From the IMG/VR virus record IMGVR_UViG_3300027759_000045, positions 248,001-312,000 of that record: 64,000 nucleotides of DNA; one strand, 5' to 3'. The notes below the pieces were generated by a model. It was not told the DNA's origin. It did not search any database and worked only from the letters and a program-made list of their open reading frames with translations. This document shows, piece after piece, positions 1-64,000 of this stretch. Made by a program: the position numbers and the translations under genes. The first letter of the stretch is position 1. Every line of letters starts with the position of its first letter.

Positions 1-72
1 TGCAGGATTTTTGCAATTGGCCTACAATCCCACCACTGGCGAAATTGTATATTACACCTAATAAATATCTAC

Positions 73-888
73 ATGAAACAACTATTATTTGCGCTGTTGA
101 TCGCAGCCACTAACTTATCATATGCGTGGGAACAAAGAGCCCCACTGCCGCCACAGGCCTGCGTGGCACACAGCCCATATGGATTTGCACAAACGCAACG
201 TCCAGCACAGCCAATTTGCCGCGAAGCATACCTGGTAGGATACGACGCTACTGTTAAGATTCCTGCGTATGTTGCATACACATTACTACCACAAAACGCA
301 ATAGGTTGCTGGCCACGTACAAATGCTTTTGTAGCAGACAGAAGTATTGTTGGTGGCGCCAAGCCAGATGACTATGCTGGCACAGGCTATGACAAAGGAC
401 ATGCGGCACCAGATGGTGATTTAAGTTGGAGTGAGATTGTGGAATACGAAAGTTTTTTAATGACAAACATGTATCCTCAACACGGCTCTTTAAATCGGGG
501 AATATGGAAGTTATTAGAGACGTCCATCAGAGGATGGGCAGTACAGCGAAACCAGGCTTTTACCATATACGTTGGCGCATTTTATGGCGCTGGTGATGAG
601 TTTATCGGTAACGGTGTTATTGTACCGCACGGCTATTATAAAATTGTAATCAATGATGCCACTGGTGAAATTGCCGGATGGGCATTTCCGCACACTAAAC
701 CTTATGTTAACTTAGGCAACGATCTAACTAAATTCCGTATGATGATTTCCAGCATTGAAAGCCGAGCAGGCGTTAAGTTTAGTTACCCACCTAAAGCACG
801 TGAAGTAAGTCCAGGCGCAGAATGGCCTGTTGATTACGGTGCATTAACTAATGCTAAACGTGCCCGCTGCGGCAAGAACGCAGAATAA
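73..888 (+). CDS. DNA/RNA non-specific endonuclease (NucA/Serratia type) with signal peptide
   Basis: YDKGHAAP active-site motif, NMYPQHGSLNRGIWKLLE, VPHGYYKIV; N-terminal MKQLLFALLIAATNLSYA. Confidence 0.85.
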   Translation: MKQLLFALLIAATNLSYAWEQRAPLPPQACVAHSPYGFAQTQRPAQPICREAYLVGYDATVKIPAYVAYTLLPQNAIGCWPRTNAFVADRSIVGGAKPDDYAGTGYDKGHAAPDGDLSWSEIVEYESFLMTNMYPQHGSLNRGIWKLLETSIRGWAVQRNQAFTIYVGAFYGAGDEFIGNGVIVPHGYYKIVINDATGEIAGWAFPHTKPYVNLGNDLTKFRMMISSIESRAGVKFSYPPKAREVSPGAEWPVDYGALTNAKRARCGKNAE

Positions 889-920
889 TCTATCTCTAGC
901 CGTGGACATGTAAATACTGC

Positions 921-2057
921 ATGTCCAATTTCTACTGTGCCGCACCCTGGCGTGGCCTACATATAAACCCACGTGGTGATGTTAAAACCTGTTGTGCAGG
1001 TAATCCCAACATGCTGGGAAACTTAAACACTCAAAACATTGTTGAAATACTCAATAGTGATCTTATGTCTGAAATACGGTCAAGTTTGTCCCAGGGTATT
1101 CCTCATGAGTATTGTTCAAATTGTGTAAAAGCAGAACGCTTTGGTGCAGACTCTGAGCGGGCCTGGCACAACAATGTAAATCCTGGGTTTGATTATGCCA
1201 CTGCTGGCAGTGAATATCATTATCCTGTTATTGTAGATGTACGGTGGAATACAACATGTAATTTAAGTTGTAACTATTGCGGCGAAGCCTGCAGTTCAAA
1301 GTGGGCTGGCCTAAAAGGTATTCCAGTCAAGTCAGGCACAAGACCTTACTATGATGCAGTGTGTGATTTTATTGAACAACACTATGAACACATACACGAA
1401 GTGGCATTGGTTGGCGGCGAGCCACTGTTACTGCCAGAGAATAATCGACTGCTAGATGTAATACCAAAAGATGCAATTGTTACACTGATTACAAATCTCA
1501 GTGGCGAACTTGAAAACAACAAAATATTTCAAAAGTTAGCAACACGAAATCGAGTTGGCTGGAGCATGAGCTTTGACAACATTGGTGAAAGATTGGAATA
1601 TGTGCGTCACGGCGCCGAGTGGTCGCAGATCAAACACAATCTTGGGTTGATCAAAGGATTAATGACCGCACAGGGCCAGTGGGGAGGCATACATGCTGTG
1701 TACAACATCTACAATGCCACACGTATTTGTGAACTGCGACAGTTTGCAGAAGACACTGGAACTACAGTGCTGTGGCAGAACCTATTTCAGCCTGAATACC
1801 TAGATCCGTTCTTGCATGGTCCAGTAGTTGCGGCCGAAGCCATTGCCGAGATTGAACGTTTCTATGCAATGGGCATTGCTACCACTGCTGAAAAAATGTT
1901 CTTTGACAATGCACTAGACATGTATCACAAGGTCACACAAGCCCGCCCTGGAATTGAACAACAATTCCGTGATCATATTTTTCTAAACGAAACCAAGTAT
2001 CACACAGATAAACATGGACAGTTCCAGCAGTTATGGCCGGAGTTCACCAATGTTTGA
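921..2057 (+). CDS. Radical SAM protein with N-terminal twitch domain
   Basis: CAAPW..KTCC and CSNC..E...SER; CNLSCNYC; GGEPLL; SFDNIGERLEYVRHG. Confidence 0.9.
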   Translation: MSNFYCAAPWRGLHINPRGDVKTCCAGNPNMLGNLNTQNIVEILNSDLMSEIRSSLSQGIPHEYCSNCVKAERFGADSERAWHNNVNPGFDYATAGSEYHYPVIVDVRWNTTCNLSCNYCGEACSSKWAGLKGIPVKSGTRPYYDAVCDFIEQHYEHIHEVALVGGEPLLLPENNRLLDVIPKDAIVTLITNLSGELENNKIFQKLATRNRVGWSMSFDNIGERLEYVRHGAEWSQIKHNLGLIKGLMTAQGQWGGIHAVYNIYNATRICELRQFAEDTGTTVLWQNLFQPEYLDPFLHGPVVAAEAIAEIERFYAMGIATTAEKMFFDNALDMYHKVTQARPGIEQQFRDHIFLNETKYHTDKHGQFQQLWPEFTNV

Positions 2058-2787
2058 GAATGCACCTTGTCATGTACAGCAACAGCATGCCGGCAAAACA
2101 CTGCTGTGGTGCAGTATTGACAGTGAACAAGAATACAATAAAAATTTAAAAAATACTCTGCAGCGTGAGTTGTTGTCTCAGAACGGCTGGATTGATCACA
2201 AGATAGAATACCAATACAATGCTCAAGGATTCAGGTCCAGAGAAATTGATCTGACTCAGCCCGGATTTGCTGTGTTTGGGTGTAGTTTTACTCAAGGTCT
2301 CGGACTTCCAGTGGATGAGCTGTACCATGAGAGAATTTCAAAAGAGCTCTCACTTCCAGTTGATAATTTTGGTGTGTTTGGTGCATCCAATGGACTTGCA
2401 TTTAGATTGGCTCACTATTGGCTGCCCATAATCAAACCGAGATTTGTAATTTTACAAACAACTTTTAGAGAACGATTTGAAATAATAAATCAACACAATA
2501 TCAGCACTGTGATGTCGCCAGCCTTTCCTCAAACAGCCACAGTGCAAGAAGTTTTTCGCGATTGGTGGTTCACTGACGCCAACAGCATTGCTGACAAACA
2601 ACGCAATGAACTGGCCATACAACAAGTGTGTCACCAGCTTGATATTCCTGTCCTGGTGATTGACGTTGAAGATTTTAGAAATCCTGTGTTGGGGTTATCG
2701 AGAGATTTAACTCACCCAGGTCCTCCTAGTCATCATCGAGTACATGCGCAAATAATTGACCACTTGAAAAGTTACCAACATGGCTAA
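2050..2787 (+). CDS. SGNH/GDSL-like hydrolase or acyltransferase
   Basis: FGCSFTQG block I, GVFGASNG block II, DLTHPG block V; start at ATG 2050 overlapping the upstream gene end. Confidence 0.55.
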   Translation: MFENAPCHVQQQHAGKTLLWCSIDSEQEYNKNLKNTLQRELLSQNGWIDHKIEYQYNAQGFRSREIDLTQPGFAVFGCSFTQGLGLPVDELYHERISKELSLPVDNFGVFGASNGLAFRLAHYWLPIIKPRFVILQTTFRERFEIINQHNISTVMSPAFPQTATVQEVFRDWWFTDANSIADKQRNELAIQQVCHQLDIPVLVIDVEDFRNPVLGLSRDLTHPGPPSHHRVHAQIIDHLKSYQHG

Positions 2788-4354
2788 AAGTTTAGAAGGC
2801 GTACTGATCAAAGCACCGCACCGCCGCCAATCTTTCTCAGAGTCAGAAATAACAGAATTTATGGACTGTGCAGACCCTGTGACAGGACCTGCATACTTCC
2901 TGGATCATTTCTTTTACATACAACATCCCACACAAGGCAAGATGCTGTATCATCCGTTTGAGTATCAGGCACGATTGATCAATGTGTATCATAACTATCG
3001 ATTTAGTATTTCGATGATGCCTCGACAAACAGGTAAGTCTACGTCAGCGGCTGGGTATCTATTATGGTATGCAATGTTTGTACCAGATTCAACAATCCTT
3101 ATTGCGGCACACAAATACACAGGTGCACAAGAGATCATGCAACGTATAAGATTTGCTTATGAGCTGTGCCCAGACCATATCAGAGCAGGCGTCACCAGCT
3201 ACAATAAAGGCTCAATAGACTTTGAAAACGGCAGTCGTATTATATCGGCAACAACTACAGAAACAACTGGACGTGGTATGAGTATCTCACTGCTGTACGC
3301 AGACGAGTTTGCGTTTGTTCGACCCACCATTGCCAAAGAGTTTTGGACCAGTATTAGTCCCACACTGGCAACTGGTGGTAAGGCCATTATTACGTCAACC
3401 CCAAATTCAGACGAAGATCAATTTGCTCTGTTGTGGAAAAGCGCCAACAAGTGTGAAGATGAATACGGCAACCCAACACCGCTAGGCATTAACGGATTTC
3501 GAGCATTCCGTAGTTTCTGGCAAGAGCATCCGGACCGTGATGACGCTTGGGGCGCCAGCATGGAAGCACAGTTGGGAACAGATCGATTCCGCCGAGAGAT
3601 TGGCTGTGAGTTCATTATCAACGATGAAACACTGATTGCACCGGCTATCTTGGTTGAGCTGGCAGGTCAGCAGGAACCATTGTATAGAACAGGACAAGTG
3701 CGTTGGTATAAACGTCCCGAGGCTGGTAAACTGTATGTTGTAGCCTTAGATCCAAGTTTGGGCACAGGCGGCGATCCTGCTGCCATACAGGTGTTTGAAG
3801 CCAATACTACCATACAAGTGGCTGAATGGCGCCATAATCGAACCACTATCCCGGCACAGATACGTATCTTATCTGACGTATGTAAACACATTAATGAAAC
3901 TGTAAAAGATCCCAAAAGCATTTACTACTCAGTAGAGAACAACACCATTGGAGAAGCCGCACTGATCTCTATTGCAGAGTTTGGCGAAGAAAACATTGAA
4001 GGCTATTTCTTAAGTGATAACTCTGTAGCTGGCGGCAGCCGTAGACTCCGCAAGGGGTTTAACACCACTAATAAAAGCAAACTATCGGCCTGTAGCAAGT
4101 TAAAGATATTAGTAGAATCCAAAAAAATGACCGTAAACAGTGCGCCCTTGGTCTCAGAACTCAAAACGTTTGTGGCGCACGGAACAAGTTATGCTGCCAA
4201 ACCCGGTGAAACAGACGACTTGGTGATGAGCACACTGTTGGCTATACGTATGATGCAGTTGTTGCAGAACTATCACACAGAAATGGACTCGCAGATGCGT
4301 GATTTTGGCGACACAATGATAGAACCCATGCCATTTTTTGCTACATTGCGTTAA
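2780..4354 (+). CDS. terL: Terminase large subunit (gp17-like)
   Basis: MPRQTGKST Walker A, LLYADEFAF Walker B, ITSTPN motif III, ALDPSLG and DDLVM nuclease motifs. Confidence 0.95.
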   Translation: MAKSLEGVLIKAPHRRQSFSESEITEFMDCADPVTGPAYFLDHFFYIQHPTQGKMLYHPFEYQARLINVYHNYRFSISMMPRQTGKSTSAAGYLLWYAMFVPDSTILIAAHKYTGAQEIMQRIRFAYELCPDHIRAGVTSYNKGSIDFENGSRIISATTTETTGRGMSISLLYADEFAFVRPTIAKEFWTSISPTLATGGKAIITSTPNSDEDQFALLWKSANKCEDEYGNPTPLGINGFRAFRSFWQEHPDRDDAWGASMEAQLGTDRFRREIGCEFIINDETLIAPAILVELAGQQEPLYRTGQVRWYKRPEAGKLYVVALDPSLGTGGDPAAIQVFEANTTIQVAEWRHNRTTIPAQIRILSDVCKHINETVKDPKSIYYSVENNTIGEAALISIAEFGEENIEGYFLSDNSVAGGSRRLRKGFNTTNKSKLSACSKLKILVESKKMTVNSAPLVSELKTFVAHGTSYAAKPGETDDLVMSTLLAIRMMQLLQNYHTEMDSQMRDFGDTMIEPMPFFATLR

Positions 4355-4379
4355 GGCCAAGTTGGATAAATAGAACACT

Positions 4380-6410
4380 ATGGCACAGAATACTCCCGGA
4401 CAACAACTTTTTGACCTACTGGTCACTCGTGGCTTTGACCCAGAAATACTAGACAGCTCTGGCAAAGCCGCACCCACAGCTGAAGATGCTGAAATTTACA
4501 GTTTTGAATTCATCACTGCAAACGGCACAAATCACGGCACAGTGGTTGTGATGCTGGGAGATGATAAGCAACTGGAATTGTTCAGTGGTGACAATGTTGG
4601 CCGCGGCATGGACAGCGAAGATAAAACAGAATGGTACGAGTTCCAACATCAGCTTAAGAACTTTGCCACAAAGAATTTCATGACATTTGGCAGTCAAAAT
4701 ATCAACAGACTCAAATACAGTATGCAAGGACAGGCTGCACTCAAAGAAGGCCTATACGAAAGTTGGAACGGCACAAAGAACATCAGTTGGAATGGTGGAC
4801 CAGATTCGGTACGCTTAATGATACGCCACAAACGTCCAATGGGTGTGAACGAAGCACGTTTCCGTCAAGTGGAAAGTTTGTTTTTAGAAACAGCAGAAGG
4901 TGAACGTTACAAGTTACCATTCCGTAACTTGGCAGGTGGCCGGGCTATGGTGGAACATGTGCGTCATGGCGGCAGACCATACGACATGCGCGGACAGCAT
5001 ATTGCCAACATGGTTGAAGAACTCAATGTGCTGAGTCGTTTCCGCAGAGCTAGTCAAGGTCGAGTGTTTGAAGGCGATACTGCCAATTTGGTAACTCAAA
5101 CAAACGAATATCATGCCACAATGAGCCGAACTCTTAAAGGACTGGCCTCCGCACGTGGCTACAACACGTACTTTGAAAATTGGAATCCAGCTGACATAAC
5201 AGAGCAAGATTTGATCATAGAAGACATCAAAACACTATTTGTTCAAGAAACAATTGATTCGCGAATTGAACAGGCCTTACCTATCTTGGCCCGTATACAA
5301 CAACAAGGAAATGCAATGAAAGAAGCAAACATATTTGAAACCTGGGCTAACAACCTATTAGAAGGCACATGGGCAACACCTGACACACCGGAAGAACAGC
5401 AAGAACTCATTGCTCTATTGTCACAAGAATTGCCGGTTGGTGCAGATGCAACCAATGCAACTGAACAGTTGTACAGTTTGGTTGGTGATGACATATTGTT
5501 TGATCAACTGCAAGATTTAGCCGAACAAGATCCCGATGCTGACTGCCGTAGTTTGGTTATTGCACGTATCACTGATATGGCCAGTAAAGGATTTGATGAT
5601 TTTGATATAGTGTTAGATGCACTCAAATCAGAACAGTTGGCCCCGCCAACAGTTGCGCCCAAAGCACCTGCTGTGCCGGCAGAAGCACCAGCCGAAGTTC
5701 CGCCCCCTCCTGTAGCTGAACAAGATGATGAAGAATATTCAGTTGATGGCGGAATGAACAACGAGTTGTTACAAGATGGCATGCTTGGAGCAATAGTAGG
5801 TGGCATTGGTGGTGCCGCACTGACAAAAAGTCCAGGTGGTGCAATGACTGGTGCCAAACTAGGCAGCGCCGCACAAGATGCATTTGGCGAAGAAGAAACA
5901 GATGGATCATGCAACTACACTGCTGAAGGCGAACACTGCCCAGAACACGGCCTAATGGAATGCGGCAGTATGTACGAAGGCGAGCAGGATACAATAGCTC
6001 GTTTGCAAGAACTATCAGGAATGAATAATTCCAAGCCTGAAATGGCAGAAGGCCAGGAAGACAGTCCAGTGGCCAGTGCTATCACACGTAGAATTTTACT
6101 GCAACGTTCGGATTTGTTGAGCAAGTACGGTCCAGAAAAAGTAACAGCCGCCATTGACGAAGTTGCAGACTTTGTAGGTGATGTAGAAGAAATTGGATCT
6201 AGTGACGTAAGTGGATGGATCAAGCAGATCGAACAAATGTTAGGCAATATGGCAGAAGAAGTTGCAGTGACAACCGGCAACCCACCTCTGGGAGAAACCA
6301 CAACGTTACAAGGCCAATATGGTCACTCTGGCAAACTTCAAACGTTTGATGACGTGGAAGAAGATGTGCTACACCGATTGCGAGAACTGTCCGGGATGAT
6401 TAGATCATAA
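4380..6410 (+). CDS. Putative head/internal virion protein, acidic and modular
   Basis: 676 aa; TAAATA upstream; many L/M-x-E-(G/S/A) motifs; RLQELSG and RLRELSG; CxxxxxxxxCPEHGxxxC motif. Confidence 0.5.
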   Translation: MAQNTPGQQLFDLLVTRGFDPEILDSSGKAAPTAEDAEIYSFEFITANGTNHGTVVVMLGDDKQLELFSGDNVGRGMDSEDKTEWYEFQHQLKNFATKNFMTFGSQNINRLKYSMQGQAALKEGLYESWNGTKNISWNGGPDSVRLMIRHKRPMGVNEARFRQVESLFLETAEGERYKLPFRNLAGGRAMVEHVRHGGRPYDMRGQHIANMVEELNVLSRFRRASQGRVFEGDTANLVTQTNEYHATMSRTLKGLASARGYNTYFENWNPADITEQDLIIEDIKTLFVQETIDSRIEQALPILARIQQQGNAMKEANIFETWANNLLEGTWATPDTPEEQQELIALLSQELPVGADATNATEQLYSLVGDDILFDQLQDLAEQDPDADCRSLVIARITDMASKGFDDFDIVLDALKSEQLAPPTVAPKAPAVPAEAPAEVPPPPVAEQDDEEYSVDGGMNNELLQDGMLGAIVGGIGGAALTKSPGGAMTGAKLGSAAQDAFGEEETDGSCNYTAEGEHCPEHGLMECGSMYEGEQDTIARLQELSGMNNSKPEMAEGQEDSPVASAITRRILLQRSDLLSKYGPEKVTAAIDEVADFVGDVEEIGSSDVSGWIKQIEQMLGNMAEEVAVTTGNPPLGETTTLQGQYGHSGKLQTFDDVEEDVLHRLRELSGMIRS

Positions 6411-6429
6411 AATAGTCATTAGAACAAAT

Positions 6430-6492
6430 GCGTCATAAATATCATTGACGCTGACAACAAAAGCGTGTACACTACAACAGTGACACGCTTTT
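6430..6492 (+). promoter_or_regulatory. Dual promoter region (late TAAATA and sigma70) with two inverted repeats upstream of gp32
   Basis: TAAATA 6436-6441; TTGACG 6445-6450, 17 bp, TACACT 6468-6473; IRs GCGTCA/TGACGC and AAAAGCGTGT/ACACGCTTTT. Confidence 0.7.
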
Positions 6493-6551
6493 TTCATTAG
6501 CATCACAGGCAACTTAGAAAACATTTTATAACACTAGAAAGGCAACTTAAA

Positions 6552-7532
6552 ATGGCATCATTAGCAGACATCCGAGCACGTCTCGCAGCCTCAGAAGGCA
6601 ACAACAAAGGTGGACAGTCCACTGGTGGCGATAACGCAATTTACGCACACTGGAACATGGAAGAAGGCGCATCCACTACCCTACGATTCCTCCCAGACGG
6701 CAACACAAAAAACACATTCTTTTGGCAAGAACGAGCAATGATTCGTTTGCCATTTAATGGCGTCAAAGGAGAGATGGAATCAAAACAGGTTTACGTACAA
6801 GTTCCTTGTATGGAAATGTGGCAAGAGACTTGTCCAATTCTTACAGAAGTACGCACATGGTTCAAAGACAAGAGTCTGGAAGACATGGGTCGTAAGTACT
6901 GGAAAAAACGCAGTTACATTTTCCAAGGCTTTGTGCGTGAGAATCCCCTGGCAGATGACAAGACTCCTGACAATCCCATCCGTAGATTCATCATTGGTCC
7001 TCAGTTGTTCACCATCATCAAAGGTGCACTGATGGATCCCGAACTGGAAGAAACTCCAACAGACACCTTGCGTGGCTTGGACTTCCGTATCACAAAAACG
7101 CAAAAAGGCGGATTTGCTGACTACAACACTTCAAAGTGGGCACGTAAAGAGTCTGCACTGTCAGAAGTGGAACAGGCAGCAGTGGATGCACACGGCTTGT
7201 TTGATCTCAGCACATTCTTGCCCAAGAAGCCAGACGAAGCGGCTGTGAAAGTCATGAAAGAAATGTTTGAAGCAAGTGTAGATGGTCAAGCATATGACAC
7301 AGAACGTTGGGGTGCTTACTTCCGTCCAGCAGGTGTATCTGCACCAGCAGGCAGTTCTGAGTCTGCACCAGCCAGTGCGCCTGCTCCAAAGGCAGTGCCT
7401 GCGGCTGTGTCAGACTTTGAAGATGACGAGCCACCTGTGGCCACAGCACCAGTCACAGCGCCTGCCGCTGCCGCACCTACTCAGAAAGCCGAAGACATTT
7501 TGGCCATGATCCGAGCACGTCAACAGAAGTAA
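6552..7532 (+). CDS. gp32: Single-stranded DNA-binding protein (T4 gp32 family)
   Basis: LRFLPDG, YWKKRSY, GLDFRITK, YNTSKW motifs; Ala/Pro linker and acidic tail. Confidence 0.9.
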   Translation: MASLADIRARLAASEGNNKGGQSTGGDNAIYAHWNMEEGASTTLRFLPDGNTKNTFFWQERAMIRLPFNGVKGEMESKQVYVQVPCMEMWQETCPILTEVRTWFKDKSLEDMGRKYWKKRSYIFQGFVRENPLADDKTPDNPIRRFIIGPQLFTIIKGALMDPELEETPTDTLRGLDFRITKTQKGGFADYNTSKWARKESALSEVEQAAVDAHGLFDLSTFLPKKPDEAAVKVMKEMFEASVDGQAYDTERWGAYFRPAGVSAPAGSSESAPASAPAPKAVPAAVSDFEDDEPPVATAPVTAPAAAAPTQKAEDILAMIRARQQK

Positions 7533-7535
7533 TCG

Positions 7536-8261
7536 ATGTCAACAATGTTAGTCAGCGGCGATAGTTGGACAAGCTGTTGGCCGTTAGAGGAAAGATTAGG
7601 TCATCGAGACAATGGGTGGCCTAATCTTGTAGCATTGAACCTAAATTACAGATTAATTGATAAATCCAGGGCCGGGTCAAGCAATTATAGAATTTATAGA
7701 AAAGCATTTGATGGCCTACTAGATTCTAGCAACAACTTAGTTTTGGTTTTTCTTACCTCATGGACAAGAATGGAAACTGGATCCGGATATGGCGAAAAGC
7801 CTGGGCGTATCTACCAACATGTTCCTGGCCAAAAAACAAAAGAAACAGAATATGTTTTTAAACAGTTTTTTAACGGATACAAAAATTACACAGACATGCT
7901 AAGAATGATTATTTCTCTGCAGACTATAGCTAAATCTCAGGATACTAACTGTTATTTTTTGGACACGTTTGAAAACAACCTATTGTTTGATATCACATTG
8001 GATAAATTTAAACAAATTTTAAAATTTAACCCGGTATTGTATGATAATATGGATAACTGTCGAGTTGAAGATAAGTTCAACACAGTAAAATTATTAACAG
8101 CCGCAATTGATCGCAGTATGTTTATATCCAAGTCACCATATCAAGCACTAATTAAAGATTGTAATCTAGTTGAATCACATCCTGTCGAAGATGGGCACTC
8201 TAAAATTGCTAATGTAGTTTTAGAATTTTTAAAGGAAAAATACAATGGCAAAACCATTTGA
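7536..8261 (+). CDS. SGNH-like protein
   Basis: VSGDSWT, SRAGSSN, C-terminal ESHPVEDGH; more AT-rich than its flanks. Confidence 0.5.
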   Translation: MSTMLVSGDSWTSCWPLEERLGHRDNGWPNLVALNLNYRLIDKSRAGSSNYRIYRKAFDGLLDSSNNLVLVFLTSWTRMETGSGYGEKPGRIYQHVPGQKTKETEYVFKQFFNGYKNYTDMLRMIISLQTIAKSQDTNCYFLDTFENNLLFDITLDKFKQILKFNPVLYDNMDNCRVEDKFNTVKLLTAAIDRSMFISKSPYQALIKDCNLVESHPVEDGHSKIANVVLEFLKEKYNGKTI

Positions 8262-9306
8262 CATATCAAAGTTCCGCAAGGACATTACCAAAAGTATCCA
8301 AGGCCTGAGTATCGGATTTAACGATCCAACAGACTGGATTGGCACAGGCAACTATGCATTGAACTATCTTATCTCTGGAGACTTCAACAAAGGTATTCCC
8401 TTAGGTAAAGTAACTGTGTTTGCCGGTGAATCGGGCGCAGGTAAAAGTTATATCTGCTCCGGCAATATTGTAAAGAACGCACAAGAACAAGGCATCTTTG
8501 TTATTCTTGTGGACACAGAAAACGCACTTGATGAATCATGGCTACATGCATTAGGTGTAGACACCGGTCCGGCAAAGTTGCTTAAACTTAATATGAGCAT
8601 GATTGATGACGTTGCTAAAGCAATTTCAACGTTTATGATTGACTACAAAGCCCTGCCCGAAGAAGAACGTATGAAAGTTCTCTGGGTCATTGACTCGCTA
8701 GGCATGTTGTTGACTCCCACAGACGTTAACCAGTTTGAAGCAGGTGACATGAAAGGTGATATGGGTCGTAAACCCAAAGCACTTACTTCGCTTGTTCGTA
8801 ATTCTGTCAATATGTTTGGCAGTTATAATGTAGGACTAGTTGCCACCAATCATACATACGCAAGCCAAGACATGTTTGACCCAGATGACAAGATTAGTGG
8901 TGGCCAAGGTTTCATCTATGCATCAAGTATTGTGGTTGCCATGAAGAAGATGAAGTTAAAAGAAGACGAAGATGGCAACAAGGTAAGTGAAGTCAACGGC
9001 ATCCGTGCTGGCTGTAAAGTAATGAAAACACGCTATGCTAAACCTTTTGAAGGCATGCAAGTTAAGATTCCTTACTCAACTGGTATGAGTCCGCATTCTG
9101 GTCTGGTTGACTTGGCAGAAAAGAAAAACATTCTCAAGAAAGAAGGCAACAGTTTGGTGTTTGTCACAAGCGATGGTGAAGTGATCAAACAGTTCCGCAA
9201 AAAATGGGAAGCAAATGAAAATGGCTGTTTAGATAAACTTATGGCAGATTTTGCCAACCAGAAAGAAGAAAAAACAGCAATAGACGACACCACAGTGGAG
9301 GAATAA
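8245..9306 (+). CDS. uvsX: RecA-like recombinase UvsX
   Basis: AGESGAGKS, VIDSLG, ISGGQG, MKTRYAKP. Confidence 0.95.
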   Translation: MAKPFDISKFRKDITKSIQGLSIGFNDPTDWIGTGNYALNYLISGDFNKGIPLGKVTVFAGESGAGKSYICSGNIVKNAQEQGIFVILVDTENALDESWLHALGVDTGPAKLLKLNMSMIDDVAKAISTFMIDYKALPEEERMKVLWVIDSLGMLLTPTDVNQFEAGDMKGDMGRKPKALTSLVRNSVNMFGSYNVGLVATNHTYASQDMFDPDDKISGGQGFIYASSIVVAMKKMKLKEDEDGNKVSEVNGIRAGCKVMKTRYAKPFEGMQVKIPYSTGMSPHSGLVDLAEKKNILKKEGNSLVFVTSDGEVIKQFRKKWEANENGCLDKLMADFANQKEEKTAIDDTTVEE

Positions 9307-9307
9307 C

Positions 9308-9577
9308 ATGGCAGTAGATTTAGCAAGCGAAATTTGGAATGAACTCAAACGGTATGTTAACACAGTAGATCGTGCAGAAGCTGCAGAAACTGTGGTACAG
9401 ATCTTGATGGACAATGATGCAGACGTAGAAGATATCCGTGCAGCCTTCAAGGGCGATTCGGATATCAAACGTGCGCTAACCGCATATCTTGACAACGATA
9501 AAGATTATGTAGACGAAGAAGATGCCGAAGAAGACGAAGACTTTGATGACTTTGATGACAAAGACTGGGAAGATTAA
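9308..9577 (+). CDS. Small hypothetical protein with acidic tail
   Basis: 89 aa, GGAA RBS, coupled to uvsX. Confidence 0.7.
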   Translation: MAVDLASEIWNELKRYVNTVDRAEAAETVVQILMDNDADVEDIRAAFKGDSDIKRALTAYLDNDKDYVDEEDAEEDEDFDDFDDKDWED

Positions 9578-10812
9578 TGTCTTTAAAAAAATACTTCCCG
9601 ATTAACTCACAAACCAGTTGTAGGTCAAAATGGTCGTGGAGTACATTATATTTAAATAAAGGTGCTACCGCATCGTGTCATAGGGCTAGTGTTTCTAGTA
9701 TACCAGAAAATTTTGAAGACTTTCATAACACTCCTATTAAAATACAGGATAGGAGTGTTATGTTACAATCTCAATGGCCCGGCAACGGGTGTGAATATTG
9801 TCAAGATATTGAACACAGCGGAGGTATTAGTGATCGTATGTTTCAAAATCAAATTCCAAATGTATACCCTAAAGAACTTGATCAAGACAATACGTTAACT
9901 GTAGTTAATCCTGCGGTGTTAGAAGTATTTTTTTCTAACACCTGTAATCTATCATGCATTTATTGTGATGCAAAACATAGTTCATCAATTCAAGCCGAAA
10001 ATAAAAAGTTTGGAGGTGCAATACTTCCTGAATTAAACTTTGAATACACTGATAACAAATATCGCGAGCTTGTTCCAAAATTTTGGGCATGGCTTGAAAC
10101 ACATAGCCTATCCTTACAACGATTACAAATTTTAGGTGGTGAGCCCTTCTTACAACCTGATGTGTTGAAGCTGATTGAATATTTTGAACAACATCCGCAC
10201 CCAGACCTAGAGTTTAATTTGGTTACCAACCTTATGTTGCCAATCAAGGTTATAGAACCTATATTGAAAAAACTAAGAGATCTAAAACAACAAAATAAGC
10301 TGAAACGAATTGATATCCAAGTCAGTGTCGATTGCTGGGGATCCGCACAAGAATACACACGGCATGGATTTATGTTAGATATTTTTGATCGTAACATGGA
10401 GTTGTTAATCGAAATGTCTGAATTTCGAATCGGCCTATTGTCAACTATAACTTCACTGTCGATTCCCAGCATGCCCGAGTTAGCACAAAAATACAATCAA
10501 TGGTGTACAAAACAAAAAATATTTTGGTACATGCATTTGGTTCTACCTAATAACAAAAGTGTGTTTGATCCCACTATGTTTGATTACTCTGTATTTGCCT
10601 CTAGCTTAGAATCTGTGTATAATTTATTACCTAAGGAAACTTGGGATGACAAAACCACTCTTGAAAGTTTTGATGGCATTGTATCTAAACTAAAAAACAA
10701 ATGTAAAACAGACCTTATAAGACAACAAGGTCTGTTGCAATATCTTGACACCAACGATTACAGAAGAAAGACCAAATGGAAAGACATTTTTTCCTGGTTA
10801 ACAATAGGATAA
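9577..10812 (+). CDS. Radical SAM protein with N-terminal twitch domain
   Basis: SCRSKW..ASCH, CEYC..IE..SDR; CNLSCIYC; GGEPFL; SVDCWGSAQEYTRHG. Confidence 0.9.
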   Translation: MSLKKYFPINSQTSCRSKWSWSTLYLNKGATASCHRASVSSIPENFEDFHNTPIKIQDRSVMLQSQWPGNGCEYCQDIEHSGGISDRMFQNQIPNVYPKELDQDNTLTVVNPAVLEVFFSNTCNLSCIYCDAKHSSSIQAENKKFGGAILPELNFEYTDNKYRELVPKFWAWLETHSLSLQRLQILGGEPFLQPDVLKLIEYFEQHPHPDLEFNLVTNLMLPIKVIEPILKKLRDLKQQNKLKRIDIQVSVDCWGSAQEYTRHGFMLDIFDRNMELLIEMSEFRIGLLSTITSLSIPSMPELAQKYNQWCTKQKIFWYMHLVLPNNKSVFDPTMFDYSVFASSLESVYNLLPKETWDDKTTLESFDGIVSKLKNKCKTDLIRQQGLLQYLDTNDYRRKTKWKDIFSWLTIG

Positions 10813-10815
10813 CAC

Positions 10816-11268
10816 ATGTGGTACAGTAAAGTTACAGCCAATCTTGGACTCATACCAGACTTTATACAACACTATGAGAATGAGTTAGATCTGGCCAAGC
10901 GAGATTGCAAAATTGGTGGTATAGTAGAAAAAAACATCACCGCATTGCCGGGCATCACAGAGCATAGGTTTAATCAGTTGCAAGAAATTGAGGCAGTGCT
11001 TAATTTTCTCAACATTCAACTGCGCAAGATTCGTCGCAAACACTTTCAGAAATATTTGGAAGGATATGCAAGAGCATTAACTAGTAGGGATGCTGAAAAA
11101 TATGTGGATGGCGAGGATGAAGTAATTGACTACGAAACCATTATTAACGAAGTGGCATATTTACGAAATCGATTTTTGGGCATTATGAAAGCAATGGAAA
11201 GTAAAAACTTCATGTTGGGACATGTGGTTAGACTGCGAGCAGCCGGTATGGAAGATATACAGTTATGA
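10816..11268 (+). CDS. uvsY: Recombination mediator UvsY-like
   Basis: 150-aa helical protein with YLEGYARALTSRDAEKYVDG and AMESKNFML; position downstream of uvsX. Confidence 0.75.
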   Translation: MWYSKVTANLGLIPDFIQHYENELDLAKRDCKIGGIVEKNITALPGITEHRFNQLQEIEAVLNFLNIQLRKIRRKHFQKYLEGYARALTSRDAEKYVDGEDEVIDYETIINEVAYLRNRFLGIMKAMESKNFMLGHVVRLRAAGMEDIQL

Positions 11269-12023
11269 CATTCAGAAACGATGACGAAAGTCATGCACAC
11301 AGTTTACAAACACTCAATACCTTGTTTGAGTACGATGACTTTATGGAAAGCATTGGCACACTGGTTGACCTAGGGTGTGGGTCAGGCGCTGATCTAGAAT
11401 GGTGGGCAACTAGAACAACTCGAGACGATGCCCCGATACCCCTGAATATTCGTTGCACAGGCATAGACACAGGTTCCACACCTGCTGTGGTTAAAAAGCA
11501 TTCTAACATTGTGTATCAAAAAATAGATTTTGAAAATACAGAAAATCTGCCTGGCAAGTCAAAGTTTGATGTGTTGTGGTGCCACAATGCATTTCAACAC
11601 TGTATCAACCCACTGGCAACATTGGCCAAGTGGAACGCTATTGCTGAACCGGGCGGCATGTTGATTATGGCAGTTCCGCAAACCACCAACATGGATATAC
11701 GTCAACTGGCATTTGTGCAACCAAATGGATGTTATTATCATCACACTGTTGTGAGTTTAATGCACATGCTGGCTGTCAATGGTTGGGACTGTAATTCGGG
11801 ATTCTTTTTAAAACAACCAGACGACGAATTCATACATGTAATTGCTTATAAGAGTGAACATGCCCCAATGGATCCAAAGACTACTACTTGGTATGAGTTG
11901 GCAGATAAAAACTTATTACCAGAATCTGCGGTAGCAAGTGTAAATCGCTACGGGCATGTAAGACAACAAGATCTTGTACTGTCCTGGATTGACAAGAGTT
12001 TGTCTTGGCTAGGTCAACAATAA
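11265..12023 (+). CDS. Class I SAM-dependent methyltransferase
   Basis: LVDLGCGSG motif I, FDVLWCHNAFQH, EPGGMLI. Confidence 0.75.
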   Translation: MTFRNDDESHAHSLQTLNTLFEYDDFMESIGTLVDLGCGSGADLEWWATRTTRDDAPIPLNIRCTGIDTGSTPAVVKKHSNIVYQKIDFENTENLPGKSKFDVLWCHNAFQHCINPLATLAKWNAIAEPGGMLIMAVPQTTNMDIRQLAFVQPNGCYYHHTVVSLMHMLAVNGWDCNSGFFLKQPDDEFIHVIAYKSEHAPMDPKTTTWYELADKNLLPESAVASVNRYGHVRQQDLVLSWIDKSLSWLGQQ

Positions 12024-12842
12024 ACGTCGAAGTGGCAATCCTGAGGCAATTTCTTCTGTGTACCATTCTGTGTGTGCTAGACTCTCTAGCCACGCAGTTC
12101 GGTCTGGTTTTGCCGGATTGTTGATTGTGGACAAATCTGTATTGCCAACAGGTGCAGCCAAACTACTAGCATGTACAAACGCCGGCACTCCATTTAACAC
12201 AGCCTGTGCGCCAGGTCCACTGTTATGATTGATCACGGCCCATGCTGTTGACAAGCACCGATCATAATCAAAACTGTCATATGTTCCTTGTATGGGCCGA
12301 GGCATCTCGATAACACAGCCAGGAATATCACTGATACGCTGTCTTGGGTGCGGCCTTATAACAATAGGTCTGTCTGTGTGTTTTCTAACAGCATTGGCAG
12401 TTTCGGTTAACCAAGCCACTGTGGGCGGCTGTCCTGTCCATTGCTCAGAATCAGATCGTTGTGCGGCAATCACAATGTTGTAACCAGCATTGGTCCAAGG
12501 CCTAGCTTCCAGTCTCAACTGTGCCGCACGTCCTGGAATTAACTTTTTTCCATAGTATGCATTGTTACCGGTTCCGTTGACACCTAACTTCCAAGTACTG
12601 CCACGACGTAGCATGCCCACCTCAACCACAACAACAGGGCGATTACTGTTGCGGAATGTTTGCCATACGCCTTGATTGTGCTTCATACGACCGTGCCACA
12701 ACTGACTCCAGATAACAGCAACATCTGCTGAACTATCCATGCTGTTGTGTTCGATACCTATGCTGTCAAGTCCTGCACGTACAGCCGCAAACACCGGTGG
12801 GCTGTTAAGCGCACCGTATTGATCAAAAATACTTACTCTCAT
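12009..12842 (-). CDS. Capsule-synthesis (KpsS/KpsC-like) glycosyltransferase paralog 1
   Basis: IVIAAQ, IVIRPHP, INHNSGPGAQAVLNGVPAF. Confidence 0.55.
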   Translation of the reverse strand: MRVSIFDQYGALNSPPVFAAVRAGLDSIGIEHNSMDSSADVAVIWSQLWHGRMKHNQGVWQTFRNSNRPVVVVEVGMLRRGSTWKLGVNGTGNNAYYGKKLIPGRAAQLRLEARPWTNAGYNIVIAAQRSDSEQWTGQPPTVAWLTETANAVRKHTDRPIVIRPHPRQRISDIPGCVIEMPRPIQGTYDSFDYDRCLSTAWAVINHNSGPGAQAVLNGVPAFVHASSLAAPVGNTDLSTINNPAKPDRTAWLESLAHTEWYTEEIASGLPLRRLLLT

Positions 12843-12883
12843 AATATACCCGGTTAAATATACACTTAGTTATAAGGAAAACA

Positions 12884-13690
12884 ATGAGTCGTAAATTCTC
12901 TGTGGTCACTACATTCAACGCATCGGGCTACAAAAAATACGGCAAAAGAATGATCGAAACATTCCTAAAAACCTGGCCAGCAGAAGTTGACTTGATAGTG
13001 TATACCGAAGATTGCATCATTACTGAATCTGCACCCAACTTGCGTGTGTTAGATCTGCACAGTGACAGTCCTGAACTAGTGGCATTCAAAACAAAATGGC
13101 GCAGTGTTCCCAAGGCCAATGGTGATGTGTCTGCTGATCCAACAAGAAGTAATCGCAAAGACGCTGCCAAAGGATTCAAATGGAATGCTGTACGCTTTGC
13201 TCACAAAGTATATGCCATATTTGCCGCTGCCCAGGCCGCAACTGATTGGCTGTTGTGGATGGATGCCGACACTGTGTGCCACAGTCCCATTACACTGTCG
13301 CAATTGCACAATCTATGTCCCGCCACAGCTGATATTTGTTTCTTAGGTCGTAGAGGCAAGTATACCGAATGTGGATTGTATGCTATGAATCTGTGTTCTC
13401 CCGGTACAGTAGACTTTCTCAAAGAGTTTCAGCGTGTGTATGACGATGCAGAGAACGGAATATTCACCATGAAAGAATGGCACGACAGCTTTGTGTTTGA
13501 TGTTGTGCGTAACTCAATGGCATTGGCACAACACGATTGGAGTAGCCATTTGATTTCAGGAGAAGGTCATCCACTTATAAATTCTGACTGGGGAGCATAC
13601 CTGGATCACCTTAAAGGCAGCAGAAAAGATCAAGGGCGTAGCAGAAACACCGACTTGGTAGTAAAAAGAACCGAGGCGTATTGGCAATGA
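12884..13690 (+). CDS. GT-A fold glycosyltransferase
   Basis: VVTTF, WLLWMDADT DxD motif, EWHDSFVF, DHLKG. Confidence 0.65.
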   Translation: MSRKFSVVTTFNASGYKKYGKRMIETFLKTWPAEVDLIVYTEDCIITESAPNLRVLDLHSDSPELVAFKTKWRSVPKANGDVSADPTRSNRKDAAKGFKWNAVRFAHKVYAIFAAAQAATDWLLWMDADTVCHSPITLSQLHNLCPATADICFLGRRGKYTECGLYAMNLCSPGTVDFLKEFQRVYDDAENGIFTMKEWHDSFVFDVVRNSMALAQHDWSSHLISGEGHPLINSDWGAYLDHLKGSRKDQGRSRNTDLVVKRTEAYWQ

Positions 13691-13711
13691 AAATATTCAA
13701 GGAGACTCGCA

Positions 13712-14359
13712 ATGTATGAAAGCCACGGATGGTGGTTCCCGGATACGGAAACACACTTCCCACAAATGCTCAACAAGAGTATCAGCAAAGGCGGCCCTGC
13801 TGAATATCAGTATCAAGTGCGCAACAAGAGTTTGACCTATGTTACTCAGTTCAGAACTGGTATAGATATTGGTGCCAATGTAGGCCTATGGAGTCGATCA
13901 CTTGTGACAAAGTTTGAGCGTGTGATTGCGTTTGAGCCAGTGCCGTTGTTTAGAGAATGTTTACAACGGAATGTTGCAGGCAAGAACTTTGTTATTATGC
14001 CTGTGGCCTTGGGTGATCAAGACACCACTGCACAAATGACCATAACTGAAGGCAATACTGGACACACTCACATAGATCCCGCCAGTATTGGGTCGGGTGA
14101 TACCGCTGTGGTCAAACTGGACAACTTACACATTGATAATGTAGACTATATTAAAATGGACTGTGAAGGATTTGAGTATCGTGTTATACAAGGCGCAGAG
14201 CAGACGATTCGACAATGGCGTCCTGTTGTGGTTGTGGAACAGAAGCCACACGACATGTATTCAAAGCAGTATGGACAATTTGCGGCCATTGGCCTGTTGG
14301 AATCATTTGGCATGCACAAGCTAGCCCAAGTCAAAGACGATTGGATCATGGGATGGTAA
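13712..14359 (+). CDS. FkbM-family methyltransferase
   Basis: IDIGANVGLWS, AFEP, VALGD, IKMDCEGFE. Confidence 0.85.
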   Translation: MYESHGWWFPDTETHFPQMLNKSISKGGPAEYQYQVRNKSLTYVTQFRTGIDIGANVGLWSRSLVTKFERVIAFEPVPLFRECLQRNVAGKNFVIMPVALGDQDTTAQMTITEGNTGHTHIDPASIGSGDTAVVKLDNLHIDNVDYIKMDCEGFEYRVIQGAEQTIRQWRPVVVVEQKPHDMYSKQYGQFAAIGLLESFGMHKLAQVKDDWIMGW

Positions 14360-14940
14360 GTTCTTACTACAAAGAATCAGTCAAACTAGGTGCAGTGTTT
14401 CAACAAGAAAACAAAAGCTGGGACGGCAAAGATACATTTTCATACCATCGACAGATACGAGATGTGGCACAACGTTATAAATGTAAGACTGTACTTGATT
14501 ACGGATGCGGAAAAGGACATCAGTGGGCAGAAACTACAGCATTTTGGCCTGACACTACGCCTATGACGTTTATTAACTATCTTAATGTTGATAGTGTGGT
14601 TCAATACGACCCGTGTGTTACAGAATTTTCCAGCGAACCTCCCGACCAAAAATATGATTTAGTTATCTGCAATCAAGTGTTAACTTACATACCCGATGAT
14701 GATTTAGAATGGGTCAAACAAAGATTAATGAACTTGGCCGGAACAGCTTGTTTTATAGGCATGCATGTTCAACAGCCTAAGGCCAAAAAACAAATATATA
14801 ACAAACAATACTTTTCTGTTGATCGCAGTCAAGATTGGTACAGAGAATTTTTTAGAAACTGGCAAGGTTCAGACTTGCACTGGTGGTTTCGAGATAAACC
14901 GTATAACCCTAATTGGATGAACAATGACACTAATAGATAA
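14353..14940 (+). CDS. Class I SAM methyltransferase
   Basis: VLDYGCGKG, YDP, YDLVICNQVLTYIP; start at ATG 14353 overlapping the upstream gene end. Confidence 0.75.
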   Translation: MVSSYYKESVKLGAVFQQENKSWDGKDTFSYHRQIRDVAQRYKCKTVLDYGCGKGHQWAETTAFWPDTTPMTFINYLNVDSVVQYDPCVTEFSSEPPDQKYDLVICNQVLTYIPDDDLEWVKQRLMNLAGTACFIGMHVQQPKAKKQIYNKQYFSVDRSQDWYREFFRNWQGSDLHWWFRDKPYNPNWMNNDTNR

Positions 14941-15493
14941 AGATTACAAAGACCAACTGGCATACTTGCATCAAGCAGGCAAGTTTAATAACGGACATAC
15001 AGCCTATCCAATTGTCAAAGACTTTATTGAAAAATATCAGCCTACCGGTGTGTTGGACTTTGGGTGCGGGCAAGGAGGACTAATTGCCGCAATCAAAGAA
15101 CTACATCCCACCATTGAGGTTGCCGGATACGATCCTGGCAATCCGCTCTTCCAATATTTACCAAAACGCCCAATGGATACTGTAGTCAGTACAGATGCTA
15201 TAGAACACATTGAGCCTGATTACCTTGATGCTACATTACGCACCATCGATGAAAAAATGCAACGTTGTGGCTTTTTTAGAATTGCCTGTTATCCAGCAAA
15301 AAAACACCTGCCTGATGGGCGCAATGCTCATCTCATAGTTGAATCACCAGAGTGGTGGCGCAACAAAATACAAAGTATTATGGATGTTGATATTGTGTGG
15401 GAAAATATACAAGTGGTAGATAAAACATCAAAATGGCCCAATGTCAAAGGCCATAACTACGATGTTGTTGTTGTAAAACGTCAGGTCAAGTAA
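14924..15493 (+). CDS. Class I SAM methyltransferase (paralog of the upstream gene)
   Basis: VLDFGCGQG, YDPG, DAIEHIEP, NAHLIV. Confidence 0.8.
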   Translation: MTLIDKDYKDQLAYLHQAGKFNNGHTAYPIVKDFIEKYQPTGVLDFGCGQGGLIAAIKELHPTIEVAGYDPGNPLFQYLPKRPMDTVVSTDAIEHIEPDYLDATLRTIDEKMQRCGFFRIACYPAKKHLPDGRNAHLIVESPEWWRNKIQSIMDVDIVWENIQVVDKTSKWPNVKGHNYDVVVVKRQVK

Positions 15494-16410
15494 GGCAAAA
15501 ACTTTTGATATATTTTGCCTGACCGGGCTTCTTCATCACTCCAGTGAGCAGCGGCCAAGTCTTGCACCCATTGCTGACGATCAAATATTACGGGTGATTC
15601 AATGCCGGACACATTTTTATTTGCCACCGCCCAACTCACACAACTTGAATCATCGGCAAACACAGGTATGCCAGCACACACTGCTGCCACACTGGCTGAA
15701 CTATTAAACAGCACCACAGAGTGTGCGTCTACCAGGTTGTCGGTTAGTTTACTATGCTTGGGATCTATAACAGATACATTCCATTTTGCTTTGTATTTTG
15801 GTGATGTAAATTGGTCAAAGTTCTGCATTGCATAAGAACCTGGATGTGGGCGCACAACAATTGCTCTTGTGGTGTACAGCCTTATCTCTTTGATTTTTGC
15901 ATCAAGCCATTGATTGGGATCTAACGACTTCATTGAAAATCCTCCATCACGTTGCATACATATCAATACATGTCCGTTGTTGACCTGTGGCGTGGCCAGT
16001 TGTAAAGATAATCGTTGGCTGATCTCTTGCCATTTCTCAGAGCCGCTATTTTTATTTGCATACTCGGCACAATCATAAAACGGTCCACCTAGGCTGTATC
16101 TTAAGTAAGTGCTGGAGTCATCAAGATATTTCCAACAACTGGCATCAATGCACATGGTCTTGAATTTGTGGCGTTGTTGCTCGGTAATAATTTGTTTTCG
16201 TAACGCAATGTTTGGTCCACCAGTGCTTGCTGTTGTCCATCCTAGTATCACTGCTAATCGTGCAGGTTGGTATTTGAAATCCCATTCAACATGAACACGA
16301 TGCCCTGTTTTAGTGACTCCCGCGGCAAAGCTTTCTAAGCATGCAATTTTCCTAGAATACTTCCGAGGATTTGCCACGCTACTGACGTATACAACTACAT
16401 CAAAGGTCAT
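15481..16410 (-). CDS. KpsS/KpsC-like glycosyltransferase paralog 2
   Basis: VLICMQ, IVVRPHP, LFNSSASVAAVCAGIPVF. Confidence 0.55.
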   Translation of the reverse strand: MTFDVVVYVSSVANPRKYSRKIACLESFAAGVTKTGHRVHVEWDFKYQPARLAVILGWTTASTGGPNIALRKQIITEQQRHKFKTMCIDASCWKYLDDSSTYLRYSLGGPFYDCAEYANKNSGSEKWQEISQRLSLQLATPQVNNGHVLICMQRDGGFSMKSLDPNQWLDAKIKEIRLYTTRAIVVRPHPGSYAMQNFDQFTSPKYKAKWNVSVIDPKHSKLTDNLVDAHSVVLFNSSASVAAVCAGIPVFADDSSCVSWAVANKNVSGIESPVIFDRQQWVQDLAAAHWSDEEARSGKIYQKFLPYLT

Positions 16411-17476
16411 TTAAGATCTGCCATGCCGTGCCATCCCGCATCTCAGCTTCAGTAAACTGACAATATGCAATATGTCTTGCCCATGCGTAAACTTCATCTA
16501 AAGTTGGTATTTTTAAAGATTCTATTTCGCTAACACTATTGCTACACAGTGGCGCGGCCGCATTTGGTCCTAGTGTGATGGCAGGTTTGCCCAATAGCAA
16601 TGCTTCACCGGCTGCAATGCTAGAGAATGTCACTAGACAATGCACATCACGATCTAGGGCCAACTCCAGGGTATCATCAACAAGCCTGGCTGTACGACCT
16701 GGCTTGGTACGCACTATAATGGGACGATCCGTATGTTGTTTTATTTCTGCTTGTGTTTGTTCTAACCAATCTTCTAATATGATATCATAGTTGTTCAATA
16801 GCTTTTGACTAGGAGGAGCAATCAGGATATTTGTTCCTCTTCGCATTTTTGCAATGCTAACACCAGTTTTTTCAAATCTGTCTCCGGGTCGTTCTACAAT
16901 GTCACCAAACCATTGTACATCATTTTTGGTAATGCGATGATACAATTTTTTCTTAACGTTGCCAAAATATCCTGTGTCAATGTAATAGAAATCTCTCCCC
17001 GCAGCCTGACAGGCCTCCATTTGTTTCCCTTGAGCAATCCCACGTATCACCACCGGTGTTGATGTAGTTTCTTCTCGAGCCCAGGTGCTTAATCTGCCGC
17101 CGGAGCCTTGTATAAAACTTTGCAAAATTGGATCGTACCGTTTTCCCTTTTTCTCGTACATGAGTTCAAAATCCTTGCTATCACTCGATATGGCTGCTAC
17201 ATTTCCGGTGTTTAGTAATTTGATCCGATCCACAATAGAATCAATGCTGGCGCCATAGTAATGCCCATCAGGATCTACCCTCCATTTTAGTATATCTCTA
17301 AAAATACTTTTGATAGGGCCAGTGACCATATCCAACTCGTGTATTGCTAAAGGAGGAGGAGGTGGGTTAACATCTGGTTTTTGTTTCTTTCCAAACGCCA
17401 ATTCCCAATTGCTTGCAAATGTATTTGCATCAACACTTTTAGGTCTTGGTGTTGATCCTTTACCAACAGCACTCAT
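16400..17476 (-). CDS. KpsS/KpsC-like glycosyltransferase paralog 3 with N-terminal extension
   Basis: FYYIDTGYFG, IIVRTKP, VTFSSIAAGEALLLGKPAI; start MSAVGKG at 17476 (ATGA overlap). Confidence 0.55.
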   Translation of the reverse strand: MSAVGKGSTPRPKSVDANTFASNWELAFGKKQKPDVNPPPPPLAIHELDMVTGPIKSIFRDILKWRVDPDGHYYGASIDSIVDRIKLLNTGNVAAISSDSKDFELMYEKKGKRYDPILQSFIQGSGGRLSTWAREETTSTPVVIRGIAQGKQMEACQAAGRDFYYIDTGYFGNVKKKLYHRITKNDVQWFGDIVERPGDRFEKTGVSIAKMRRGTNILIAPPSQKLLNNYDIILEDWLEQTQAEIKQHTDRPIIVRTKPGRTARLVDDTLELALDRDVHCLVTFSSIAAGEALLLGKPAITLGPNAAAPLCSNSVSEIESLKIPTLDEVYAWARHIAYCQFTEAEMRDGTAWQILNDL

Positions 17477-18159
17477 TCTACCAACCTTTGCTGGCAATAT
17501 TCAGTAAGTATGCGTTCTCTGTGCCACTCATCACCTTGAGGGGTGTCAGCAAACTCTTGGAAACAAGGCGTGCCTAGCGTGTAGTGTAGCAGTTTAGCAT
17601 CTTTGTTCACGCCATATTCATCAGGTAACCAGTTCCATTCAGGGGGTAATTCTCCAATACGTTCATCATCTATCCACGAGAAGCGGTGGAGCTCACTGCC
17701 TGTGGATTTTTGTATAAATTCTGGCGTGAGCTTACGATTAGGAAAACTATTACAGTTCCATAAGATTACACTGCTCCAATTCTTACGTGGGTAGTCTTCA
17801 TTTCGTGCTCCTAAGTATTTTACAGGCATGCGTGTTTTGTAATCGTGTTTGACCACCATAACATCATTATAAGGATTTCGTAACTCCCACAGTTCAGTAA
17901 TATCACCGCGTACAATCATGTCACCATCAATAAAGATTGCCCATCCTGTGTATTCTTGCAGGTGAGGCACAAGAAATCGTGTGTAGATAAAGTGATTACT
18001 GCCATCTGTGTGCGTTTCTTCGTAGTCTCGAAACAAGTTTAAGGCCACTGGAATAATAGCCACAGGCTTTGATGCATGCCGTATGATTGAGTTGGCACAG
18101 GTGTGAAAAGCAATGGCTTCTCTTGGATCGTACCCAACGTACACTGGTATTGCTTTCAT
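17473..18159 (-). CDS. GT8-like glycosyltransferase
   Basis: VYVGYDPRE, IFIDGDMI, YPRKNWSSVILWNC, LLHYTLGTP. Confidence 0.75.
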   Translation of the reverse strand: MKAIPVYVGYDPREAIAFHTCANSIIRHASKPVAIIPVALNLFRDYEETHTDGSNHFIYTRFLVPHLQEYTGWAIFIDGDMIVRGDITELWELRNPYNDVMVVKHDYKTRMPVKYLGARNEDYPRKNWSSVILWNCNSFPNRKLTPEFIQKSTGSELHRFSWIDDERIGELPPEWNWLPDEYGVNKDAKLLHYTLGTPCFQEFADTPQGDEWHRERILTEYCQQRLVE

Positions 18160-18911
18160 CGTCGTTCAATATCCTCTTCCACACAGTCTTCACCGTATTG
18201 AATTTCGATTAGTCGAAGCGGTTGATCAGTTTCGTTGCACAACATGTGCCACTGATTTTTTTTAATCCAGACGTAATCATGCACAGCAAAGTGTCCAACA
18301 AGATCGTGATCGCTGGAATTATCCAAGGTATACACCGCGGCTTCTCCTTCGGCAACAAACCAAAACTCAGCACGTTGATCATGGCGTTGCATGCTTAGAC
18401 ATGTCTTGGGTGCCACAGTTAGTTCTTTGAGTTTGGTGGTTGCACCAACTTCGTGTAACACACGATAGTAACCCCAGGCACGTGAGGTCCGGGGAGTTTT
18501 CCACTCCTCTAGTATCCACGAACTTGAATTGGCCTTGTTGTCTCCGCCCACCCCGAACACAAACTCCACATCGTCAAACACCTGTTCTGGAATGTTATCC
18601 GGTGTGCGGTCTCCGCCATTGGCAAAAATGATTTCATCGTTGGGGTATTTTTCTTGGACCAGGCGAATAGCATCACATGCTGTGCCATCTGAGTCATCAA
18701 ACTCAATGACGTCGTCCACCATGTGCAGATTATCTAACACTGTCATACGTTCATGCCAAGGCATAAACGGGCGACCTTTTTTGCGTGTGAGCCACAAATC
18801 TGAGTTTAATCCCACAACCACATGATCACCTAAATGATTAGCATGATTGAGATAGGATATGTGTCCAGAGTGTATAGGGTCAAACCCGCCGGTTACTATA
18901 ACTATTTTCAT
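18156..18911 (-). CDS. Cytidylyltransferase-like (HIGH family) domain fused to mannose-6-phosphate isomerase type II-like cupin
   Basis: TGGFDPIHSGH, ANGGDR, SSSWIL; RAWGYY, SMQRHDQRAEFW, EIQYG. Confidence 0.85.
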   Translation of the reverse strand: MKIVIVTGGFDPIHSGHISYLNHANHLGDHVVVGLNSDLWLTRKKGRPFMPWHERMTVLDNLHMVDDVIEFDDSDGTACDAIRLVQEKYPNDEIIFANGGDRTPDNIPEQVFDDVEFVFGVGGDNKANSSSWILEEWKTPRTSRAWGYYRVLHEVGATTKLKELTVAPKTCLSMQRHDQRAEFWFVAEGEAAVYTLDNSSDHDLVGHFAVHDYVWIKKNQWHMLCNETDQPLRLIEIQYGEDCVEEDIERR

Positions 18912-18948
18912 AAAGATATTTATGTGTGTATATAACGGTAAATATCAA

Positions 18949-19671
18949 ATGATGCCCGATAGCAACCCACTAGACTGTGCCTGTGTGATACACGGCGACG
19001 GATATACCTGGGATTATGTAGAACGACTGCACAGTATGTTGTGTAGGAATCTAAGTCGCCCAGTAAGACTGCATGTTTATACAGAAGCAAACAGAATAGT
19101 TCCAGACCATATGATCAAACATGCTTTGATTGATTGGGGCTTTGCAGGTCCTAAAAAATCCTGGTGGTATAAGCTACAGTTGTTTAATACAGAACATCAT
19201 TCGGGTCCTTTACTGTACTTTGATCTAGACACCGTAATTACAAAAAACATTGATTGGATTTGGCAATTACCACAGCGACATTTCTGGGCAGTGAGAGATT
19301 TTAGATATCTGTGGAAAAATACTTGCACAGTATCGAACACCAGTGTGATGTGGTGGAACACTGAACACTATCAGCATGTTTGGAAAGAAGTGGTTAGCCA
19401 AGATATTAGGCAATTTACCAGCAAATATCGAGGTGATCAAGACTTGATCTCAGCAATAATACCAGTTGGAAATCGTAGATTTTTTAACACGGACTGGGTT
19501 AAAAGTTGGCGTTGGCAGTGTTTGGATGGCGGGTTTAATTTTTCAAAACGCAAGTACTTGGCTCCCAACACTGGAACTGTAGTAGATGACAATACCAGTA
19601 TTTTGGTGTTTCACGGCAGTCCAAAACCACACGAAATCACAGACCCGGCGGTAATAGATCATTGGCAATGA
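18949..19671 (+). CDS. GT-A fold glycosyltransferase
   Basis: WWYKLQLF, LLYFDLDTVI, NTSVMWW, GDQD, FHGSPKPHE. Confidence 0.7.
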   Translation: MMPDSNPLDCACVIHGDGYTWDYVERLHSMLCRNLSRPVRLHVYTEANRIVPDHMIKHALIDWGFAGPKKSWWYKLQLFNTEHHSGPLLYFDLDTVITKNIDWIWQLPQRHFWAVRDFRYLWKNTCTVSNTSVMWWNTEHYQHVWKEVVSQDIRQFTSKYRGDQDLISAIIPVGNRRFFNTDWVKSWRWQCLDGGFNFSKRKYLAPNTGTVVDDNTSILVFHGSPKPHEITDPAVIDHWQ

Positions 19672-19699
19672 TAAATAACACTAACAGGAGAGATATCAA

Positions 19700-20254
19700 A
19701 TGACTCAGAGATTATTCAAATTAAAAGGCAACCTTAGCGTTCTACCGGCAACAGGGACAGTAACAGTAAATGGTACTGAAGTATTCAACGGAACATTTAG
19801 CGAGGGTGCCATTGGCGAGCCCGATGGTTTTTTGTGCGAATTTGCATATACATTTGACGACTCAGCTGGTACAGATACTCAATTGCCAGTGGTGGTAACA
19901 TGTGCTTCTGGAGTGGCACATGTTGGCATGTTCAAATACAATTATGCAAAAATTATTAATCCTGCATTAACCCCAGAAGAACTTGCATATGTTACTTCGG
20001 GCACTATATCGTCGGCTCCGGCCCAAATAAAAGCAGACGTAGCAGCCAAAGGCGGCTGGTATATTCATGACGAAACTACATTTGCATATGGGTTGACACC
20101 AGAGCTGTGTGACGATAACCGAACAACAGAAGTAATAAATGGAGTTCTGCTTCCAGAAACAGACGGACACTTATATATCTATATGGCCGCCGCATCAGTG
20201 CTTACATTCACAACAATTGTGTTTTCAAGTGTTAACCCGCCAGCACCTGTGTAA
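19700..20254 (+). CDS. Hypothetical beta-rich protein, possibly virion
   Basis: 184 aa, GGAG RBS, TAAATA at 19672-19677. Confidence 0.55.
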   Translation: MTQRLFKLKGNLSVLPATGTVTVNGTEVFNGTFSEGAIGEPDGFLCEFAYTFDDSAGTDTQLPVVVTCASGVAHVGMFKYNYAKIINPALTPEELAYVTSGTISSAPAQIKADVAAKGGWYIHDETTFAYGLTPELCDDNRTTEVINGVLLPETDGHLYIYMAAASVLTFTTIVFSSVNPPAPV

Positions 20255-20275
20255 TTTATAACGTATTTTCACAAT

Positions 20276-20304
20276 AAAAACCCTGCATTATGTAGGGTTT
20301 TTTT
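20276..20304 (+). terminator. Rho-independent terminator
   Basis: AAAAACCCTGCA-TT-ATGTAGGGTTTTTTT stem with T tract. Confidence 0.8.
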
Positions 20305-20308
20305 ATGG

Positions 20309-20337
20309 TTGACTGAAAATTCCCAATTTGCTATAAT
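20309..20337 (+). promoter_or_regulatory. Early sigma70 promoter
   Basis: TTGACT-17-TATAAT preceded by TGC. Confidence 0.85.
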
Positions 20338-20367
20338 AGTGGCATACTAAGTAAAAAGGAACACAAG

Positions 20368-20577
20368 ATGGGTTACATGGTAGTTGACACCACAGACCAA
20401 ATGCGTCAAAAATACGGTCCTCGTCCTGGCCTAGAAGGGCCGTTTAACTTCTCTGGACAAGTGTTGTATTATGACAACAAACAAGGCGCCTACTACGATC
20501 CCACTACAGATTTTTACGTAGAACAGGCAGAGATGGATATAATCAACAACAGACTGTACGAATTGCTTAAAAAATAA
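20368..20577 (+). CDS. Small hypothetical early protein
   Basis: 69 aa, AAGGA RBS, GLEGPF..YYDNKQGAYYDP. Confidence 0.75.
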   Translation: MGYMVVDTTDQMRQKYGPRPGLEGPFNFSGQVLYYDNKQGAYYDPTTDFYVEQAEMDIINNRLYELLKK

Positions 20578-20613
20578 GCAGATTTTGTTGTAAAAAAGCC
20601 ACAATTCAAGTGG

Positions 20614-20642
20614 TTGACCGAATATTCTCAATTTGCTATAAT
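20614..20642 (+). promoter_or_regulatory. Early sigma70 promoter
   Basis: TTGACC-17-TATAAT; near-identical to 57302-57330 through to the RBS. Confidence 0.85.
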
Positions 20643-20671
20643 ATAGCATAGATTAACAAAAAGGAACCAAA

Positions 20672-20851
20672 ATGCAGACAGCCACAGCAATCAAAGTTAT
20701 ACAAAAAGATGCAGAATTTTTAGGTATGGGATTTTTGGAAATGATGCAGTTTATCCAAAAGAGTCCACTTGCACAGACACAAAAAACAATGGAAGCATAT
20801 CGTGCAGTGATGGAATCGGGTGCCAAGATGTTTGCCCCGGTTGACGTTTAA
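20672..20851 (+). CDS. Small hypothetical early protein (59 aa, not in the ORF track)
   Basis: MQTATAIKVIQKDAEFLGMG...APVDV; AAGGA RBS and its own promoter. Confidence 0.7.
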   Translation: MQTATAIKVIQKDAEFLGMGFLEMMQFIQKSPLAQTQKTMEAYRAVMESGAKMFAPVDV

Positions 20852-20869
20852 TTCTACATCTGCTATAAT
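20841..20869 (+). promoter_or_regulatory. Early sigma70 promoter
   Basis: TTGACG-17-TATAAT preceded by TGC. Confidence 0.85.
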
Positions 20870-20899
20870 ACAATTTTAACGCACAAAAAGGAGCCAACT

Positions 20900-21931
20900 A
20901 TGAGTGCCATTCGTATTGTTAACGGCGAGTATCGCAAGAACCCTGTCCGTAACACTGCCTTTACTCTTGTGTCAGGTTTTACATCTGGCGCCAAGGGCAA
21001 TTATGTAACCGTAAAAAACAACGGTGCCTTTCCCGATTGCCCCGATACCATCCGTATCCGGGTAAATTCCATCCGAGACTTTGAATATGTAAATGGAGAT
21101 TCCGTGAGTACCACACCTACAGCCGAGATTGAAAACCCCGTCCCAGTAGTTAACGAGACCGATGATGAAGCTATGGATCGTATCCGTGAGCGTTTTGACA
21201 TCCTGCACGAGATGACAAAGGCCACTGTGACAGGCGACATCCGTGCTATGATCGTTAGCGGCCCTCCGGGTGTGGGCAAGAGCTTTGGTGTAGAACAAGA
21301 AATTGACAAGGCCTGCTTGTTTGATAAACTTGCAGGCAAGCGACTCCGTGCAGAGGTAGTCAAAGGCAGTGCCACTCCAATTGGCCTGTACCAAACCTTG
21401 TACAAGTATTCTGACGCCAACAGTGTGATTGTTTTTGACGACTGTGACAGCATCTTGTTAGATGACGTTGCACTTAACCTGCTCAAAGGTGCCTTGGATT
21501 CGGGCAAGAAGCGTGTGATCTCCTGGTTATCAGAAAGCAGTGCTTTGCGCAGAGAAGGCATTCCAGAACGTTTTGAATTCAAAGGCAGTGTTATCTTTAT
21601 CACTAACTTAAAGTTTGACAAGATGAAGAGCCAGAAGTTGCGGGACCACTTGGATGCACTGCAAAGTCGTTGCCACTACCTGGACTTGACCTTGGACACC
21701 ATGCGTGACAAGTTGTTGCGTATCAAACAGATTGCCAAAGATGGCGTGTTGTTTGCAGACTACGATTTTGACGAGTATGCATCAGATGATATCATTGACT
21801 TTATGCATGTGAACAAAGATCGTTTGCGTGAGGTATCTTTGCGTATGGCGCTTAAGATTGCAGACTTGCGCAAGAGCTTTCCTGGCAACTGGAAACGCAT
21901 GTCAGAGACCACTTGCATGAAGAGTGCCTAA
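20900..21931 (+). CDS. AAA+/P-loop ATPase
   Basis: GPPGVGKS Walker A, IVFDDCD Walker B, IFITN, LQSRC. Confidence 0.85.
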   Translation: MSAIRIVNGEYRKNPVRNTAFTLVSGFTSGAKGNYVTVKNNGAFPDCPDTIRIRVNSIRDFEYVNGDSVSTTPTAEIENPVPVVNETDDEAMDRIRERFDILHEMTKATVTGDIRAMIVSGPPGVGKSFGVEQEIDKACLFDKLAGKRLRAEVVKGSATPIGLYQTLYKYSDANSVIVFDDCDSILLDDVALNLLKGALDSGKKRVISWLSESSALRREGIPERFEFKGSVIFITNLKFDKMKSQKLRDHLDALQSRCHYLDLTLDTMRDKLLRIKQIAKDGVLFADYDFDEYASDDIIDFMHVNKDRLREVSLRMALKIADLRKSFPGNWKRMSETTCMKSA

Positions 21932-22014
21932 TATGGCCTGGATAGGTGTCCTAATGTTGCTAATGTTGGGACACCTTGGGTGGTCTTTGCTTTATGCTTT
22001 TATAATTTTAATGT

Positions 22015-22200
22015 TTGGAGATTGATATGTCAGGAAAAGCCAAGTCTGTTTACTTAACAGTAACACCCAAAGGCCAGTTTACGTCAGTGTTCCGTAAAAC
22101 ATTTTTTGATGCCAAGGCATACAACGACTATGTCAAATCAGAAGAGTTCCGGGCAAAATGGCCTGCAGAGAAGTACGATGTAGTAAAAGAAGTTTATTGA
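22015..22200 (+). CDS. Small hypothetical protein
   Basis: ORF track 61 aa; likely start MSGKAK at 22027 after GGAG. Confidence 0.6.
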   Translation: MEIDMSGKAKSVYLTVTPKGQFTSVFRKTFFDAKAYNDYVKSEEFRAKWPAEKYDVVKEVY

Positions 22201-22212
22201 CAGGAGTGCCAA

Positions 22213-22314
22213 ATGTACAAGATTTATGATGGTGAGTTGTTTTTGTTTGCTGTGGATACCCAGTATGAAGCAGACGAACAGCGTGATCAAGGTTTTCGCG
22301 TGGTAGTTGGTTAG
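22213..22314 (+). CDS. Micro-ORF (33 aa)
   Basis: MYKIYDGELFLFAVDTQYEADEQRDQGFRVVVG; AGGAG RBS. Confidence 0.55.
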   Translation: MYKIYDGELFLFAVDTQYEADEQRDQGFRVVVG

Positions 22315-22333
22315 TTCATTTTTTCTCCTTTTT

Positions 22334-22402
22334 CCCGGGAGTAGGTTGGCTCCGTCCCGGGCTTTTATGGCAGACACCCTTAAAAAAGGTGTCTGTCTTT
22401 TT
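22334..22402 (+). terminator. Two tandem terminator-like hairpins
   Basis: CCCGGGA/TCCCGGG followed by CTTTT; GCAGACACC/GGTGTCTGT followed by CTTTTT. Confidence 0.7.
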
Positions 22403-22429
22403 GACTTCTTGAGATAATAAGTATATAAT
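22401..22429 (+). promoter_or_regulatory. sigma70 promoter for uvsW
   Basis: TTGACT-17-TATAAT. Confidence 0.8.
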
Positions 22430-22435
22430 GTTAAT

Positions 22436-23896
22436 ATGAAAAGATGCACAATACAAATTAAAGATGAAGTAAACATTAAACTGGAAGGGCTTGAACTTGA
22501 CGCCAGGCGTGCATTAGTAAACACATTTAAATATGACGTTCCGGGCGCACGTTATTTGCCTGCGGTCAGGTTAGGTCGCTGGGATGGCAAGGTCAGTTAC
22601 TTTCAACTTGGTGGTAGCACTTATGTAAACTTACTACCTGATATTATTCCCATATTAGAAAAGTTCAACTATGACATTGAACTAGATGACCAACGCGAAT
22701 ATTCTACTGTGTTTGACTTTACACAGATCAAAGAAGATTCGTTTGCACATAAGGTGTGGCCCAAGACACACCCAATGGCAGGTGAACCTGTGGTGTTGCG
22801 TGACTACCAGGTTGAGATTATCAACAACTTCCTGGGCAACCCGCAATGCATACAAGAAGTGGCCACAGGCGCAGGCAAGACGCTGATGACAGCGGCATTG
22901 AGTTTAAGTATAGAACCATATGGACGTTCAATTGTTATTGTGCCCAACAAAAGTTTGGTAACGCAAACAGAAGCAGACTACAAGAACTTGGGCTTGAATG
23001 TTGGTGTGTACTTTGGTGACCGTAAAGAGCATGGCCGGACACATACCATTTGCACATGGCAAAGTTTAAATGTGCTAATGAAAAACACAAAGAACGGCGT
23101 AGCAGATGTCACTATCCAGGACTTTATTGAGGACGTGGTATGTGTAATGGTGGATGAAGTACACATGGCCAAGGCAGATGCACTTAAATCCTTGTTAACA
23201 GGCATCATGGCTAGAGTGCCAATTCGGTGGGGTCTAACAGGAACTGTGCCCAAGGAACCATTTGAGTTCCAAGCATTAAAGTGCAGTCTTGGCCCTGTTA
23301 TTAGCCAACTCAGTGCAAGTGAACTACAGGATCGTGGTGTGCTGGCACAGTGTCATGTGAACATTGTGCAGTTGGTAGACCACGCAGAGTTTTCAAATTA
23401 TCAAAGTGAGTTGAAGTTCTTGCTGGAAGAGCCAGACAGACTCACTGCCATTGCCAACTTGGTGTCGCAGGTCAATGACACCGGCAATACACTAGTATTA
23501 GTAGACCGTGTAGCAGCCGGTCATGCTTTGATTGAACGCCTGGGCGATCGAGCAGTGTTTGTATCAGGTGCAACCAAAGCAGGAGCAAGACAAGATGAAT
23601 ACGACGAAGTGGCCACCAGCACTGGCAAGATTATTGTGGCGACTTACGGTGTGGCCGCTGTGGGTATTAATATTCCAAGGATTTTTAATTTGGTTCTTCT
23701 TGAACCCGGAAAGAGCTTTGTCCGTGTTATACAGTCAATTGGGCGCGGCATTAGAAAAGCGGAAGACAAAGATCATGTAGAGATCTGGGACATAACCAGC
23801 ACATGTAAATTTGCCAAACGACACTTGACCAAACGTAAAGTATTTTATCGTGACGCAAACTATCCGTTTTCTCAGGAGAAACTAGAATGGAAATAA
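22436..23896 (+). CDS. uvsW: SF2 helicase UvsW
   Basis: LRDYQ, ATGAGKT, VDEVH, GLTGT, QSIGRGIR. Confidence 0.92.
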   Translation: MKRCTIQIKDEVNIKLEGLELDARRALVNTFKYDVPGARYLPAVRLGRWDGKVSYFQLGGSTYVNLLPDIIPILEKFNYDIELDDQREYSTVFDFTQIKEDSFAHKVWPKTHPMAGEPVVLRDYQVEIINNFLGNPQCIQEVATGAGKTLMTAALSLSIEPYGRSIVIVPNKSLVTQTEADYKNLGLNVGVYFGDRKEHGRTHTICTWQSLNVLMKNTKNGVADVTIQDFIEDVVCVMVDEVHMAKADALKSLLTGIMARVPIRWGLTGTVPKEPFEFQALKCSLGPVISQLSASELQDRGVLAQCHVNIVQLVDHAEFSNYQSELKFLLEEPDRLTAIANLVSQVNDTGNTLVLVDRVAAGHALIERLGDRAVFVSGATKAGARQDEYDEVATSTGKIIVATYGVAAVGINIPRIFNLVLLEPGKSFVRVIQSIGRGIRKAEDKDHVEIWDITSTCKFAKRHLTKRKVFYRDANYPFSQEKLEWK

Positions 23897-23902
23897 TTTA
23901 AA

Positions 23903-25051
23903 ATGACCCCGCTAAAATGTTTTCACTTGGATCACGGGTATTCAAGCCTGACTTCGTCGCCGTGTTGCCAAGTAGAGATTCCCGGTAATCGTTCTACTTC
24001 TGGTAACAGAATTGACAGTTTTTCGACATTGCATAAAAACAAGCATTATATCGAAATAAAACAAAGTATGGATCAAGGCATATGGCACGATCTATGCAAC
24101 ACATGTCGTGTTGTTGAAGCACGGAAAGGTGACACACTCTCGTATCGACAACATTCACTACCCAAATATCACATGCCACCCTATGATATAAATGATGGAT
24201 TAATTGATATACAGCTGGCTCCGGGCTATTTGTGCAATATTCAATGCAGGTCTTGTACTCCGGCTCTTAGCAGTAGTTGGATCAACGAAAGTAGAGATAT
24301 GCCAGTAACCCTGGCCGCTCCTGGTACACAACATTATGCCATGAAGAATGACATTAAGTTTTCGACTATAAAAGTTTTGCCGAGTCCAGTGTATGATTAT
24401 ACCAAAGACGATTGGTCATCTGTAAAATATGCAAGTTTTGTCGGAGGCGAGCCGATATATAATCCTGAATTTTATGTTCAATTAAAAAAATTGTTTAACG
24501 AAACTAACGGATCAGCTGTGATAAGTTTTGCCACAAATGGAACTATTCCATTGGACTTGACAAAGTATCCGTGGATTGCTGATTTTAAAAATATTCAAGT
24601 TAATTTCAGTATCGATTCAATTGGCAGTAGCGCAGAGTTTATTCGAACTGGAACTGTCTGGAGCAAAGTTGAAAAGAATATACAATTTTACAAATCAATG
24701 AATATTGACACTGCGTACCACATGACAAATAGTGTGTTAAATATATTAGACACAAATAGAACAATAGACTATTTAGAATCCATAAATATTTGCAGTAGCA
24801 AATTAGTAACGCATGTTATTGATCCTGTCTATCTGAATTATAGTGTATTAACCGAAGATGAAAAATTAAAAATTATAGAACGAATCCGTGGTACCAACGC
24901 TGACTATATCATCTCAGCATTGACTGATTGCGAATACAATCCAGATAATCGATCAAAATTCTTTCTGTTTATGGAGCACACAAAAAATTACCATAGTATG
25001 GATTGGAAAGATTACCTGCCGGATCTGTATAATATCATGAATGAGGCTTGA
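23903..25051 (+). CDS. Radical SAM protein with N-terminal twitch domain
   Basis: SPCC, CNTC..VE..SYR; CNIQCRSC..SSSW; GGEPI; TNGT; SIDSIG. Confidence 0.88.
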   Translation: MTPLKCFHLDHGYSSLTSSPCCQVEIPGNRSTSGNRIDSFSTLHKNKHYIEIKQSMDQGIWHDLCNTCRVVEARKGDTLSYRQHSLPKYHMPPYDINDGLIDIQLAPGYLCNIQCRSCTPALSSSWINESRDMPVTLAAPGTQHYAMKNDIKFSTIKVLPSPVYDYTKDDWSSVKYASFVGGEPIYNPEFYVQLKKLFNETNGSAVISFATNGTIPLDLTKYPWIADFKNIQVNFSIDSIGSSAEFIRTGTVWSKVEKNIQFYKSMNIDTAYHMTNSVLNILDTNRTIDYLESINICSSKLVTHVIDPVYLNYSVLTEDEKLKIIERIRGTNADYIISALTDCEYNPDNRSKFFLFMEHTKNYHSMDWKDYLPDLYNIMNEA

Positions 25052-25108
25052 CTTTGTTACAAAATTCCTGTGCTATACAGTCAATTGTTTGCGGCAGTAG
25101 GAACTAGA

Positions 25109-25759
25109 ATGGAAGTAAAAAAGCCTAAATTGTTAATAGTTGGGGACAGTTTTTTCTACAGTGATGCTAAGTTTCCAGGACAGCATTGGTCTGAAATGTT
25201 GCCGGGCTATGAAACGGATAACCGTGCTTACCCGGGGCATTCAATCGGTATGATACTGTGTGATCTAGTTGAAGGACTAGCATCTGGTGCTGACGCTGTG
25301 GTAATTGGGTTTACTGGATCTGGAAGACTTGAATTTGAAAACACCAACACTGATGTTAGTCGACAGTGGATAACCAGTCAACACCGGCATCTGCTAAATC
25401 AAGACCAGAAATTGTTAATGACCTTGCGCCAGTCATTAACTGATCCTGAATGGGACAACATCGGCGCATTTTGGCAAGTCATTGGCACCTTGAGCATGTT
25501 GAAGAGTCGCAACATTCCTTTTGTGTACTCGCTGGGCATATATCAACTGCATCTGCCAGATACCAAAATGTTAGCCCAACACAGTGATCTGGTCAAAGAC
25601 CAACTGTCTAGATTTTCTTCACATGCACTGGTCAATAATCTAGCAACATACCCGCTAGAGCTACAAACAAAGTCGCCGTTGTTTCATGTGCCCGATCGTG
25701 CTTGGCAAAGTCAATTTGCTGCCGAAGTAGATGAAAAACTAAAAACACTTGACATTTGA
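25109..25759 (+). CDS. SGNH-like protein
   Basis: IVGDSF, NRAYPGHS, C-terminal FHVP; start uncertain (25070 GTG or 25109 ATG). Confidence 0.5.
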   Translation: MEVKKPKLLIVGDSFFYSDAKFPGQHWSEMLPGYETDNRAYPGHSIGMILCDLVEGLASGADAVVIGFTGSGRLEFENTNTDVSRQWITSQHRHLLNQDQKLLMTLRQSLTDPEWDNIGAFWQVIGTLSMLKSRNIPFVYSLGIYQLHLPDTKMLAQHSDLVKDQLSRFSSHALVNNLATYPLELQTKSPLFHVPDRAWQSQFAAEVDEKLKTLDI

Positions 25760-25777
25760 CTTTATATACTGTATTAT
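25749..25777 (+). promoter_or_regulatory. sigma70 promoter
   Basis: TTGACA-17-TATTAT. Confidence 0.7.
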
Positions 25778-25783
25778 ACATAC

Positions 25784-26287
25784 ATGAGAATACTAACACT
25801 TGACCAAAACAGAGCCTACGACCTCGACCATCTTCCAGAGGAAGTCGAAGACATGAGGTTTGCTATATTTGACAACAGTGATCCCAAAGATCCCGACTAT
25901 CATTATATTCCACTTATCTTTCTTGAAAGTTTTAATGCACCTGCGTTAGTACTACAAATTGGCGAACATAAAATACGCATGCCCATGGACTGGCAAGTGC
26001 TGATTGGCGAACCCGAAGTGGGCGACTTAGAAGTACTGCCATTGACCAGTATCAACGATCGTGGGTTTAAAGTGTTCCAGTTCAATCCATTGAGCAGTTT
26101 CCGGCCAAGTTTTCCAACCATTGAAATTGTGGATGTGTATCACGAAGTGGCCTGGTATGCTCCTAAACTAAAGAATGGACAGATGTTGTGTATTCCATTG
26201 AGTGATGATCCCAAGCCAGACTGTGTGTATTTTGTCAAAGACATTAGTCGTAATTGCGAAATTGTGGACTACGACAAGGCCTGGTAA
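25784..26287 (+). CDS. Conserved beta-rich protein, possibly degenerate Hint fold
   Basis: 167 aa; spacing of hydrophobic blocks resembles intein blocks B and F. Confidence 0.4.
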   Translation: MRILTLDQNRAYDLDHLPEEVEDMRFAIFDNSDPKDPDYHYIPLIFLESFNAPALVLQIGEHKIRMPMDWQVLIGEPEVGDLEVLPLTSINDRGFKVFQFNPLSSFRPSFPTIEIVDVYHEVAWYAPKLKNGQMLCIPLSDDPKPDCVYFVKDISRNCEIVDYDKAW

Positions 26288-26736
26288 TGAGCGATAAACT
26301 AAACATTGCCAATGAGATGCAACAGTTTGATCGTAAGAATCGAGACTTTTACAATGAGCTGTCAGATGAAGAACGCAAGAAATTCTCAAACTTTTTAATG
26401 TTGCGATGGGGTAGTGCAGTAGAAGGGTCAAGGGAACTGCAGGAGTTTTATGTCATTGCACTGAATGAACGCTTTAACAAACACTTCTTTACACTGAGTA
26501 AACATCCAGGACTGCAATGGCTGTGTGCCACAACAGTGAGTCCTGGCATGGGCACACCGAGGCATACCTGGATTGCTCCTAAGAAAAAAGAACCCGGAGC
26601 CAGTGGCATACGCAAGCAGTTGGCAGAGATGTATCCGCATCTCAAAGACGATGACATTGCGGTGCTGGCGTCAATCACCACCAAAAAAGAAATTGACGAG
26701 CACATGAAGTTGTTAGGGCAAGACACTAAAAAATGA
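26287..26736 (+). CDS. Putative clamp-loader small subunit (gp62-like)
   Basis: ERKKFSNFLMLRWGS, ALNERFNKHFFTL pattern; replication context. Confidence 0.45.
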   Translation: MSDKLNIANEMQQFDRKNRDFYNELSDEERKKFSNFLMLRWGSAVEGSRELQEFYVIALNERFNKHFFTLSKHPGLQWLCATTVSPGMGTPRHTWIAPKKKEPGASGIRKQLAEMYPHLKDDDIAVLASITTKKEIDEHMKLLGQDTKK

Positions 26737-27407
26737 GTTACACCTGTCAGTATTGTCGGAAAGACTTTGTCAAGGAAACAAGTCTCACTGTGCATAGTTG
26801 TGAGCCACGTCGTCGTAGACAGGAACGTTCGGAGCGTGGAGTCGAACTGGGTTTTCAAGCCTACATTAAGTTTTATGAAATGACACAGGGCAGTGCCAAA
26901 CTAAAGTCATTTGATGACTTTGCTGACTCACCGTACTACCGAGCATTTGTAAAGTTTGGTCGATACTGTGTGTCCATACGTGCTATTAACCCTGCACGTT
27001 TTATGGAATGGGTACTGAAACAAAACAAAAAGATTGATCACTGGTGCCGCGATGCTGTATACACAGAATATTTGATATACTATTTGCAAGTAGAAAACAT
27101 CAACGATGCACTGGCTCGTGCAATGGAGTACAGCATCGACTGGGCAGAGAAAACAGGCAATCCCGCTCAGGACTGTTTACGCTATGGCGGCACCAATGCC
27201 ACTGTGTATGCAGTGACAACAGGTCGTATCAGTCCTTGGGTAATTTACAACTCAGAGTCCGGACAACGGTTTTTAAGTACCTTGGATGCTGGTCAGATTG
27301 CCATGGTTTGGCCATACATTGACTCGGATGTCTGGCAGAAAAAGTTTACGGATTACTCTGCAGACCAAGAGTATGCTAAAGAAATATTAACACAGGCAGG
27401 ATGGTAA
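26733..27407 (+). CDS. Zinc-finger-containing hypothetical protein
   Basis: YTCQYCRKDF..ETSLTVHSC at the N-terminus. Confidence 0.6.
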   Translation: MSYTCQYCRKDFVKETSLTVHSCEPRRRRQERSERGVELGFQAYIKFYEMTQGSAKLKSFDDFADSPYYRAFVKFGRYCVSIRAINPARFMEWVLKQNKKIDHWCRDAVYTEYLIYYLQVENINDALARAMEYSIDWAEKTGNPAQDCLRYGGTNATVYAVTTGRISPWVIYNSESGQRFLSTLDAGQIAMVWPYIDSDVWQKKFTDYSADQEYAKEILTQAGW

Positions 27408-27408
27408 C

Positions 27409-28323
27409 ATGATTCAAATTGACTTTCAAGGTGGCGCACATGGAAACTTCTTAGAATTTATTTGCAATACATTGTGTGGGCTGACCGATGATCAATTGCC
27501 GTTTAATAGTGCAGGCGCATCTCATGCAAAGAAGTATACTGGAAGAAAGACTTTTTTTTCCGATCATTATTCTTTTCTTAAAAAAGAACTGGGAGAAAAA
27601 GTTATTAGTATTCAGATTGCCGAAGATGATTTATTGCCGCTTAATCAAATTAGTTTATTAAGAGCTGGCGACCATGGATATGATAATGACTATCTTGAAA
27701 TGGACACCTACAATAAACTTAATAATGATAGTTATCGTTGGGTACTAGATAACATCATTGCCAATTTCTTTAAAGGACAAATTCAAACCAGTTACAATAA
27801 CGTTAAAGATGTGTCATGGCCCGATATACACACACTTGATGATTTTATCCTGTTGCCGGAGCATATACGTAATGAGTGTATTAATGTTCATAATTTAGAA
27901 TTATTAGAACTTAACAAAGACCATCCGGATTGTCCAAGGCACGTACTCAGAGAATTTTTTCAATTAGGATTTGAAAATCCTAGCCAACAAGGGTTTATTC
28001 AACAACAACACACAATGATTAATTATGGTAATAGACAAGTTTATATTTTTCCTTTCCGTTGTTTTTATGACACAGATTTATTCCTTGATCAAATCAAACA
28101 GATTGCTCAATGGGCGGAAATACCATATACTCAACACGATAAGATAGTCAAAATCCACAGTGAATTTTTAAAACGACAACCATACAAGCACAGTAAAATT
28201 AAATGTGATGTAATGGTGCAAGATATAATATCTAATAGACCAACAGGAAGTGCTCGAGATCTATTAGAAGAAGCGTACATAAACGCACAATTAAAAAAGC
28301 ATAATCATGAGTGCAGATATTGA
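27409..28323 (+). CDS. Sulfotransferase-like/P-loop protein with KDxSWP module
   Basis: IDFQGGAHGNFL N-terminal loop; AT-rich; module shared with 44122-44940. Confidence 0.4.
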   Translation: MIQIDFQGGAHGNFLEFICNTLCGLTDDQLPFNSAGASHAKKYTGRKTFFSDHYSFLKKELGEKVISIQIAEDDLLPLNQISLLRAGDHGYDNDYLEMDTYNKLNNDSYRWVLDNIIANFFKGQIQTSYNNVKDVSWPDIHTLDDFILLPEHIRNECINVHNLELLELNKDHPDCPRHVLREFFQLGFENPSQQGFIQQQHTMINYGNRQVYIFPFRCFYDTDLFLDQIKQIAQWAEIPYTQHDKIVKIHSEFLKRQPYKHSKIKCDVMVQDIISNRPTGSARDLLEEAYINAQLKKHNHECRY

Positions 28324-28885
28324 CATTGACTTTGCAGACCGCAGTCAACTACTTGAATTAATCCAGCACACACCTGCACGTCAAACGGTGCAAGGGCAGG
28401 CACGCAGGCACAACTCGGGTGTGTATGTAACAGACATTCCGCAGGATCCTGTGAATCGTTGTGCGGCCATCGACTACGAAGCTGCCGAACAACTGGGTTA
28501 TTTTAAAATTGACTTTTTGAACATGAGTGTTTATCAGTTGATTACCAGTCCAGAACACTATGCCACAGCAGTGGCCACAGAACCTGCTTGGTCCCAGCTG
28601 TGGCAAGAACCAGAATGGGCAAAACAACTAGCACACGTTGGCAACTATACAGACCTGCTGAGCGCAATGCGCCCGGATAGTATTCCAAGAATGGCAGCGT
28701 TTATCAGTATCATTAGGCCAGGCAAGGCACACTTGCAACGGCAGCCCTGGGACATGGTGTTTGATTCTGTGTGGGATGGTGATGAAAGTCGAGGCTACAC
28801 ATTTAAGAAAAGCCACGCAATCAGTTACGCAGCCTTGGTAGCATTACACATGAACCTGCTCAGTCCATCCGTCGCACAAGCGTAA
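28307..28885 (+). CDS. Minimal family-C (DnaE/PolIII alpha-like) polymerase catalytic domain
   Basis: DIDIDF, RRHNSG, FKIDFL, IRPG, YTFKKSHAISYA in 192 aa. Confidence 0.8.
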   Translation: MSADIDIDFADRSQLLELIQHTPARQTVQGQARRHNSGVYVTDIPQDPVNRCAAIDYEAAEQLGYFKIDFLNMSVYQLITSPEHYATAVATEPAWSQLWQEPEWAKQLAHVGNYTDLLSAMRPDSIPRMAAFISIIRPGKAHLQRQPWDMVFDSVWDGDESRGYTFKKSHAISYAALVALHMNLLSPSVAQA

Positions 28886-29237
28886 TGCTTTTGCGTTTGC
28901 CTTTTTTCAGTGCAATATCAGCAAGGCTACACACAGGACCGTGTAAGATTTCCAAGTCTTTGTTGGCAAATGTGCGTAGACAAGGACGGAATACATCCCA
29001 GTCTTTCTTTAAGAAGATATTGATGGGAATACTTCTATTGCTCTCCCACCACCAGGCATTGGCCAACTCTAGAAATCTTTGTTTCAGCACAGGGTCGTGT
29101 ATGCTGCCAAAGTCGTATATGGTGGTAACTGACACGTCTTGATTCTGCACAATGCCCACATACTCCGTGGAAGCATATACACACAGTGTAATAAAGGGGT
29201 ATTGTTCGCTGAGTTTAGTAAAGATATCATTGGCCAT
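28860..29237 (-). CDS. Conserved hypothetical protein
   Basis: 125 aa, EYVGIVQN, WWWESNRSIPINIFL; TAAATA on the minus strand upstream. Confidence 0.7.
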   Translation of the reverse strand: MANDIFTKLSEQYPFITLCVYASTEYVGIVQNQDVSVTTIYDFGSIHDPVLKQRFLELANAWWWESNRSIPINIFLKKDWDVFRPCLRTFANKDLEILHGPVCSLADIALKKGKRKSITLVRRMD

Positions 29238-29305
29238 CGGTGGTATTTATACCGTGCATTTTTGGCTAAATTTAAAGGTTATCTTTTGTCGCTAAATACA
29301 TCCAT

Positions 29306-30415
29306 ATGTATTCAACCACTGCTTACCTTTACCAACAAGTAACTCGAGTTATTGTAGTCGACACCAGTGGTGCTTATTTCAATTTGAGGTACAATCCTGT
29401 GTATGCTAAAAAACTAACAATTAACAAAGGTGTTGACAATGTGATCTTGTTTGAGTTCATCAATCAAGACGAAAAGCCTGTGAATATCACAGGCAGCACA
29501 CTGACATTTAGAATAGTTAGCCAAAATGGTGATGCGTTATTGGTTCAAAAAGAAATGGTTGTTATCAATGCACAGTATGGTCGTGCCAAAGTAACACTGA
29601 CCACTGCAGAACTTGACACAGTGCTGGCACAGCCCGCTGCCTACAGCATCATGCGAGCCAGCGGCAATCTAATAGAAGCAGTGTACACAGACGCACAATC
29701 AGGTGCCCGTGCTCCGCTTGACGTAGTAGACAGTGTGTATCCTCAGTACGTGCCCAGTGCCAATTTGACAATTCCCACAACAGAAATCACAGCTCAGGTC
29801 AGTTATGGTGGGTCCAGCAGTAGTGTATACCCCGACTGGGCACTAAATGCCGGCAGCTCAATCAACAACTACAGTCCTTACCAACCAACTGAATTCTACA
29901 GCAGTTTCATAGAACCAGTGGGTGCGGTAACCACAATACAGATGGACTTGCTTGGCTACACAGGTACAATCAAGGCCCAGGCCGCAGAAAACTATCAAAG
30001 TATCTGGTACAATGTTACAGAATCTACACAGTACTATAACAGAACTGAAACCATTTACATGAACGTGATTGGATGGCATCCGTTGTTGCGTTTGTGTTTC
30101 AACAACAGCATATACACCACCGGTACAAATGGTCAAGCAATGGGCAATCCGGGACAGGCCACTGCCACTGTGGCCAATGGCATTGTCACAGGAGTCACTG
30201 TTTCTAATCCAGGGTTTGGTTATTTGGCTCCGCCACTGATTGAGTTCGTGGGCGAAGGCGCAGGTGCTGTGGCCACTGCCAGTATATCAGGCAGTTCAAT
30301 CAGTGGCATTACCTTGATATCCGGTGGTTCCGGATACCGTCCAGTTCCTCCTACCATGCAGTCAGTACAGGTGCTTGTTTCCACCGGACGTGTGGTAAAC
30401 TTGAAGTATCGTTAA
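29306..30415 (+). CDS. Putative virion structural protein (BppU-like N-terminal Ig fold)
   Basis: INKGVDNVILFEFINQD..PVNITG; C-terminal GVTVSNPGFGY and GITLISGGSGY repeats; TAAATA upstream. Confidence 0.55.
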   Translation: MYSTTAYLYQQVTRVIVVDTSGAYFNLRYNPVYAKKLTINKGVDNVILFEFINQDEKPVNITGSTLTFRIVSQNGDALLVQKEMVVINAQYGRAKVTLTTAELDTVLAQPAAYSIMRASGNLIEAVYTDAQSGARAPLDVVDSVYPQYVPSANLTIPTTEITAQVSYGGSSSSVYPDWALNAGSSINNYSPYQPTEFYSSFIEPVGAVTTIQMDLLGYTGTIKAQAAENYQSIWYNVTESTQYYNRTETIYMNVIGWHPLLRLCFNNSIYTTGTNGQAMGNPGQATATVANGIVTGVTVSNPGFGYLAPPLIEFVGEGAGAVATASISGSSISGITLISGGSGYRPVPPTMQSVQVLVSTGRVVNLKYR

Positions 30416-30426
30416 GCCAAAACAAG

Positions 30427-30455
30427 TTGCATTGTCTTAAAAAACATGTTACAAT
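30427..30455 (+). promoter_or_regulatory. sigma70 promoter for primase
   Basis: TTGCAT-17-TACAAT. Confidence 0.65.
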
Positions 30456-30461
30456 AGTAAC

Positions 30462-31430
30462 ATGATCGACGTGTTGGCATTTTTACCAGGCAAAAGAAAA
30501 CAGTCTAGTTCTGGGTGGATTTCCTTCAACGCACCTTGTTGCGTACACACTGGCAACACACCCGATCGTCGTGGACGTGGTGGTATCAAACTGTCTGACC
30601 AGGGCTGGAGTTATCATTGTTTTAACTGTGGCTATACTGCAAGTTTTATTCTTGGACGCAATATCGGATTCAAAGCACGACGCTTGCTGGAATGGATAGG
30701 CGTTCCTGAAAACGATATCAATCAGATCAATCTTGAAAGCATGCGACATCGTAGCATGGAAGGCATGATTGAAGATCGTCAGCGTGTTTGGAATAATCTT
30801 GCACCGATTGAGTTTAACGAAGCAGAGTTGCCGCCATTTGTGGATTTTGTAACACCAGACCGATCTGAGCATTGGGCATATCTCAGGAACAGACATGTGC
30901 CAGAAGACTATCCTGTTATGGTATCGGCCGCAAACCCAACTCGTCCTAGTGTAGTGGTTCCGTTTACATACAACAATCAAGTGGTAGGTAGTACCATACG
31001 TTTCCTGGATGATCGCAATCCACGGTACATTAACGACATGCAGAAGGGCTACGTGTTTGGCATAGATCTACAGCAAGCAGGATGGCAAAATGTAATTGTG
31101 ACAGAAGGTATCTTTGACGCACTCAGTATAAGTGGTGTGGCTGTGATGCACAACGAAATCAGTGATGATCAAGCAAGACTAATACGTAGCCTAGGACGCA
31201 ATGTCGTTGTGGTCCCAGATCAAGACAAGGCAGGCGTGGCATTAATCGATCGTGCTGTGGAACTGGGATGGAGTGTAAGCATTCCGGACTGGCCACCCGG
31301 CGTTAAAGATATCAACGATGCTGTGAAACTCTGGGGCAAGTTGACAACTTTGCTAACTATTATGCAAGCAAAAGAAACCAGTAAGATCAAAATAGAACTA
31401 AGGAAACGACAACTTGTCAAACGAATATAA
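30462..31430 (+). CDS. DNA primase (zinc finger plus TOPRIM)
   Basis: APCC..YHCFNCG, VTEGIFDA, VPDQDKAG, KDIND. Confidence 0.9.
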   Translation: MIDVLAFLPGKRKQSSSGWISFNAPCCVHTGNTPDRRGRGGIKLSDQGWSYHCFNCGYTASFILGRNIGFKARRLLEWIGVPENDINQINLESMRHRSMEGMIEDRQRVWNNLAPIEFNEAELPPFVDFVTPDRSEHWAYLRNRHVPEDYPVMVSAANPTRPSVVVPFTYNNQVVGSTIRFLDDRNPRYINDMQKGYVFGIDLQQAGWQNVIVTEGIFDALSISGVAVMHNEISDDQARLIRSLGRNVVVVPDQDKAGVALIDRAVELGWSVSIPDWPPGVKDINDAVKLWGKLTTLLTIMQAKETSKIKIELRKRQLVKRI

Positions 31431-32514
31431 CAACTGGTGTCCGGAAGTTTATCGTAGTTTATATGTTGACCGGCATAATGACAATCAACTTCAAGTTGCA
31501 CCTTGTTGTCAGGCAACTATACAAACAGTGCCAGTTGAAAATTTTAATTTTAATACAAACGAGTACTTGCAGTCAATTAGGCAACAATTTGCAGATGGAA
31601 AAAAGCCACTGGCCTGTTCGAGATGCTGGCAAGATGAAAATGCTGGCAAGAAAAGTAGAAGATTAAGTGCTATAGAATTTTTTGAACTGCCAACTGAATC
31701 CGACACAGTGATATTAGAAAGTGTTGATCACAGTGCAACATGGGCATGTAATTTAGGTTGCATCATGTGTGGCCCACAGAACTCTAGCACATGGGCGACA
31801 GAACTTAATATATCACAAAAATCGTTATCGGCAATGGGTAGAAAATTTCAAAAGCAAAATAAGTTATTTGATTATTTAGATCTAACTAATGTTAAAAAAA
31901 TACATTTTAACGGCGGCGAGCCAATGCTTAACAATGATCAATTTAATATACTAAAGAGTATTGATTTATCAAATGCTTTTGTGAGTTATAACACAAACGG
32001 AACGGTGTATCCTAGTCTAGACATAATTAATTTGTGGGAAAAAACAAAATTAGTAAAATTGTTCTTTAGTGTAGACGCAACTGATACAGCATTTGAGTAT
32101 GTCAGACACCCTGGAAAATGGGATACGTTAGTTAATAATATCAACCGTATGCGTAAAGAATTACCTGGAAATATCATGTTTGGGTTTAACGTAACTGTGG
32201 GAAATTATAATGTACTTGAAATGCCACTGGTATATGAATGGTTTATGGAAAATTTATCTACAAATAGAGAAGGCGATAGTAGTGACTTTTGTTGGCAACT
32301 CGCATATAATTATAATGTAACTGATCTTTTGCCAAATATAAAACAGGAAGCAATGTCTGCACTGTCCTCAATTGATCAGTTTAGTGGACTTGTAAAAATT
32401 TTAAAATCTACAATGAATAGTCACAATGATAATTGGATACAAGGGTTGAATCAAATTGATCAGAGAAGAAACACAAGTTGGAAAAAAAGTTTGCAAATTG
32501 GAAAGTACTATTAA
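31414..32514 (+). CDS. Radical SAM protein with N-terminal twitch domain
   Basis: WCPEV..APCC, CSRCWQDE..SRR; CNLGCIMC..SSTW; GGEPML; TTG start. Confidence 0.88.
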   Translation: MSNEYNNWCPEVYRSLYVDRHNDNQLQVAPCCQATIQTVPVENFNFNTNEYLQSIRQQFADGKKPLACSRCWQDENAGKKSRRLSAIEFFELPTESDTVILESVDHSATWACNLGCIMCGPQNSSTWATELNISQKSLSAMGRKFQKQNKLFDYLDLTNVKKIHFNGGEPMLNNDQFNILKSIDLSNAFVSYNTNGTVYPSLDIINLWEKTKLVKLFFSVDATDTAFEYVRHPGKWDTLVNNINRMRKELPGNIMFGFNVTVGNYNVLEMPLVYEWFMENLSTNREGDSSDFCWQLAYNYNVTDLLPNIKQEAMSALSSIDQFSGLVKILKSTMNSHNDNWIQGLNQIDQRRNTSWKKSLQIGKYY

Positions 32515-32517
32515 ACA

Positions 32518-33957
32518 ATGTTAAAAGATTATGGATTAGAAGTCCAGAGATTATTCTTAGAAATGATGTTGGAAGACGCCAGCAGTTATGTGCGTGTTCA
32601 AAACATTTATAATCCACAAAACTTTGACCGGAGCCTGCAGCCGGCGGCTGAGTTCATTAAAGAGCACACGGACAAGCATAAAACTATGCCTGACAAGTTG
32701 CAGATTAGTGCAACTACAGGAATCAAACTGCAACCTGTGCCAGATTTGAACGAAGGACACTTTGATTGGTTCATGACCGAGTTTGAAGGCTTTACCAAGC
32801 GTCAAGAACTTGAACGTGCTATTCTTAAAAGTGCAGACTTGTTAGAAAAGGGAGAGTTTGAGCCAGTTGAGAAACTGATCAAAGACGCAGTACAGATATC
32901 TCTTACAAAAGACATGGGCACAGATTACTTTGCTGATCCTGCGAGTCGTATCAACCGATACTTTAACTCAGGCGGCCAAGTAAGCACAGGATGGCCACAA
33001 CTAGACCGGCTGTTGTATGGTGGATTCAGTCGTGGTGAACTGAACATCTTTGCAGGCGGATCTGGTTCGGGTAAAAGTTTAGTAATGATGAACATTGCGT
33101 TGAACTGGCTACAGCAAGGACTTAGTGGTGTGTACGTTACACTAGAACTCAGTGAAGAACTTACCAGTTTACGTACAGATGCTATGTTGACCAATATGTC
33201 AACAAAGGATATCCGTAAAGACATTGACACAACTGAACTCAAAGTTAAACTAGTTGCTAAGAAGTCTGGCCAGTATCGTGTTAAGGCATTACCGGCGCAA
33301 AGCAACATTAACGACATCCGTAGTTATATCAAAGAAGTACAGATCCAAACAGGGATCCGAGTAGACTTCCTGATGATTGACTATTTGGACTTGCTAATGC
33401 CAGTTAGTGCTAAAGTTAGCCCCAACGACTTGTTTGTTAAAGACAAGTATGTTTCAGAAGAACTGCGTAACTTAGCCAAGGAACTGGGTGTGCTGATGGT
33501 TACTGCATCGCAGTTAAATCGTAGTGCTGTTGAAGAGATTGAATTTGACCACAGTCATATTTCAGGCGGTATCAGTAAAATTAACACAGCAGATAATGTG
33601 TTTGGTATCTTTACTTCACGTGCTATGAAAGAACGTGGCAAGTATCAGATCCAGTGTATGAAATCTCGAAGCTCGACCGGCGTTGGTCAAAAAATTGATT
33701 TGGAGTATAACATTGAAACTATGCGCATTACTGATGAAGGTGGGGACGAAGGGACAGGGTACAACCGACCCCAAAGTTCACTTATGGACTCAATCAAAGC
33801 AAAAAGCCAACTCAAGTCTGCTGACACCACAGAAGACAAATCCCCACCGTGGGAAAAAGCCACAGGAACTCCTGCTTGGGAACAGCCAGCAAAAGTAACA
33901 GGCGATGTGCAAAGTGCTAAATTAAAACAACTGCTCGGTCAGATTAAAAATACTTAA
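32518..33957 (+). CDS. gp41: Replicative DnaB-like helicase (gp41)
   Basis: GGSGSGKS, VTLEL, IDYLDL, TASQLNR, MKSRSS. Confidence 0.93.
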   Translation: MLKDYGLEVQRLFLEMMLEDASSYVRVQNIYNPQNFDRSLQPAAEFIKEHTDKHKTMPDKLQISATTGIKLQPVPDLNEGHFDWFMTEFEGFTKRQELERAILKSADLLEKGEFEPVEKLIKDAVQISLTKDMGTDYFADPASRINRYFNSGGQVSTGWPQLDRLLYGGFSRGELNIFAGGSGSGKSLVMMNIALNWLQQGLSGVYVTLELSEELTSLRTDAMLTNMSTKDIRKDIDTTELKVKLVAKKSGQYRVKALPAQSNINDIRSYIKEVQIQTGIRVDFLMIDYLDLLMPVSAKVSPNDLFVKDKYVSEELRNLAKELGVLMVTASQLNRSAVEEIEFDHSHISGGISKINTADNVFGIFTSRAMKERGKYQIQCMKSRSSTGVGQKIDLEYNIETMRITDEGGDEGTGYNRPQSSLMDSIKAKSQLKSADTTEDKSPPWEKATGTPAWEQPAKVTGDVQSAKLKQLLGQIKNT

Positions 33958-33961
33958 GATA

Positions 33962-35035
33962 TTAACATTCTATTAGCATATTATGTAATTCAGGCAAATA
34001 ATCTTTCATCTGAATTTTTTTAGATGTATCTTGTATTTTAATTTGTTCAAGCATCATTTGAAAATTTTGTTGATCTTGGTTGGTGTGTATTGGTCCTAAG
34101 AAAGTATTATAATCAACTGCAGATAATTGACTTTTTAATAATTTCTTAATTGATTCTGACAGTGCTCTAGGCTGTAACCAACTTGGATTATATACCGGGC
34201 TTACCGAGTACACTATATTATTTTCATTAAACCATTTGATGGTTTTGTTATGATATAAAATATTTAAATTGCTCAATGTGTAATTTGAACTAATATTGTC
34301 AGTTAATTCTCGAAAAAATGTTAGATTGTTAGTAAGATCTGTCCAGTCAAGTGGATATCTCATGTATTCAAATACAGATTCTATTCCGTCGATGCTGACA
34401 GAAAAATTAAGATTCTTAAATTTTGATAAGACTTGTTTTTGCCTGGAAGTTAATTCTACACTGCCGTTAGTTACTATACTCAAAAATACTTCAGTATTTC
34501 CCAATTCAACAAGATATTTTAATAACTCAAAATTTTTCTTTTCATACAAAGGTTCACCGCCGATTAGACTTAATATTTTAAGTTCTTTAAAATTAACTTT
34601 TTCTTTTATCTTGTCTATATCAACAAATTTATTTGAGTTTGGCGGAATATCTAAATCAATGCGCTTGGCCAACTGTGCCCAACTGCTACTACAGTTAGGG
34701 CTACAGCTTATACAAGTTGCATTACAAGTATTACTGGTAAACAATTTGAGAATTAAGATATCATTTAATTTGCCGTTGGTTGCATCTTGTTTTATAGATT
34801 CTAGATCCCTATCCCAATAAAAATCTAATGCACTATTTTTTACTTGTCGATCACTTTTTGATCCATATTCTTCAAGATTCCAACATTTTTGACACGCCGA
34901 ACTTTTAACTCCTGATAACAAGTCTGATTTAATTTGATCAATGTTGTAATTTCGAGGTAGTAAACAGCAATGTGTTTCTTGGCCATTCCAAACTACTTCT
35001 TTTCCTACCCAGGGTAAAACACAAAATGTATCCAT
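33962..35035 (-). CDS. Radical SAM protein with N-terminal twitch domain
   Basis: FCVLPW..THCC, CQKCW..E..SDR; CNATCISC..SSSW; GGEPLY; very AT-rich. Confidence 0.88.
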   Translation of the reverse strand: MDTFCVLPWVGKEVVWNGQETHCCLLPRNYNIDQIKSDLLSGVKSSACQKCWNLEEYGSKSDRQVKNSALDFYWDRDLESIKQDATNGKLNDILILKLFTSNTCNATCISCSPNCSSSWAQLAKRIDLDIPPNSNKFVDIDKIKEKVNFKELKILSLIGGEPLYEKKNFELLKYLVELGNTEVFLSIVTNGSVELTSRQKQVLSKFKNLNFSVSIDGIESVFEYMRYPLDWTDLTNNLTFFRELTDNISSNYTLSNLNILYHNKTIKWFNENNIVYSVSPVYNPSWLQPRALSESIKKLLKSQLSAVDYNTFLGPIHTNQDQQNFQMMLEQIKIQDTSKKIQMKDYLPELHNMLIEC

Positions 35036-35097
35036 CTTTTATTTAAGTATAATGTATGTTAGAATCAAATAAATAACACAAAGGGTTCGGGACCAAA

Positions 35098-35346
35098 ATG
35101 CAGAAGAAAACTCGTAGTTTATTAGAAGAATTAGACAGCATGTATGTGGAGCGCGACTCCCGCTATGTTATCGAAAATCGTGCTGGTAACATCATAGCCA
35201 GTGCTATACGCCTGCTAGAGCAGATTGACTCCAGTTATGAGCCCGAGGTGGCTAAAAATTTGCAACGAAAGTTGATCAATGCTATCAACCTACGCGACCC
35301 TGGCAAATTTACAAGAACCGTGAGAAAAACTGATGCAAATTCATGA
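35098..35346 (+). CDS. Small hypothetical late protein
   Basis: 82 aa; TAAATA at 35070-35075. Confidence 0.7.
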   Translation: MQKKTRSLLEELDSMYVERDSRYVIENRAGNIIASAIRLLEQIDSSYEPEVAKNLQRKLINAINLRDPGKFTRTVRKTDANS

Positions 35347-36820
35347 GTTAAATCGTCCACGTCGCACTGACGAAGGTGTTTGGGATGTGGTAAAAGGTGT
35401 TGGCAAAGCTGCCGCTACTGGACTCGCCCAAGCTGTATCTCCTGGAGCAGGAACAACGCAAGACTTCAGGGCATCAAGTGCAGGTATCCTTGATCCTGTA
35501 AAAAAATTAGCCGCTGTAAAGGCAAATTCAGCAATGGTCAAACTGGCAACAGAGTATGCTGATGCATGGTTAACAGATAAAAGATCACAAGTGTCGGCAG
35601 CTCCTGCACCTGCTCCTGCTCCTGCACCTGCGGCAGCTCCTGCTCCTGCACCTGCGGCTGGTAAATTAACTCCAGCACAACAAAATGCATTGAAAGACAA
35701 ATTGAAAGGGCAACGAGGCGCTGGCAAAACAACTGCCACCCAGACCGGCTCGGGATTCAAAGACTATGTTAGCGGAAGTCAAAACAAGTTAATTACCAAT
35801 CCAGATGGTAGTACTTCAATGAAGAAACTACAGCGTGAATCAAACTATTATAATTTTGATTACATCTTAGAAAGCATTATTAACATCAACGAAAAAGCCG
35901 CAGTGGCCAATCAGCCTGTTACCAAACCAGCACCTGCCACTGGCAACGCTCAAGGATTCAATTACAACAACGTGATGAAGATGCCGGGCATGGAAAAATA
36001 TGCCACACCTGCAGGTCAGCCAAAGCCAGGACAGCCACCTGCAGGTCAGCCAAAGCCAGGGCAACCACCTGCAGGGCAACCCGATACTGACGCACAACCA
36101 CCTGCAGGGCAACCAACGCCAGGGCAACCACCTGCTGGACAAGCACAACCACCTGCTGATGCAGGTGCCGGAGCAATGGGTGCTATGGCAGGACAACTAG
36201 CCAAAGGTGGAGCAGCAGGACCAAACACAATGGCTAATGCTCCAGTAAGCAAAACAAATAAAGCCAAGCCTGGAAATCCAAATGCCGGACAAGCACAACC
36301 ACCTGACAATCCTGAATATATTAAAAACTTCTTAGAGTTTGCCAATGAAAAAGTTGCCATGCGCGATTCAGCCACGTACAAAATGCTTGGATTAACAGAC
36401 GCTGAAGGATCTGAATTAGGGCCAGAGTTAGATGATGCCAAGCAAGCAGTTATTGATGCCCAGGGCAATCCTGCCAACACTAAAACAGCAGTTAAAAATT
36501 ATATTTTAACTGCTATGGCCGCACTACAACTGGTGACATCACAAAATTCTGTGAAGGCCGCATCACCCGAAGCACCTGCATATGGACAGCAACCACCACC
36601 GGCAGCCGGCACCACTGGAGCAGCCGCTGGCACTGCACCGGCTACAGGTCAATTGACAGGAGCCAGTGCAGTGAAATTGTTAAACGATGCCGGGTTGACT
36701 GCTCAAATTTTAACCACAGCCGGGAAAAAAATTCAGGCCGCCACCGGCAACAAAAAACTATCTACCTCAGGTGATTCGGTGATTGACACCATGCTACAAG
36801 GTATGGGATACACTGTATGA
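35333..36820 (+). CDS. Low-complexity Ala/Pro/Gly/Gln-rich putative internal head protein
   Basis: MQIHEL start, (AP)n tract, PAGQPKPGQP repeats, ILES and INEK motifs. Confidence 0.55.
   Translation: MQIHELNRPRRTDEGVWDVVKGVGKAAATGLAQAVSPGAGTTQDFRASSAGILDPVKKLAAVKANSAMVKLATEYADAWLTDKRSQVSAAPAPAPAPAPAAAPAPAPAAGKLTPAQQNALKDKLKGQRGAGKTTATQTGSGFKDYVSGSQNKLITNPDGSTSMKKLQRESNYYNFDYILESIININEKAAVANQPVTKPAPATGNAQGFNYNNVMKMPGMEKYATPAGQPKPGQPPAGQPKPGQPPAGQPDTDAQPPAGQPTPGQPPAGQAQPPADAGAGAMGAMAGQLAKGGAAGPNTMANAPVSKTNKAKPGNPNAGQAQPPDNPEYIKNFLEFANEKVAMRDSATYKMLGLTDAEGSELGPELDDAKQAVIDAQGNPANTKTAVKNYILTAMAALQLVTSQNSVKAASPEAPAYGQQPPPAAGTTGAAAGTAPATGQLTGASAVKLLNDAGLTAQILTTAGKKIQAATGNKKLSTSGDSVIDTMLQGMGYTV
35597..35659 (+). 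repeat. Coding microsatellite-like (GCWCCT)n tract encoding (AP)n
   Basis: gctcctgcacctgctcctgctcctgcacctgcggcagctcctgctcctgcacct. Confidence 0.8.
36005..36160 (+). repeat. Coding 30-bp/15-bp tandem repeat encoding PAGQPKPGQP
   Basis: cctgcaggtcagccaaagccagg exact at 36008 and 36038, then degenerate copies. Confidence 0.85.
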
Positions 36821-38685
36821 TATTAAAAGAAGGCGGCAATGTTTTTAAAGACGCAAATGGCCGTATACTAACACAGCGCATTAACCAAGCAGACGTTGCT
36901 CCCACACTCGCCTGGCTTGACCAAATGTTACCGGGCCTGGATCTACAAGACAATACATTAGGCTCCACAGGTAGAAAACCCACGTCGGGCGATTTGGATC
37001 TGGCAGTGGATGCCAATCAAGTCAGCAAAGAACAGTTGGTTACACGGCTGACACAATGGTGTCAAAGCCATGGTTTCAAACCAGAAGACTACATTAAAAA
37101 GTCCGGCATTTCTGTACACTTTAAAACGCCCATCACTGGTAACCCCAATTCAGGTTATGTGCAAACAGACTTTATGTTCTTGACTAATTTACCTTTTTCT
37201 AAATTTGTACTAAGTGCGCCTGCAGACAGTGCGTATCGTGGGCAAGACCGTAATGTGTTGATGAACAGCATTGCCAAAAGCATGGGTTACAAACTAAATC
37301 AAACTGCAGGCATTGCTGACCGTGCCACCAACAAGGTTATCACGGATGACCCGGATAAGATTGCTCGACTGTTGTTGAATAAACAAGCAACTCGAGCAGA
37401 CTTGAACAGTGTAGAAACCATTGTGGCCGCACTGGAAAATGATCCCAAGCGTGATGCCAAGCTGGCAGATGCACGTGAACACTTTGCCAAGATTGGCGTT
37501 CCTTTCATGGAAAGTGAAGAACCCTTATATAAAGAATACAACGAAGTGAACTTCTTGGCTCGACTGCGTGATCGCATTGTGAATCAAGGCATGTCAGTGA
37601 TTGTGGAAGGCGCCAAGGATGCACGTATTGAACACCTGGAAGATCTAGTGTTTGAAAAAGGCACACGTGGTATTCGTGATGCAGTTGAAATCATGCGCCA
37701 CGCCGCAGAAGACACACGCGGTACTACCACAGTGAAGTGGGATGGCAAGCCTGCTATCATATTTGGCCGCAAGCCAGATGGCACGTTTGTGCTCACAGAC
37801 AAAAGTGGATTTGGCGCCAAAGGATATGACGGCTTGGCCACATCTCCGGATCATATTGCTAGAATGATGGCCATGCGGTCGGGAGATCGTACAGAGTTAA
37901 TTGGGCTTTATCAAAAGTTGTTTCCATTGTTACGTGCTGCCACCCCAGACAACATGCGTGGGTTTGTACAGGGTGATTTACTGTACACCAACACACCTCC
38001 TGAACAGGCCGGCGCTTATGTGTTCCAGCCAAATTTTGTTGAATACAAGATACCTGCCAGCAGTAAACTGGGACAACGCATTGGCCGCAGTGAAGTGGGC
38101 GTGGCTGTACACACACGATATCGTGATGTTGATGCCGCTCCTGAAGCAATCAAACAGGTCACACTGAATGAAGTTCCGGGACTGTTGCTGATTGAGCCCA
38201 GTGTCAAAGACATTCGCAACGTTGAATTAAACAGTGGCCTAGTTAAACAGCTGAGTCAAATTGTGTCCACACAAGGCACTGCCATTGACAGTTTGTTCAA
38301 CCCTGCTGACCTACGTGCTGCCGGCATTACTGATTTGCCACAGTTGTGCAAACGCTACATCAACTCTAGAATTACCAGCAACTACGACAACTTGCTGAAC
38401 GGCTTTGGAGACTGGCTAAAAACCAATGTAACACCACGCAAGTTCAACAACATTGTGGAATATCTGCAAAGTCCACGCACAAACATGGCGGGCATCACTT
38501 CGGCATTCACTGCATTCCTGTTGTTGCACGACATCAAAACAGACATGCTAGGGCAGTTAGATCGCCAACAGCCCGGGCAAGAAGGCTGGGTACTGGCCAC
38601 CCCTGCAGGCCGTGCCAAACTGGTAAATCGCTTTGGATTCAGTGCCGGAAATCGTGCCCTAAACAATCCAGATCAAACAGCCTAA
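36817..38685 (+). CDS. Fusion of pol-beta-type nucleotidyltransferase and RNA-ligase-like domain
   Basis: LGSTG..SGDLDLAVD..VQTDFM; TVKWDGKP, QGDLLY, QEGWV, KLVNRFGFS. Confidence 0.65.
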   Translation: MILKEGGNVFKDANGRILTQRINQADVAPTLAWLDQMLPGLDLQDNTLGSTGRKPTSGDLDLAVDANQVSKEQLVTRLTQWCQSHGFKPEDYIKKSGISVHFKTPITGNPNSGYVQTDFMFLTNLPFSKFVLSAPADSAYRGQDRNVLMNSIAKSMGYKLNQTAGIADRATNKVITDDPDKIARLLLNKQATRADLNSVETIVAALENDPKRDAKLADAREHFAKIGVPFMESEEPLYKEYNEVNFLARLRDRIVNQGMSVIVEGAKDARIEHLEDLVFEKGTRGIRDAVEIMRHAAEDTRGTTTVKWDGKPAIIFGRKPDGTFVLTDKSGFGAKGYDGLATSPDHIARMMAMRSGDRTELIGLYQKLFPLLRAATPDNMRGFVQGDLLYTNTPPEQAGAYVFQPNFVEYKIPASSKLGQRIGRSEVGVAVHTRYRDVDAAPEAIKQVTLNEVPGLLLIEPSVKDIRNVELNSGLVKQLSQIVSTQGTAIDSLFNPADLRAAGITDLPQLCKRYINSRITSNYDNLLNGFGDWLKTNVTPRKFNNIVEYLQSPRTNMAGITSAFTAFLLLHDIKTDMLGQLDRQQPGQEGWVLATPAGRAKLVNRFGFSAGNRALNNPDQTA

Positions 38686-38706
38686 ACCTGATTTTTTGTC
38701 AACTTG

Positions 38707-38714
38707 TATAAATA
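38707..38714 (+). promoter_or_regulatory. T4-late-like promoter TATAAATA (representative of many TAAATA boxes)
   Basis: TAAATA also just upstream of genes at 62, 911, 4367, 6436, 12855, 18939, 19672, 29293, 35070, 39225, 39907, 41895, 46920, 53153, 60690. Confidence 0.75.
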
Positions 38715-38755
38715 ATTGCAGGTCCAACGTGACCATATACTAAGGAGATTTAAAA

Positions 38756-39166
38756 ATGGCTTATATTACACAAGTAAACGGCAACTTCGAACCAGTTGTT
38801 AATCAAGACTCAGGCACAGTTGCCGCATCACCTGGCGCAGGCTGGAACAGTGGTGCTAACACAGTGACCAGTGGCACAACAGTTAACGTTGCAGGCCCTA
38901 AGTTAGACTTCGGTACAGTTACTTTCACTGGTAACGCTACTGTAAGTGGTACTTCATTGGGACAAGCATTCTTGACAATTCAGACACAATGCACAATTGC
39001 TATGTACGAATTCACAACCAACAGTAGTAACACTGCTACATTGGCTCTGGCTACATACCCAACTGGTGCATGGAACTATGCTAACGGTCAAGATCTAGAC
39101 GTGGCATTGACTGCCGCTCTAGGCTATGCTGTTACCACAGCTGCCACAGCAACATTCACAAACTGA
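38756..39166 (+). CDS. Thr/Ala-rich small virion protein (possible decoration protein)
   Basis: Strong AAGGAG RBS, late promoter, own terminator. Confidence 0.55.
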   Translation: MAYITQVNGNFEPVVNQDSGTVAASPGAGWNSGANTVTSGTTVNVAGPKLDFGTVTFTGNATVSGTSLGQAFLTIQTQCTIAMYEFTTNSSNTATLALATYPTGAWNYANGQDLDVALTAALGYAVTTAATATFTN

Positions 39167-39186
39167 TCTAAACAGTTTTTGAAACA

Positions 39187-39219
39187 AAAACCCTGGAATA
39201 AAACCCAGGGTTTTCTTTT
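39187..39219 (+). terminator. Rho-independent terminator
   Basis: AAAACCCTGG-loop-CCAGGGTTTT followed by CTTTT. Confidence 0.8.
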
Positions 39220-39237
39220 GACGTTAAATACTTCATC

Positions 39238-39492
39238 ATGATGGTGAGCAAAATAACTGAAGTAACAATATTTGAAAGCCCCGATGGTGGCCGCACAGTG
39301 TATGCTCGCCAACCTGGCAGTAGCGCAAGATCCTTGCACTATCAAGACCCCAAACTAAAACAAGAACTAGAAGATCTTGAAAACAAACGTCGTTGGGCAG
39401 AAATATTTGAATCACGTCACAACAGTGTAGCACTCAACGAACTATGCAACAAAGTTGAAGTGTTATACGAACTAATTAAAAAGACGCCATGA
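39238..39492 (+). CDS. Hypothetical protein
   Basis: IFESPDGGRTVYAR motif; TAAATA upstream. Confidence 0.65.
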   Translation: MMVSKITEVTIFESPDGGRTVYARQPGSSARSLHYQDPKLKQELEDLENKRRWAEIFESRHNSVALNELCNKVEVLYELIKKTP

Positions 39493-39938
39493 GATTTGTA
39501 GTACAAACATTCTTTGACATCACTGCCACCGGCGTCACAGGACATTATAAACCTGCCCGGGTGCCGTTCCGAGATCACGCAGGCAATGTAATAACCGACG
39601 AGTTAGACTGGGGTCGTGCTAGAAATCAACAAAGAAACTGGGAAACACTCACACAAATACTGGGACTACGTACACAGTTGTTCCGCATACAAGAACCCAT
39701 GGTGGATGCATCAAATCGTGCATGGATGTTTGAATTTGAAACAGAAACTGACAACATCTACGGCACAGATGATGATTTAACCTTGGTACTACGTGCAGAT
39801 GCCGAAGGTGTGCCCATGCTGTTAGGACTGGACAATAGACCAGAAATGTCCACTGTGCTGATTACACATGGCCCCCAACAGAACATATGGTTCGCTCCGA
39901 TCGCCATAAATAATGCATTGGAGACCCAACATGGTTGA
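39489..39938 (+). CDS. Hypothetical protein
   Basis: 149 aa, ATGA overlap, RNQQRNWETL. Confidence 0.65.
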   Translation: MRFVVQTFFDITATGVTGHYKPARVPFRDHAGNVITDELDWGRARNQQRNWETLTQILGLRTQLFRIQEPMVDASNRAWMFEFETETDNIYGTDDDLTLVLRADAEGVPMLLGLDNRPEMSTVLITHGPQQNIWFAPIAINNALETQHG

Positions 39939-40194
39939 TACCACTGCTATTGAGAAAAAAAGTCTAGAAGCACACGTAGAACTGTGTGCAGAACGTTATA
40001 GTCAATTGGAACTGCGGTTAGATAACGTAGACTCTAAAATTGCCAGCCTGGAACAGATGGTTGCACAGATACGTGATATGGTCAGAGACATGGCTGCCAA
40101 ACGCAACGACCAATTGATTTCATGGGGTCTAGGTGCAATGGGCTCAATGGCCGCGGTCATTGGATGGCTGCTTGTGACTTATGTTTTTAAATGA
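39931..40194 (+). CDS. Coiled-coil protein with C-terminal transmembrane helix (XhlA/holin-like topology)
   Basis: GGAGA RBS; heptad stretch followed by WGLGAMGSMAAVIGWLLVTYVF. Confidence 0.5.
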   Translation: MVDTTAIEKKSLEAHVELCAERYSQLELRLDNVDSKIASLEQMVAQIRDMVRDMAAKRNDQLISWGLGAMGSMAAVIGWLLVTYVFK

Positions 40195-40688
40195 AAATAG
40201 ATAAAGAAATTTCTCGAGAAATCCTTAAAGAATTCCCCACACTAGAACACAACAGTATCTGGAAAAATTCTGATGGCGACTACACAGTATTTGGAAAATA
40301 CAGTATTGTCAAAGAAAGTCAAGGCTACCGAGTACACTGTGCCTTAACTGATGTTGGCGTTTTTCACACTACTAAATCAGCATTGAGTTGGTGCATTGCC
40401 GACAAATTTAAACAATACAATGTGGCCCGCGATTTAATGCAGTTAGACAACAGTTTACATCATTTAACCGTGGATATCGGCACCAGAGCCGCCATTGGTG
40501 ATCGCACCAAAAATGCTGATCAACGTGAAATCATTCTAACCAAGTTAGAAAATAAGATTTTAAAGAAAAAAGAAATAGAAAATAGATTAGCCAAATGTGT
40601 GAATTGGGCTAAATATTATCAACAACGAGGATTCGATAATGAAACTGCAAGAATTGGCCGTACTGCCGCAATCAAAACAAGTCGCTAA
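40191..40688 (+). CDS. Hypothetical protein
   Basis: 165 aa, coupled by overlap. Confidence 0.65.
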   Translation: MKIDKEISREILKEFPTLEHNSIWKNSDGDYTVFGKYSIVKESQGYRVHCALTDVGVFHTTKSALSWCIADKFKQYNVARDLMQLDNSLHHLTVDIGTRAAIGDRTKNADQREIILTKLENKILKKKEIENRLAKCVNWAKYYQQRGFDNETARIGRTAAIKTSR

Positions 40689-41529
40689 AGTATTCGAAAG
40701 TTACTTTGGTAAAAGCATTACCTTTGAATCAATTTCAAAGCGTCAAGCACATGCCATGTTAGGCCGTGTGCGTGGCTTACTGGGCGAACATCGCCGTACA
40801 CCTGCATTCCATAAGAGCGAACAAGATTCAGCATACTTGAAATTAGTAATGCTAGAGCAGGTGTTGGCTAAAAAAATCAAAGAAGAGATTCCAGCGAACA
40901 CAACAATGGGAATGCCAGATCCTAACAAAACAAAACAAGCTCTCAGTAAGATCACTGATCCTAAACTCAAGTCAGCAATGACCAAGAGTGCTGCCGGTCA
41001 AACGCTGTCACCAGACGAACAAAAGATGGTACAAGGTGCCGCATTATCTGCCGCCATGGCCGCTGAAAGTCGTCGTAAAACAGGCCGTCGATTAGCCGAG
41101 AGCGAAGTACAACAAGCACAGGTTATCTTGGCCAGTCAAGACATGGTTGATCAAGTTCAGCGCATGATTGAACAAGTTACTTCTATTCAGTTCAAAGATT
41201 TGCCAGCCTTGGTTGATCAAATCCGTAACGAAATTGGCTATGACCAAGCTACCAAATTCAATGCAGATGCCACAGCCGCACTGGGCGGAATGGTACAGAA
41301 CCTACAGCAATCTAAGATTCAATTAGAAACTGCCATGGGCACAGTGACCGGACAAGCACCTGTGGTTCCGGGCGAAGTGGCTCCTGATGTTGGTGCAGAA
41401 ATGCCTCCAATGGACGCTGGTGCAGAAATGCCTGCTGAACCCGGTGATGAACTAGATGCACTGGCTGCCGATGCAGAAGCAGACCTCGAAGAGCCTGTTA
41501 AAACTGGACTAGGTCGCGAGCGTAGATAA
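40639..41529 (+). CDS. Putative head scaffold/internal protein
   Basis: MKLQEL start, RRLAESEV, acidic Pro-rich tail, ends LGRERR. Confidence 0.5.
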   Translation: MKLQELAVLPQSKQVAKVFESYFGKSITFESISKRQAHAMLGRVRGLLGEHRRTPAFHKSEQDSAYLKLVMLEQVLAKKIKEEIPANTTMGMPDPNKTKQALSKITDPKLKSAMTKSAAGQTLSPDEQKMVQGAALSAAMAAESRRKTGRRLAESEVQQAQVILASQDMVDQVQRMIEQVTSIQFKDLPALVDQIRNEIGYDQATKFNADATAALGGMVQNLQQSKIQLETAMGTVTGQAPVVPGEVAPDVGAEMPPMDAGAEMPAEPGDELDALAADAEADLEEPVKTGLGRERR

Positions 41530-41870
41530 TGCGCCTACGAGAGTTTGACGAGTCTGCCAACAGCGCCCTTAAACTAGCGGCGCTGAGTCAGTTTCTCAGC
41601 GACAGAGCTGAAGACGAAGCAGCCTCAAAACAAATTAGTCAAGCAGCCTTTGTTGACTTGGCACAGTCAATGGGTGTTAACGTAACTGAACAGAACCTAG
41701 GTGACATGATCAGCCGTGAACCATTGAGCAACTTGCTTGAACCACTTGAGCCAAATTCGGGTGTGGTTAGATTCAAAGGCAACACCGAAGCCACAACAGG
41801 CATGAGTGTTGATCAAGCACGTGAAGTTGTTGACAGCAATGCCAAAGCAGCCTTGAAGCGTCGCCAATAA
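41529..41870 (+). CDS. Hypothetical head-associated protein
   Basis: MRLREF start; 113 aa. Confidence 0.5.
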   Translation: MRLREFDESANSALKLAALSQFLSDRAEDEAASKQISQAAFVDLAQSMGVNVTEQNLGDMISREPLSNLLEPLEPNSGVVRFKGNTEATTGMSVDQAREVVDSNAKAALKRRQ

Positions 41871-41907
41871 AACACTCTCGCCAGACACTGGCATTAAATA
41901 TCGCTAC

Positions 41908-42801
41908 ATGACACAAAAAATCTTGATTGACAAGTTAGAATTCTACATCACCAACGTGTGTAACTTAACTTGCAACGGCTGTAATCGCTACAACAATTAT
42001 AAATTCAGCGGATGGCAAAGTTGGGCAGAAGCCGAACCTGTTCTCACTCGCTGGGCAGAAAAAATAGACATACGACATCCTGTAATCCTTGGTGGCGAGC
42101 CACTGCTTAATCCTGACATTGTTAAATGGATTAACGGTATTAGGCAATTGTGGCCCAAGCATTCGGGAGTTCAAGTGCAAAGCAACGGAACACGCATCGA
42201 CTGCGTTAAAGGGTTAGATGAGGCTCTTAATCCTAAAGAGGGAAACTGGTTGGGCATTAGTATACACAATCCCAATGACCGAGAAGAAATATTTGCTCGT
42301 GTACGAAACTTCTTAGGACCTACTGTAATAGAAACACAACGCAAAGATGATCCAATTGGTAGCAATTATCAATTTATTAATGATAAAAAATTAACAATCC
42401 ACGCCTGGATGAGCAACAAGTTTGTTCAAAGCAATATTATTGAACTTCCAGACAACAAGTACACACTGTATCAGAGTGATCCTACACGGGCACACGAAAA
42501 CTGTACCTTCCGTAGATTTAAAAACTATCACATGATCAATGGGAAAATCTACAAGTGCGGTCCAGCCGCTCTAATGCCCGAATTTGATGATCAATACCAT
42601 TTTGAAATAAGCGATGAGGATCGTGCTATGCTACACAGCTATCGACCGTTGACCATTGATGAGTTTGATCTACGTGGCAAAGAGTTTATTGACACGATTG
42701 ATAACCAAATTGATCAATGCAAGTTTTGCCCAGAATCATACGAATACAAACCCATCACATTCAGTGATCGTAAAAAACCCTGGATAAAAGAACCAAAATG
42801 A
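41908..42801 (+). CDS. Radical SAM protein with C-terminal twitch-like Cys cluster
   Basis: ITNVCNLTCNGC, GGEPLL, SNGT; C-terminal NC..GKIYKC..CKFC. Confidence 0.88.
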   Translation: MTQKILIDKLEFYITNVCNLTCNGCNRYNNYKFSGWQSWAEAEPVLTRWAEKIDIRHPVILGGEPLLNPDIVKWINGIRQLWPKHSGVQVQSNGTRIDCVKGLDEALNPKEGNWLGISIHNPNDREEIFARVRNFLGPTVIETQRKDDPIGSNYQFINDKKLTIHAWMSNKFVQSNIIELPDNKYTLYQSDPTRAHENCTFRRFKNYHMINGKIYKCGPAALMPEFDDQYHFEISDEDRAMLHSYRPLTIDEFDLRGKEFIDTIDNQIDQCKFCPESYEYKPITFSDRKKPWIKEPK

Positions 42802-42858
42802 TAGTAAATACATGCAGAATGTAGTATAATACATTTAATGTATGCAAAGGATACAAAG

Positions 42859-43155
42859 ATGAAAAAAATTCTTTTAGTCGTATTAATGACAATCGCAACA
42901 GCCGCATTTGCACAACACGGACACTTTAACCGTCACTACCATGGCGGGCATTGGCAACGTGGGCACAGCGGCAATTGGGTTTGGATGGTCCCTGCAATCA
43001 TTGGAGGTGCAATTGTATACGAAGCATCACGACAGGCACCACCGCAACCTGTAATTATTCAACAGCAACAGTCTGTTGACACAAATTGTAGCCCTTGGAC
43101 AGAAATACAAAATCCAGACGGCACAATAACCAGAACAAGAACTTGTACAAAGTAA
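42859..43155 (+). CDS. Secreted His/Gly-rich small protein
   Basis: Signal MKKILLVVLMTIATAAFA; hydrophobic segment; CSPW..RTC. Confidence 0.6.
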   Translation: MKKILLVVLMTIATAAFAQHGHFNRHYHGGHWQRGHSGNWVWMVPAIIGGAIVYEASRQAPPQPVIIQQQQSVDTNCSPWTEIQNPDGTITRTRTCTK

Positions 43156-43195
43156 TTGTAAATCAGTAAATTAAAACAGAAAGTAGTAGCAGTAT

Positions 43196-43399
43196 ATGGC
43201 ATTAGGTAAAGTAAAGTGGTTTAATGAAACCAAAGGTTTTGGGTTTATTACTCCAGACGAAGGTGGCGAAGAATTGTTTGCACACTATTCAGCAATTCAA
43301 ACGCAAGGCTTCAAAGTCCTCAAAGAAAATCAACGTGTGACATACGATGTGGTTCAAGGACAAAAGGGCCTGCAGGCATCTAACATTAAACCAGAGTAA
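43196..43399 (+). CDS. cspA: Cold-shock domain protein
   Basis: [23 protein letters not shown]. Confidence 0.95.
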
Positions 43400-43405
43400 A
43401 CACAC

Positions 43406-43798
43406 ATGTCTTACAGCAAAAAGGTGGTCGATCACTATGAAAATCCCAGGAATGTCGGATCTTTTGACAAGACTGATACTGATATTGGTACTGGTATGGT
43501 TGGCGCACCTGCTTGCGGGGATGTCATGAAATTACAAATAAAGGTTGATAATGATACAGGTATTATTACAGATGCAAAATTTAAAACGTATGGCTGCGGA
43601 TCGGCTATTGCGAGCTCGAGCCTTATTACAGAGTGGGTCAAAGGCATGCACATCGACCAAGCAGGAGCAATCAAAAACTCCGACATCGCTGAAGAATTGG
43701 CCTTACCCCCCGTGAAGATACATTGTAGCATTCTAGCCGAAGACGCAATCAAAGCGGCTGTGGACGACTATCGTAAGAAGCATGATCTCGTTAACTGA
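43406..43798 (+). CDS. iscU: Fe-S cluster scaffold IscU
   Basis: YENPRNVG, GAPACGD, GCGSAIAS, LPPVKIHCS. Confidence 0.96.
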   Translation: MSYSKKVVDHYENPRNVGSFDKTDTDIGTGMVGAPACGDVMKLQIKVDNDTGIITDAKFKTYGCGSAIASSSLITEWVKGMHIDQAGAIKNSDIAEELALPPVKIHCSILAEDAIKAAVDDYRKKHDLVN

Positions 43799-44102
43799 TG
43801 CTGCCGCTCGAAAAATACAACAAACAATAACTCGGCGTGGGCACGGTGAAGGAATAAGATTAGGTGTTAGAACCACTGGGTGTTCTGGACTTGCTTATGT
43901 GTTAGAATATGTGGATACACCGCAAGCAACAGATCAATGTTTTGACTGTACTGGTTGCCGAGTGTTTGTTGATCCCAAGTCTGGTGCTTACTTACAAGGT
44001 GTAACAGTTGACTATGTTCGCCAAGGGCTCAATGAAGGTTTTGAATTTCGCAATCCAAATGAACGTGATCGGTGTGGATGTGGAGAAAGTTTCCGTATTT
44101 AA
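43782..44102 (+). CDS. iscA: A-type Fe-S carrier IscA
   Basis: GCSGLAY, FRNPN, CGCGESF. Confidence 0.95.
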   Translation: MISLTDAAARKIQQTITRRGHGEGIRLGVRTTGCSGLAYVLEYVDTPQATDQCFDCTGCRVFVDPKSGAYLQGVTVDYVRQGLNEGFEFRNPNERDRCGCGESFRI

Positions 44103-44121
44103 AAGCCTCTAGACTAATAGT

Positions 44122-44940
44122 ATGAATTATTATTTTGAACCTGCTCCTTATCTTTCGTTAAATTTAAATCTAAAAACAGAATTGTCTAATTTAGATAGAA
44201 GCAAGTTAACAATTGCAGATGCAGCATTATATGACATGGATCCTGTGAGATTAAGTAACATAGTAGAAAACATTTATTCTGATGAAAAACAATGTTTTTT
44301 TGATTTTTACGGTGATAACTTTACTAATCTAGCATCATGCACCACCTGGTATCTGCCAGAGAAATTGGAAAAATTGTTACTCAGTGAGTATGAGTATTTT
44401 TTTAATTTAATCAACGAAGCTCCTGAAATACGATTACAAGCAATGACTGGTGTTCAATTGCCTGTGCATGTTGATCGTCATAGAACTGTAAGTATCATAC
44501 TTCCATTGAAGAATCATTCAAATACATGGACAAAATTTTATGATCACGACATTGATATTCTCCACTGGAACAACCACTATTCAAACAGCAAGGATCAGTC
44601 TTGGCCCGAATGCAAAACACTCTGGGATTTTAACTTTCTTCCCGAGTTCGTAAAACAAGAATTGCTTGAAAATGCACACACTCATACACTGTTAACTGAA
44701 GGTATTCGTCGTCAACGAATACCACCCTTAGTTAATCCAACCCAGACAACTGAAGTTTGCGAAGTTGAAATTGATAAATTTCCTTATATACTCAATGTTG
44801 ATAAATGCCACAGTGTTTACTGTCCTGACGCACCCACTGATGAGAATCCCCGCTTGGCAGTATTTTTCAAGTGGCGAGAAATTAAATTTACTCAAGTATT
44901 AGATGCTTATAATCAATTTGTCAAATTTAAAATTAATTAA
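44122..44940 (+). CDS. 2OG-Fe(II) oxygenase-like protein with inserted KDxSWP module
   Basis: PVHVD (HxD), distal KCHSV, PRLAVF. Confidence 0.5.
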   Translation: MNYYFEPAPYLSLNLNLKTELSNLDRSKLTIADAALYDMDPVRLSNIVENIYSDEKQCFFDFYGDNFTNLASCTTWYLPEKLEKLLLSEYEYFFNLINEAPEIRLQAMTGVQLPVHVDRHRTVSIILPLKNHSNTWTKFYDHDIDILHWNNHYSNSKDQSWPECKTLWDFNFLPEFVKQELLENAHTHTLLTEGIRRQRIPPLVNPTQTTEVCEVEIDKFPYILNVDKCHSVYCPDAPTDENPRLAVFFKWREIKFTQVLDAYNQFVKFKIN

Positions 44941-44946
44941 AATTCA

Positions 44947-46230
44947 ATGATTACCCAAACAATTGAATGGATTAAAAATAATCCTACATTTTGCACAGCA
45001 CCATATTCTGCCTACGATTTTAGATTCAACGTTGGCAAATTTAAAGTTACTACGTGCTGTAATTTAGACGTGTCCAAGACCAACCAAGCACTGGATTTTA
45101 ATTTTATAGAAAACGTCAAACAAGACATGTCACAAGGACTAGTGCCCAAGGCTTGTTGGCGTTGTGCGTCCGAAGAACAAAACCAAGCACAGTCTGAACG
45201 TGTAAAGTACATGCTAGGACACACCGTTGCTGAATTAGAACAGTTTAAGGAAAATAAAAAAACAAACGAATTTCAAGTTGGTATGAAGTTTAGCAATCTT
45301 TGCAACTTAGCTTGTCGTAGTTGTAACGAAACTGACAGTAGTTTATGGGCCAAATTAATGAATACGCCTGCGCCTCCTGAATATGAAATTGACACGTCAA
45401 CAGACCAGTTTCTTTGGGATCAAATGACCAATATGATTCGTTCTAAACATAAAGAAACTGATAATTTCATTGTACATCCAATTGGCGGAGAAACAATGAT
45501 TCAACCAGGATTTTTAAAATTAGTTGATTGGTTGATTGAAGAAAATTTAGCCAACACCACTACACTACGAATTACCACCAGTCTTGTGCCCAGTATATCT
45601 GAAAAGTTTTCTGCAAAATTTGCACAGTTTCGCCGCATAGAATTTCTTTCCAGCATCGACAGCATTGGAGAAAATTATCATTACGTCCGTTGGCCTGCCA
45701 GGTTCAACAAAATAGAAGATAACCTGGAAACATTCAATCTGTTGAGTCGGCAATATCCTGGCAAATTTTCCTTGTCGGTCAGCCCGGTATTTTCATTAAA
45801 TAACATTTTTTATGCAGTGGACTATCTTGATTGGTGGAAACGCTGGGCCGACCAAACACAAACTGATTTATGGATGTCAAACATACACTTGTATAATCCT
45901 GAGCCATTGATGGTGGAAAGTTTATCATTACAATACTACCCGCAACTGATTGAACTGTTAGAGCAATGTGTAAACCACACAGTATTTAAAAAATACACAC
46001 GCACTGCTGTGCTGAAAGAATTCTTTGTTGCCATGCTTGCAACAATTTCTAATAACAAAAACAACAACAACGAGTTGCGTTTTCAAGAGTACCTGAAGTT
46101 CACTGCAGATTATGATAATCGCACAACCACCGATAGCTACACCTTAAATTCTAAACTGTTTGATTTACTGTCAGACTCCCATAAACATATATACAACTCT
46201 CATTTGCAACATGTACAATCCAAAATTTAA
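44947..46230 (+). CDS. Radical SAM protein with N-terminal twitch domain
   Basis: FCTAPY..TTCC, CWRC..E..SER; CNLACRSC..SSLW; GGET; SIDSIG. Confidence 0.88.
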   Translation: MITQTIEWIKNNPTFCTAPYSAYDFRFNVGKFKVTTCCNLDVSKTNQALDFNFIENVKQDMSQGLVPKACWRCASEEQNQAQSERVKYMLGHTVAELEQFKENKKTNEFQVGMKFSNLCNLACRSCNETDSSLWAKLMNTPAPPEYEIDTSTDQFLWDQMTNMIRSKHKETDNFIVHPIGGETMIQPGFLKLVDWLIEENLANTTTLRITTSLVPSISEKFSAKFAQFRRIEFLSSIDSIGENYHYVRWPARFNKIEDNLETFNLLSRQYPGKFSLSVSPVFSLNNIFYAVDYLDWWKRWADQTQTDLWMSNIHLYNPEPLMVESLSLQYYPQLIELLEQCVNHTVFKKYTRTAVLKEFFVAMLATISNNKNNNNELRFQEYLKFTADYDNRTTTDSYTLNSKLFDLLSDSHKHIYNSHLQHVQSKI

Positions 46231-46930
46231 TTACACACCAGTGCCACGTGTAGAAGTAAACGGCAAACGTTTCTATGCAACTCCCGACGGCAACAAGTTA
46301 CCCAGTGTAACAACCATCCTTGACAAAACCAAGCCAGAAGAAAAGAAGTTAATTCTTGAACAGTGGCGACGACGTGTTGGCCACGAAAAGGCACAGCAGA
46401 TCACCACTGAGGCTGCCAACCGTGGCACACGTATGCACACTTACTTAGAACACTATGTAAAAAATGGTGAGCTTAAAGATCGTGGTACTAACCCATTTGG
46501 CTGGGCCAGTCATGCCATGGCACAAGTGGTAATTGACCAAGGAATTACCGACCGTGTGAATGAGTTTTGGGGGTATGAAGTTCCGCTGTATTTTTCCCAG
46601 GTGTATGCAGGCACAACAGATGCTGCCGGTGTACACCTAAACGAAGAAGCTATCCTAGACTATAAACAAACCAACAAGCCTAAAAAGCGTGAATGGATCG
46701 ACGATTACTTTTTACAACTCTGCGCCTATGCAGAAGCACACAATGAACTGCACGGAACTAACATTCGTAAGGGTGTTATTTTAATGTGTGTTAAGCCCAC
46801 CACAGATGACATGGGCAACGTGCTTACTGAACCTGAATACCAGGAATTTGTGTTAGAAGGCGACGAGTTTGAAAAATATCGTGGACTTTGGTGGAAACGT
46901 GTGGAGCAGTATTATATGCTAAATAGTTAA
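46211..46930 (+). CDS. PD-(D/E)xK (RecB/Cas4-like) exonuclease
   Basis: PSVTTIL, RGTRMH, AGTTD, ILDYKQT, LQLCAYA. Confidence 0.88.
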   Translation: MYNPKFNYTPVPRVEVNGKRFYATPDGNKLPSVTTILDKTKPEEKKLILEQWRRRVGHEKAQQITTEAANRGTRMHTYLEHYVKNGELKDRGTNPFGWASHAMAQVVIDQGITDRVNEFWGYEVPLYFSQVYAGTTDAAGVHLNEEAILDYKQTNKPKKREWIDDYFLQLCAYAEAHNELHGTNIRKGVILMCVKPTTDDMGNVLTEPEYQEFVLEGDEFEKYRGLWWKRVEQYYMLNS

Positions 46931-46948
46931 TCACAGAGGACAACTAAA

Positions 46949-48529
46949 TTGGCTATTGTACAAATTTCGCGAATTACCCAGCGTAAAGGGTTACAGGAAA
47001 ATCTACCACAACTGGCAGGCGCTGAATTCGGTTGGAGTATAGACGAACGCAGACTGTATATTGGTAACGGCACACTAGAAGACGGTGCTCCGGTCATTGG
47101 CAACACTGAAATACTGACAGAATTTTCTGAAATTATTCCATTGGTGCAGGACTATACCTACAGCGGCGAAGAAGCCACTGGATACACAGTACAGACTGGT
47201 CCAAGTCCAGGAACTCCGGTGCAACTATCTCTCCAAAATTGGATGGATCAGTTTGCCACTGTGAAAGACTTTGGTGCAATGGGCGACGGCATCACAGATG
47301 ACACTGCGGCCATTAACCGCGCACTGTATCAACTGTATTGTCGTGAAGTAAATCCTGCAATTCGTAGAAGTTTATTCTTCCCGGCTGGTGTGTATCTTGT
47401 CACTGGCACAATCAATGTTCCTCCTTATGCCACACTACAAGGTGAAGGCCCTAAGAACAGTATCATTCAGATGGCGGCGGCTTCGGCTGCAACATATGTG
47501 GTACAAACCAGCGACAGTTTACAACAAACAGGTGCTAACATTGGCACCAATGGAGCCGAACCACCTACCAGTATCACCATTGAAAATATGTGTTTTCAGT
47601 CTTTAGACCCAATGGACATTGCTTTTGTTAATCGAGCATCCGAATGTATTTTTAATCAAGTTCAGTTCATTGGACCATTGACCACAGCAGATCTCACAGT
47701 GGACACTGACAACACTGCTTGCGTTAGATTTGACAGTAGCGATGCGTTAGATGTACATCAAATTAAATTTGACAACTGCGGATTTACCGGAACAACGTAC
47801 GGAGTTAGAACAGATCAACACGTTCGTGGAGTAGGCATCACCGGTACACATTTTTCAACCTTGTTCAAAGGCGTTCTATTAGAAGTCAATCCAGATGGTG
47901 CTGAATTCAGTCCACAGGGATTTGGAATCACCAGTTGCGATTTTGACACTATCTATGATCAAGGCATTGTGTTTTATACTGATCGTAATGCCACTGCACA
48001 AAATACATTTGGCGACGTTGGCAACCACTTTGGTGGTGTAACACAACCTTACACTAGTATTATAGACTTCTTGTCTCCTAACAACCTGAGTGTTGGTGAC
48101 ATGTTTGAACGGGCAGATGCGTATGCTGTTGTTCATCCAAGAATTGATTTAAATGGCGAAGCAAGTATTGCATTTACAAACGGCCAACAGTTGGCCATGG
48201 GCACCTATGTTCGAAACTCCGGACTTACAGTTTCATTAACAAACAATGTCATTACTCCCACCAATGCAATTACCTACAGCCTTGGCGGTGTTGTTGCACT
48301 CAGCATCAACTATACCATTGTGAGAGGTACAGCGTACCGAACTGGTATTATCAATATAACTACCACAGGAAGCGGCAGTTTAAACTACACAGATGATTTC
48401 ACAGAAAATGCCAGTACTGGTATCACTCTCACTGTGACCCAGTCTGGCAGCACGGTTTTTGTAAAGTACATCAGTACCAACACCGGCGCTGCCGCGTCAT
48501 TAACTTATAGTATAACACATTTGGCCTAA
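46949..48529 (+). CDS. Tail spike/fibre with Mtd_N-like N-terminus and pectate-lyase-3 beta-helix
   Basis: LPQLAGAEFGWSIDERRLYIGNG; VKDFGAMGDGITDDTAAINRAL; FFPAGVY; TTG start. Confidence 0.75.
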   Translation: MAIVQISRITQRKGLQENLPQLAGAEFGWSIDERRLYIGNGTLEDGAPVIGNTEILTEFSEIIPLVQDYTYSGEEATGYTVQTGPSPGTPVQLSLQNWMDQFATVKDFGAMGDGITDDTAAINRALYQLYCREVNPAIRRSLFFPAGVYLVTGTINVPPYATLQGEGPKNSIIQMAAASAATYVVQTSDSLQQTGANIGTNGAEPPTSITIENMCFQSLDPMDIAFVNRASECIFNQVQFIGPLTTADLTVDTDNTACVRFDSSDALDVHQIKFDNCGFTGTTYGVRTDQHVRGVGITGTHFSTLFKGVLLEVNPDGAEFSPQGFGITSCDFDTIYDQGIVFYTDRNATAQNTFGDVGNHFGGVTQPYTSIIDFLSPNNLSVGDMFERADAYAVVHPRIDLNGEASIAFTNGQQLAMGTYVRNSGLTVSLTNNVITPTNAITYSLGGVVALSINYTIVRGTAYRTGIINITTTGSGSLNYTDDFTENASTGITLTVTQSGSTVFVKYISTNTGAAASLTYSITHLA

Positions 48530-48530
48530 C

Positions 48531-48959
48531 GTGGTTTGGCCTGTAACATTTGAATCTCGGCTTGATAGTTGGACACAACTACGCACTCGAGCCAATGCCT
48601 TGCCTGTCGATCAGGCATTAGACGCCATCAACACCTGGTGGTTCTCATCTCCCTGGACTGGATATCACCTGCACTGGGATGATCAAACAGATTGGCCAGA
48701 TCCCTGGCAATTATTGGATGACAACATGTTCTGCGAGGTTGCTCGCGGACTCGGAATCCTGTATACTATAACTTTGTTGGACCGTGCGGATATACACTCA
48801 GCAGAACTGGTTTTAACAAAAAACGGTCATAATTTAGTCCTGGTCGACAAATCAAAATATATACTGAATTGGGACAAGTCATCCATCGTAAATATCAATC
48901 CAGAAGCAAAAATAGTAAAAAAATTAACCCAATTACAGGTTAGTGAAAAGTACCGGTAA
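48531..48959 (+). CDS. Transglutaminase-like (BTLCP-type) cysteine protease candidate
   Basis: WPDPWQLL..FCEVARGL..GHNLVLV..ILNW. Confidence 0.45.
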   Translation: MVWPVTFESRLDSWTQLRTRANALPVDQALDAINTWWFSSPWTGYHLHWDDQTDWPDPWQLLDDNMFCEVARGLGILYTITLLDRADIHSAELVLTKNGHNLVLVDKSKYILNWDKSSIVNINPEAKIVKKLTQLQVSEKYR

Positions 48960-48980
48960 CAAAAATAACAAGAGAAGCAG

Positions 48981-51302
48981 ATGTCAACAATAACAGTAGT
49001 AAAGCGCAGTGGGCAACGTGAACCCATTGCTATCGAAAAGTGGCAATCACAAGTAGCAAAAATATGTCAAGGTATAGCAGATGTCAGTCAAAGTATGGTG
49101 GAGATCAAAGCTCAACTGCACTTTTATGACGGCATCACAACCAAAGAAATTGATGGTATTACACTTAGAGCTATAGTGGATTTGATTGATGTTGAATCTA
49201 ATCCCGACGTGGGGCATACCAACTATCAGTTTGTGGCCGGCAAGCAACGACTAAGCATGTTGCGTAAAGATGTGTACGGATCATACGAGCCGCCACACCT
49301 ATACGAAATAGTAAAAACCAATGTGGCCACAGGTTTGTATACTCCAGAACTACTGGAGTGGTACACAGAAGATGACTGGAATCGAATGAATGATATGATT
49401 GATCATTCCAAAGACGAACAGTACAGTTATGCTGCCATTGAACAACTGATAGAGAAGTACTTGGTAAAAAATAGAAGTACAAAGGAAATATATGAAACTC
49501 CGCAAGTTAGATATATGGTGGCAGCCGCTACAGTGTTTCACAAGGAAGAACCTAACTCAGCCCGTATGCGCTATATTAAAGAATATTACAATGCTGCATC
49601 GGATGGCCTGTTTACTCTTGCTACCCCTGTACTTGCTGGTCTTGGTACACCAACCAAACAGTTTAGTAGTTGTGTGCTTATTCGCAGTGACGATGATCTT
49701 GACAGTATTTTTGCCTCCGGAGAAATGATGGCCAAATATGCCAGCAAGCGAGCAGGCATTGGTTTAGAAATTGGTCGACTACGTCCGTTGGGATCACCCA
49801 TTCGTGGCGGTGAGATCATGCACACAGGTATGATACCATTCCTAAAAAAATGGTTTGGTGATTTACGCTCATGCTCACAAGGAGGTATCCGCAATGCAAG
49901 TGCTACTGTTTTCTATCCTATTTGGCATCATCAGTTTGATGATCTTATTGTACTTAAAAACAACCAAGGAACAGAAGAAACCCGAGTCCGTCATATGGAT
50001 TATGGGGTTGTGCTTAGTGCTTTCTTCTGGAGACGATTTAAAAACAAAGAAAACATAACCTTTTTTGACCCCAATGAAGTGCCCGACCTGTATGAAGCGT
50101 TCTACACAAACACTGCACTGTTTGAAGAACTGTATGTCAAGTACGAAAAGCGTAAGGACTTGCGTACAAAAACCATGGCAGCAGAAGAAGTATTCAAGTC
50201 GGGCATACTAAAAGAGCGCACTGATACCGGACGTATCTACCTTGTGTTCATTGACAACGTGATGAAGCAAGGACCGTTTGATCCTGAGTATCACACCATT
50301 TACCAGAGTAACCTTTGCTGTGAAATACTTTTACCTACTAAATCCTTTAAACGTCTGGATGACGAGTCTGGTCGTATTGCACTTTGCACACTGGGCTCAA
50401 TCAATTGGGGTGCGTTCCGTAACCCAGAAGATATGCGCCGTGCTTGTCGCATACTGCATCGTAGCCTCAACAACATTCTTGACTATCAAGACTTTCTTTC
50501 CATCCAGTCTAAGCTATCCAATGACGAAATCAGACCGCTTGGGATCGGCATCACCAACCTTGCCTACTGGCACGCCAAGCGAAGCCTCAGTTACGGAGAG
50601 CGAGACTCCTTGGCTGAAGTCAAGACGTGGATGGAACACCAGGCCTACTACCTGACAGAGATGTCAGTGGAACTGGCTAAGGAACGTGGTCGTTGTGTAG
50701 ATTCTGACAGAACACGTTACGGCCAAGGTGTTTTTCCTTGGGAACTACGTGCCAAAGGTGTTAATGAACTTGCGGACTTTACACCAGAACTAAACTGGGA
50801 AAGTCTACGTGCAGAAATGCGCAGTTATGGTGTTCGCAATGCAACATCTATGGCCATTGCTCCTGTGGAGAGTAGTTCAGTTGTGATCAACTCAACCAAC
50901 GGCATCGAAATGCCAATGAGTTTGATCTCAGTTAAAGAATCCAAGGCAGGTTCGCTGACACAGGTTGTACCCGAGTATCACAAACTCAAGAATAAATATC
51001 AACAGATGTGGGCGCAGAAGGACTGCGATGGTTACTTGAAAACAGCGGCTGTGTTGGCGGCCTATGTTGACCAAAGTATCAGCACCAACACATTCTACAA
51101 TCCAGCACACTTTGCTGACCGTAAAGTGCCAACTACATTGATTGCTCGGAACTTGATGCAGGCACACCACTGGGGATTGAAAACATTCTACTACAGTTTG
51201 ATCAACAAGGCCGGTAGTAAAATGAAAGTCACTGATGAAGCGGCACCTCTTGAAGCAATTGATTTTGATCTTGAGGAAGACTGCGAAAGCTGTAAACTGT
51301 GA
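48981..51302 (+). CDS. nrdA: Ribonucleotide reductase class Ia alpha subunit
   Basis: ATP cone VVKRSG, QFSSCV, QSNLCCE, APVESSS, C-terminal CESC. Confidence 0.97.
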   Translation: MSTITVVKRSGQREPIAIEKWQSQVAKICQGIADVSQSMVEIKAQLHFYDGITTKEIDGITLRAIVDLIDVESNPDVGHTNYQFVAGKQRLSMLRKDVYGSYEPPHLYEIVKTNVATGLYTPELLEWYTEDDWNRMNDMIDHSKDEQYSYAAIEQLIEKYLVKNRSTKEIYETPQVRYMVAAATVFHKEEPNSARMRYIKEYYNAASDGLFTLATPVLAGLGTPTKQFSSCVLIRSDDDLDSIFASGEMMAKYASKRAGIGLEIGRLRPLGSPIRGGEIMHTGMIPFLKKWFGDLRSCSQGGIRNASATVFYPIWHHQFDDLIVLKNNQGTEETRVRHMDYGVVLSAFFWRRFKNKENITFFDPNEVPDLYEAFYTNTALFEELYVKYEKRKDLRTKTMAAEEVFKSGILKERTDTGRIYLVFIDNVMKQGPFDPEYHTIYQSNLCCEILLPTKSFKRLDDESGRIALCTLGSINWGAFRNPEDMRRACRILHRSLNNILDYQDFLSIQSKLSNDEIRPLGIGITNLAYWHAKRSLSYGERDSLAEVKTWMEHQAYYLTEMSVELAKERGRCVDSDRTRYGQGVFPWELRAKGVNELADFTPELNWESLRAEMRSYGVRNATSMAIAPVESSSVVINSTNGIEMPMSLISVKESKAGSLTQVVPEYHKLKNKYQQMWAQKDCDGYLKTAAVLAAYVDQSISTNTFYNPAHFADRKVPTTLIARNLMQAHHWGLKTFYYSLINKAGSKMKVTDEAAPLEAIDFDLEEDCESCKL

Positions 51303-51490
51303 ACAGCGTAGAAAAGATCTGGGCTCGAGCAACTGGGCACTTGATGGGCGAGAGTGATCATGACCGTCCTGATGTGCCTATACTAACACTTCGAGAAGCT
51401 CGAATAGCCTTGTTCTTTAAAACATTTTGGGTTATAATACATATTATAACTTGTGGTTTTATCATAGCCAACACAATTAGACACTGGTAA
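51299..51490 (+). CDS. Small membrane protein between nrdA and nrdB
   Basis: 63 aa, C-terminal hydrophobic helix, GTGA overlap. Confidence 0.6.
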   Translation: MNSVEKIWARATGHLMGESDHDRPDVPILTLREARIALFFKTFWVIIHIITCGFIIANTIRHW

Positions 51491-51494
51491 TACA

Positions 51495-52595
51495 ATGAGC
51501 CAACAACAATACAATTTAAAAACAAAAACAGACTATCTCAATCGCAAGATGTTTCTTGATCCTGCAGGCCCTGTGACTATCCAGCGATTTGAGGAGGTTA
51601 AATATCAGAAACTAGCCAAGTACGAGCAAGAGGCACGTGGATTCTTTTGGGTACCCGAAGAGATTTCGTTGACCAAAGATTCACAAGACTTTAAAGATGC
51701 GTCAGACACAGTCAAGCATATCTTCACCAGCAATCTGCTACGTCAAACTGCGCTGGATAGTTTGCAAGGACGTGGTCCAAGTCAAATCTTTACGCCGGTA
51801 GTATCATTGCCAGAACTAGAAGCGTTGGTTTACAACTGGACGTTCTTTGAAACTAACATTCATAGTCGCAGTTACAGTCATATTATTCGCAACATCTACA
51901 ACGTGCCCAAGGAAATGTTCAACACAATTCATGACACTAAAGAAATTGTAGATATGGCATCAAGTGTAGGCAACTATTACGACCGACTACACATGATCAA
52001 CTGCCGTAAAGAATTATTAGAAGACTTTCCCGAGCGTGAACACATCAAAGCAATCTGGATGGCCTTACATGCAAGCTACGCATTAGAAGCATTTCGCTTC
52101 ATGGTATCATTTGCCACAAGTCTAGCCATGGTAGAGAACAAGATCTTCATTGGCAACGGCAATATCATTCAGTTGATCCTGCAGGATGAAATCTTACACA
52201 AAGAGTGGACCGGTTGGATGATTAATCAAGTGGTCAAAGAAGATCCACGCTTTGCTGCCATCAAAGGTGAATGTGAAGCAGAAGTGTATCAGCTGTACAT
52301 GGATGTTATTCGTGAAGAAAAAGAGTGGGCAGAATACCTGTTCAAGTTTGGGCCCGTGATTGGACTCAATGCCAACATCCTGCGTGACTTTGTGGACTTC
52401 ACTGCTAAAAACGCACTCAATGAGATTGGCATTAAATATCTGGCACCTGCTCCTAAGTCAACACCAATCCCTTGGTTTAACAAACATGTCAACACGTCGA
52501 ACAAACAAACTGCACTGCAAGAGAACGAGTCGACTAACTATGTTATCGGCATCATGAGTGACACGCTAGATTACGACGAATTACCAAATTTATAA
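51495..52595 (+). CDS. nrdB: Ribonucleotide reductase beta subunit
   Basis: FFWVPEE, ETNIHSRSY, EAFRF, QDEILH, QENE...Y. Confidence 0.96.
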   Translation: MSQQQYNLKTKTDYLNRKMFLDPAGPVTIQRFEEVKYQKLAKYEQEARGFFWVPEEISLTKDSQDFKDASDTVKHIFTSNLLRQTALDSLQGRGPSQIFTPVVSLPELEALVYNWTFFETNIHSRSYSHIIRNIYNVPKEMFNTIHDTKEIVDMASSVGNYYDRLHMINCRKELLEDFPEREHIKAIWMALHASYALEAFRFMVSFATSLAMVENKIFIGNGNIIQLILQDEILHKEWTGWMINQVVKEDPRFAAIKGECEAEVYQLYMDVIREEKEWAEYLFKFGPVIGLNANILRDFVDFTAKNALNEIGIKYLAPAPKSTPIPWFNKHVNTSNKQTALQENESTNYVIGIMSDTLDYDELPNL

Positions 52596-52605
52596 AAAGG
52601 AAAAT

Positions 52606-52863
52606 ATGAAAGCTACAGTATGGAGTAAAGATCAGTGCCCTTATTGCGACCAAGCCAAGGCATTGTTAAAGCAAAAGGGCATTGAGTTTGAAGAACGCAA
52701 TGTGACTAGAGACTGGACTCGAGAACAACTATTAGAAGCAGTACCAACTGCTAGAACAGTGCCGCAAATATTTTTAGATGATAAACTTGTTGGCGGATTT
52801 ACAGAACTTAAAAAGTTATTTGAACAGGAAAACGCTGTTGGGTACAGCGACGGAGTATTATAA
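52606..52863 (+). CDS. Glutaredoxin
   Basis: CPYC, TVPQIF, GGFTEL. Confidence 0.93.
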   Translation: MKATVWSKDQCPYCDQAKALLKQKGIEFEERNVTRDWTREQLLEAVPTARTVPQIFLDDKLVGGFTELKKLFEQENAVGYSDGVL

Positions 52864-52864
52864 T

Positions 52865-53155
52865 ATGTTAATTGATAAAGGCGCCTCAATAGGTGAAGTA
52901 GTGACGTTTAAACTAACGTCCGGTGAAGAGTTAATTGGAAAATTAATTGAAGAAACCGATGTATACTATAAACTGTCACGTCCAATGGTGATTGCCATGG
53001 GCGCCCAGGGTCCTGGACTGATGCCTTATTTGTTCACAGTGAGTCCGGACAAAGATATCAAACTGTCAAAGGGCACAGTCACAGTGGTGGCAGCCACAGA
53101 TAAGGCCTTTGCTGATCAGTTTATTCAAAGCACCACCGGCATTATTGTACGATAA
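52865..53155 (+). CDS. Sm-like fold hypothetical protein
   Basis: VVTFKLTSGEELIGKL pattern; start at ATG 52865. Confidence 0.5.
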   Translation: MLIDKGASIGEVVTFKLTSGEELIGKLIEETDVYYKLSRPMVIAMGAQGPGLMPYLFTVSPDKDIKLSKGTVTVVAATDKAFADQFIQSTTGIIVR

Positions 53156-53176
53156 ATAACGCACAAGGACAAACAC

Positions 53177-53470
53177 ATGCCAAACGTACAACGACAGGGT
53201 GACACAAACTCAGTAGGCGGAGCAGCCGGGGCAGGAGTGGCATCTGTGCGAGTAAATGGCATACCTATTGTGGTTGACGGTACCAGTGTTTCGGCCCATG
53301 CACCATGGCCTCAACGTAGATACAACCCGCACCCACCACACGCTGCCGCAGGCACTGCTGGCGGCAGTGGCACAGTACGTGCCGGCGGCAAACCTGTTGT
53401 TAGAACAGGAGACGCTGACACATGTGGACATGCTCGTGTAGGCGGCAGTCCTGACGTAAGGGCAGGATAA
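53177..53470 (+). CDS. PAAR-like spike tip protein (gp5.4-like)
   Basis: RQGD, VRVNGIPI..G, H, VRAGGKPVVRTGD..TCGH. Confidence 0.85.
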   Translation: MPNVQRQGDTNSVGGAAGAGVASVRVNGIPIVVDGTSVSAHAPWPQRRYNPHPPHAAAGTAGGSGTVRAGGKPVVRTGDADTCGHARVGGSPDVRAG

Positions 53471-55533
53471 TGGCCGGATCATTGTCGCCACTGCAACTGC
53501 AAGCTGCTGCTGGTTTATTTCAAAATCAAGGCTACATTATTGTTGCAAATTTAACTGCCAATGTTAATGCATATAACTCAACTGCGTTGTTGACTCCTTT
53601 GATAAATGCCATCGGCAATGCAGGACCCGCCGCCGGGAATTTAACACCAGAAACAATAGCGTCACTACAAACATTTGCCAACACCACTTGCCCTGCACTA
53701 GCCGATTCCATAGTGGCCAACATTGTAGCACCTGTATCAACCACATTGAGTAATCCTGGAATGTCCGGCATTATTACACTGACCGCAGAAGCGTACATGG
53801 GCAACGTCGATCTCAGTATATTTGCACAGAATTTTATTCAGGCAAATAGTTATTGCTCAACTGTGAATAGTTTTATCAACAGCGCAGTAAACGCCAACGA
53901 TTATTTAGGTCCTACATTTACTGGCATGGACAATCTTGTCACAGCAGGCCTTACTGAGATCAATCGTGCCACGGCAGCCACGGGCGATGACTTGTACAAT
54001 GCTGGTCAATACATTGATCTAGGCAATCTTGACAACTACGGAACCCCGTTGGCACTGATACAACAGATATCTCGTCGTGCTGGAACCATTAGTCCGTTGA
54101 TCTCAGTATTGAGCACAGCCGGCGTGCCCGATAACATTATTCTCAATCTCAATGATCCTGCTGTGGTAGTTACTGACACTGTGCAAAAACTTATGTATAA
54201 CGCATTGCTTGGTGTCACCGGTGACGAACTTGCAAATATATTAAGAATCCTAGATGTATGGACTCCAAACATCAACACATTGGCAGACTTATTGAATCCT
54301 GCTGTGATGTTGCCCAACAGTTATCCATCGCTGACAACACCAACTGCAGATGGTCCACGTGCTATTTACATCACTGCTCCGGTGGAACCACCTGTTGACT
54401 ACGATAATTTAACCCCTGAACAGAGTCAGTTAATACTCGACGAAGAAGCTGCCGTGAGAGCAATTGATCGTCCACTGGCCTGTGAGATACGTCAAAGTGA
54501 AAATCCAGTCACTGCAGGATCCACTGCCAGTCCTGTTACAGGAGACACTTCCGGCAACACAGGATCTGGCAATCAATACACACCCAATAGTGCATTGTTA
54601 CCAGCAGTGGCCGGCGACCAAGCTGGCATAAGTTATGAGCGACTGAGCGTGATGACAACGCCAGGACTGGCACTGGTCAACAAAGCATTATCCTGCTCAC
54701 TTGACCAAGTTACCAATATTGGTCGTATGAATTTACCACAGTTGTCTGCGGCATTTTTAGCAGCCGAGACCAACAAAGGGTTGCCAGCAATCCTAGACCA
54801 GACTGCTCCATTACCAACTGCAGACGTAAGCTACTATGCAAATAGTATAGCAACAGGATCTGGCGTAAATGGAACTATATTGTTGACTGATATTCTTGGA
54901 ACTCCAGCAACCCAGAATGTTGCTGACAATATTGGAAACTGTGTTGCTATTATTAATAATTTGCAAACAGCAAATGCATTGGGTAATTTGATTACCATAT
55001 ACAATGGCATATACGCAAACACAATTGCGTCAGACGAGGCCAATGTATTGTTGTTGATTCCAATAGCAGTGACTGAGATTGGAAATATTATTGCTGCCTA
55101 CCCTACAGAAACGGCCAGTCTTAACACAAACTTTTCAGCAATCAGCACACAGATAACAAAAGAAACTGAATTACAAGTTCGAGCAGGTATGGATGTTGGC
55201 AATGTACTAGGCAATAACCAATCGGCTATTATGAGTTTTGTGTCGTCGCTACCGAGTTTTGGGCTTGACACCAAAGTAGGCGGTTCAGCGCAGTATCTAG
55301 AACTTGTGGCCAACATTGATTTGTCAACTGCCAATACCATTGCTGAAACAAGTGCAGGTCAATCTACTGTGGCAGTGCTACGTGAAGGCCGCACAACAGC
55401 CGCCCTTAATGTTGCAGGTGTAGGGACATCAGCTACCACTGTGGACCCAATACCATCAACTCCGCCTCCGCAAGCTGTGTTAAGCAGTTCTAGAATCTTT
55501 GAAAGAGAAGCGCAGAGTCAAGTAATTTATTAA
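53470..55533 (+). CDS. Large Ala/Asn/Thr/Leu-rich virion protein candidate
   Basis: 687 aa coupled to PAAR; extremely few basic residues. Confidence 0.55.
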   Translation: MAGSLSPLQLQAAAGLFQNQGYIIVANLTANVNAYNSTALLTPLINAIGNAGPAAGNLTPETIASLQTFANTTCPALADSIVANIVAPVSTTLSNPGMSGIITLTAEAYMGNVDLSIFAQNFIQANSYCSTVNSFINSAVNANDYLGPTFTGMDNLVTAGLTEINRATAATGDDLYNAGQYIDLGNLDNYGTPLALIQQISRRAGTISPLISVLSTAGVPDNIILNLNDPAVVVTDTVQKLMYNALLGVTGDELANILRILDVWTPNINTLADLLNPAVMLPNSYPSLTTPTADGPRAIYITAPVEPPVDYDNLTPEQSQLILDEEAAVRAIDRPLACEIRQSENPVTAGSTASPVTGDTSGNTGSGNQYTPNSALLPAVAGDQAGISYERLSVMTTPGLALVNKALSCSLDQVTNIGRMNLPQLSAAFLAAETNKGLPAILDQTAPLPTADVSYYANSIATGSGVNGTILLTDILGTPATQNVADNIGNCVAIINNLQTANALGNLITIYNGIYANTIASDEANVLLLIPIAVTEIGNIIAAYPTETASLNTNFSAISTQITKETELQVRAGMDVGNVLGNNQSAIMSFVSSLPSFGLDTKVGGSAQYLELVANIDLSTANTIAETSAGQSTVAVLREGRTTAALNVAGVGTSATTVDPIPSTPPPQAVLSSSRIFEREAQSQVIY

Positions 55534-55631
55534 ATCCACCCGCCAAAGTCGGTGGATAAATTAATCGGATGAACTTCCCATCCGTCTTGTGCCCATCGTA
55601 GTAACATCAATAATGTGTCTAAATAGTTCAT
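55530..55631 (-). CDS. Micro-ORF 4 (33 aa)
   Basis: MNYLDTLLMLLRWAQDGWEVHPINLSTDFGGWI; ATGA overlap with ORF 3. Confidence 0.55.
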   Translation of the reverse strand: MNYLDTLLMLLRWAQDGWEVHPINLSTDFGGWI

Positions 55632-55711
55632 TTATCAAACTCCTGCACTAGATATACGAGAATTATTGCCCCAAATATTATAATTTGAACCGCGACTAAT
55701 CCTATGTCCAT
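55628..55711 (-). CDS. Micro-ORF 3 (27 aa, single transmembrane helix)
   Basis: MDIGLVAVQIIIFGAIILVYLVQEFDK. Confidence 0.55.
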   Translation of the reverse strand: MDIGLVAVQIIIFGAIILVYLVQEFDK

Positions 55712-55713
55712 GA

Positions 55714-55818
55714 TTACTTCCAATAATTGTATTTGCTGGCAGGACTTTGACGATATTCGTGAATCATCTCTGCCCAGGCAATTAACCCGTCATACACTGT
55801 GTTGATAATTTTTTTCAT
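55714..55818 (-). CDS. Micro-ORF 2 (34 aa)
   Basis: MKKIINTVYDGLIAWAEMIHEYRQSPASKYNYWK; ATGA overlap with ORF 1. Confidence 0.6.
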   Translation of the reverse strand: MKKIINTVYDGLIAWAEMIHEYRQSPASKYNYWK

Positions 55819-55982
55819 AGATAACTTCCTTGCCGGCGGTCATATTCTCTAGTCCAATGATCTACATCAGACACATCTTGTACATTCTTGCTTGCTAAGA
55901 AGGCTTCTAACTTGTTTTGATAGTTCTGTGATGGGAACATCTCGGCTAGACGCTCAATTAGTTTTGCTATTGTTGCTGTCAT
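55815..55982 (-). CDS. Micro-ORF 1 (55 aa), DUF3563-like
   Basis: MTATIAKLIERLAEMFP..LEAFLASKNVQDVSDVDHWTREYDRR; AAGGA RBS. Confidence 0.65.
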   Translation of the reverse strand: MTATIAKLIERLAEMFPSQNYQNKLEAFLASKNVQDVSDVDHWTREYDRRQGSYL

Positions 55983-56001
55983 TGCTTTTTCCTTTAGTAT
56001 T

Positions 56002-56066
56002 GTAGAAACTCGTGGTTTCTACTGAGTTATTTATGTTGCGTCGCAATATACCTAGTGGTTTCTACT
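56002..56066 (-). promoter_or_regulatory. Late-type promoter overlapped by a palindrome and flanked by 12-bp direct repeats
   Basis: ATAAATA (minus) 56028-56034; TATGTTGCG-T-CGCAATATA 56032-56050; GTGGTTTCTACT at 56012 and 56055; GTAGAAAC/GTTTCTAC hairpin. Confidence 0.65.
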
Positions 56067-56083
56067 AATAAAATAGTCAAAAA

Positions 56084-56107
56084 TAAACCCACTTGAAAGT
56101 GGGTTTA
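56084..56107 (-). terminator. Rho-independent terminator
   Basis: TAAACCCACT-TGAA-AGTGGGTTTA perfect stem with T tract on the minus strand. Confidence 0.8.
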
Positions 56108-56278
56108 TGTGGTACCGTGTGTTTCGTGATACCGTTTAAGCGCCAGCATTCTGGCCACGTATAATCTATATTGAACGTAATCGGAAAGTTCGTCGTCCGG
56201 AACTAGTTGTCCAAACTCTGCGCTTCTCCGATTACGCCCAAATTTGACTTCATCATCTATGACAAAGTCTTCATCATC
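56105..56278 (-). CDS. Acidic-then-helical ORF lacking an obvious in-frame start
   Basis: DDEDFVIDDEVKFGRNRRS..LSDYVQYRLYVARMLALKRY is protein-like; in the +1 frame just after the stop of 56283-56495. Confidence 0.4.
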   Translation of the reverse strand, partial: DDEDFVIDDEVKFGRNRRSAEFGQLVPDDELSDYVQYRLYVARMLALKRYHETHGTT

Positions 56279-56282
56279 AAGA

Positions 56283-56495
56283 TTATTTCGCGGCTGGAGT
56301 AGCGGCTTTGCTGTCTGCTTTAGGTGCGTCTTTCTTAGCAGGCTCACTTTTTGCAGGCGTTGCTGTCGCAGGAGCGGCAGGGGCTGTGGCAGCAGGTTTG
56401 GCTTCTGCTTTCTTTTCTTCTTTCTTGGCAGCAGGTGCTTGAGCAAATGCAGAAAGAGCAACAGTGGTGGCGATTAAAGCGATAAGTTGTTTCAT
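56283..56495 (-). CDS. Secreted Ala/Lys/Pro-rich peptide
   Basis: AAGGAG RBS; signal MKQLIALIATTVALSAFA followed by AKP-rich low complexity. Confidence 0.75.
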   Translation of the reverse strand: MKQLIALIATTVALSAFAQAPAAKKEEKKAEAKPAATAPAAPATATPAKSEPAKKDAPKADSKAATPAAK

Positions 56496-56571
56496 GGTAT
56501 CTCCTTGATTAGAAACTGTAGACCTGGACTTTCCTGGCTACACATATATAACGCCACAGCCTGCACATCGG

Positions 56572-56600
56572 TTGACACAGAATTGGTATTTTGTTATAAT
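56572..56600 (+). promoter_or_regulatory. Early sigma70 promoter
   Basis: TTGACA-17-TATAAT. Confidence 0.85.
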
Positions 56601-56628
56601 TTGGGCATATAGTAAAAAAAAGGCACAT

Positions 56629-57030
56629 ATGGAATTGCACGTTGAAGCCGGACCCAAAACCAAACGCTACATTGAAGCACTGGTTCCCAGCATGTTGGCC
56701 CAGCTTGGACTTGCTAAAAATCAAAAATTGCTGATGATCAAAGTGGACCCTGATCTAGATGAATTGGGCACCACAATTCCCTTGACAGGAATTGACACTT
56801 ACTTGGTGGTGTTAAAACCCACTAGAGATCTGTATGCCCTGGGCGTTACCCTGGCCCATGAGCTGGTGCATGTACGACAGATGGCTAGAGGCATACTAAA
56901 AATCATGCCAAAAGGCAAAAAATGGCGGGGCAAATACTATGGCAGAAATGTGGCATATTTACAACAGCCCTGGGAATTAGATGCCTTTGCCCGGCAAGAA
57001 ATTGTGTTTCGCAGAGCAATTGAGTTGTGA
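56629..57030 (+). CDS. HExxH zinc-metallopeptidase-like early protein
   Basis: TLAHELVHVRQ and QPWELDA. Confidence 0.6.
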   Translation: MELHVEAGPKTKRYIEALVPSMLAQLGLAKNQKLLMIKVDPDLDELGTTIPLTGIDTYLVVLKPTRDLYALGVTLAHELVHVRQMARGILKIMPKGKKWRGKYYGRNVAYLQQPWELDAFARQEIVFRRAIEL

Positions 57031-57036
57031 TTTCGG

Positions 57037-57065
57037 TTGACCAATAATTCCCGAACTGCTATAAT
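57037..57065 (+). promoter_or_regulatory. Early sigma70 promoter
   Basis: TTGACC-17-TATAAT. Confidence 0.85.
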
Positions 57066-57071
57066 CATAGT

Positions 57072-57305
57072 ATGAAATTAGATACAAATGAAATTTTGCA
57101 GTGGGCCGGGGCTATTTTTATAGTAGCAGGCCATAGCCTAAATGCAGTGGGTCCAACAGCCCATCCTTACAATATCCTTACATTTTTTATTGGGACTATT
57201 TTGTTCCTGATCTGGACTGTGCGTGTTGCAAATAAACCACAGATGTTTGTAAATCTTGTAAGTGTTGCAATTGGGCTGATTGGGCTGATAAAAGCCATTG
57301 GTTGA
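57072..57305 (+). CDS. Small three-helix membrane protein
   Basis: 77 aa, hydrophobic; apparently leaderless after the promoter. Confidence 0.65.
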   Translation: MKLDTNEILQWAGAIFIVAGHSLNAVGPTAHPYNILTFFIGTILFLIWTVRVANKPQMFVNLVSVAIGLIGLIKAIG

Positions 57306-57330
57306 CCGAATATTGCCCTTTTGCTATAAT
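57302..57330 (+). promoter_or_regulatory. Early sigma70 promoter
   Basis: TTGACC-17-TATAAT; the -35 box contains the upstream TGA stop. Confidence 0.85.
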
Positions 57331-57360
57331 ATAGCATAGTTTAACAAAAAGGAGCCAAAA

Positions 57361-57690
57361 ATGACTTTAAGATACGAAACAGTTGGTGAAATGATTACTC
57401 AAAACGAACAAGAAAAATCAATCCGCGTCGCGGTTGGACGAGACATGCAACGTCAACGTGAAATTGGCATGTATGGCATCACCGAAGCTGACATGTGTGA
57501 AAACATCGAATCTTCGATCACATTCAAAACTTCGGGTCCTGCAATGATTGTGGCCAGCTTGATGAGTGATGCACAAGAGATGATGGCTTACGAAAAGCCC
57601 AATTCCCGCACTATTGAAGCTCAGCGTCAACTGCTCAATCGTGCTAAATTTGTCTTGTTTACCTACATCATGGACAAACAAAACGGTTGA
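57361..57690 (+). CDS. Hypothetical early protein
   Basis: 109 aa, AAGGAG RBS. Confidence 0.7.
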   Translation: MTLRYETVGEMITQNEQEKSIRVAVGRDMQRQREIGMYGITEADMCENIESSITFKTSGPAMIVASLMSDAQEMMAYEKPNSRTIEAQRQLLNRAKFVLFTYIMDKQNG

Positions 57691-57715
57691 CCCGAAATTC
57701 CCAAACTGTTATAAT
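57687..57715 (+). promoter_or_regulatory. Early sigma70 promoter
   Basis: TTGACC-17-TATAAT; the -35 box contains the upstream TGA stop. Confidence 0.85.
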
Positions 57716-57745
57716 ACTTGTATAGAAACTAAAAAGGATTCCGAA

Positions 57746-58099
57746 ATGACAGCAATAGCAACACAGATCACAGAGCAGTTGGTACAAGATGCAACCAATG
57801 AAGCAGGCATTCAGGCACGTACAGCGGCCAAGGCATTCCACGCCAAACATGGCGATCGTGATGCTTGTGGATTTGCTTGGGTCAATGTGTTTGGCGTTCG
57901 CTCAAACTCAAAATTGGGCAAGTGGTTGCAGGCCGCAGGCTTCCGTAAGGACTACACAGGTGCATTGAGCCTGTGGAACCCCAGTGGCTTCCCAACACAG
58001 AGCATCAGCATTTTGGAAGCAGGTGCAGAAGCCTATGCCGAAGTACTGAAGACCAAACTGGGCCTGACACAGGTCTACGCCGGAAGCAGATTAGATTGA
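57746..58099 (+). CDS. Hypothetical early protein
   Basis: DACGFAWV, QSISILEAGAEAYA; AAGGA RBS. Confidence 0.7.
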   Translation: MTAIATQITEQLVQDATNEAGIQARTAAKAFHAKHGDRDACGFAWVNVFGVRSNSKLGKWLQAAGFRKDYTGALSLWNPSGFPTQSISILEAGAEAYAEVLKTKLGLTQVYAGSRLD

Positions 58100-58128
58100 T
58101 TGACCGATAATTCCCAAACTGCTATAAT
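58100..58128 (+). promoter_or_regulatory. Early sigma70 promoter
   Basis: TTGACC-17-TATAAT. Confidence 0.85.
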
Positions 58129-58157
58129 ATACACATAGTAAGAAAAAAGGAAAAAAG

Positions 58158-58358
58158 ATGTCAAGTTTTGCCGAAGATGTATTTGCAATTAATCCCAATA
58201 TCACAGCAGAGAATGATGTTCTTGCACTAGGGTTTGAGGTTGTAAAAAAAGCACAAGGACTCAAGTCCGCCCGGTACTATTTTTGGTACCATGAAGATTT
58301 CCCTTCAGATTTAATTAATGAATATTTTTGGTTGCAACAACAGAAAGAGGTAGCGTAA
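58158..58358 (+). CDS. Hypothetical early protein
   Basis: 66 aa, AAGGA RBS. Confidence 0.65.
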   Translation: MSSFAEDVFAINPNITAENDVLALGFEVVKKAQGLKSARYYFWYHEDFPSDLINEYFWLQQQKEVA

Positions 58359-58359
58359 A

Positions 58360-58836
58360 ATGGGTACACGTTCAAGAATTGGTGTCATGCACGGCGACGT
58401 TTGTAAATCAGTCTACTGTCACTGGGACGGCTATCTGGACCACAATGGTGTAATATTGCAAGAGCACTATTATGACAGTGCCAAAGCCAACCACCTGGTG
58501 TCACTGGGCGACATTTCTTCTTTGGCTCGCAACATTGACTTTCCAGATGGCGAGTTTCATACTTTTGGTTCTCCTATGGAAAATGTAACTGTGTTTTACG
58601 GTCGTGACCGTGATGAAGACGGCACAGATTTTGCAACAGATCATACCTTTGAAGCGTTCTTTGAACGTGCCAAAAATTGCGGTGCAGAGTGGTATTACAT
58701 TATGAAAGATGGTGTATGGTACGTGGGCAATACACATGAAAATGACGCCCGGTATTACCAAAAGTTGGTGTTGTTATTGAAGGCCTTAGTGGACGAAATG
58801 GAAGTCAGCAAGACCTGGGACTCAGTTGACCTGTAA
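58360..58836 (+). CDS. Conserved phage hypothetical protein
   Basis: MGTRSRIG..SVYCHWDGY. Confidence 0.7.
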   Translation: MGTRSRIGVMHGDVCKSVYCHWDGYLDHNGVILQEHYYDSAKANHLVSLGDISSLARNIDFPDGEFHTFGSPMENVTVFYGRDRDEDGTDFATDHTFEAFFERAKNCGAEWYYIMKDGVWYVGNTHENDARYYQKLVLLLKALVDEMEVSKTWDSVDL

Positions 58837-58854
58837 TTCCCAAACTGCTATAAT
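58826..58854 (+). promoter_or_regulatory. Early sigma70 promoter
   Basis: TTGACC-17-TATAAT; the -35 box lies inside the last codons of the upstream gene. Confidence 0.85.
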
Positions 58855-58885
58855 ACACACATAGTAAACGAAACAGGAGCCTGAG

Positions 58886-59158
58886 ATGGATATCAAAGAA
58901 ATTAACTCTGCAATTATGTTTGGTAATTTGACCAATGATCAGTTGTCCAGTGTGATTGATGCAGTGAAGTTTGCCCGAGCGCAACTGACCCAACAAAAGA
59001 AACGCAGTTTCTCAATCGGCGACAAGGTAAAGTTTACCAGCAATCGCAATGGATTGACATACGTTGGCAACGTTCGTAAAGTTAAAATTAAATTTGTGCT
59101 GGTTAGTACGCCAGGCGGTGTGTTCAATGTGCCAGCCAACATGTTGGAGACAGCATGA
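58886..59158 (+). CDS. Hypothetical protein with SH3/KOW-like C-terminus
   Basis: FSIGDKVKF..GNVRKV; AGGAG RBS. Confidence 0.65.
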   Translation: MDIKEINSAIMFGNLTNDQLSSVIDAVKFARAQLTQQKKRSFSIGDKVKFTSNRNGLTYVGNVRKVKIKFVLVSTPGGVFNVPANMLETA

Positions 59159-59334
59159 ACAACAAGATCTTCAGTTACAAAATGCAGATGCAACTGACCG
59201 AACAAGAACTGGCCCAGTTCCGTGCCGCGTTTGCCGAGTTACAAAATGAAGTAACAGAAATATTCTTAGAAACAGAACAGCACAATGGCTTTCAAGCCGC
59301 CAATAAAGTGATCAATCGTGTTCGGAACAGGTAA
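59155..59334 (+). CDS. Small hypothetical protein (59 aa, not in the ORF track)
   Basis: MNNKIFSYKMQMQLTEQELAQFRAAFAELQ...; ATGA overlap. Confidence 0.55.
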   Translation: MNNKIFSYKMQMQLTEQELAQFRAAFAELQNEVTEIFLETEQHNGFQAANKVINRVRNR

Positions 59335-59376
59335 GTGCCCGCACCTAGTTTCCGTCAACAAATCAGGAGAAAGACA

Positions 59377-59799
59377 ATGGGACTTGACATGTATGCATAC
59401 GTGGCCGCAAAGGAAGGCCAACAACGTGAGTTTTATGAGAGTGCCGAATTTGATGATGATACCAAAGATTTTGTTAACAAGACAGTAGAACAGCCTCGTG
59501 AGATTGCTTACTGGCGCAAGCATCCTAATCTGCATGGCTGGATGGAACAACTTTGGAAAAGTCGCAATGGCGGCAACTGTGATGGCAGCAACTTCAACGG
59601 CATTGAGTTAGAACTTACATGGGCGGATCTTGAAGCACTTGAACTGGATGTCATTGCTGGCACACTGCCCAGTACGTCAGGTTTCTTTTTTGGCAATGAA
59701 GCAGATGAACACTATCGAGAACAAGATCTCAAGTTTGTCCGCGACGCTCGTGCAGAATTGTTTTGTGGATTGAAAGTATTTTACAATAGTAGTTGGTAA
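59377..59799 (+). CDS. Conserved phage hypothetical protein
   Basis: MGLDMY..EIAYWRKHPNLHGWM; AGGAG RBS. Confidence 0.7.
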   Translation: MGLDMYAYVAAKEGQQREFYESAEFDDDTKDFVNKTVEQPREIAYWRKHPNLHGWMEQLWKSRNGGNCDGSNFNGIELELTWADLEALELDVIAGTLPSTSGFFFGNEADEHYREQDLKFVRDARAELFCGLKVFYNSSW

Positions 59800-59805
59800 C
59801 ATCAT

Positions 59806-60231
59806 ATGAAAATTGGACTTAGTTATAGCCGTTGCGTTCTAGACATTGTCGAAGGTCGTGTGGCCATTGAAGATGTGCTGGTATTAATCACTCGTACAGA
59901 TTTTAATCCATGTGATGACGAACAGTGGGCAGGGATCTGGGATGGATACACCTTGGGTAGATTAAGCAATCCTGAATGGGGTCACTATGACTTTAACAGC
60001 AAGGACGACGAGGACAAGTTCCGTAGTGTGAGCTGTATGCTGTACGAAGATGGCAGAATGCATCAGCCTCGACAGTTTGGAGCTCGCCCAAGACGTCGAC
60101 CCGAAATCTGGTTGGAAACAGTATTGCCTGACAGTGAGCTGGAATCTCGACCCGCTGTGAAAGATGCCTGGGATCAGTTTCAAACTCTAGCCGGTTTGAC
60201 CAATGTCAAGCTAGACCGAGAATATCAATGA
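59806..60231 (+). CDS. Hypothetical protein
   Basis: MKIGLSYSRCVLDIVEG; 141 aa. Confidence 0.7.
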   Translation: MKIGLSYSRCVLDIVEGRVAIEDVLVLITRTDFNPCDDEQWAGIWDGYTLGRLSNPEWGHYDFNSKDDEDKFRSVSCMLYEDGRMHQPRQFGARPRRRPEIWLETVLPDSELESRPAVKDAWDQFQTLAGLTNVKLDREYQ

Positions 60232-60692
60232 AGAAAATCTATTACGAAAAAAAAGGCCGCAGGTATGTGCCTGTGAGTGAGTACGACAGCGAGTACTTGG
60301 ACAGTTTCTCTCGAGGCACACATCTTGTAATGTGCTATCCGGGCGGACAGAGTCGTCGTTTCAATATTGATCCTGCTTATGCTCCTATGATTGCCGCTGG
60401 CCGTGTTGCTGAAGAAGCTATCTGCGAGGTGATTCGCAAAGTTAGCGAACTACGTCCACAACAAACTCCTATCACTCTGGGACAAAAGAAAGCCTGGGAG
60501 AAATTGGCCAAAGAATTTGGCAGCGAACTTGCCACATTGTCTGGGCTATGCATACGTGACTGTGCCGAAGCAGGGGTCAAGGCCATGCAGGCAGAAGCTG
60601 ACAAATTGATGAAGCACGAAAGTGTTCGAGTGGCATATGAGCAATTCCTATTGGTATGTAAACTAACACAATCTGACTCAGAACGAAAATAA
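60228..60692 (+). CDS. Hypothetical protein
   Basis: 154 aa, ATGA overlap. Confidence 0.7.
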   Translation: MKKIYYEKKGRRYVPVSEYDSEYLDSFSRGTHLVMCYPGGQSRRFNIDPAYAPMIAAGRVAEEAICEVIRKVSELRPQQTPITLGQKKAWEKLAKEFGSELATLSGLCIRDCAEAGVKAMQAEADKLMKHESVRVAYEQFLLVCKLTQSDSERK

Positions 60693-60696
60693 ATAT

Positions 60697-62070
60697 ATGA
60701 ATGAAACAAACTTCTCAGACCCAAGGTTTGCGGGCACAATGGTAACAGGTTGGATTCATGACCTGGAAAGCTCGGACAGTCGAATACACAAAGAAAAAAC
60801 TATTGAAAAGGCATTGGTAGCCGCCCAGTTGGGCAGTTCTGATGCACAGGCCTTCTTGTTCAATTGTTATCAGGCCTACAACCCTTTTTATGTGTTTGGC
60901 ATCCGACAAGTGCCCGAGACTGAGGGCTTAACTGGTCAATCAAATCCATGGCCTAAGTTTTGGGCGTTGTTGGAAAGTCTACGTACCCGTAGCGTCACAG
61001 GTAATCGAGCACGTGAGGCCATTGATGAATGTAGCCAACAGTTTGACAGTGAAGAATGGAACAACGTATGTCGTCGTGTCATTATTAAAGACCTGCGTTG
61101 TGGGATATCAGAGAAGACACTGAACAAAGTTCTGGGCCGAACTGAATGGAAGATCCCGGTGTTCAGTTGCCAACTGGCACAGGACAGTACAGACCATCCT
61201 AAGAAACTTCGAGGCATCAAACGTCTGGAAGTCAAGCTGGATGGTGTGCGTGTGTTGGCAGTTGTGAATGGATCTGCGTGTACATTGTACAGCCGTAATG
61301 GCAAAGAGTTTGAGAACTTCCCACAGATTGCAGACTTTATTGAAGAACATCGCAAAGCATTCCAACGTGATTCTGCCTTTGGCGGACAGTTTGTGTTGGA
61401 TGGTGAGATTGTGGGCAAGAATTTCCAGGACTTGATGAAACAAGCACAACGCAAACGAGATGCCAAAACCACAGACATGATTTATCATGTATTTGATATC
61501 TTGCCACTGAGTGAGTTCCGCGATGGTTTCTGTAATCTACAGCAACACAACCGTATCGATCTGTTGAAACGTACACAAACACACCTGCCAGAATCTGGCT
61601 GTGTGCAGATCATGCCCGGCATGGATGTGGACTTGGACACAGCCGAAGGACATGATGTCATGCGCAGGTTTGCCGAAGCCAGTGTGGAAGAAGGCTACGA
61701 AGGTATCATGATCAAAAGCATGGATGCGCCATATGAGTGCCGACGCAGTGACTTTTGGATGAAATGGAAACCCACAATCACAGTTGATCTCAATATTGTA
61801 GGTTTTGAAGAAGGAACTGGTCGCAATCAGGGCCGGTTGGGTGCTATAATATGTGAAGGAGTTGATAATGACAGAAATATTCGTGTTAATGTTGGTAGCG
61901 GTTTGTCTGATAGCAATCGCGATGAGTATTGGGCCGCTCGCGATGAGCTTCTTGCTCGGGTGGTTGAGGTTGAAGCGGACGCAGTTACTCAAAACCAAGA
62001 CGGATCATACAGTTTGAGATTTCCTCGCTTTGTGCGATTCCGTGGATTTGAACCAGGAGAGAAATTGTGA
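60697..62070 (+). CDS. ATP-dependent DNA ligase (T4 gp30-like)
   Basis: EVKLDGVR, LDGEI, HVFD, YEGIMIK, WMKWK, SLRFPRF. Confidence 0.95.
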   Translation: MNETNFSDPRFAGTMVTGWIHDLESSDSRIHKEKTIEKALVAAQLGSSDAQAFLFNCYQAYNPFYVFGIRQVPETEGLTGQSNPWPKFWALLESLRTRSVTGNRAREAIDECSQQFDSEEWNNVCRRVIIKDLRCGISEKTLNKVLGRTEWKIPVFSCQLAQDSTDHPKKLRGIKRLEVKLDGVRVLAVVNGSACTLYSRNGKEFENFPQIADFIEEHRKAFQRDSAFGGQFVLDGEIVGKNFQDLMKQAQRKRDAKTTDMIYHVFDILPLSEFRDGFCNLQQHNRIDLLKRTQTHLPESGCVQIMPGMDVDLDTAEGHDVMRRFAEASVEEGYEGIMIKSMDAPYECRRSDFWMKWKPTITVDLNIVGFEEGTGRNQGRLGAIICEGVDNDRNIRVNVGSGLSDSNRDEYWAARDELLARVVEVEADAVTQNQDGSYSLRFPRFVRFRGFEPGEKL

Positions 62071-62086
62071 AGGTACACCAAAAGTA

Positions 62087-62115
62087 TTGACATATTAAAC
62101 AGATTGTTATATACT
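62087..62115 (+). promoter_or_regulatory. sigma70 promoter
   Basis: TTGACA-17-TATACT. Confidence 0.8.
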
Positions 62116-62137
62116 ACATGTTATTAAGGAAAACATC

Positions 62138-62350
62138 ATGGCGAAAACTAAAACAGTAAACAAAATCAGTGACAAATTGGTCAAGGTCGGCGAATCATTC
62201 TCAGTGTACATGTACGACAATGCATACATGATTGAAGTAAGTGGCCGCGACAGTGAAAACGACTACAAAACAGTCAAGCTCATGGTTCCTGCATTGGATC
62301 AATTGCAGGCCCTGATCAAAGAAACTACAGAAATGGACCGGGATGACTAA
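62138..62350 (+). CDS. Small hypothetical protein
   Basis: 70 aa, AAGGA RBS. Confidence 0.7.
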   Translation: MAKTKTVNKISDKLVKVGESFSVYMYDNAYMIEVSGRDSENDYKTVKLMVPALDQLQALIKETTEMDRDD

Positions 62351-62352
62351 TC

Positions 62353-62763
62353 ATGGCAACTTGGATATTAAAAACCCTGCACAAAAAGTCTGCTGTTGAA
62401 CGACAGTTCTGGTTCAAAGCCGGCAAAACAATCATTCGCGAAGAAGGTTATCGGTGGGGCGAATTCTATTGTGAAAGCGATGATCGACCAGAGATTGACT
62501 TGGTCAATGCTGATGGATATAATCTAAGCGAAAGCGACTACGACTGGGAACTGACCAGTCTTGATGATGGCTGTTGGGCTGATTGGACTTTTCCAGAAGA
62601 CATGACGGAAGAAGAGCAAGCAGAGATTGAAGCAGCCTGGGATGAAGATTACTTTGACGGCATGGAAGAATTGGGGTGGCGCAATGATGATACAGAATAC
62701 ATCTTACGAGGTCCGTTGGAACTGTCTGATGAAGATGGTACAGTAATAGCACAAGGAGAATGA
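62353..62763 (+). CDS. Highly acidic hypothetical protein
   Basis: 136 aa, Asp/Glu/Trp-rich. Confidence 0.7.
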   Translation: MATWILKTLHKKSAVERQFWFKAGKTIIREEGYRWGEFYCESDDRPEIDLVNADGYNLSESDYDWELTSLDDGCWADWTFPEDMTEEEQAEIEAAWDEDYFDGMEELGWRNDDTEYILRGPLELSDEDGTVIAQGE

Positions 62764-62942
62764 TGATGGGTAAATTTTTAGAATGGTGTAATCGTAACAG
62801 TAAATCAATTAGCCTTACAATCGGCGGGTTGAATCTACTGTCTGGGCTAAGTGCATTGATTAATAGCAACTATGCACTTGCTATAGTGGGATTTACAATT
62901 GGTGGCGCCCTTATATTTGACGCTTATCGGGGATTCAAATGA
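62760..62942 (+). CDS. Small membrane protein
   Basis: 60 aa, two hydrophobic segments. Confidence 0.6.
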   Translation: MMMGKFLEWCNRNSKSISLTIGGLNLLSGLSALINSNYALAIVGFTIGGALIFDAYRGFK

Positions 62943-63490
62943 TCACAATGCAACAGTTTATGGAAGCTATTAATTATCGTATCTCCGAAGGCGGCGATTA
63001 CGGATGGGCTTGTTACGGTTCTAATTCACATCAACTGAGTGCGTGGAACGGTGTTCACGGTACCGGCGGCTGGAGTGCCAATATTGTGTTTAGTACCAAA
63101 AGTCAAAAGGTATACGAAGTGACAGTGTGTGACTACACACACGAACGTGCATATCGCTTGATCAATCCCAAGTACCGAGACAAGAACACAGCCGAGGCTA
63201 CCCGTCGTGGTGAGTTGGGTAATCAAGCATGGGACGATGTTGACTACATTGACTTGGAGATCGAAGAAGATTTCCTGGAAAAGATGGAGGCCATTGTGGC
63301 AGGTGAGATCTACGACACTCGTGTACAAATGCAAGTGGATTTTTCGGATGAAGAGCTGTTGACATACATGAAGCTAGCACATGACCAGGACATGACATTT
63401 AATGAATTTGTTGAACAAGCATTAAGAGCCGCAATTGAGCAACACAAGTCGGACAAGTTTGCAGATGACTATGCACAAGATTTAGGATAA
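62939..63490 (+). CDS. Hypothetical protein with possible C-terminal ribbon-helix-helix-like region
   Basis: VQMQVDFSDEELLTYMKLAH..TFNEFVEQALR. Confidence 0.6.
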   Translation: MITMQQFMEAINYRISEGGDYGWACYGSNSHQLSAWNGVHGTGGWSANIVFSTKSQKVYEVTVCDYTHERAYRLINPKYRDKNTAEATRRGELGNQAWDDVDYIDLEIEEDFLEKMEAIVAGEIYDTRVQMQVDFSDEELLTYMKLAHDQDMTFNEFVEQALRAAIEQHKSDKFADDYAQDLG

Positions 63491-63491
63491 T

Positions 63492-63956
63492 ATGGCCGTA
63501 ATAAAAAGTGTACGGTCTGATTATTATTTAAATTTTATCAAGGACGATCCTGTTCGTCCTCACTTACCTGTCTTTTGGCGTGTGGATCCCAATCGTGAAG
63601 TGTATGTGTTAGAAGATGATACTACAAATGAAGTACTGGCCGTAATCTGTGCGGCATTCTGCAATCAAGTTCCCACAGACGAAGGCGAGTTAGAAAAGTT
63701 TTCTACTCCTACCACTCCCGATGAACCTATTGGTGAAGTCGTGGTGTTCTACACAGTATGGAGTTACCGACCTGGTGCTGGCCGAGAACTTGTTTTGGGT
63801 GCAGCCAAACTGATCAAAGATACAATGCCAGTAAAACGATTTATAACATTAAGTCCGCAAACTGAAATGGCTCGTAAATTTCATTTGCGTAACGGTGCAG
63901 TTGTATTACAAGTCAACACAACATCGGTCAATTACGAATATCTATTCAATGAATGA
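63492..63956 (+). CDS. GNAT-fold-like protein
   Basis: VFYTVWSYRPGAGRELV, ITLSP..ARKFHLRNGA. Confidence 0.5.
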   Translation: MAVIKSVRSDYYLNFIKDDPVRPHLPVFWRVDPNREVYVLEDDTTNEVLAVICAAFCNQVPTDEGELEKFSTPTTPDEPIGEVVVFYTVWSYRPGAGRELVLGAAKLIKDTMPVKRFITLSPQTEMARKFHLRNGAVVLQVNTTSVNYEYLFNE

Positions 63957-64000
63957 TACAAGAAACCGAACAAGAAAAACTCATACGCTATCTTAAAGGC
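63953..64000 (+). CDS. Partial ORF running off the window end
   Basis: ATGA overlap, MIQETEQEKLIRYLKG... Confidence 0.4.
   Translation, partial: MIQETEQEKLIRYLKG

What the first reader, a model, noticed from the sequence alone, without database searches (positions are those of the whole stretch)
27793..44661. A ~28-aa KDxSWP module shared by two unrelated tailoring enzymes
Seen: YNNVKDVSWPDIHTLDDFILLPEHIRNE (27793-27876, sulfotransferase-like protein) aligns without gaps to YSNSKDQSWPECKTLWDFNFLPEFVKQE (44578-44661, 2OG-like protein), 15 of 28 identical, while the rest of the two proteins is unrelated. In the 2OG-like protein it sits between the HxD and distal His. Inference: a mobile plug-in domain that targets diverse modifying enzymes to a common substrate or scaffold. 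This is the best in-sequence evidence that the scattered enzymes form one system. I do not know a named family for it.
Basis: seen in the sequence. Interest (0 to 1): 0.76.

Follow-up and report, generated by a model that had tools for sequence, protein, structure and literature searches.

The report
Phage-only plug-in mini-domain on enzymes
The shared stretch is real: it is an undescribed 40-45-residue helical mini-domain, found almost only in uncultured aquatic phages, that has been spliced into the ends or surface loops of at least 17 unrelated families of modifying enzymes. What it binds is still unknown.

Summary
The 304-aa protein (window 27409-28323, sulfotransferase-like fold) and the 272-aa protein (44122-44940, JmjC/cupin 2OG-oxygenase fold) share only a ~40-aa stretch (BLASTP E 3e-7).

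The stretch is a true domain. Its consensus is W-x2-F-Y-x2-[IV]-[KR]-D-x-S-W-P-[DE]-C-x4-[DE]-F-x2-L-P-x2-I-[QK]-x-E-[C/I/L]. In both models it folds as helix, WP loop, short helix, LP turn, helix.

- **Copies here:** the 347-kb phage genome holds five copies, in five otherwise unrelated proteins.
- **Spread:** a profile search of 1.84 billion proteins finds 694 clusters.
- **Position:** the domain sits N-terminally, internally, C-terminally, in tandem, or alone.
- **Partners:** radical SAM enzymes, methyltransferases, Asp/Asn hydroxylases, amidinotransferase-like, GDSL, DUF6492 and unknown enzymes.
- **Module-less relatives:** they exist within the same families, including a radical SAM gene in this window.
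- **Range:** 108 viral contigs match a strict pattern, against one 2.5-kb MAG contig among species-representative prokaryote genomes.
- **Known families:** no Pfam, NCBIfam, PHROG or PDB family matches.

The "plug-in domain" reading is well supported. The "targeting" role is plausible but unproven. The "one system" inference is not supported. My best guess is a portable docking or recognition module (confidence about 0.45).

The parts
27409..28323 (+). Gene A, 304 aa. Sulfotransferase-like fold carrying the module internally. It belongs to a large, unnamed metagenomic family (489 clusters).
   Evidence: ORF. Homologues. AF2 model pLDDT 93.9. Only sulfotransferases among the structural matches, Z up to 8.0.
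27778..27915 (+). Module copy in A (residues ~124-169): helix 124-130, WP loop 131-142, helix 143-147, LP turn, helix 151-160.
   Evidence: Profile hit E 6.5e-21. DSSP on the model. W137 and P138 are invariant in 66 homologues.
44122..44940 (+). Gene B, 272 aa. JmjC/cupin-type 2OG-Fe(II) oxygenase-like protein carrying the module inside the jelly roll.
   Evidence: 17 homologues. AF2 pLDDT 90.8. Foldseek matches to TYW5, PHF8, JMJD5, FIH and KanJ.
44557..44694 (+). Module copy in B (residues ~146-191), in the insert between strands 136-142 and 209-216.
   Evidence: Profile hit E 4.8e-16. DSSP. W149, Y153, W161, P162, C164 and E180 are invariant.
44467..44475 (+). H116-V-D118, the predicted metal-binding HxD of B.
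   Evidence: H116 and D118 are invariant in the family alignment.
44809..44811 (+). H230, the predicted distal metal-binding histidine of B.
   Evidence: Invariant. It lies on strand 229-233.
41908..42801 (+). Radical SAM gene that is a module-less member of a family which carries the module at ~147-191 in other phages.
   Evidence: BLASTP E 9e-52 in two blocks flanking the module site. The alignment shows a gap or unrelated residues exactly at the module. Pfam Radical_SAM.
44947..46230 (+). Radical SAM gene directly downstream of B. It is related to the family with an N-terminal fused module but lacks the module itself, and it is absent at this place in relatives.
   Evidence: BLASTP E 9e-10 to cluster 4, aligned from residue 58 onward. 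Relatives lack it.
31414..32514 (+). Radical SAM gene, also related to the N-terminal-module family but without the module.
43406..44102 (+). IscU/NifU-like and IscA-like Fe-S assembly genes directly upstream of B. This neighbourhood is conserved in relatives.
   Evidence: Pfam NifU_N E 1.8e-54. Fe-S_biosyn E 1.2e-18. Synteny.

Best explanation
The shared stretch is an independently folding, non-catalytic, acidic mini-domain of about 40-45 residues (three short helices around a WP loop and an LP turn). It is confined to phages and has been shuffled as a cassette onto many unrelated modification enzymes. I think it most likely works as a portable docking or recognition module. It would bind one conserved partner (a macromolecular substrate, a carrier or scaffold protein, or part of the phage machinery) and so bring whichever enzyme carries it to that partner. 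It appears able to act fused in cis or as a separate small protein in trans. Shown here: the domain exists, it is independent of the host fold, it is present or absent within single enzyme families, and it is restricted to phages. Inferred: that it binds something, and that the partner is common to all carriers.
For: 1. Fold independence. The only similarity between carriers is the module. Carriers include radical SAM, class I methyltransferases, Asp_Arg_Hydrox, DUF6492, GDSL, amidinotransferase-like, a PF01555 methylase-like protein, a sulfotransferase-like fold and a JmjC-like fold.
2. Any position. It occurs N-terminally, internally, C-terminally and in tandem pairs.
3. Stand-alone complete genes exist: P0161 (104 aa), and P0144 (106 aa, two modules), whose gene overlaps the start of a radical SAM/SPASM gene. 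That radical SAM is homologous to a family with the module fused at its N-terminus.
4. Module-less members occur inside the same families: the window radical SAM at 41908, and amidinotransferase-like homologues in S-SCSM2R, CPt10 and marine virus AG-345-D19, where other sequence fills the same site.
5. Where the host fold is understood, the module sits where variable substrate-recognition inserts normally sit. In B this is the insert between the fourth and fifth jelly-roll strands. In a PF01555 methylase-like protein it lies between DPPF and FCGTGT, the usual target-recognition position. That these sites serve recognition is textbook knowledge, not tested here.
6. Selection acts on the peptide. 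The five genomic copies differ at synonymous sites. Y8, W16, P17, L28, P29 and E35 are about 100% conserved, and K/R12, D13, D/E24 and Q/K33 are conserved across all host families.
7. Different module-bearing enzymes replace each other in the same slot between uvsX and gene 32 homologues in T4-like contigs.
Against: No partner was identified. Module copies in one genome are no more alike than copies from different genomes (mean z -0.2, 15 pairs), so there is no sign of co-adaptation to a genome-specific partner. Several phages carry only one copy. Module-less orthologues evidently function without it. Most of the best-conserved positions are hydrophobic or aromatic and could be purely structural. 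The insertion sites may simply be the loops that tolerate insertions. I had no atomic coordinates or predicted-error maps, so surface exposure and distance to the active sites were not measured.
Confidence: 0.45

Rival explanations
1. The module is a self-association or assembly element. Modules bind each other, giving homodimers, or hetero-complexes of the enzymes that carry it within one phage.
For: Small helical modules often dimerise (general knowledge). This genome has five carriers. Tandem copies and adjacent carrier genes occur.
Against: Many genomes have a single carrier. Mean net charge is about -3.7, which disfavours self-association. There is no intragenomic similarity signal.
Confidence: 0.15
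2. The module is a ligand-binding lid for a shared small-molecule or glycan scaffold, for example a cationic amino or guanidino sugar. It would contribute aromatic and acidic side chains next to each active site.
For: Conserved aromatics (W4, Y8, W16, F25) and acidic positions (D13, D/E18, D/E24, E35). Sugar-type neighbours are common: NDP-sugar epimerase, DegT-like and cytidylyltransferase genes beside a carrier. KdsA and KdsB lie beside the module-less cyanophage homologue. An APS kinase and a further sulfotransferase-like gene lie beside carriers C and E. KanJ is among the fold matches of B. There is a weak glycosyltransferase-10 lead for the largest host family.
Against: Terminal, tandem and stand-alone copies are hard to reconcile with an active-site lid. 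No ligand-binding family matches.
Confidence: 0.15
3. The module is a localisation or packaging tag that takes enzymes to the virion or another phage structure.
For: Module-less homologues of two carrier families (an amidinotransferase and a 2OG oxygenase) were detected in the purified virion proteome of Synechococcus phage S-SCSM2R (PMC12801897). The module is phage-restricted.
Against: Those virion-associated proteins lack the module, so it is not needed for that association. An internal position inside folded domains is unusual for a packaging signal. Oxygen-sensitive radical SAM enzymes are unlikely virion cargo (inference).
Confidence: 0.1
4. The module is a selfish in-frame insertion with no function for the enzyme, like Rickettsia palindromic elements that insert into coding genes.
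For: Presence/absence polymorphism within enzyme families, and insertion at permissive loops.
Against: There is no conservation at the DNA level beyond what the peptide requires: serine and proline codons differ between copies. Residue conservation across hundreds of clusters is strong. Copies are old and are inherited with each host family. Terminal and stand-alone forms exist.
Confidence: 0.05

Closest known systems
RiPP recognition element (RRE, PqqD-like domain)
   Same: It is a small non-catalytic domain found fused to, or encoded next to, many unrelated tailoring enzymes (radical SAM/SPASM, methyltransferases and others), and it directs them to one substrate. The arrangement 'N-terminal module + radical SAM' versus 'separate small gene + radical SAM/SPASM' seen here mirrors fused RRE versus PqqD plus PqqE.
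   Different: An RRE is 85-100 residues with a three-stranded sheet and three helices. This module is 40-45 residues, all-helical, and has no Pfam hit. No precursor peptide was found. The one weak Nif11-like hit upstream of a radical SAM gene (E 0.005) has no plausible core peptide.
UBM ubiquitin-binding motif of DNA polymerase iota and Rev1 (also UBA- and GA-type three-helix mini-domains)
   Same: The second half of the module (F-x2-L-P-x2-[IV]-Q-x-E-[LIC]) resembles the UBM helix, Leu-Pro turn, helix. The best five of the seven PDB profile hits are Pol iota UBM1 and UBM2. The size class and non-catalytic adaptor nature are similar.
   Different: The E-values (0.1-1.4) are not significant. 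The N-terminal half (W-x2-F-Y-x2-I-K-D-x-S-W-P) has no UBM counterpart. There is no Pfam UBM hit, and no evidence of any ubiquitin-like partner.
Dockerins and PKS/NRPS docking domains
   Same: Short portable modules that attach diverse enzymes to a common scaffold or to each other.
   Different: Dockerins are about 70 residues with duplicated calcium-binding loops and sit at termini. This module has no such motifs and often lies inside the host fold.
LysM and PG_binding_1 polymer-binding modules
   Same: Modules of about 45-60 residues attached at either end of many unrelated enzymes, tethering them to one polymer.
   Different: There is no sequence or secondary-structure match (LysM is beta-alpha-alpha-beta). 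The carriers here are cytoplasmic-type tailoring enzymes, not lysins.
Rickettsia palindromic elements (in-frame mobile DNA)
   Same: A short segment found inserted in frame into unrelated genes.
   Different: Here conservation is in the peptide, not the DNA, and it is ancient.

Membership tests
RiPP recognition element (PqqD-like) | 85-100 residue winged helix-turn-helix with a three-stranded beta-sheet | tested here: not met
   The module is 40-45 residues, and DSSP shows helices only in both models.
RiPP recognition element (PqqD-like) | Sequence match to PqqD/RRE profiles | tested here: not met
   No such Pfam family appears for A, B or among the 25 families most often matched by 126 carriers.
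RiPP recognition element (PqqD-like) | Adjacent precursor peptide bound through its leader | tested here: inconclusive
   There is only a weak Nif11 hit (E 0.005, below cut-off) for window 41529-41870, which has no Cys or GG core. Binding is not testable here.
UBM (ubiquitin-binding motif) | About 30-residue helix, Leu-Pro turn, helix | tested here: inconclusive
   An invariant L28-P29 lies between two helices. PDB profile hits to Pol iota UBM1/2 reach only E 0.1-1.4.
UBM (ubiquitin-binding motif) | Binds ubiquitin or a ubiquitin-like protein | not testable with these tools
   No binding assay is available.
Sulfotransferase fold (protein A) | Overall fold of PAPS-dependent sulfotransferases | tested here: inconclusive
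   All 50 top VIA-align rows are sulfotransferases covering residues 1-299, but Z is only 6.8-8.0 and Foldseek E is at least 0.045. Atlas feature hits are sulfotransferase fragments at 0.64-0.75, a lead only.
Sulfotransferase fold (protein A) | Match to sulfotransferase sequence profiles and PAPS-binding motifs | tested here: not met
   No Pfam or NCBIfam hit. An N-terminal strand plus glycine-rich loop (QGGAHGN) is present, but it was not mapped onto the PAPS-binding loop.
2OG-Fe(II)/JmjC cupin oxygenases (protein B) | Double-stranded beta-helix fold | tested here: met
   Foldseek matches to TYW5, PHF8, JMJD5, FIH, KanJ and P4H, E 1.7e-4 to 1e-3, probability up to 1.0.
2OG-Fe(II)/JmjC cupin oxygenases (protein B) | HxD/E...H metal triad | tested here: met
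   H116, D118 and H230 are invariant in 17 homologues.
2OG-Fe(II)/JmjC cupin oxygenases (protein B) | Match to a curated sequence family | tested here: not met
   No Pfam, NCBIfam or PHROG hit.
In-frame mobile DNA repeat (RPE-like) | Copies conserved at nucleotide level, beyond what the peptide requires | tested here: not met
   The five copies differ at synonymous positions; only codon positions fixed by W, P, D and Y are invariant.
Metal- or disulfide-dependent mini-domain | Invariant cysteine or histidine ligands | tested here: not met
   C19 (83%) and C36 (62%) alternate with I, V and L. H40 alternates with F and Y.

The most novel reading that the evidence does not exclude
The module is the common handle of an unrecognised, phage-wide modification system. 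It would bind one conserved phage or host macromolecule, such as nascent phage DNA machinery, a virion protein or a carrier protein. Aquatic T4-like and jumbo phages could then swap tailoring enzymes (radical SAM, methyl-, sulfo-, amidino- and glycosyl-transferases, hydroxylases) in and out of hot spots such as the uvsX-gene 32 slot, diversifying one target in an arms race. Finding the partner would then give a function to hundreds of phage enzyme families that currently have none.
Probability: 0.25. Interest if true: 0.85.

Novelty: new variant of a known kind. Interest (0 to 1): 0.66.

Why it matters
Large aquatic phages carry arrays of radical SAM enzymes, oxygenases, methyltransferases and similar enzymes whose substrates are unknown. 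The radical SAM and amidinotransferase cluster of Campylobacter phage CPt10 is a cultured example.

A single small domain shared by at least 17 such families, and by about 700 protein clusters, gives one experimental handle. Pull down whatever binds the module and you may learn what all these enzymes act on. The module also provides a specific sequence marker for phage origin in metagenomes, and a clean natural case of domain insertion into folded enzymes.

Tried and rejected
- **The search for related loci with the five-copy alignment** failed: no conserved 7-10 column block. It was replaced by a degenerate DNA pattern.
- **Cultured phages (GenBank set).** tblastn with a 42-aa module, protein A and the largest host family found nothing. 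Protein D matched only through its hydroxylase domain.
- **PHROGs, NCBIfam and Pfam** have no family for the module.
- **ESM Atlas searches** gave no usable lead for the module itself.
- **Literature searches** for the motif strings and for the gene combination found no description.
- **Metal or disulfide site:** rejected, because both cysteine positions alternate with aliphatic residues.
- **Recent DNA repeat or gene conversion:** rejected.
- **B acting in trans with the radical SAM gene downstream of it:** rejected, because that gene is absent at this place in relatives.
- **RiPP precursor upstream of the radical SAM at 41908:** there is only a sub-threshold Nif11 hit, and the sequence has no core-like tail.
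- **P0140 and P0200**, with nine partial matches each, are repeat proteins that match only the F-x2-L-P-x2-V part. I treated them as false positives.
Full report
**1. The observation**

The two quoted peptides are translated exactly as written. They lie in a 304-aa ORF (window 27409-28323, protein A) and a 272-aa ORF (44122-44940, protein B).
- BLASTP extends the match to 39 residues (19 identical, E 3e-7) and finds nothing else in common.
- AlphaFold2 models are confident: A has pLDDT 93.9 and B has 90.8.
- A resembles only sulfotransferases. All 50 best VIA-align rows are sulfotransferases, with Z up to 8.0 over residues 1-299. This is a modest score, and Foldseek alone is weak.
- B is a JmjC/cupin 2OG-oxygenase fold, matching TYW5, PHF8, JMJD5, FIH and KanJ at E 1.7e-4 to 1e-3.
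- In B, H116-x-D118 and H230 are invariant. The module (about residues 146-191) sits between them, in the insert between strands 136-142 and 209-216.

So the observation, the two fold labels and the stated position are all correct.

**2. It is a domain, not a coincidence**

The window lies in a single 346,856-bp virus record. Its helicase is most like those of PA5oct- and Atu_ph07-type jumbo phages.

A six-frame profile search of the whole genome finds exactly five carriers, all at E 3e-21 to 5e-16. The next hit is at E 0.3. The five carriers are:
- protein A;
- protein B;
- a GDSL/SGNH-like protein (genome 40042-40890);
- an Asp/Asn beta-hydroxylase-family protein with the module at its very N-terminus (genome 108061-108867, minus strand);
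- a 261-aa protein of unknown family (genome 38623-39408).

Profile comparisons align nothing but the module between them. At the DNA level the copies differ at synonymous sites, so it is the peptide that is conserved.

**3. Distribution**

A profile of the five copies was run against 1.84 billion representative proteins. It gave 694 clusters at E <= 0.001 and 51 at E <= 1e-10.

The module occurs at N-termini, inside proteins, at C-termini and as tandem pairs. After masking the module, the 268 carriers I could collect fall into 48 groups, 17 of them with several members.

Partner domains found:

| Partner | Evidence |
|---|---|
| Radical_SAM (at least two families) | |
| Several class I methyltransferase families | |
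| Asp_Arg_Hydrox, DUF6492, GDSL | |
| A PF01555 methylase-like protein | |
| A family related to phage 'glycine amidinotransferases' | |

The largest host family has no Pfam match and is virus-only in the ESM Atlas.

Consensus from 151 copies: W-x2-F-Y-x2-[IV]-[KR]-D-[P]-S-W-P-[DE]-C-x4-[DE]-F-x2-L-P-x2-I-[QK]-x-E-[C/I/L]-x3-[HF].
- Y, W-P, L-P and E are about 100% conserved.
- Both cysteine positions alternate with I, V and L, so they are buried core positions, not ligands.
- Mean net charge is -3.7.
- In both models the module forms a helix, a loop carrying W-P, a short helix, the L-P turn and a final helix.

**4. Plug-in behaviour**

Several observations show that the module comes and goes within single enzyme families.
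- The window's own radical SAM gene (41908-42801) is a clear member (E 9e-52, 35-39% identity) of a family that carries the module at about 147-191 elsewhere. The alignment shows the module replaced by a gap and a few unrelated residues.
- Amidinotransferase-like homologues lack the module in marine virus AG-345-D19, Campylobacter phage CPt10 and Synechococcus phage S-SCSM2R. Other sequence, or none, fills the same site, and none of those three records holds a module anywhere.
- Complete stand-alone genes exist. P0161 is 104 aa. P0144 is 106 aa with two modules, and its gene overlaps the start of a radical SAM/SPASM gene. That enzyme is related to a family in which the module is fused N-terminally. 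This is a fusion/fission pair, which suggests the module can work in trans.
- In T4-like contigs, the slot between uvsX and gene 32 homologues holds different module-bearing enzymes in different phages.

**5. Restriction to phages**

| Search | Result |
|---|---|
| Strict back-translated pattern, viral contigs | 108 contigs |
| Same pattern, 596 Gb of species-representative prokaryote genomes | 1 contig |
| Profile, 400 further genomes of the same phylum as that MAG | none |
| Cultured phages in GenBank, with the queries tried | none |

The one prokaryote match is a 2.5-kb contig in a Legionella MAG. Its neighbouring genes belong to families seen in 22-25 of the viral loci, so it is probably a mis-binned phage fragment. 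The MAG has no other copy.

Other jumbo phages hold one or two copies. Record names of close relatives suggest lake metagenomes; that is my inference.

**6. What it is not**

- No Pfam, NCBIfam or PHROG family covers it.
- A profile search of PDB sequences gives only non-significant hits (E 0.1-1.4) to the UBM motifs of DNA polymerase iota. These share the F-x2-L-P-x2-[IV]-Q-x-E-L helix-turn-helix with the module's second half. This is a lead, not a membership.
- It is too short and too helical to be an RRE.
- It is not a DNA-level repeat.
- It is not a metal site.
- Copies within one genome are no more alike than copies of the same family pairs from different genomes (mean z -0.2, n = 15). 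This argues against recent spread, gene conversion or genome-specific co-adaptation.

**7. How it most likely works**

The behaviour is that of a non-catalytic binding module:
- it is independent of the host fold;
- it occurs in tandem;
- it can be a separate protein;
- where the host fold is understood, it occupies the variable insert that usually contributes substrate recognition. These are the jelly-roll insert in B, and the region between motif IV (DPPF) and motif I (FCGTGT) in a PF01555-type methylase-like protein. The role of those sites is textbook knowledge and was not tested here.

I therefore favour a portable docking or recognition domain that brings diverse enzymes to one conserved partner (confidence 0.45).

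What the partner is remains open. The available hints point in three directions:
- **Glycan or sugar-nucleotide tailoring.** An epimerase, DegT-like and cytidylyltransferase genes lie beside one carrier. KdsA and KdsB lie beside the module-less cyanophage homologue. An APS kinase and another sulfotransferase-like gene lie beside two carriers in this genome.
- **DNA-directed enzymes.** One carrier is the PF01555-like protein. In T4, as I recall, beta-glucosyltransferase lies next to uvsX, the same kind of slot as the variable one described above.
- **Virion proteins.** Module-less homologues of two carrier families were found in the S-SCSM2R virion proteome (PMC12801897).

Rival readings are self-association, a ligand-binding lid, a packaging tag and a functionless selfish insertion. 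They are listed separately with their tests.

**8.

'Targeting to a common substrate or scaffold' is the best current guess, but it is unproven.

'Best evidence that the scattered enzymes form one system' does not follow. The module is a widespread phage domain, the five carriers here are dispersed, and single-copy genomes exist. B's adjacency to a radical SAM gene is not conserved. What is conserved next to B is an IscU/IscA pair.

**9. Novelty**

This is an undescribed domain family of considerable size. Its principle, a promiscuous adaptor domain on tailoring enzymes, is known from RREs, dockerins and similar modules. Its fold class, its restriction to phages and its frequent insertion inside folded domains are different.

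Noticed in passing
window 43406-44102, with radical SAM genes at 31414-32514, 33962-35035 (minus strand), 41908-42801 and 44947-46230: The phage encodes its own Fe-S assembly pair: IscU/NifU_N (E 1.8e-54) and IscA-type Fe-S_biosyn (E 1.2e-18). At least four radical SAM genes lie within 15 kb. The IscU-IscA-B order is conserved in relatives.
   Followed up: partly
L001 (genome 30001-48000): 6108-7085, 7082-7708, 11941-12801, 14833-15858: Beside module carriers C and E lie a TctC-like solute-binding protein, a Sulfotransfer_3-like protein, an APS kinase (the enzyme that makes the sulfate donor PAPS) and a carbonic-anhydrase-like protein. This suggests a phage-encoded sulfation pathway.
   Followed up: partly
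viral loci such as L005, L008, L010, L039, L092: In T4-like contigs, the interval between the uvsX and gene 32 (single-strand DNA-binding protein) homologues is a variable slot. In different phages it holds different module-bearing enzymes: DUF6492-like, amidinotransferase-like, or the large unknown family.
   Followed up: partly
L019:2879-3091 and ten other loci (family f16): A small protein lies directly upstream of the radical SAM genes that have an N-terminal module. It has a hypervariable Ser/Thr/Gly/Asn-rich N-terminal part and a strongly conserved helical C-terminal part (...DADIEING.SL....IE.RLNIL.PN.ELE.EW.EL..LG..YR.LE...). It might be a substrate or a structural protein.
   Followed up: no
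window 41529-41870: A 113-aa ORF directly upstream of the radical SAM gene at 41908 gives a sub-threshold Nif11 (RiPP leader-type) hit: E 0.005, 17.5 bits against a cut-off of 23.8. The sequence has no Cys-rich or Gly-Gly core, so this is probably chance.
   Followed up: partly
L120 (Campylobacter phage CPt10, 72603-79376): A cultured phage carries an array of five radical SAM genes around a module-less amidinotransferase-like gene. This is the same enzyme combination as in the module-bearing aquatic phages.
   Followed up: no
L003 / L125 (contig 217 of a Legionella MAG, 2472 bp): This is the only prokaryote-genome match. Its three neighbouring genes belong to families found in 9 to 25 of the viral loci, so it looks like a phage fragment binned into the MAG.
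   Followed up: partly
window 28307-28885: A 192-aa ORF overlapping the end of gene A matches only a PHROG annotated as DNA polymerase (phrog_11778, E 3.9e-52) and has no Pfam hit. It may be a piece of a split polymerase gene.
   Followed up: no
window 46949-48529: A 526-aa protein has a pectate-lyase-like (Pect-lyase_RHGA_epim) domain, a likely tailspike or depolymerase. It is conserved downstream of B in relatives.
   Followed up: no
L112 (254-kb metagenomic contig), 7054-17092: One amidinotransferase-like carrier lies among genes for an NDP-sugar epimerase, a DegT-like fragment, GTP cyclohydrolase I, HIT, PTPS/QueD, a B12-binding radical SAM enzyme, a phosphoribosyltransferase and a cytidylyltransferase. 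This mixes sugar-type and 7-deazaguanine-type genes.
   Followed up: no
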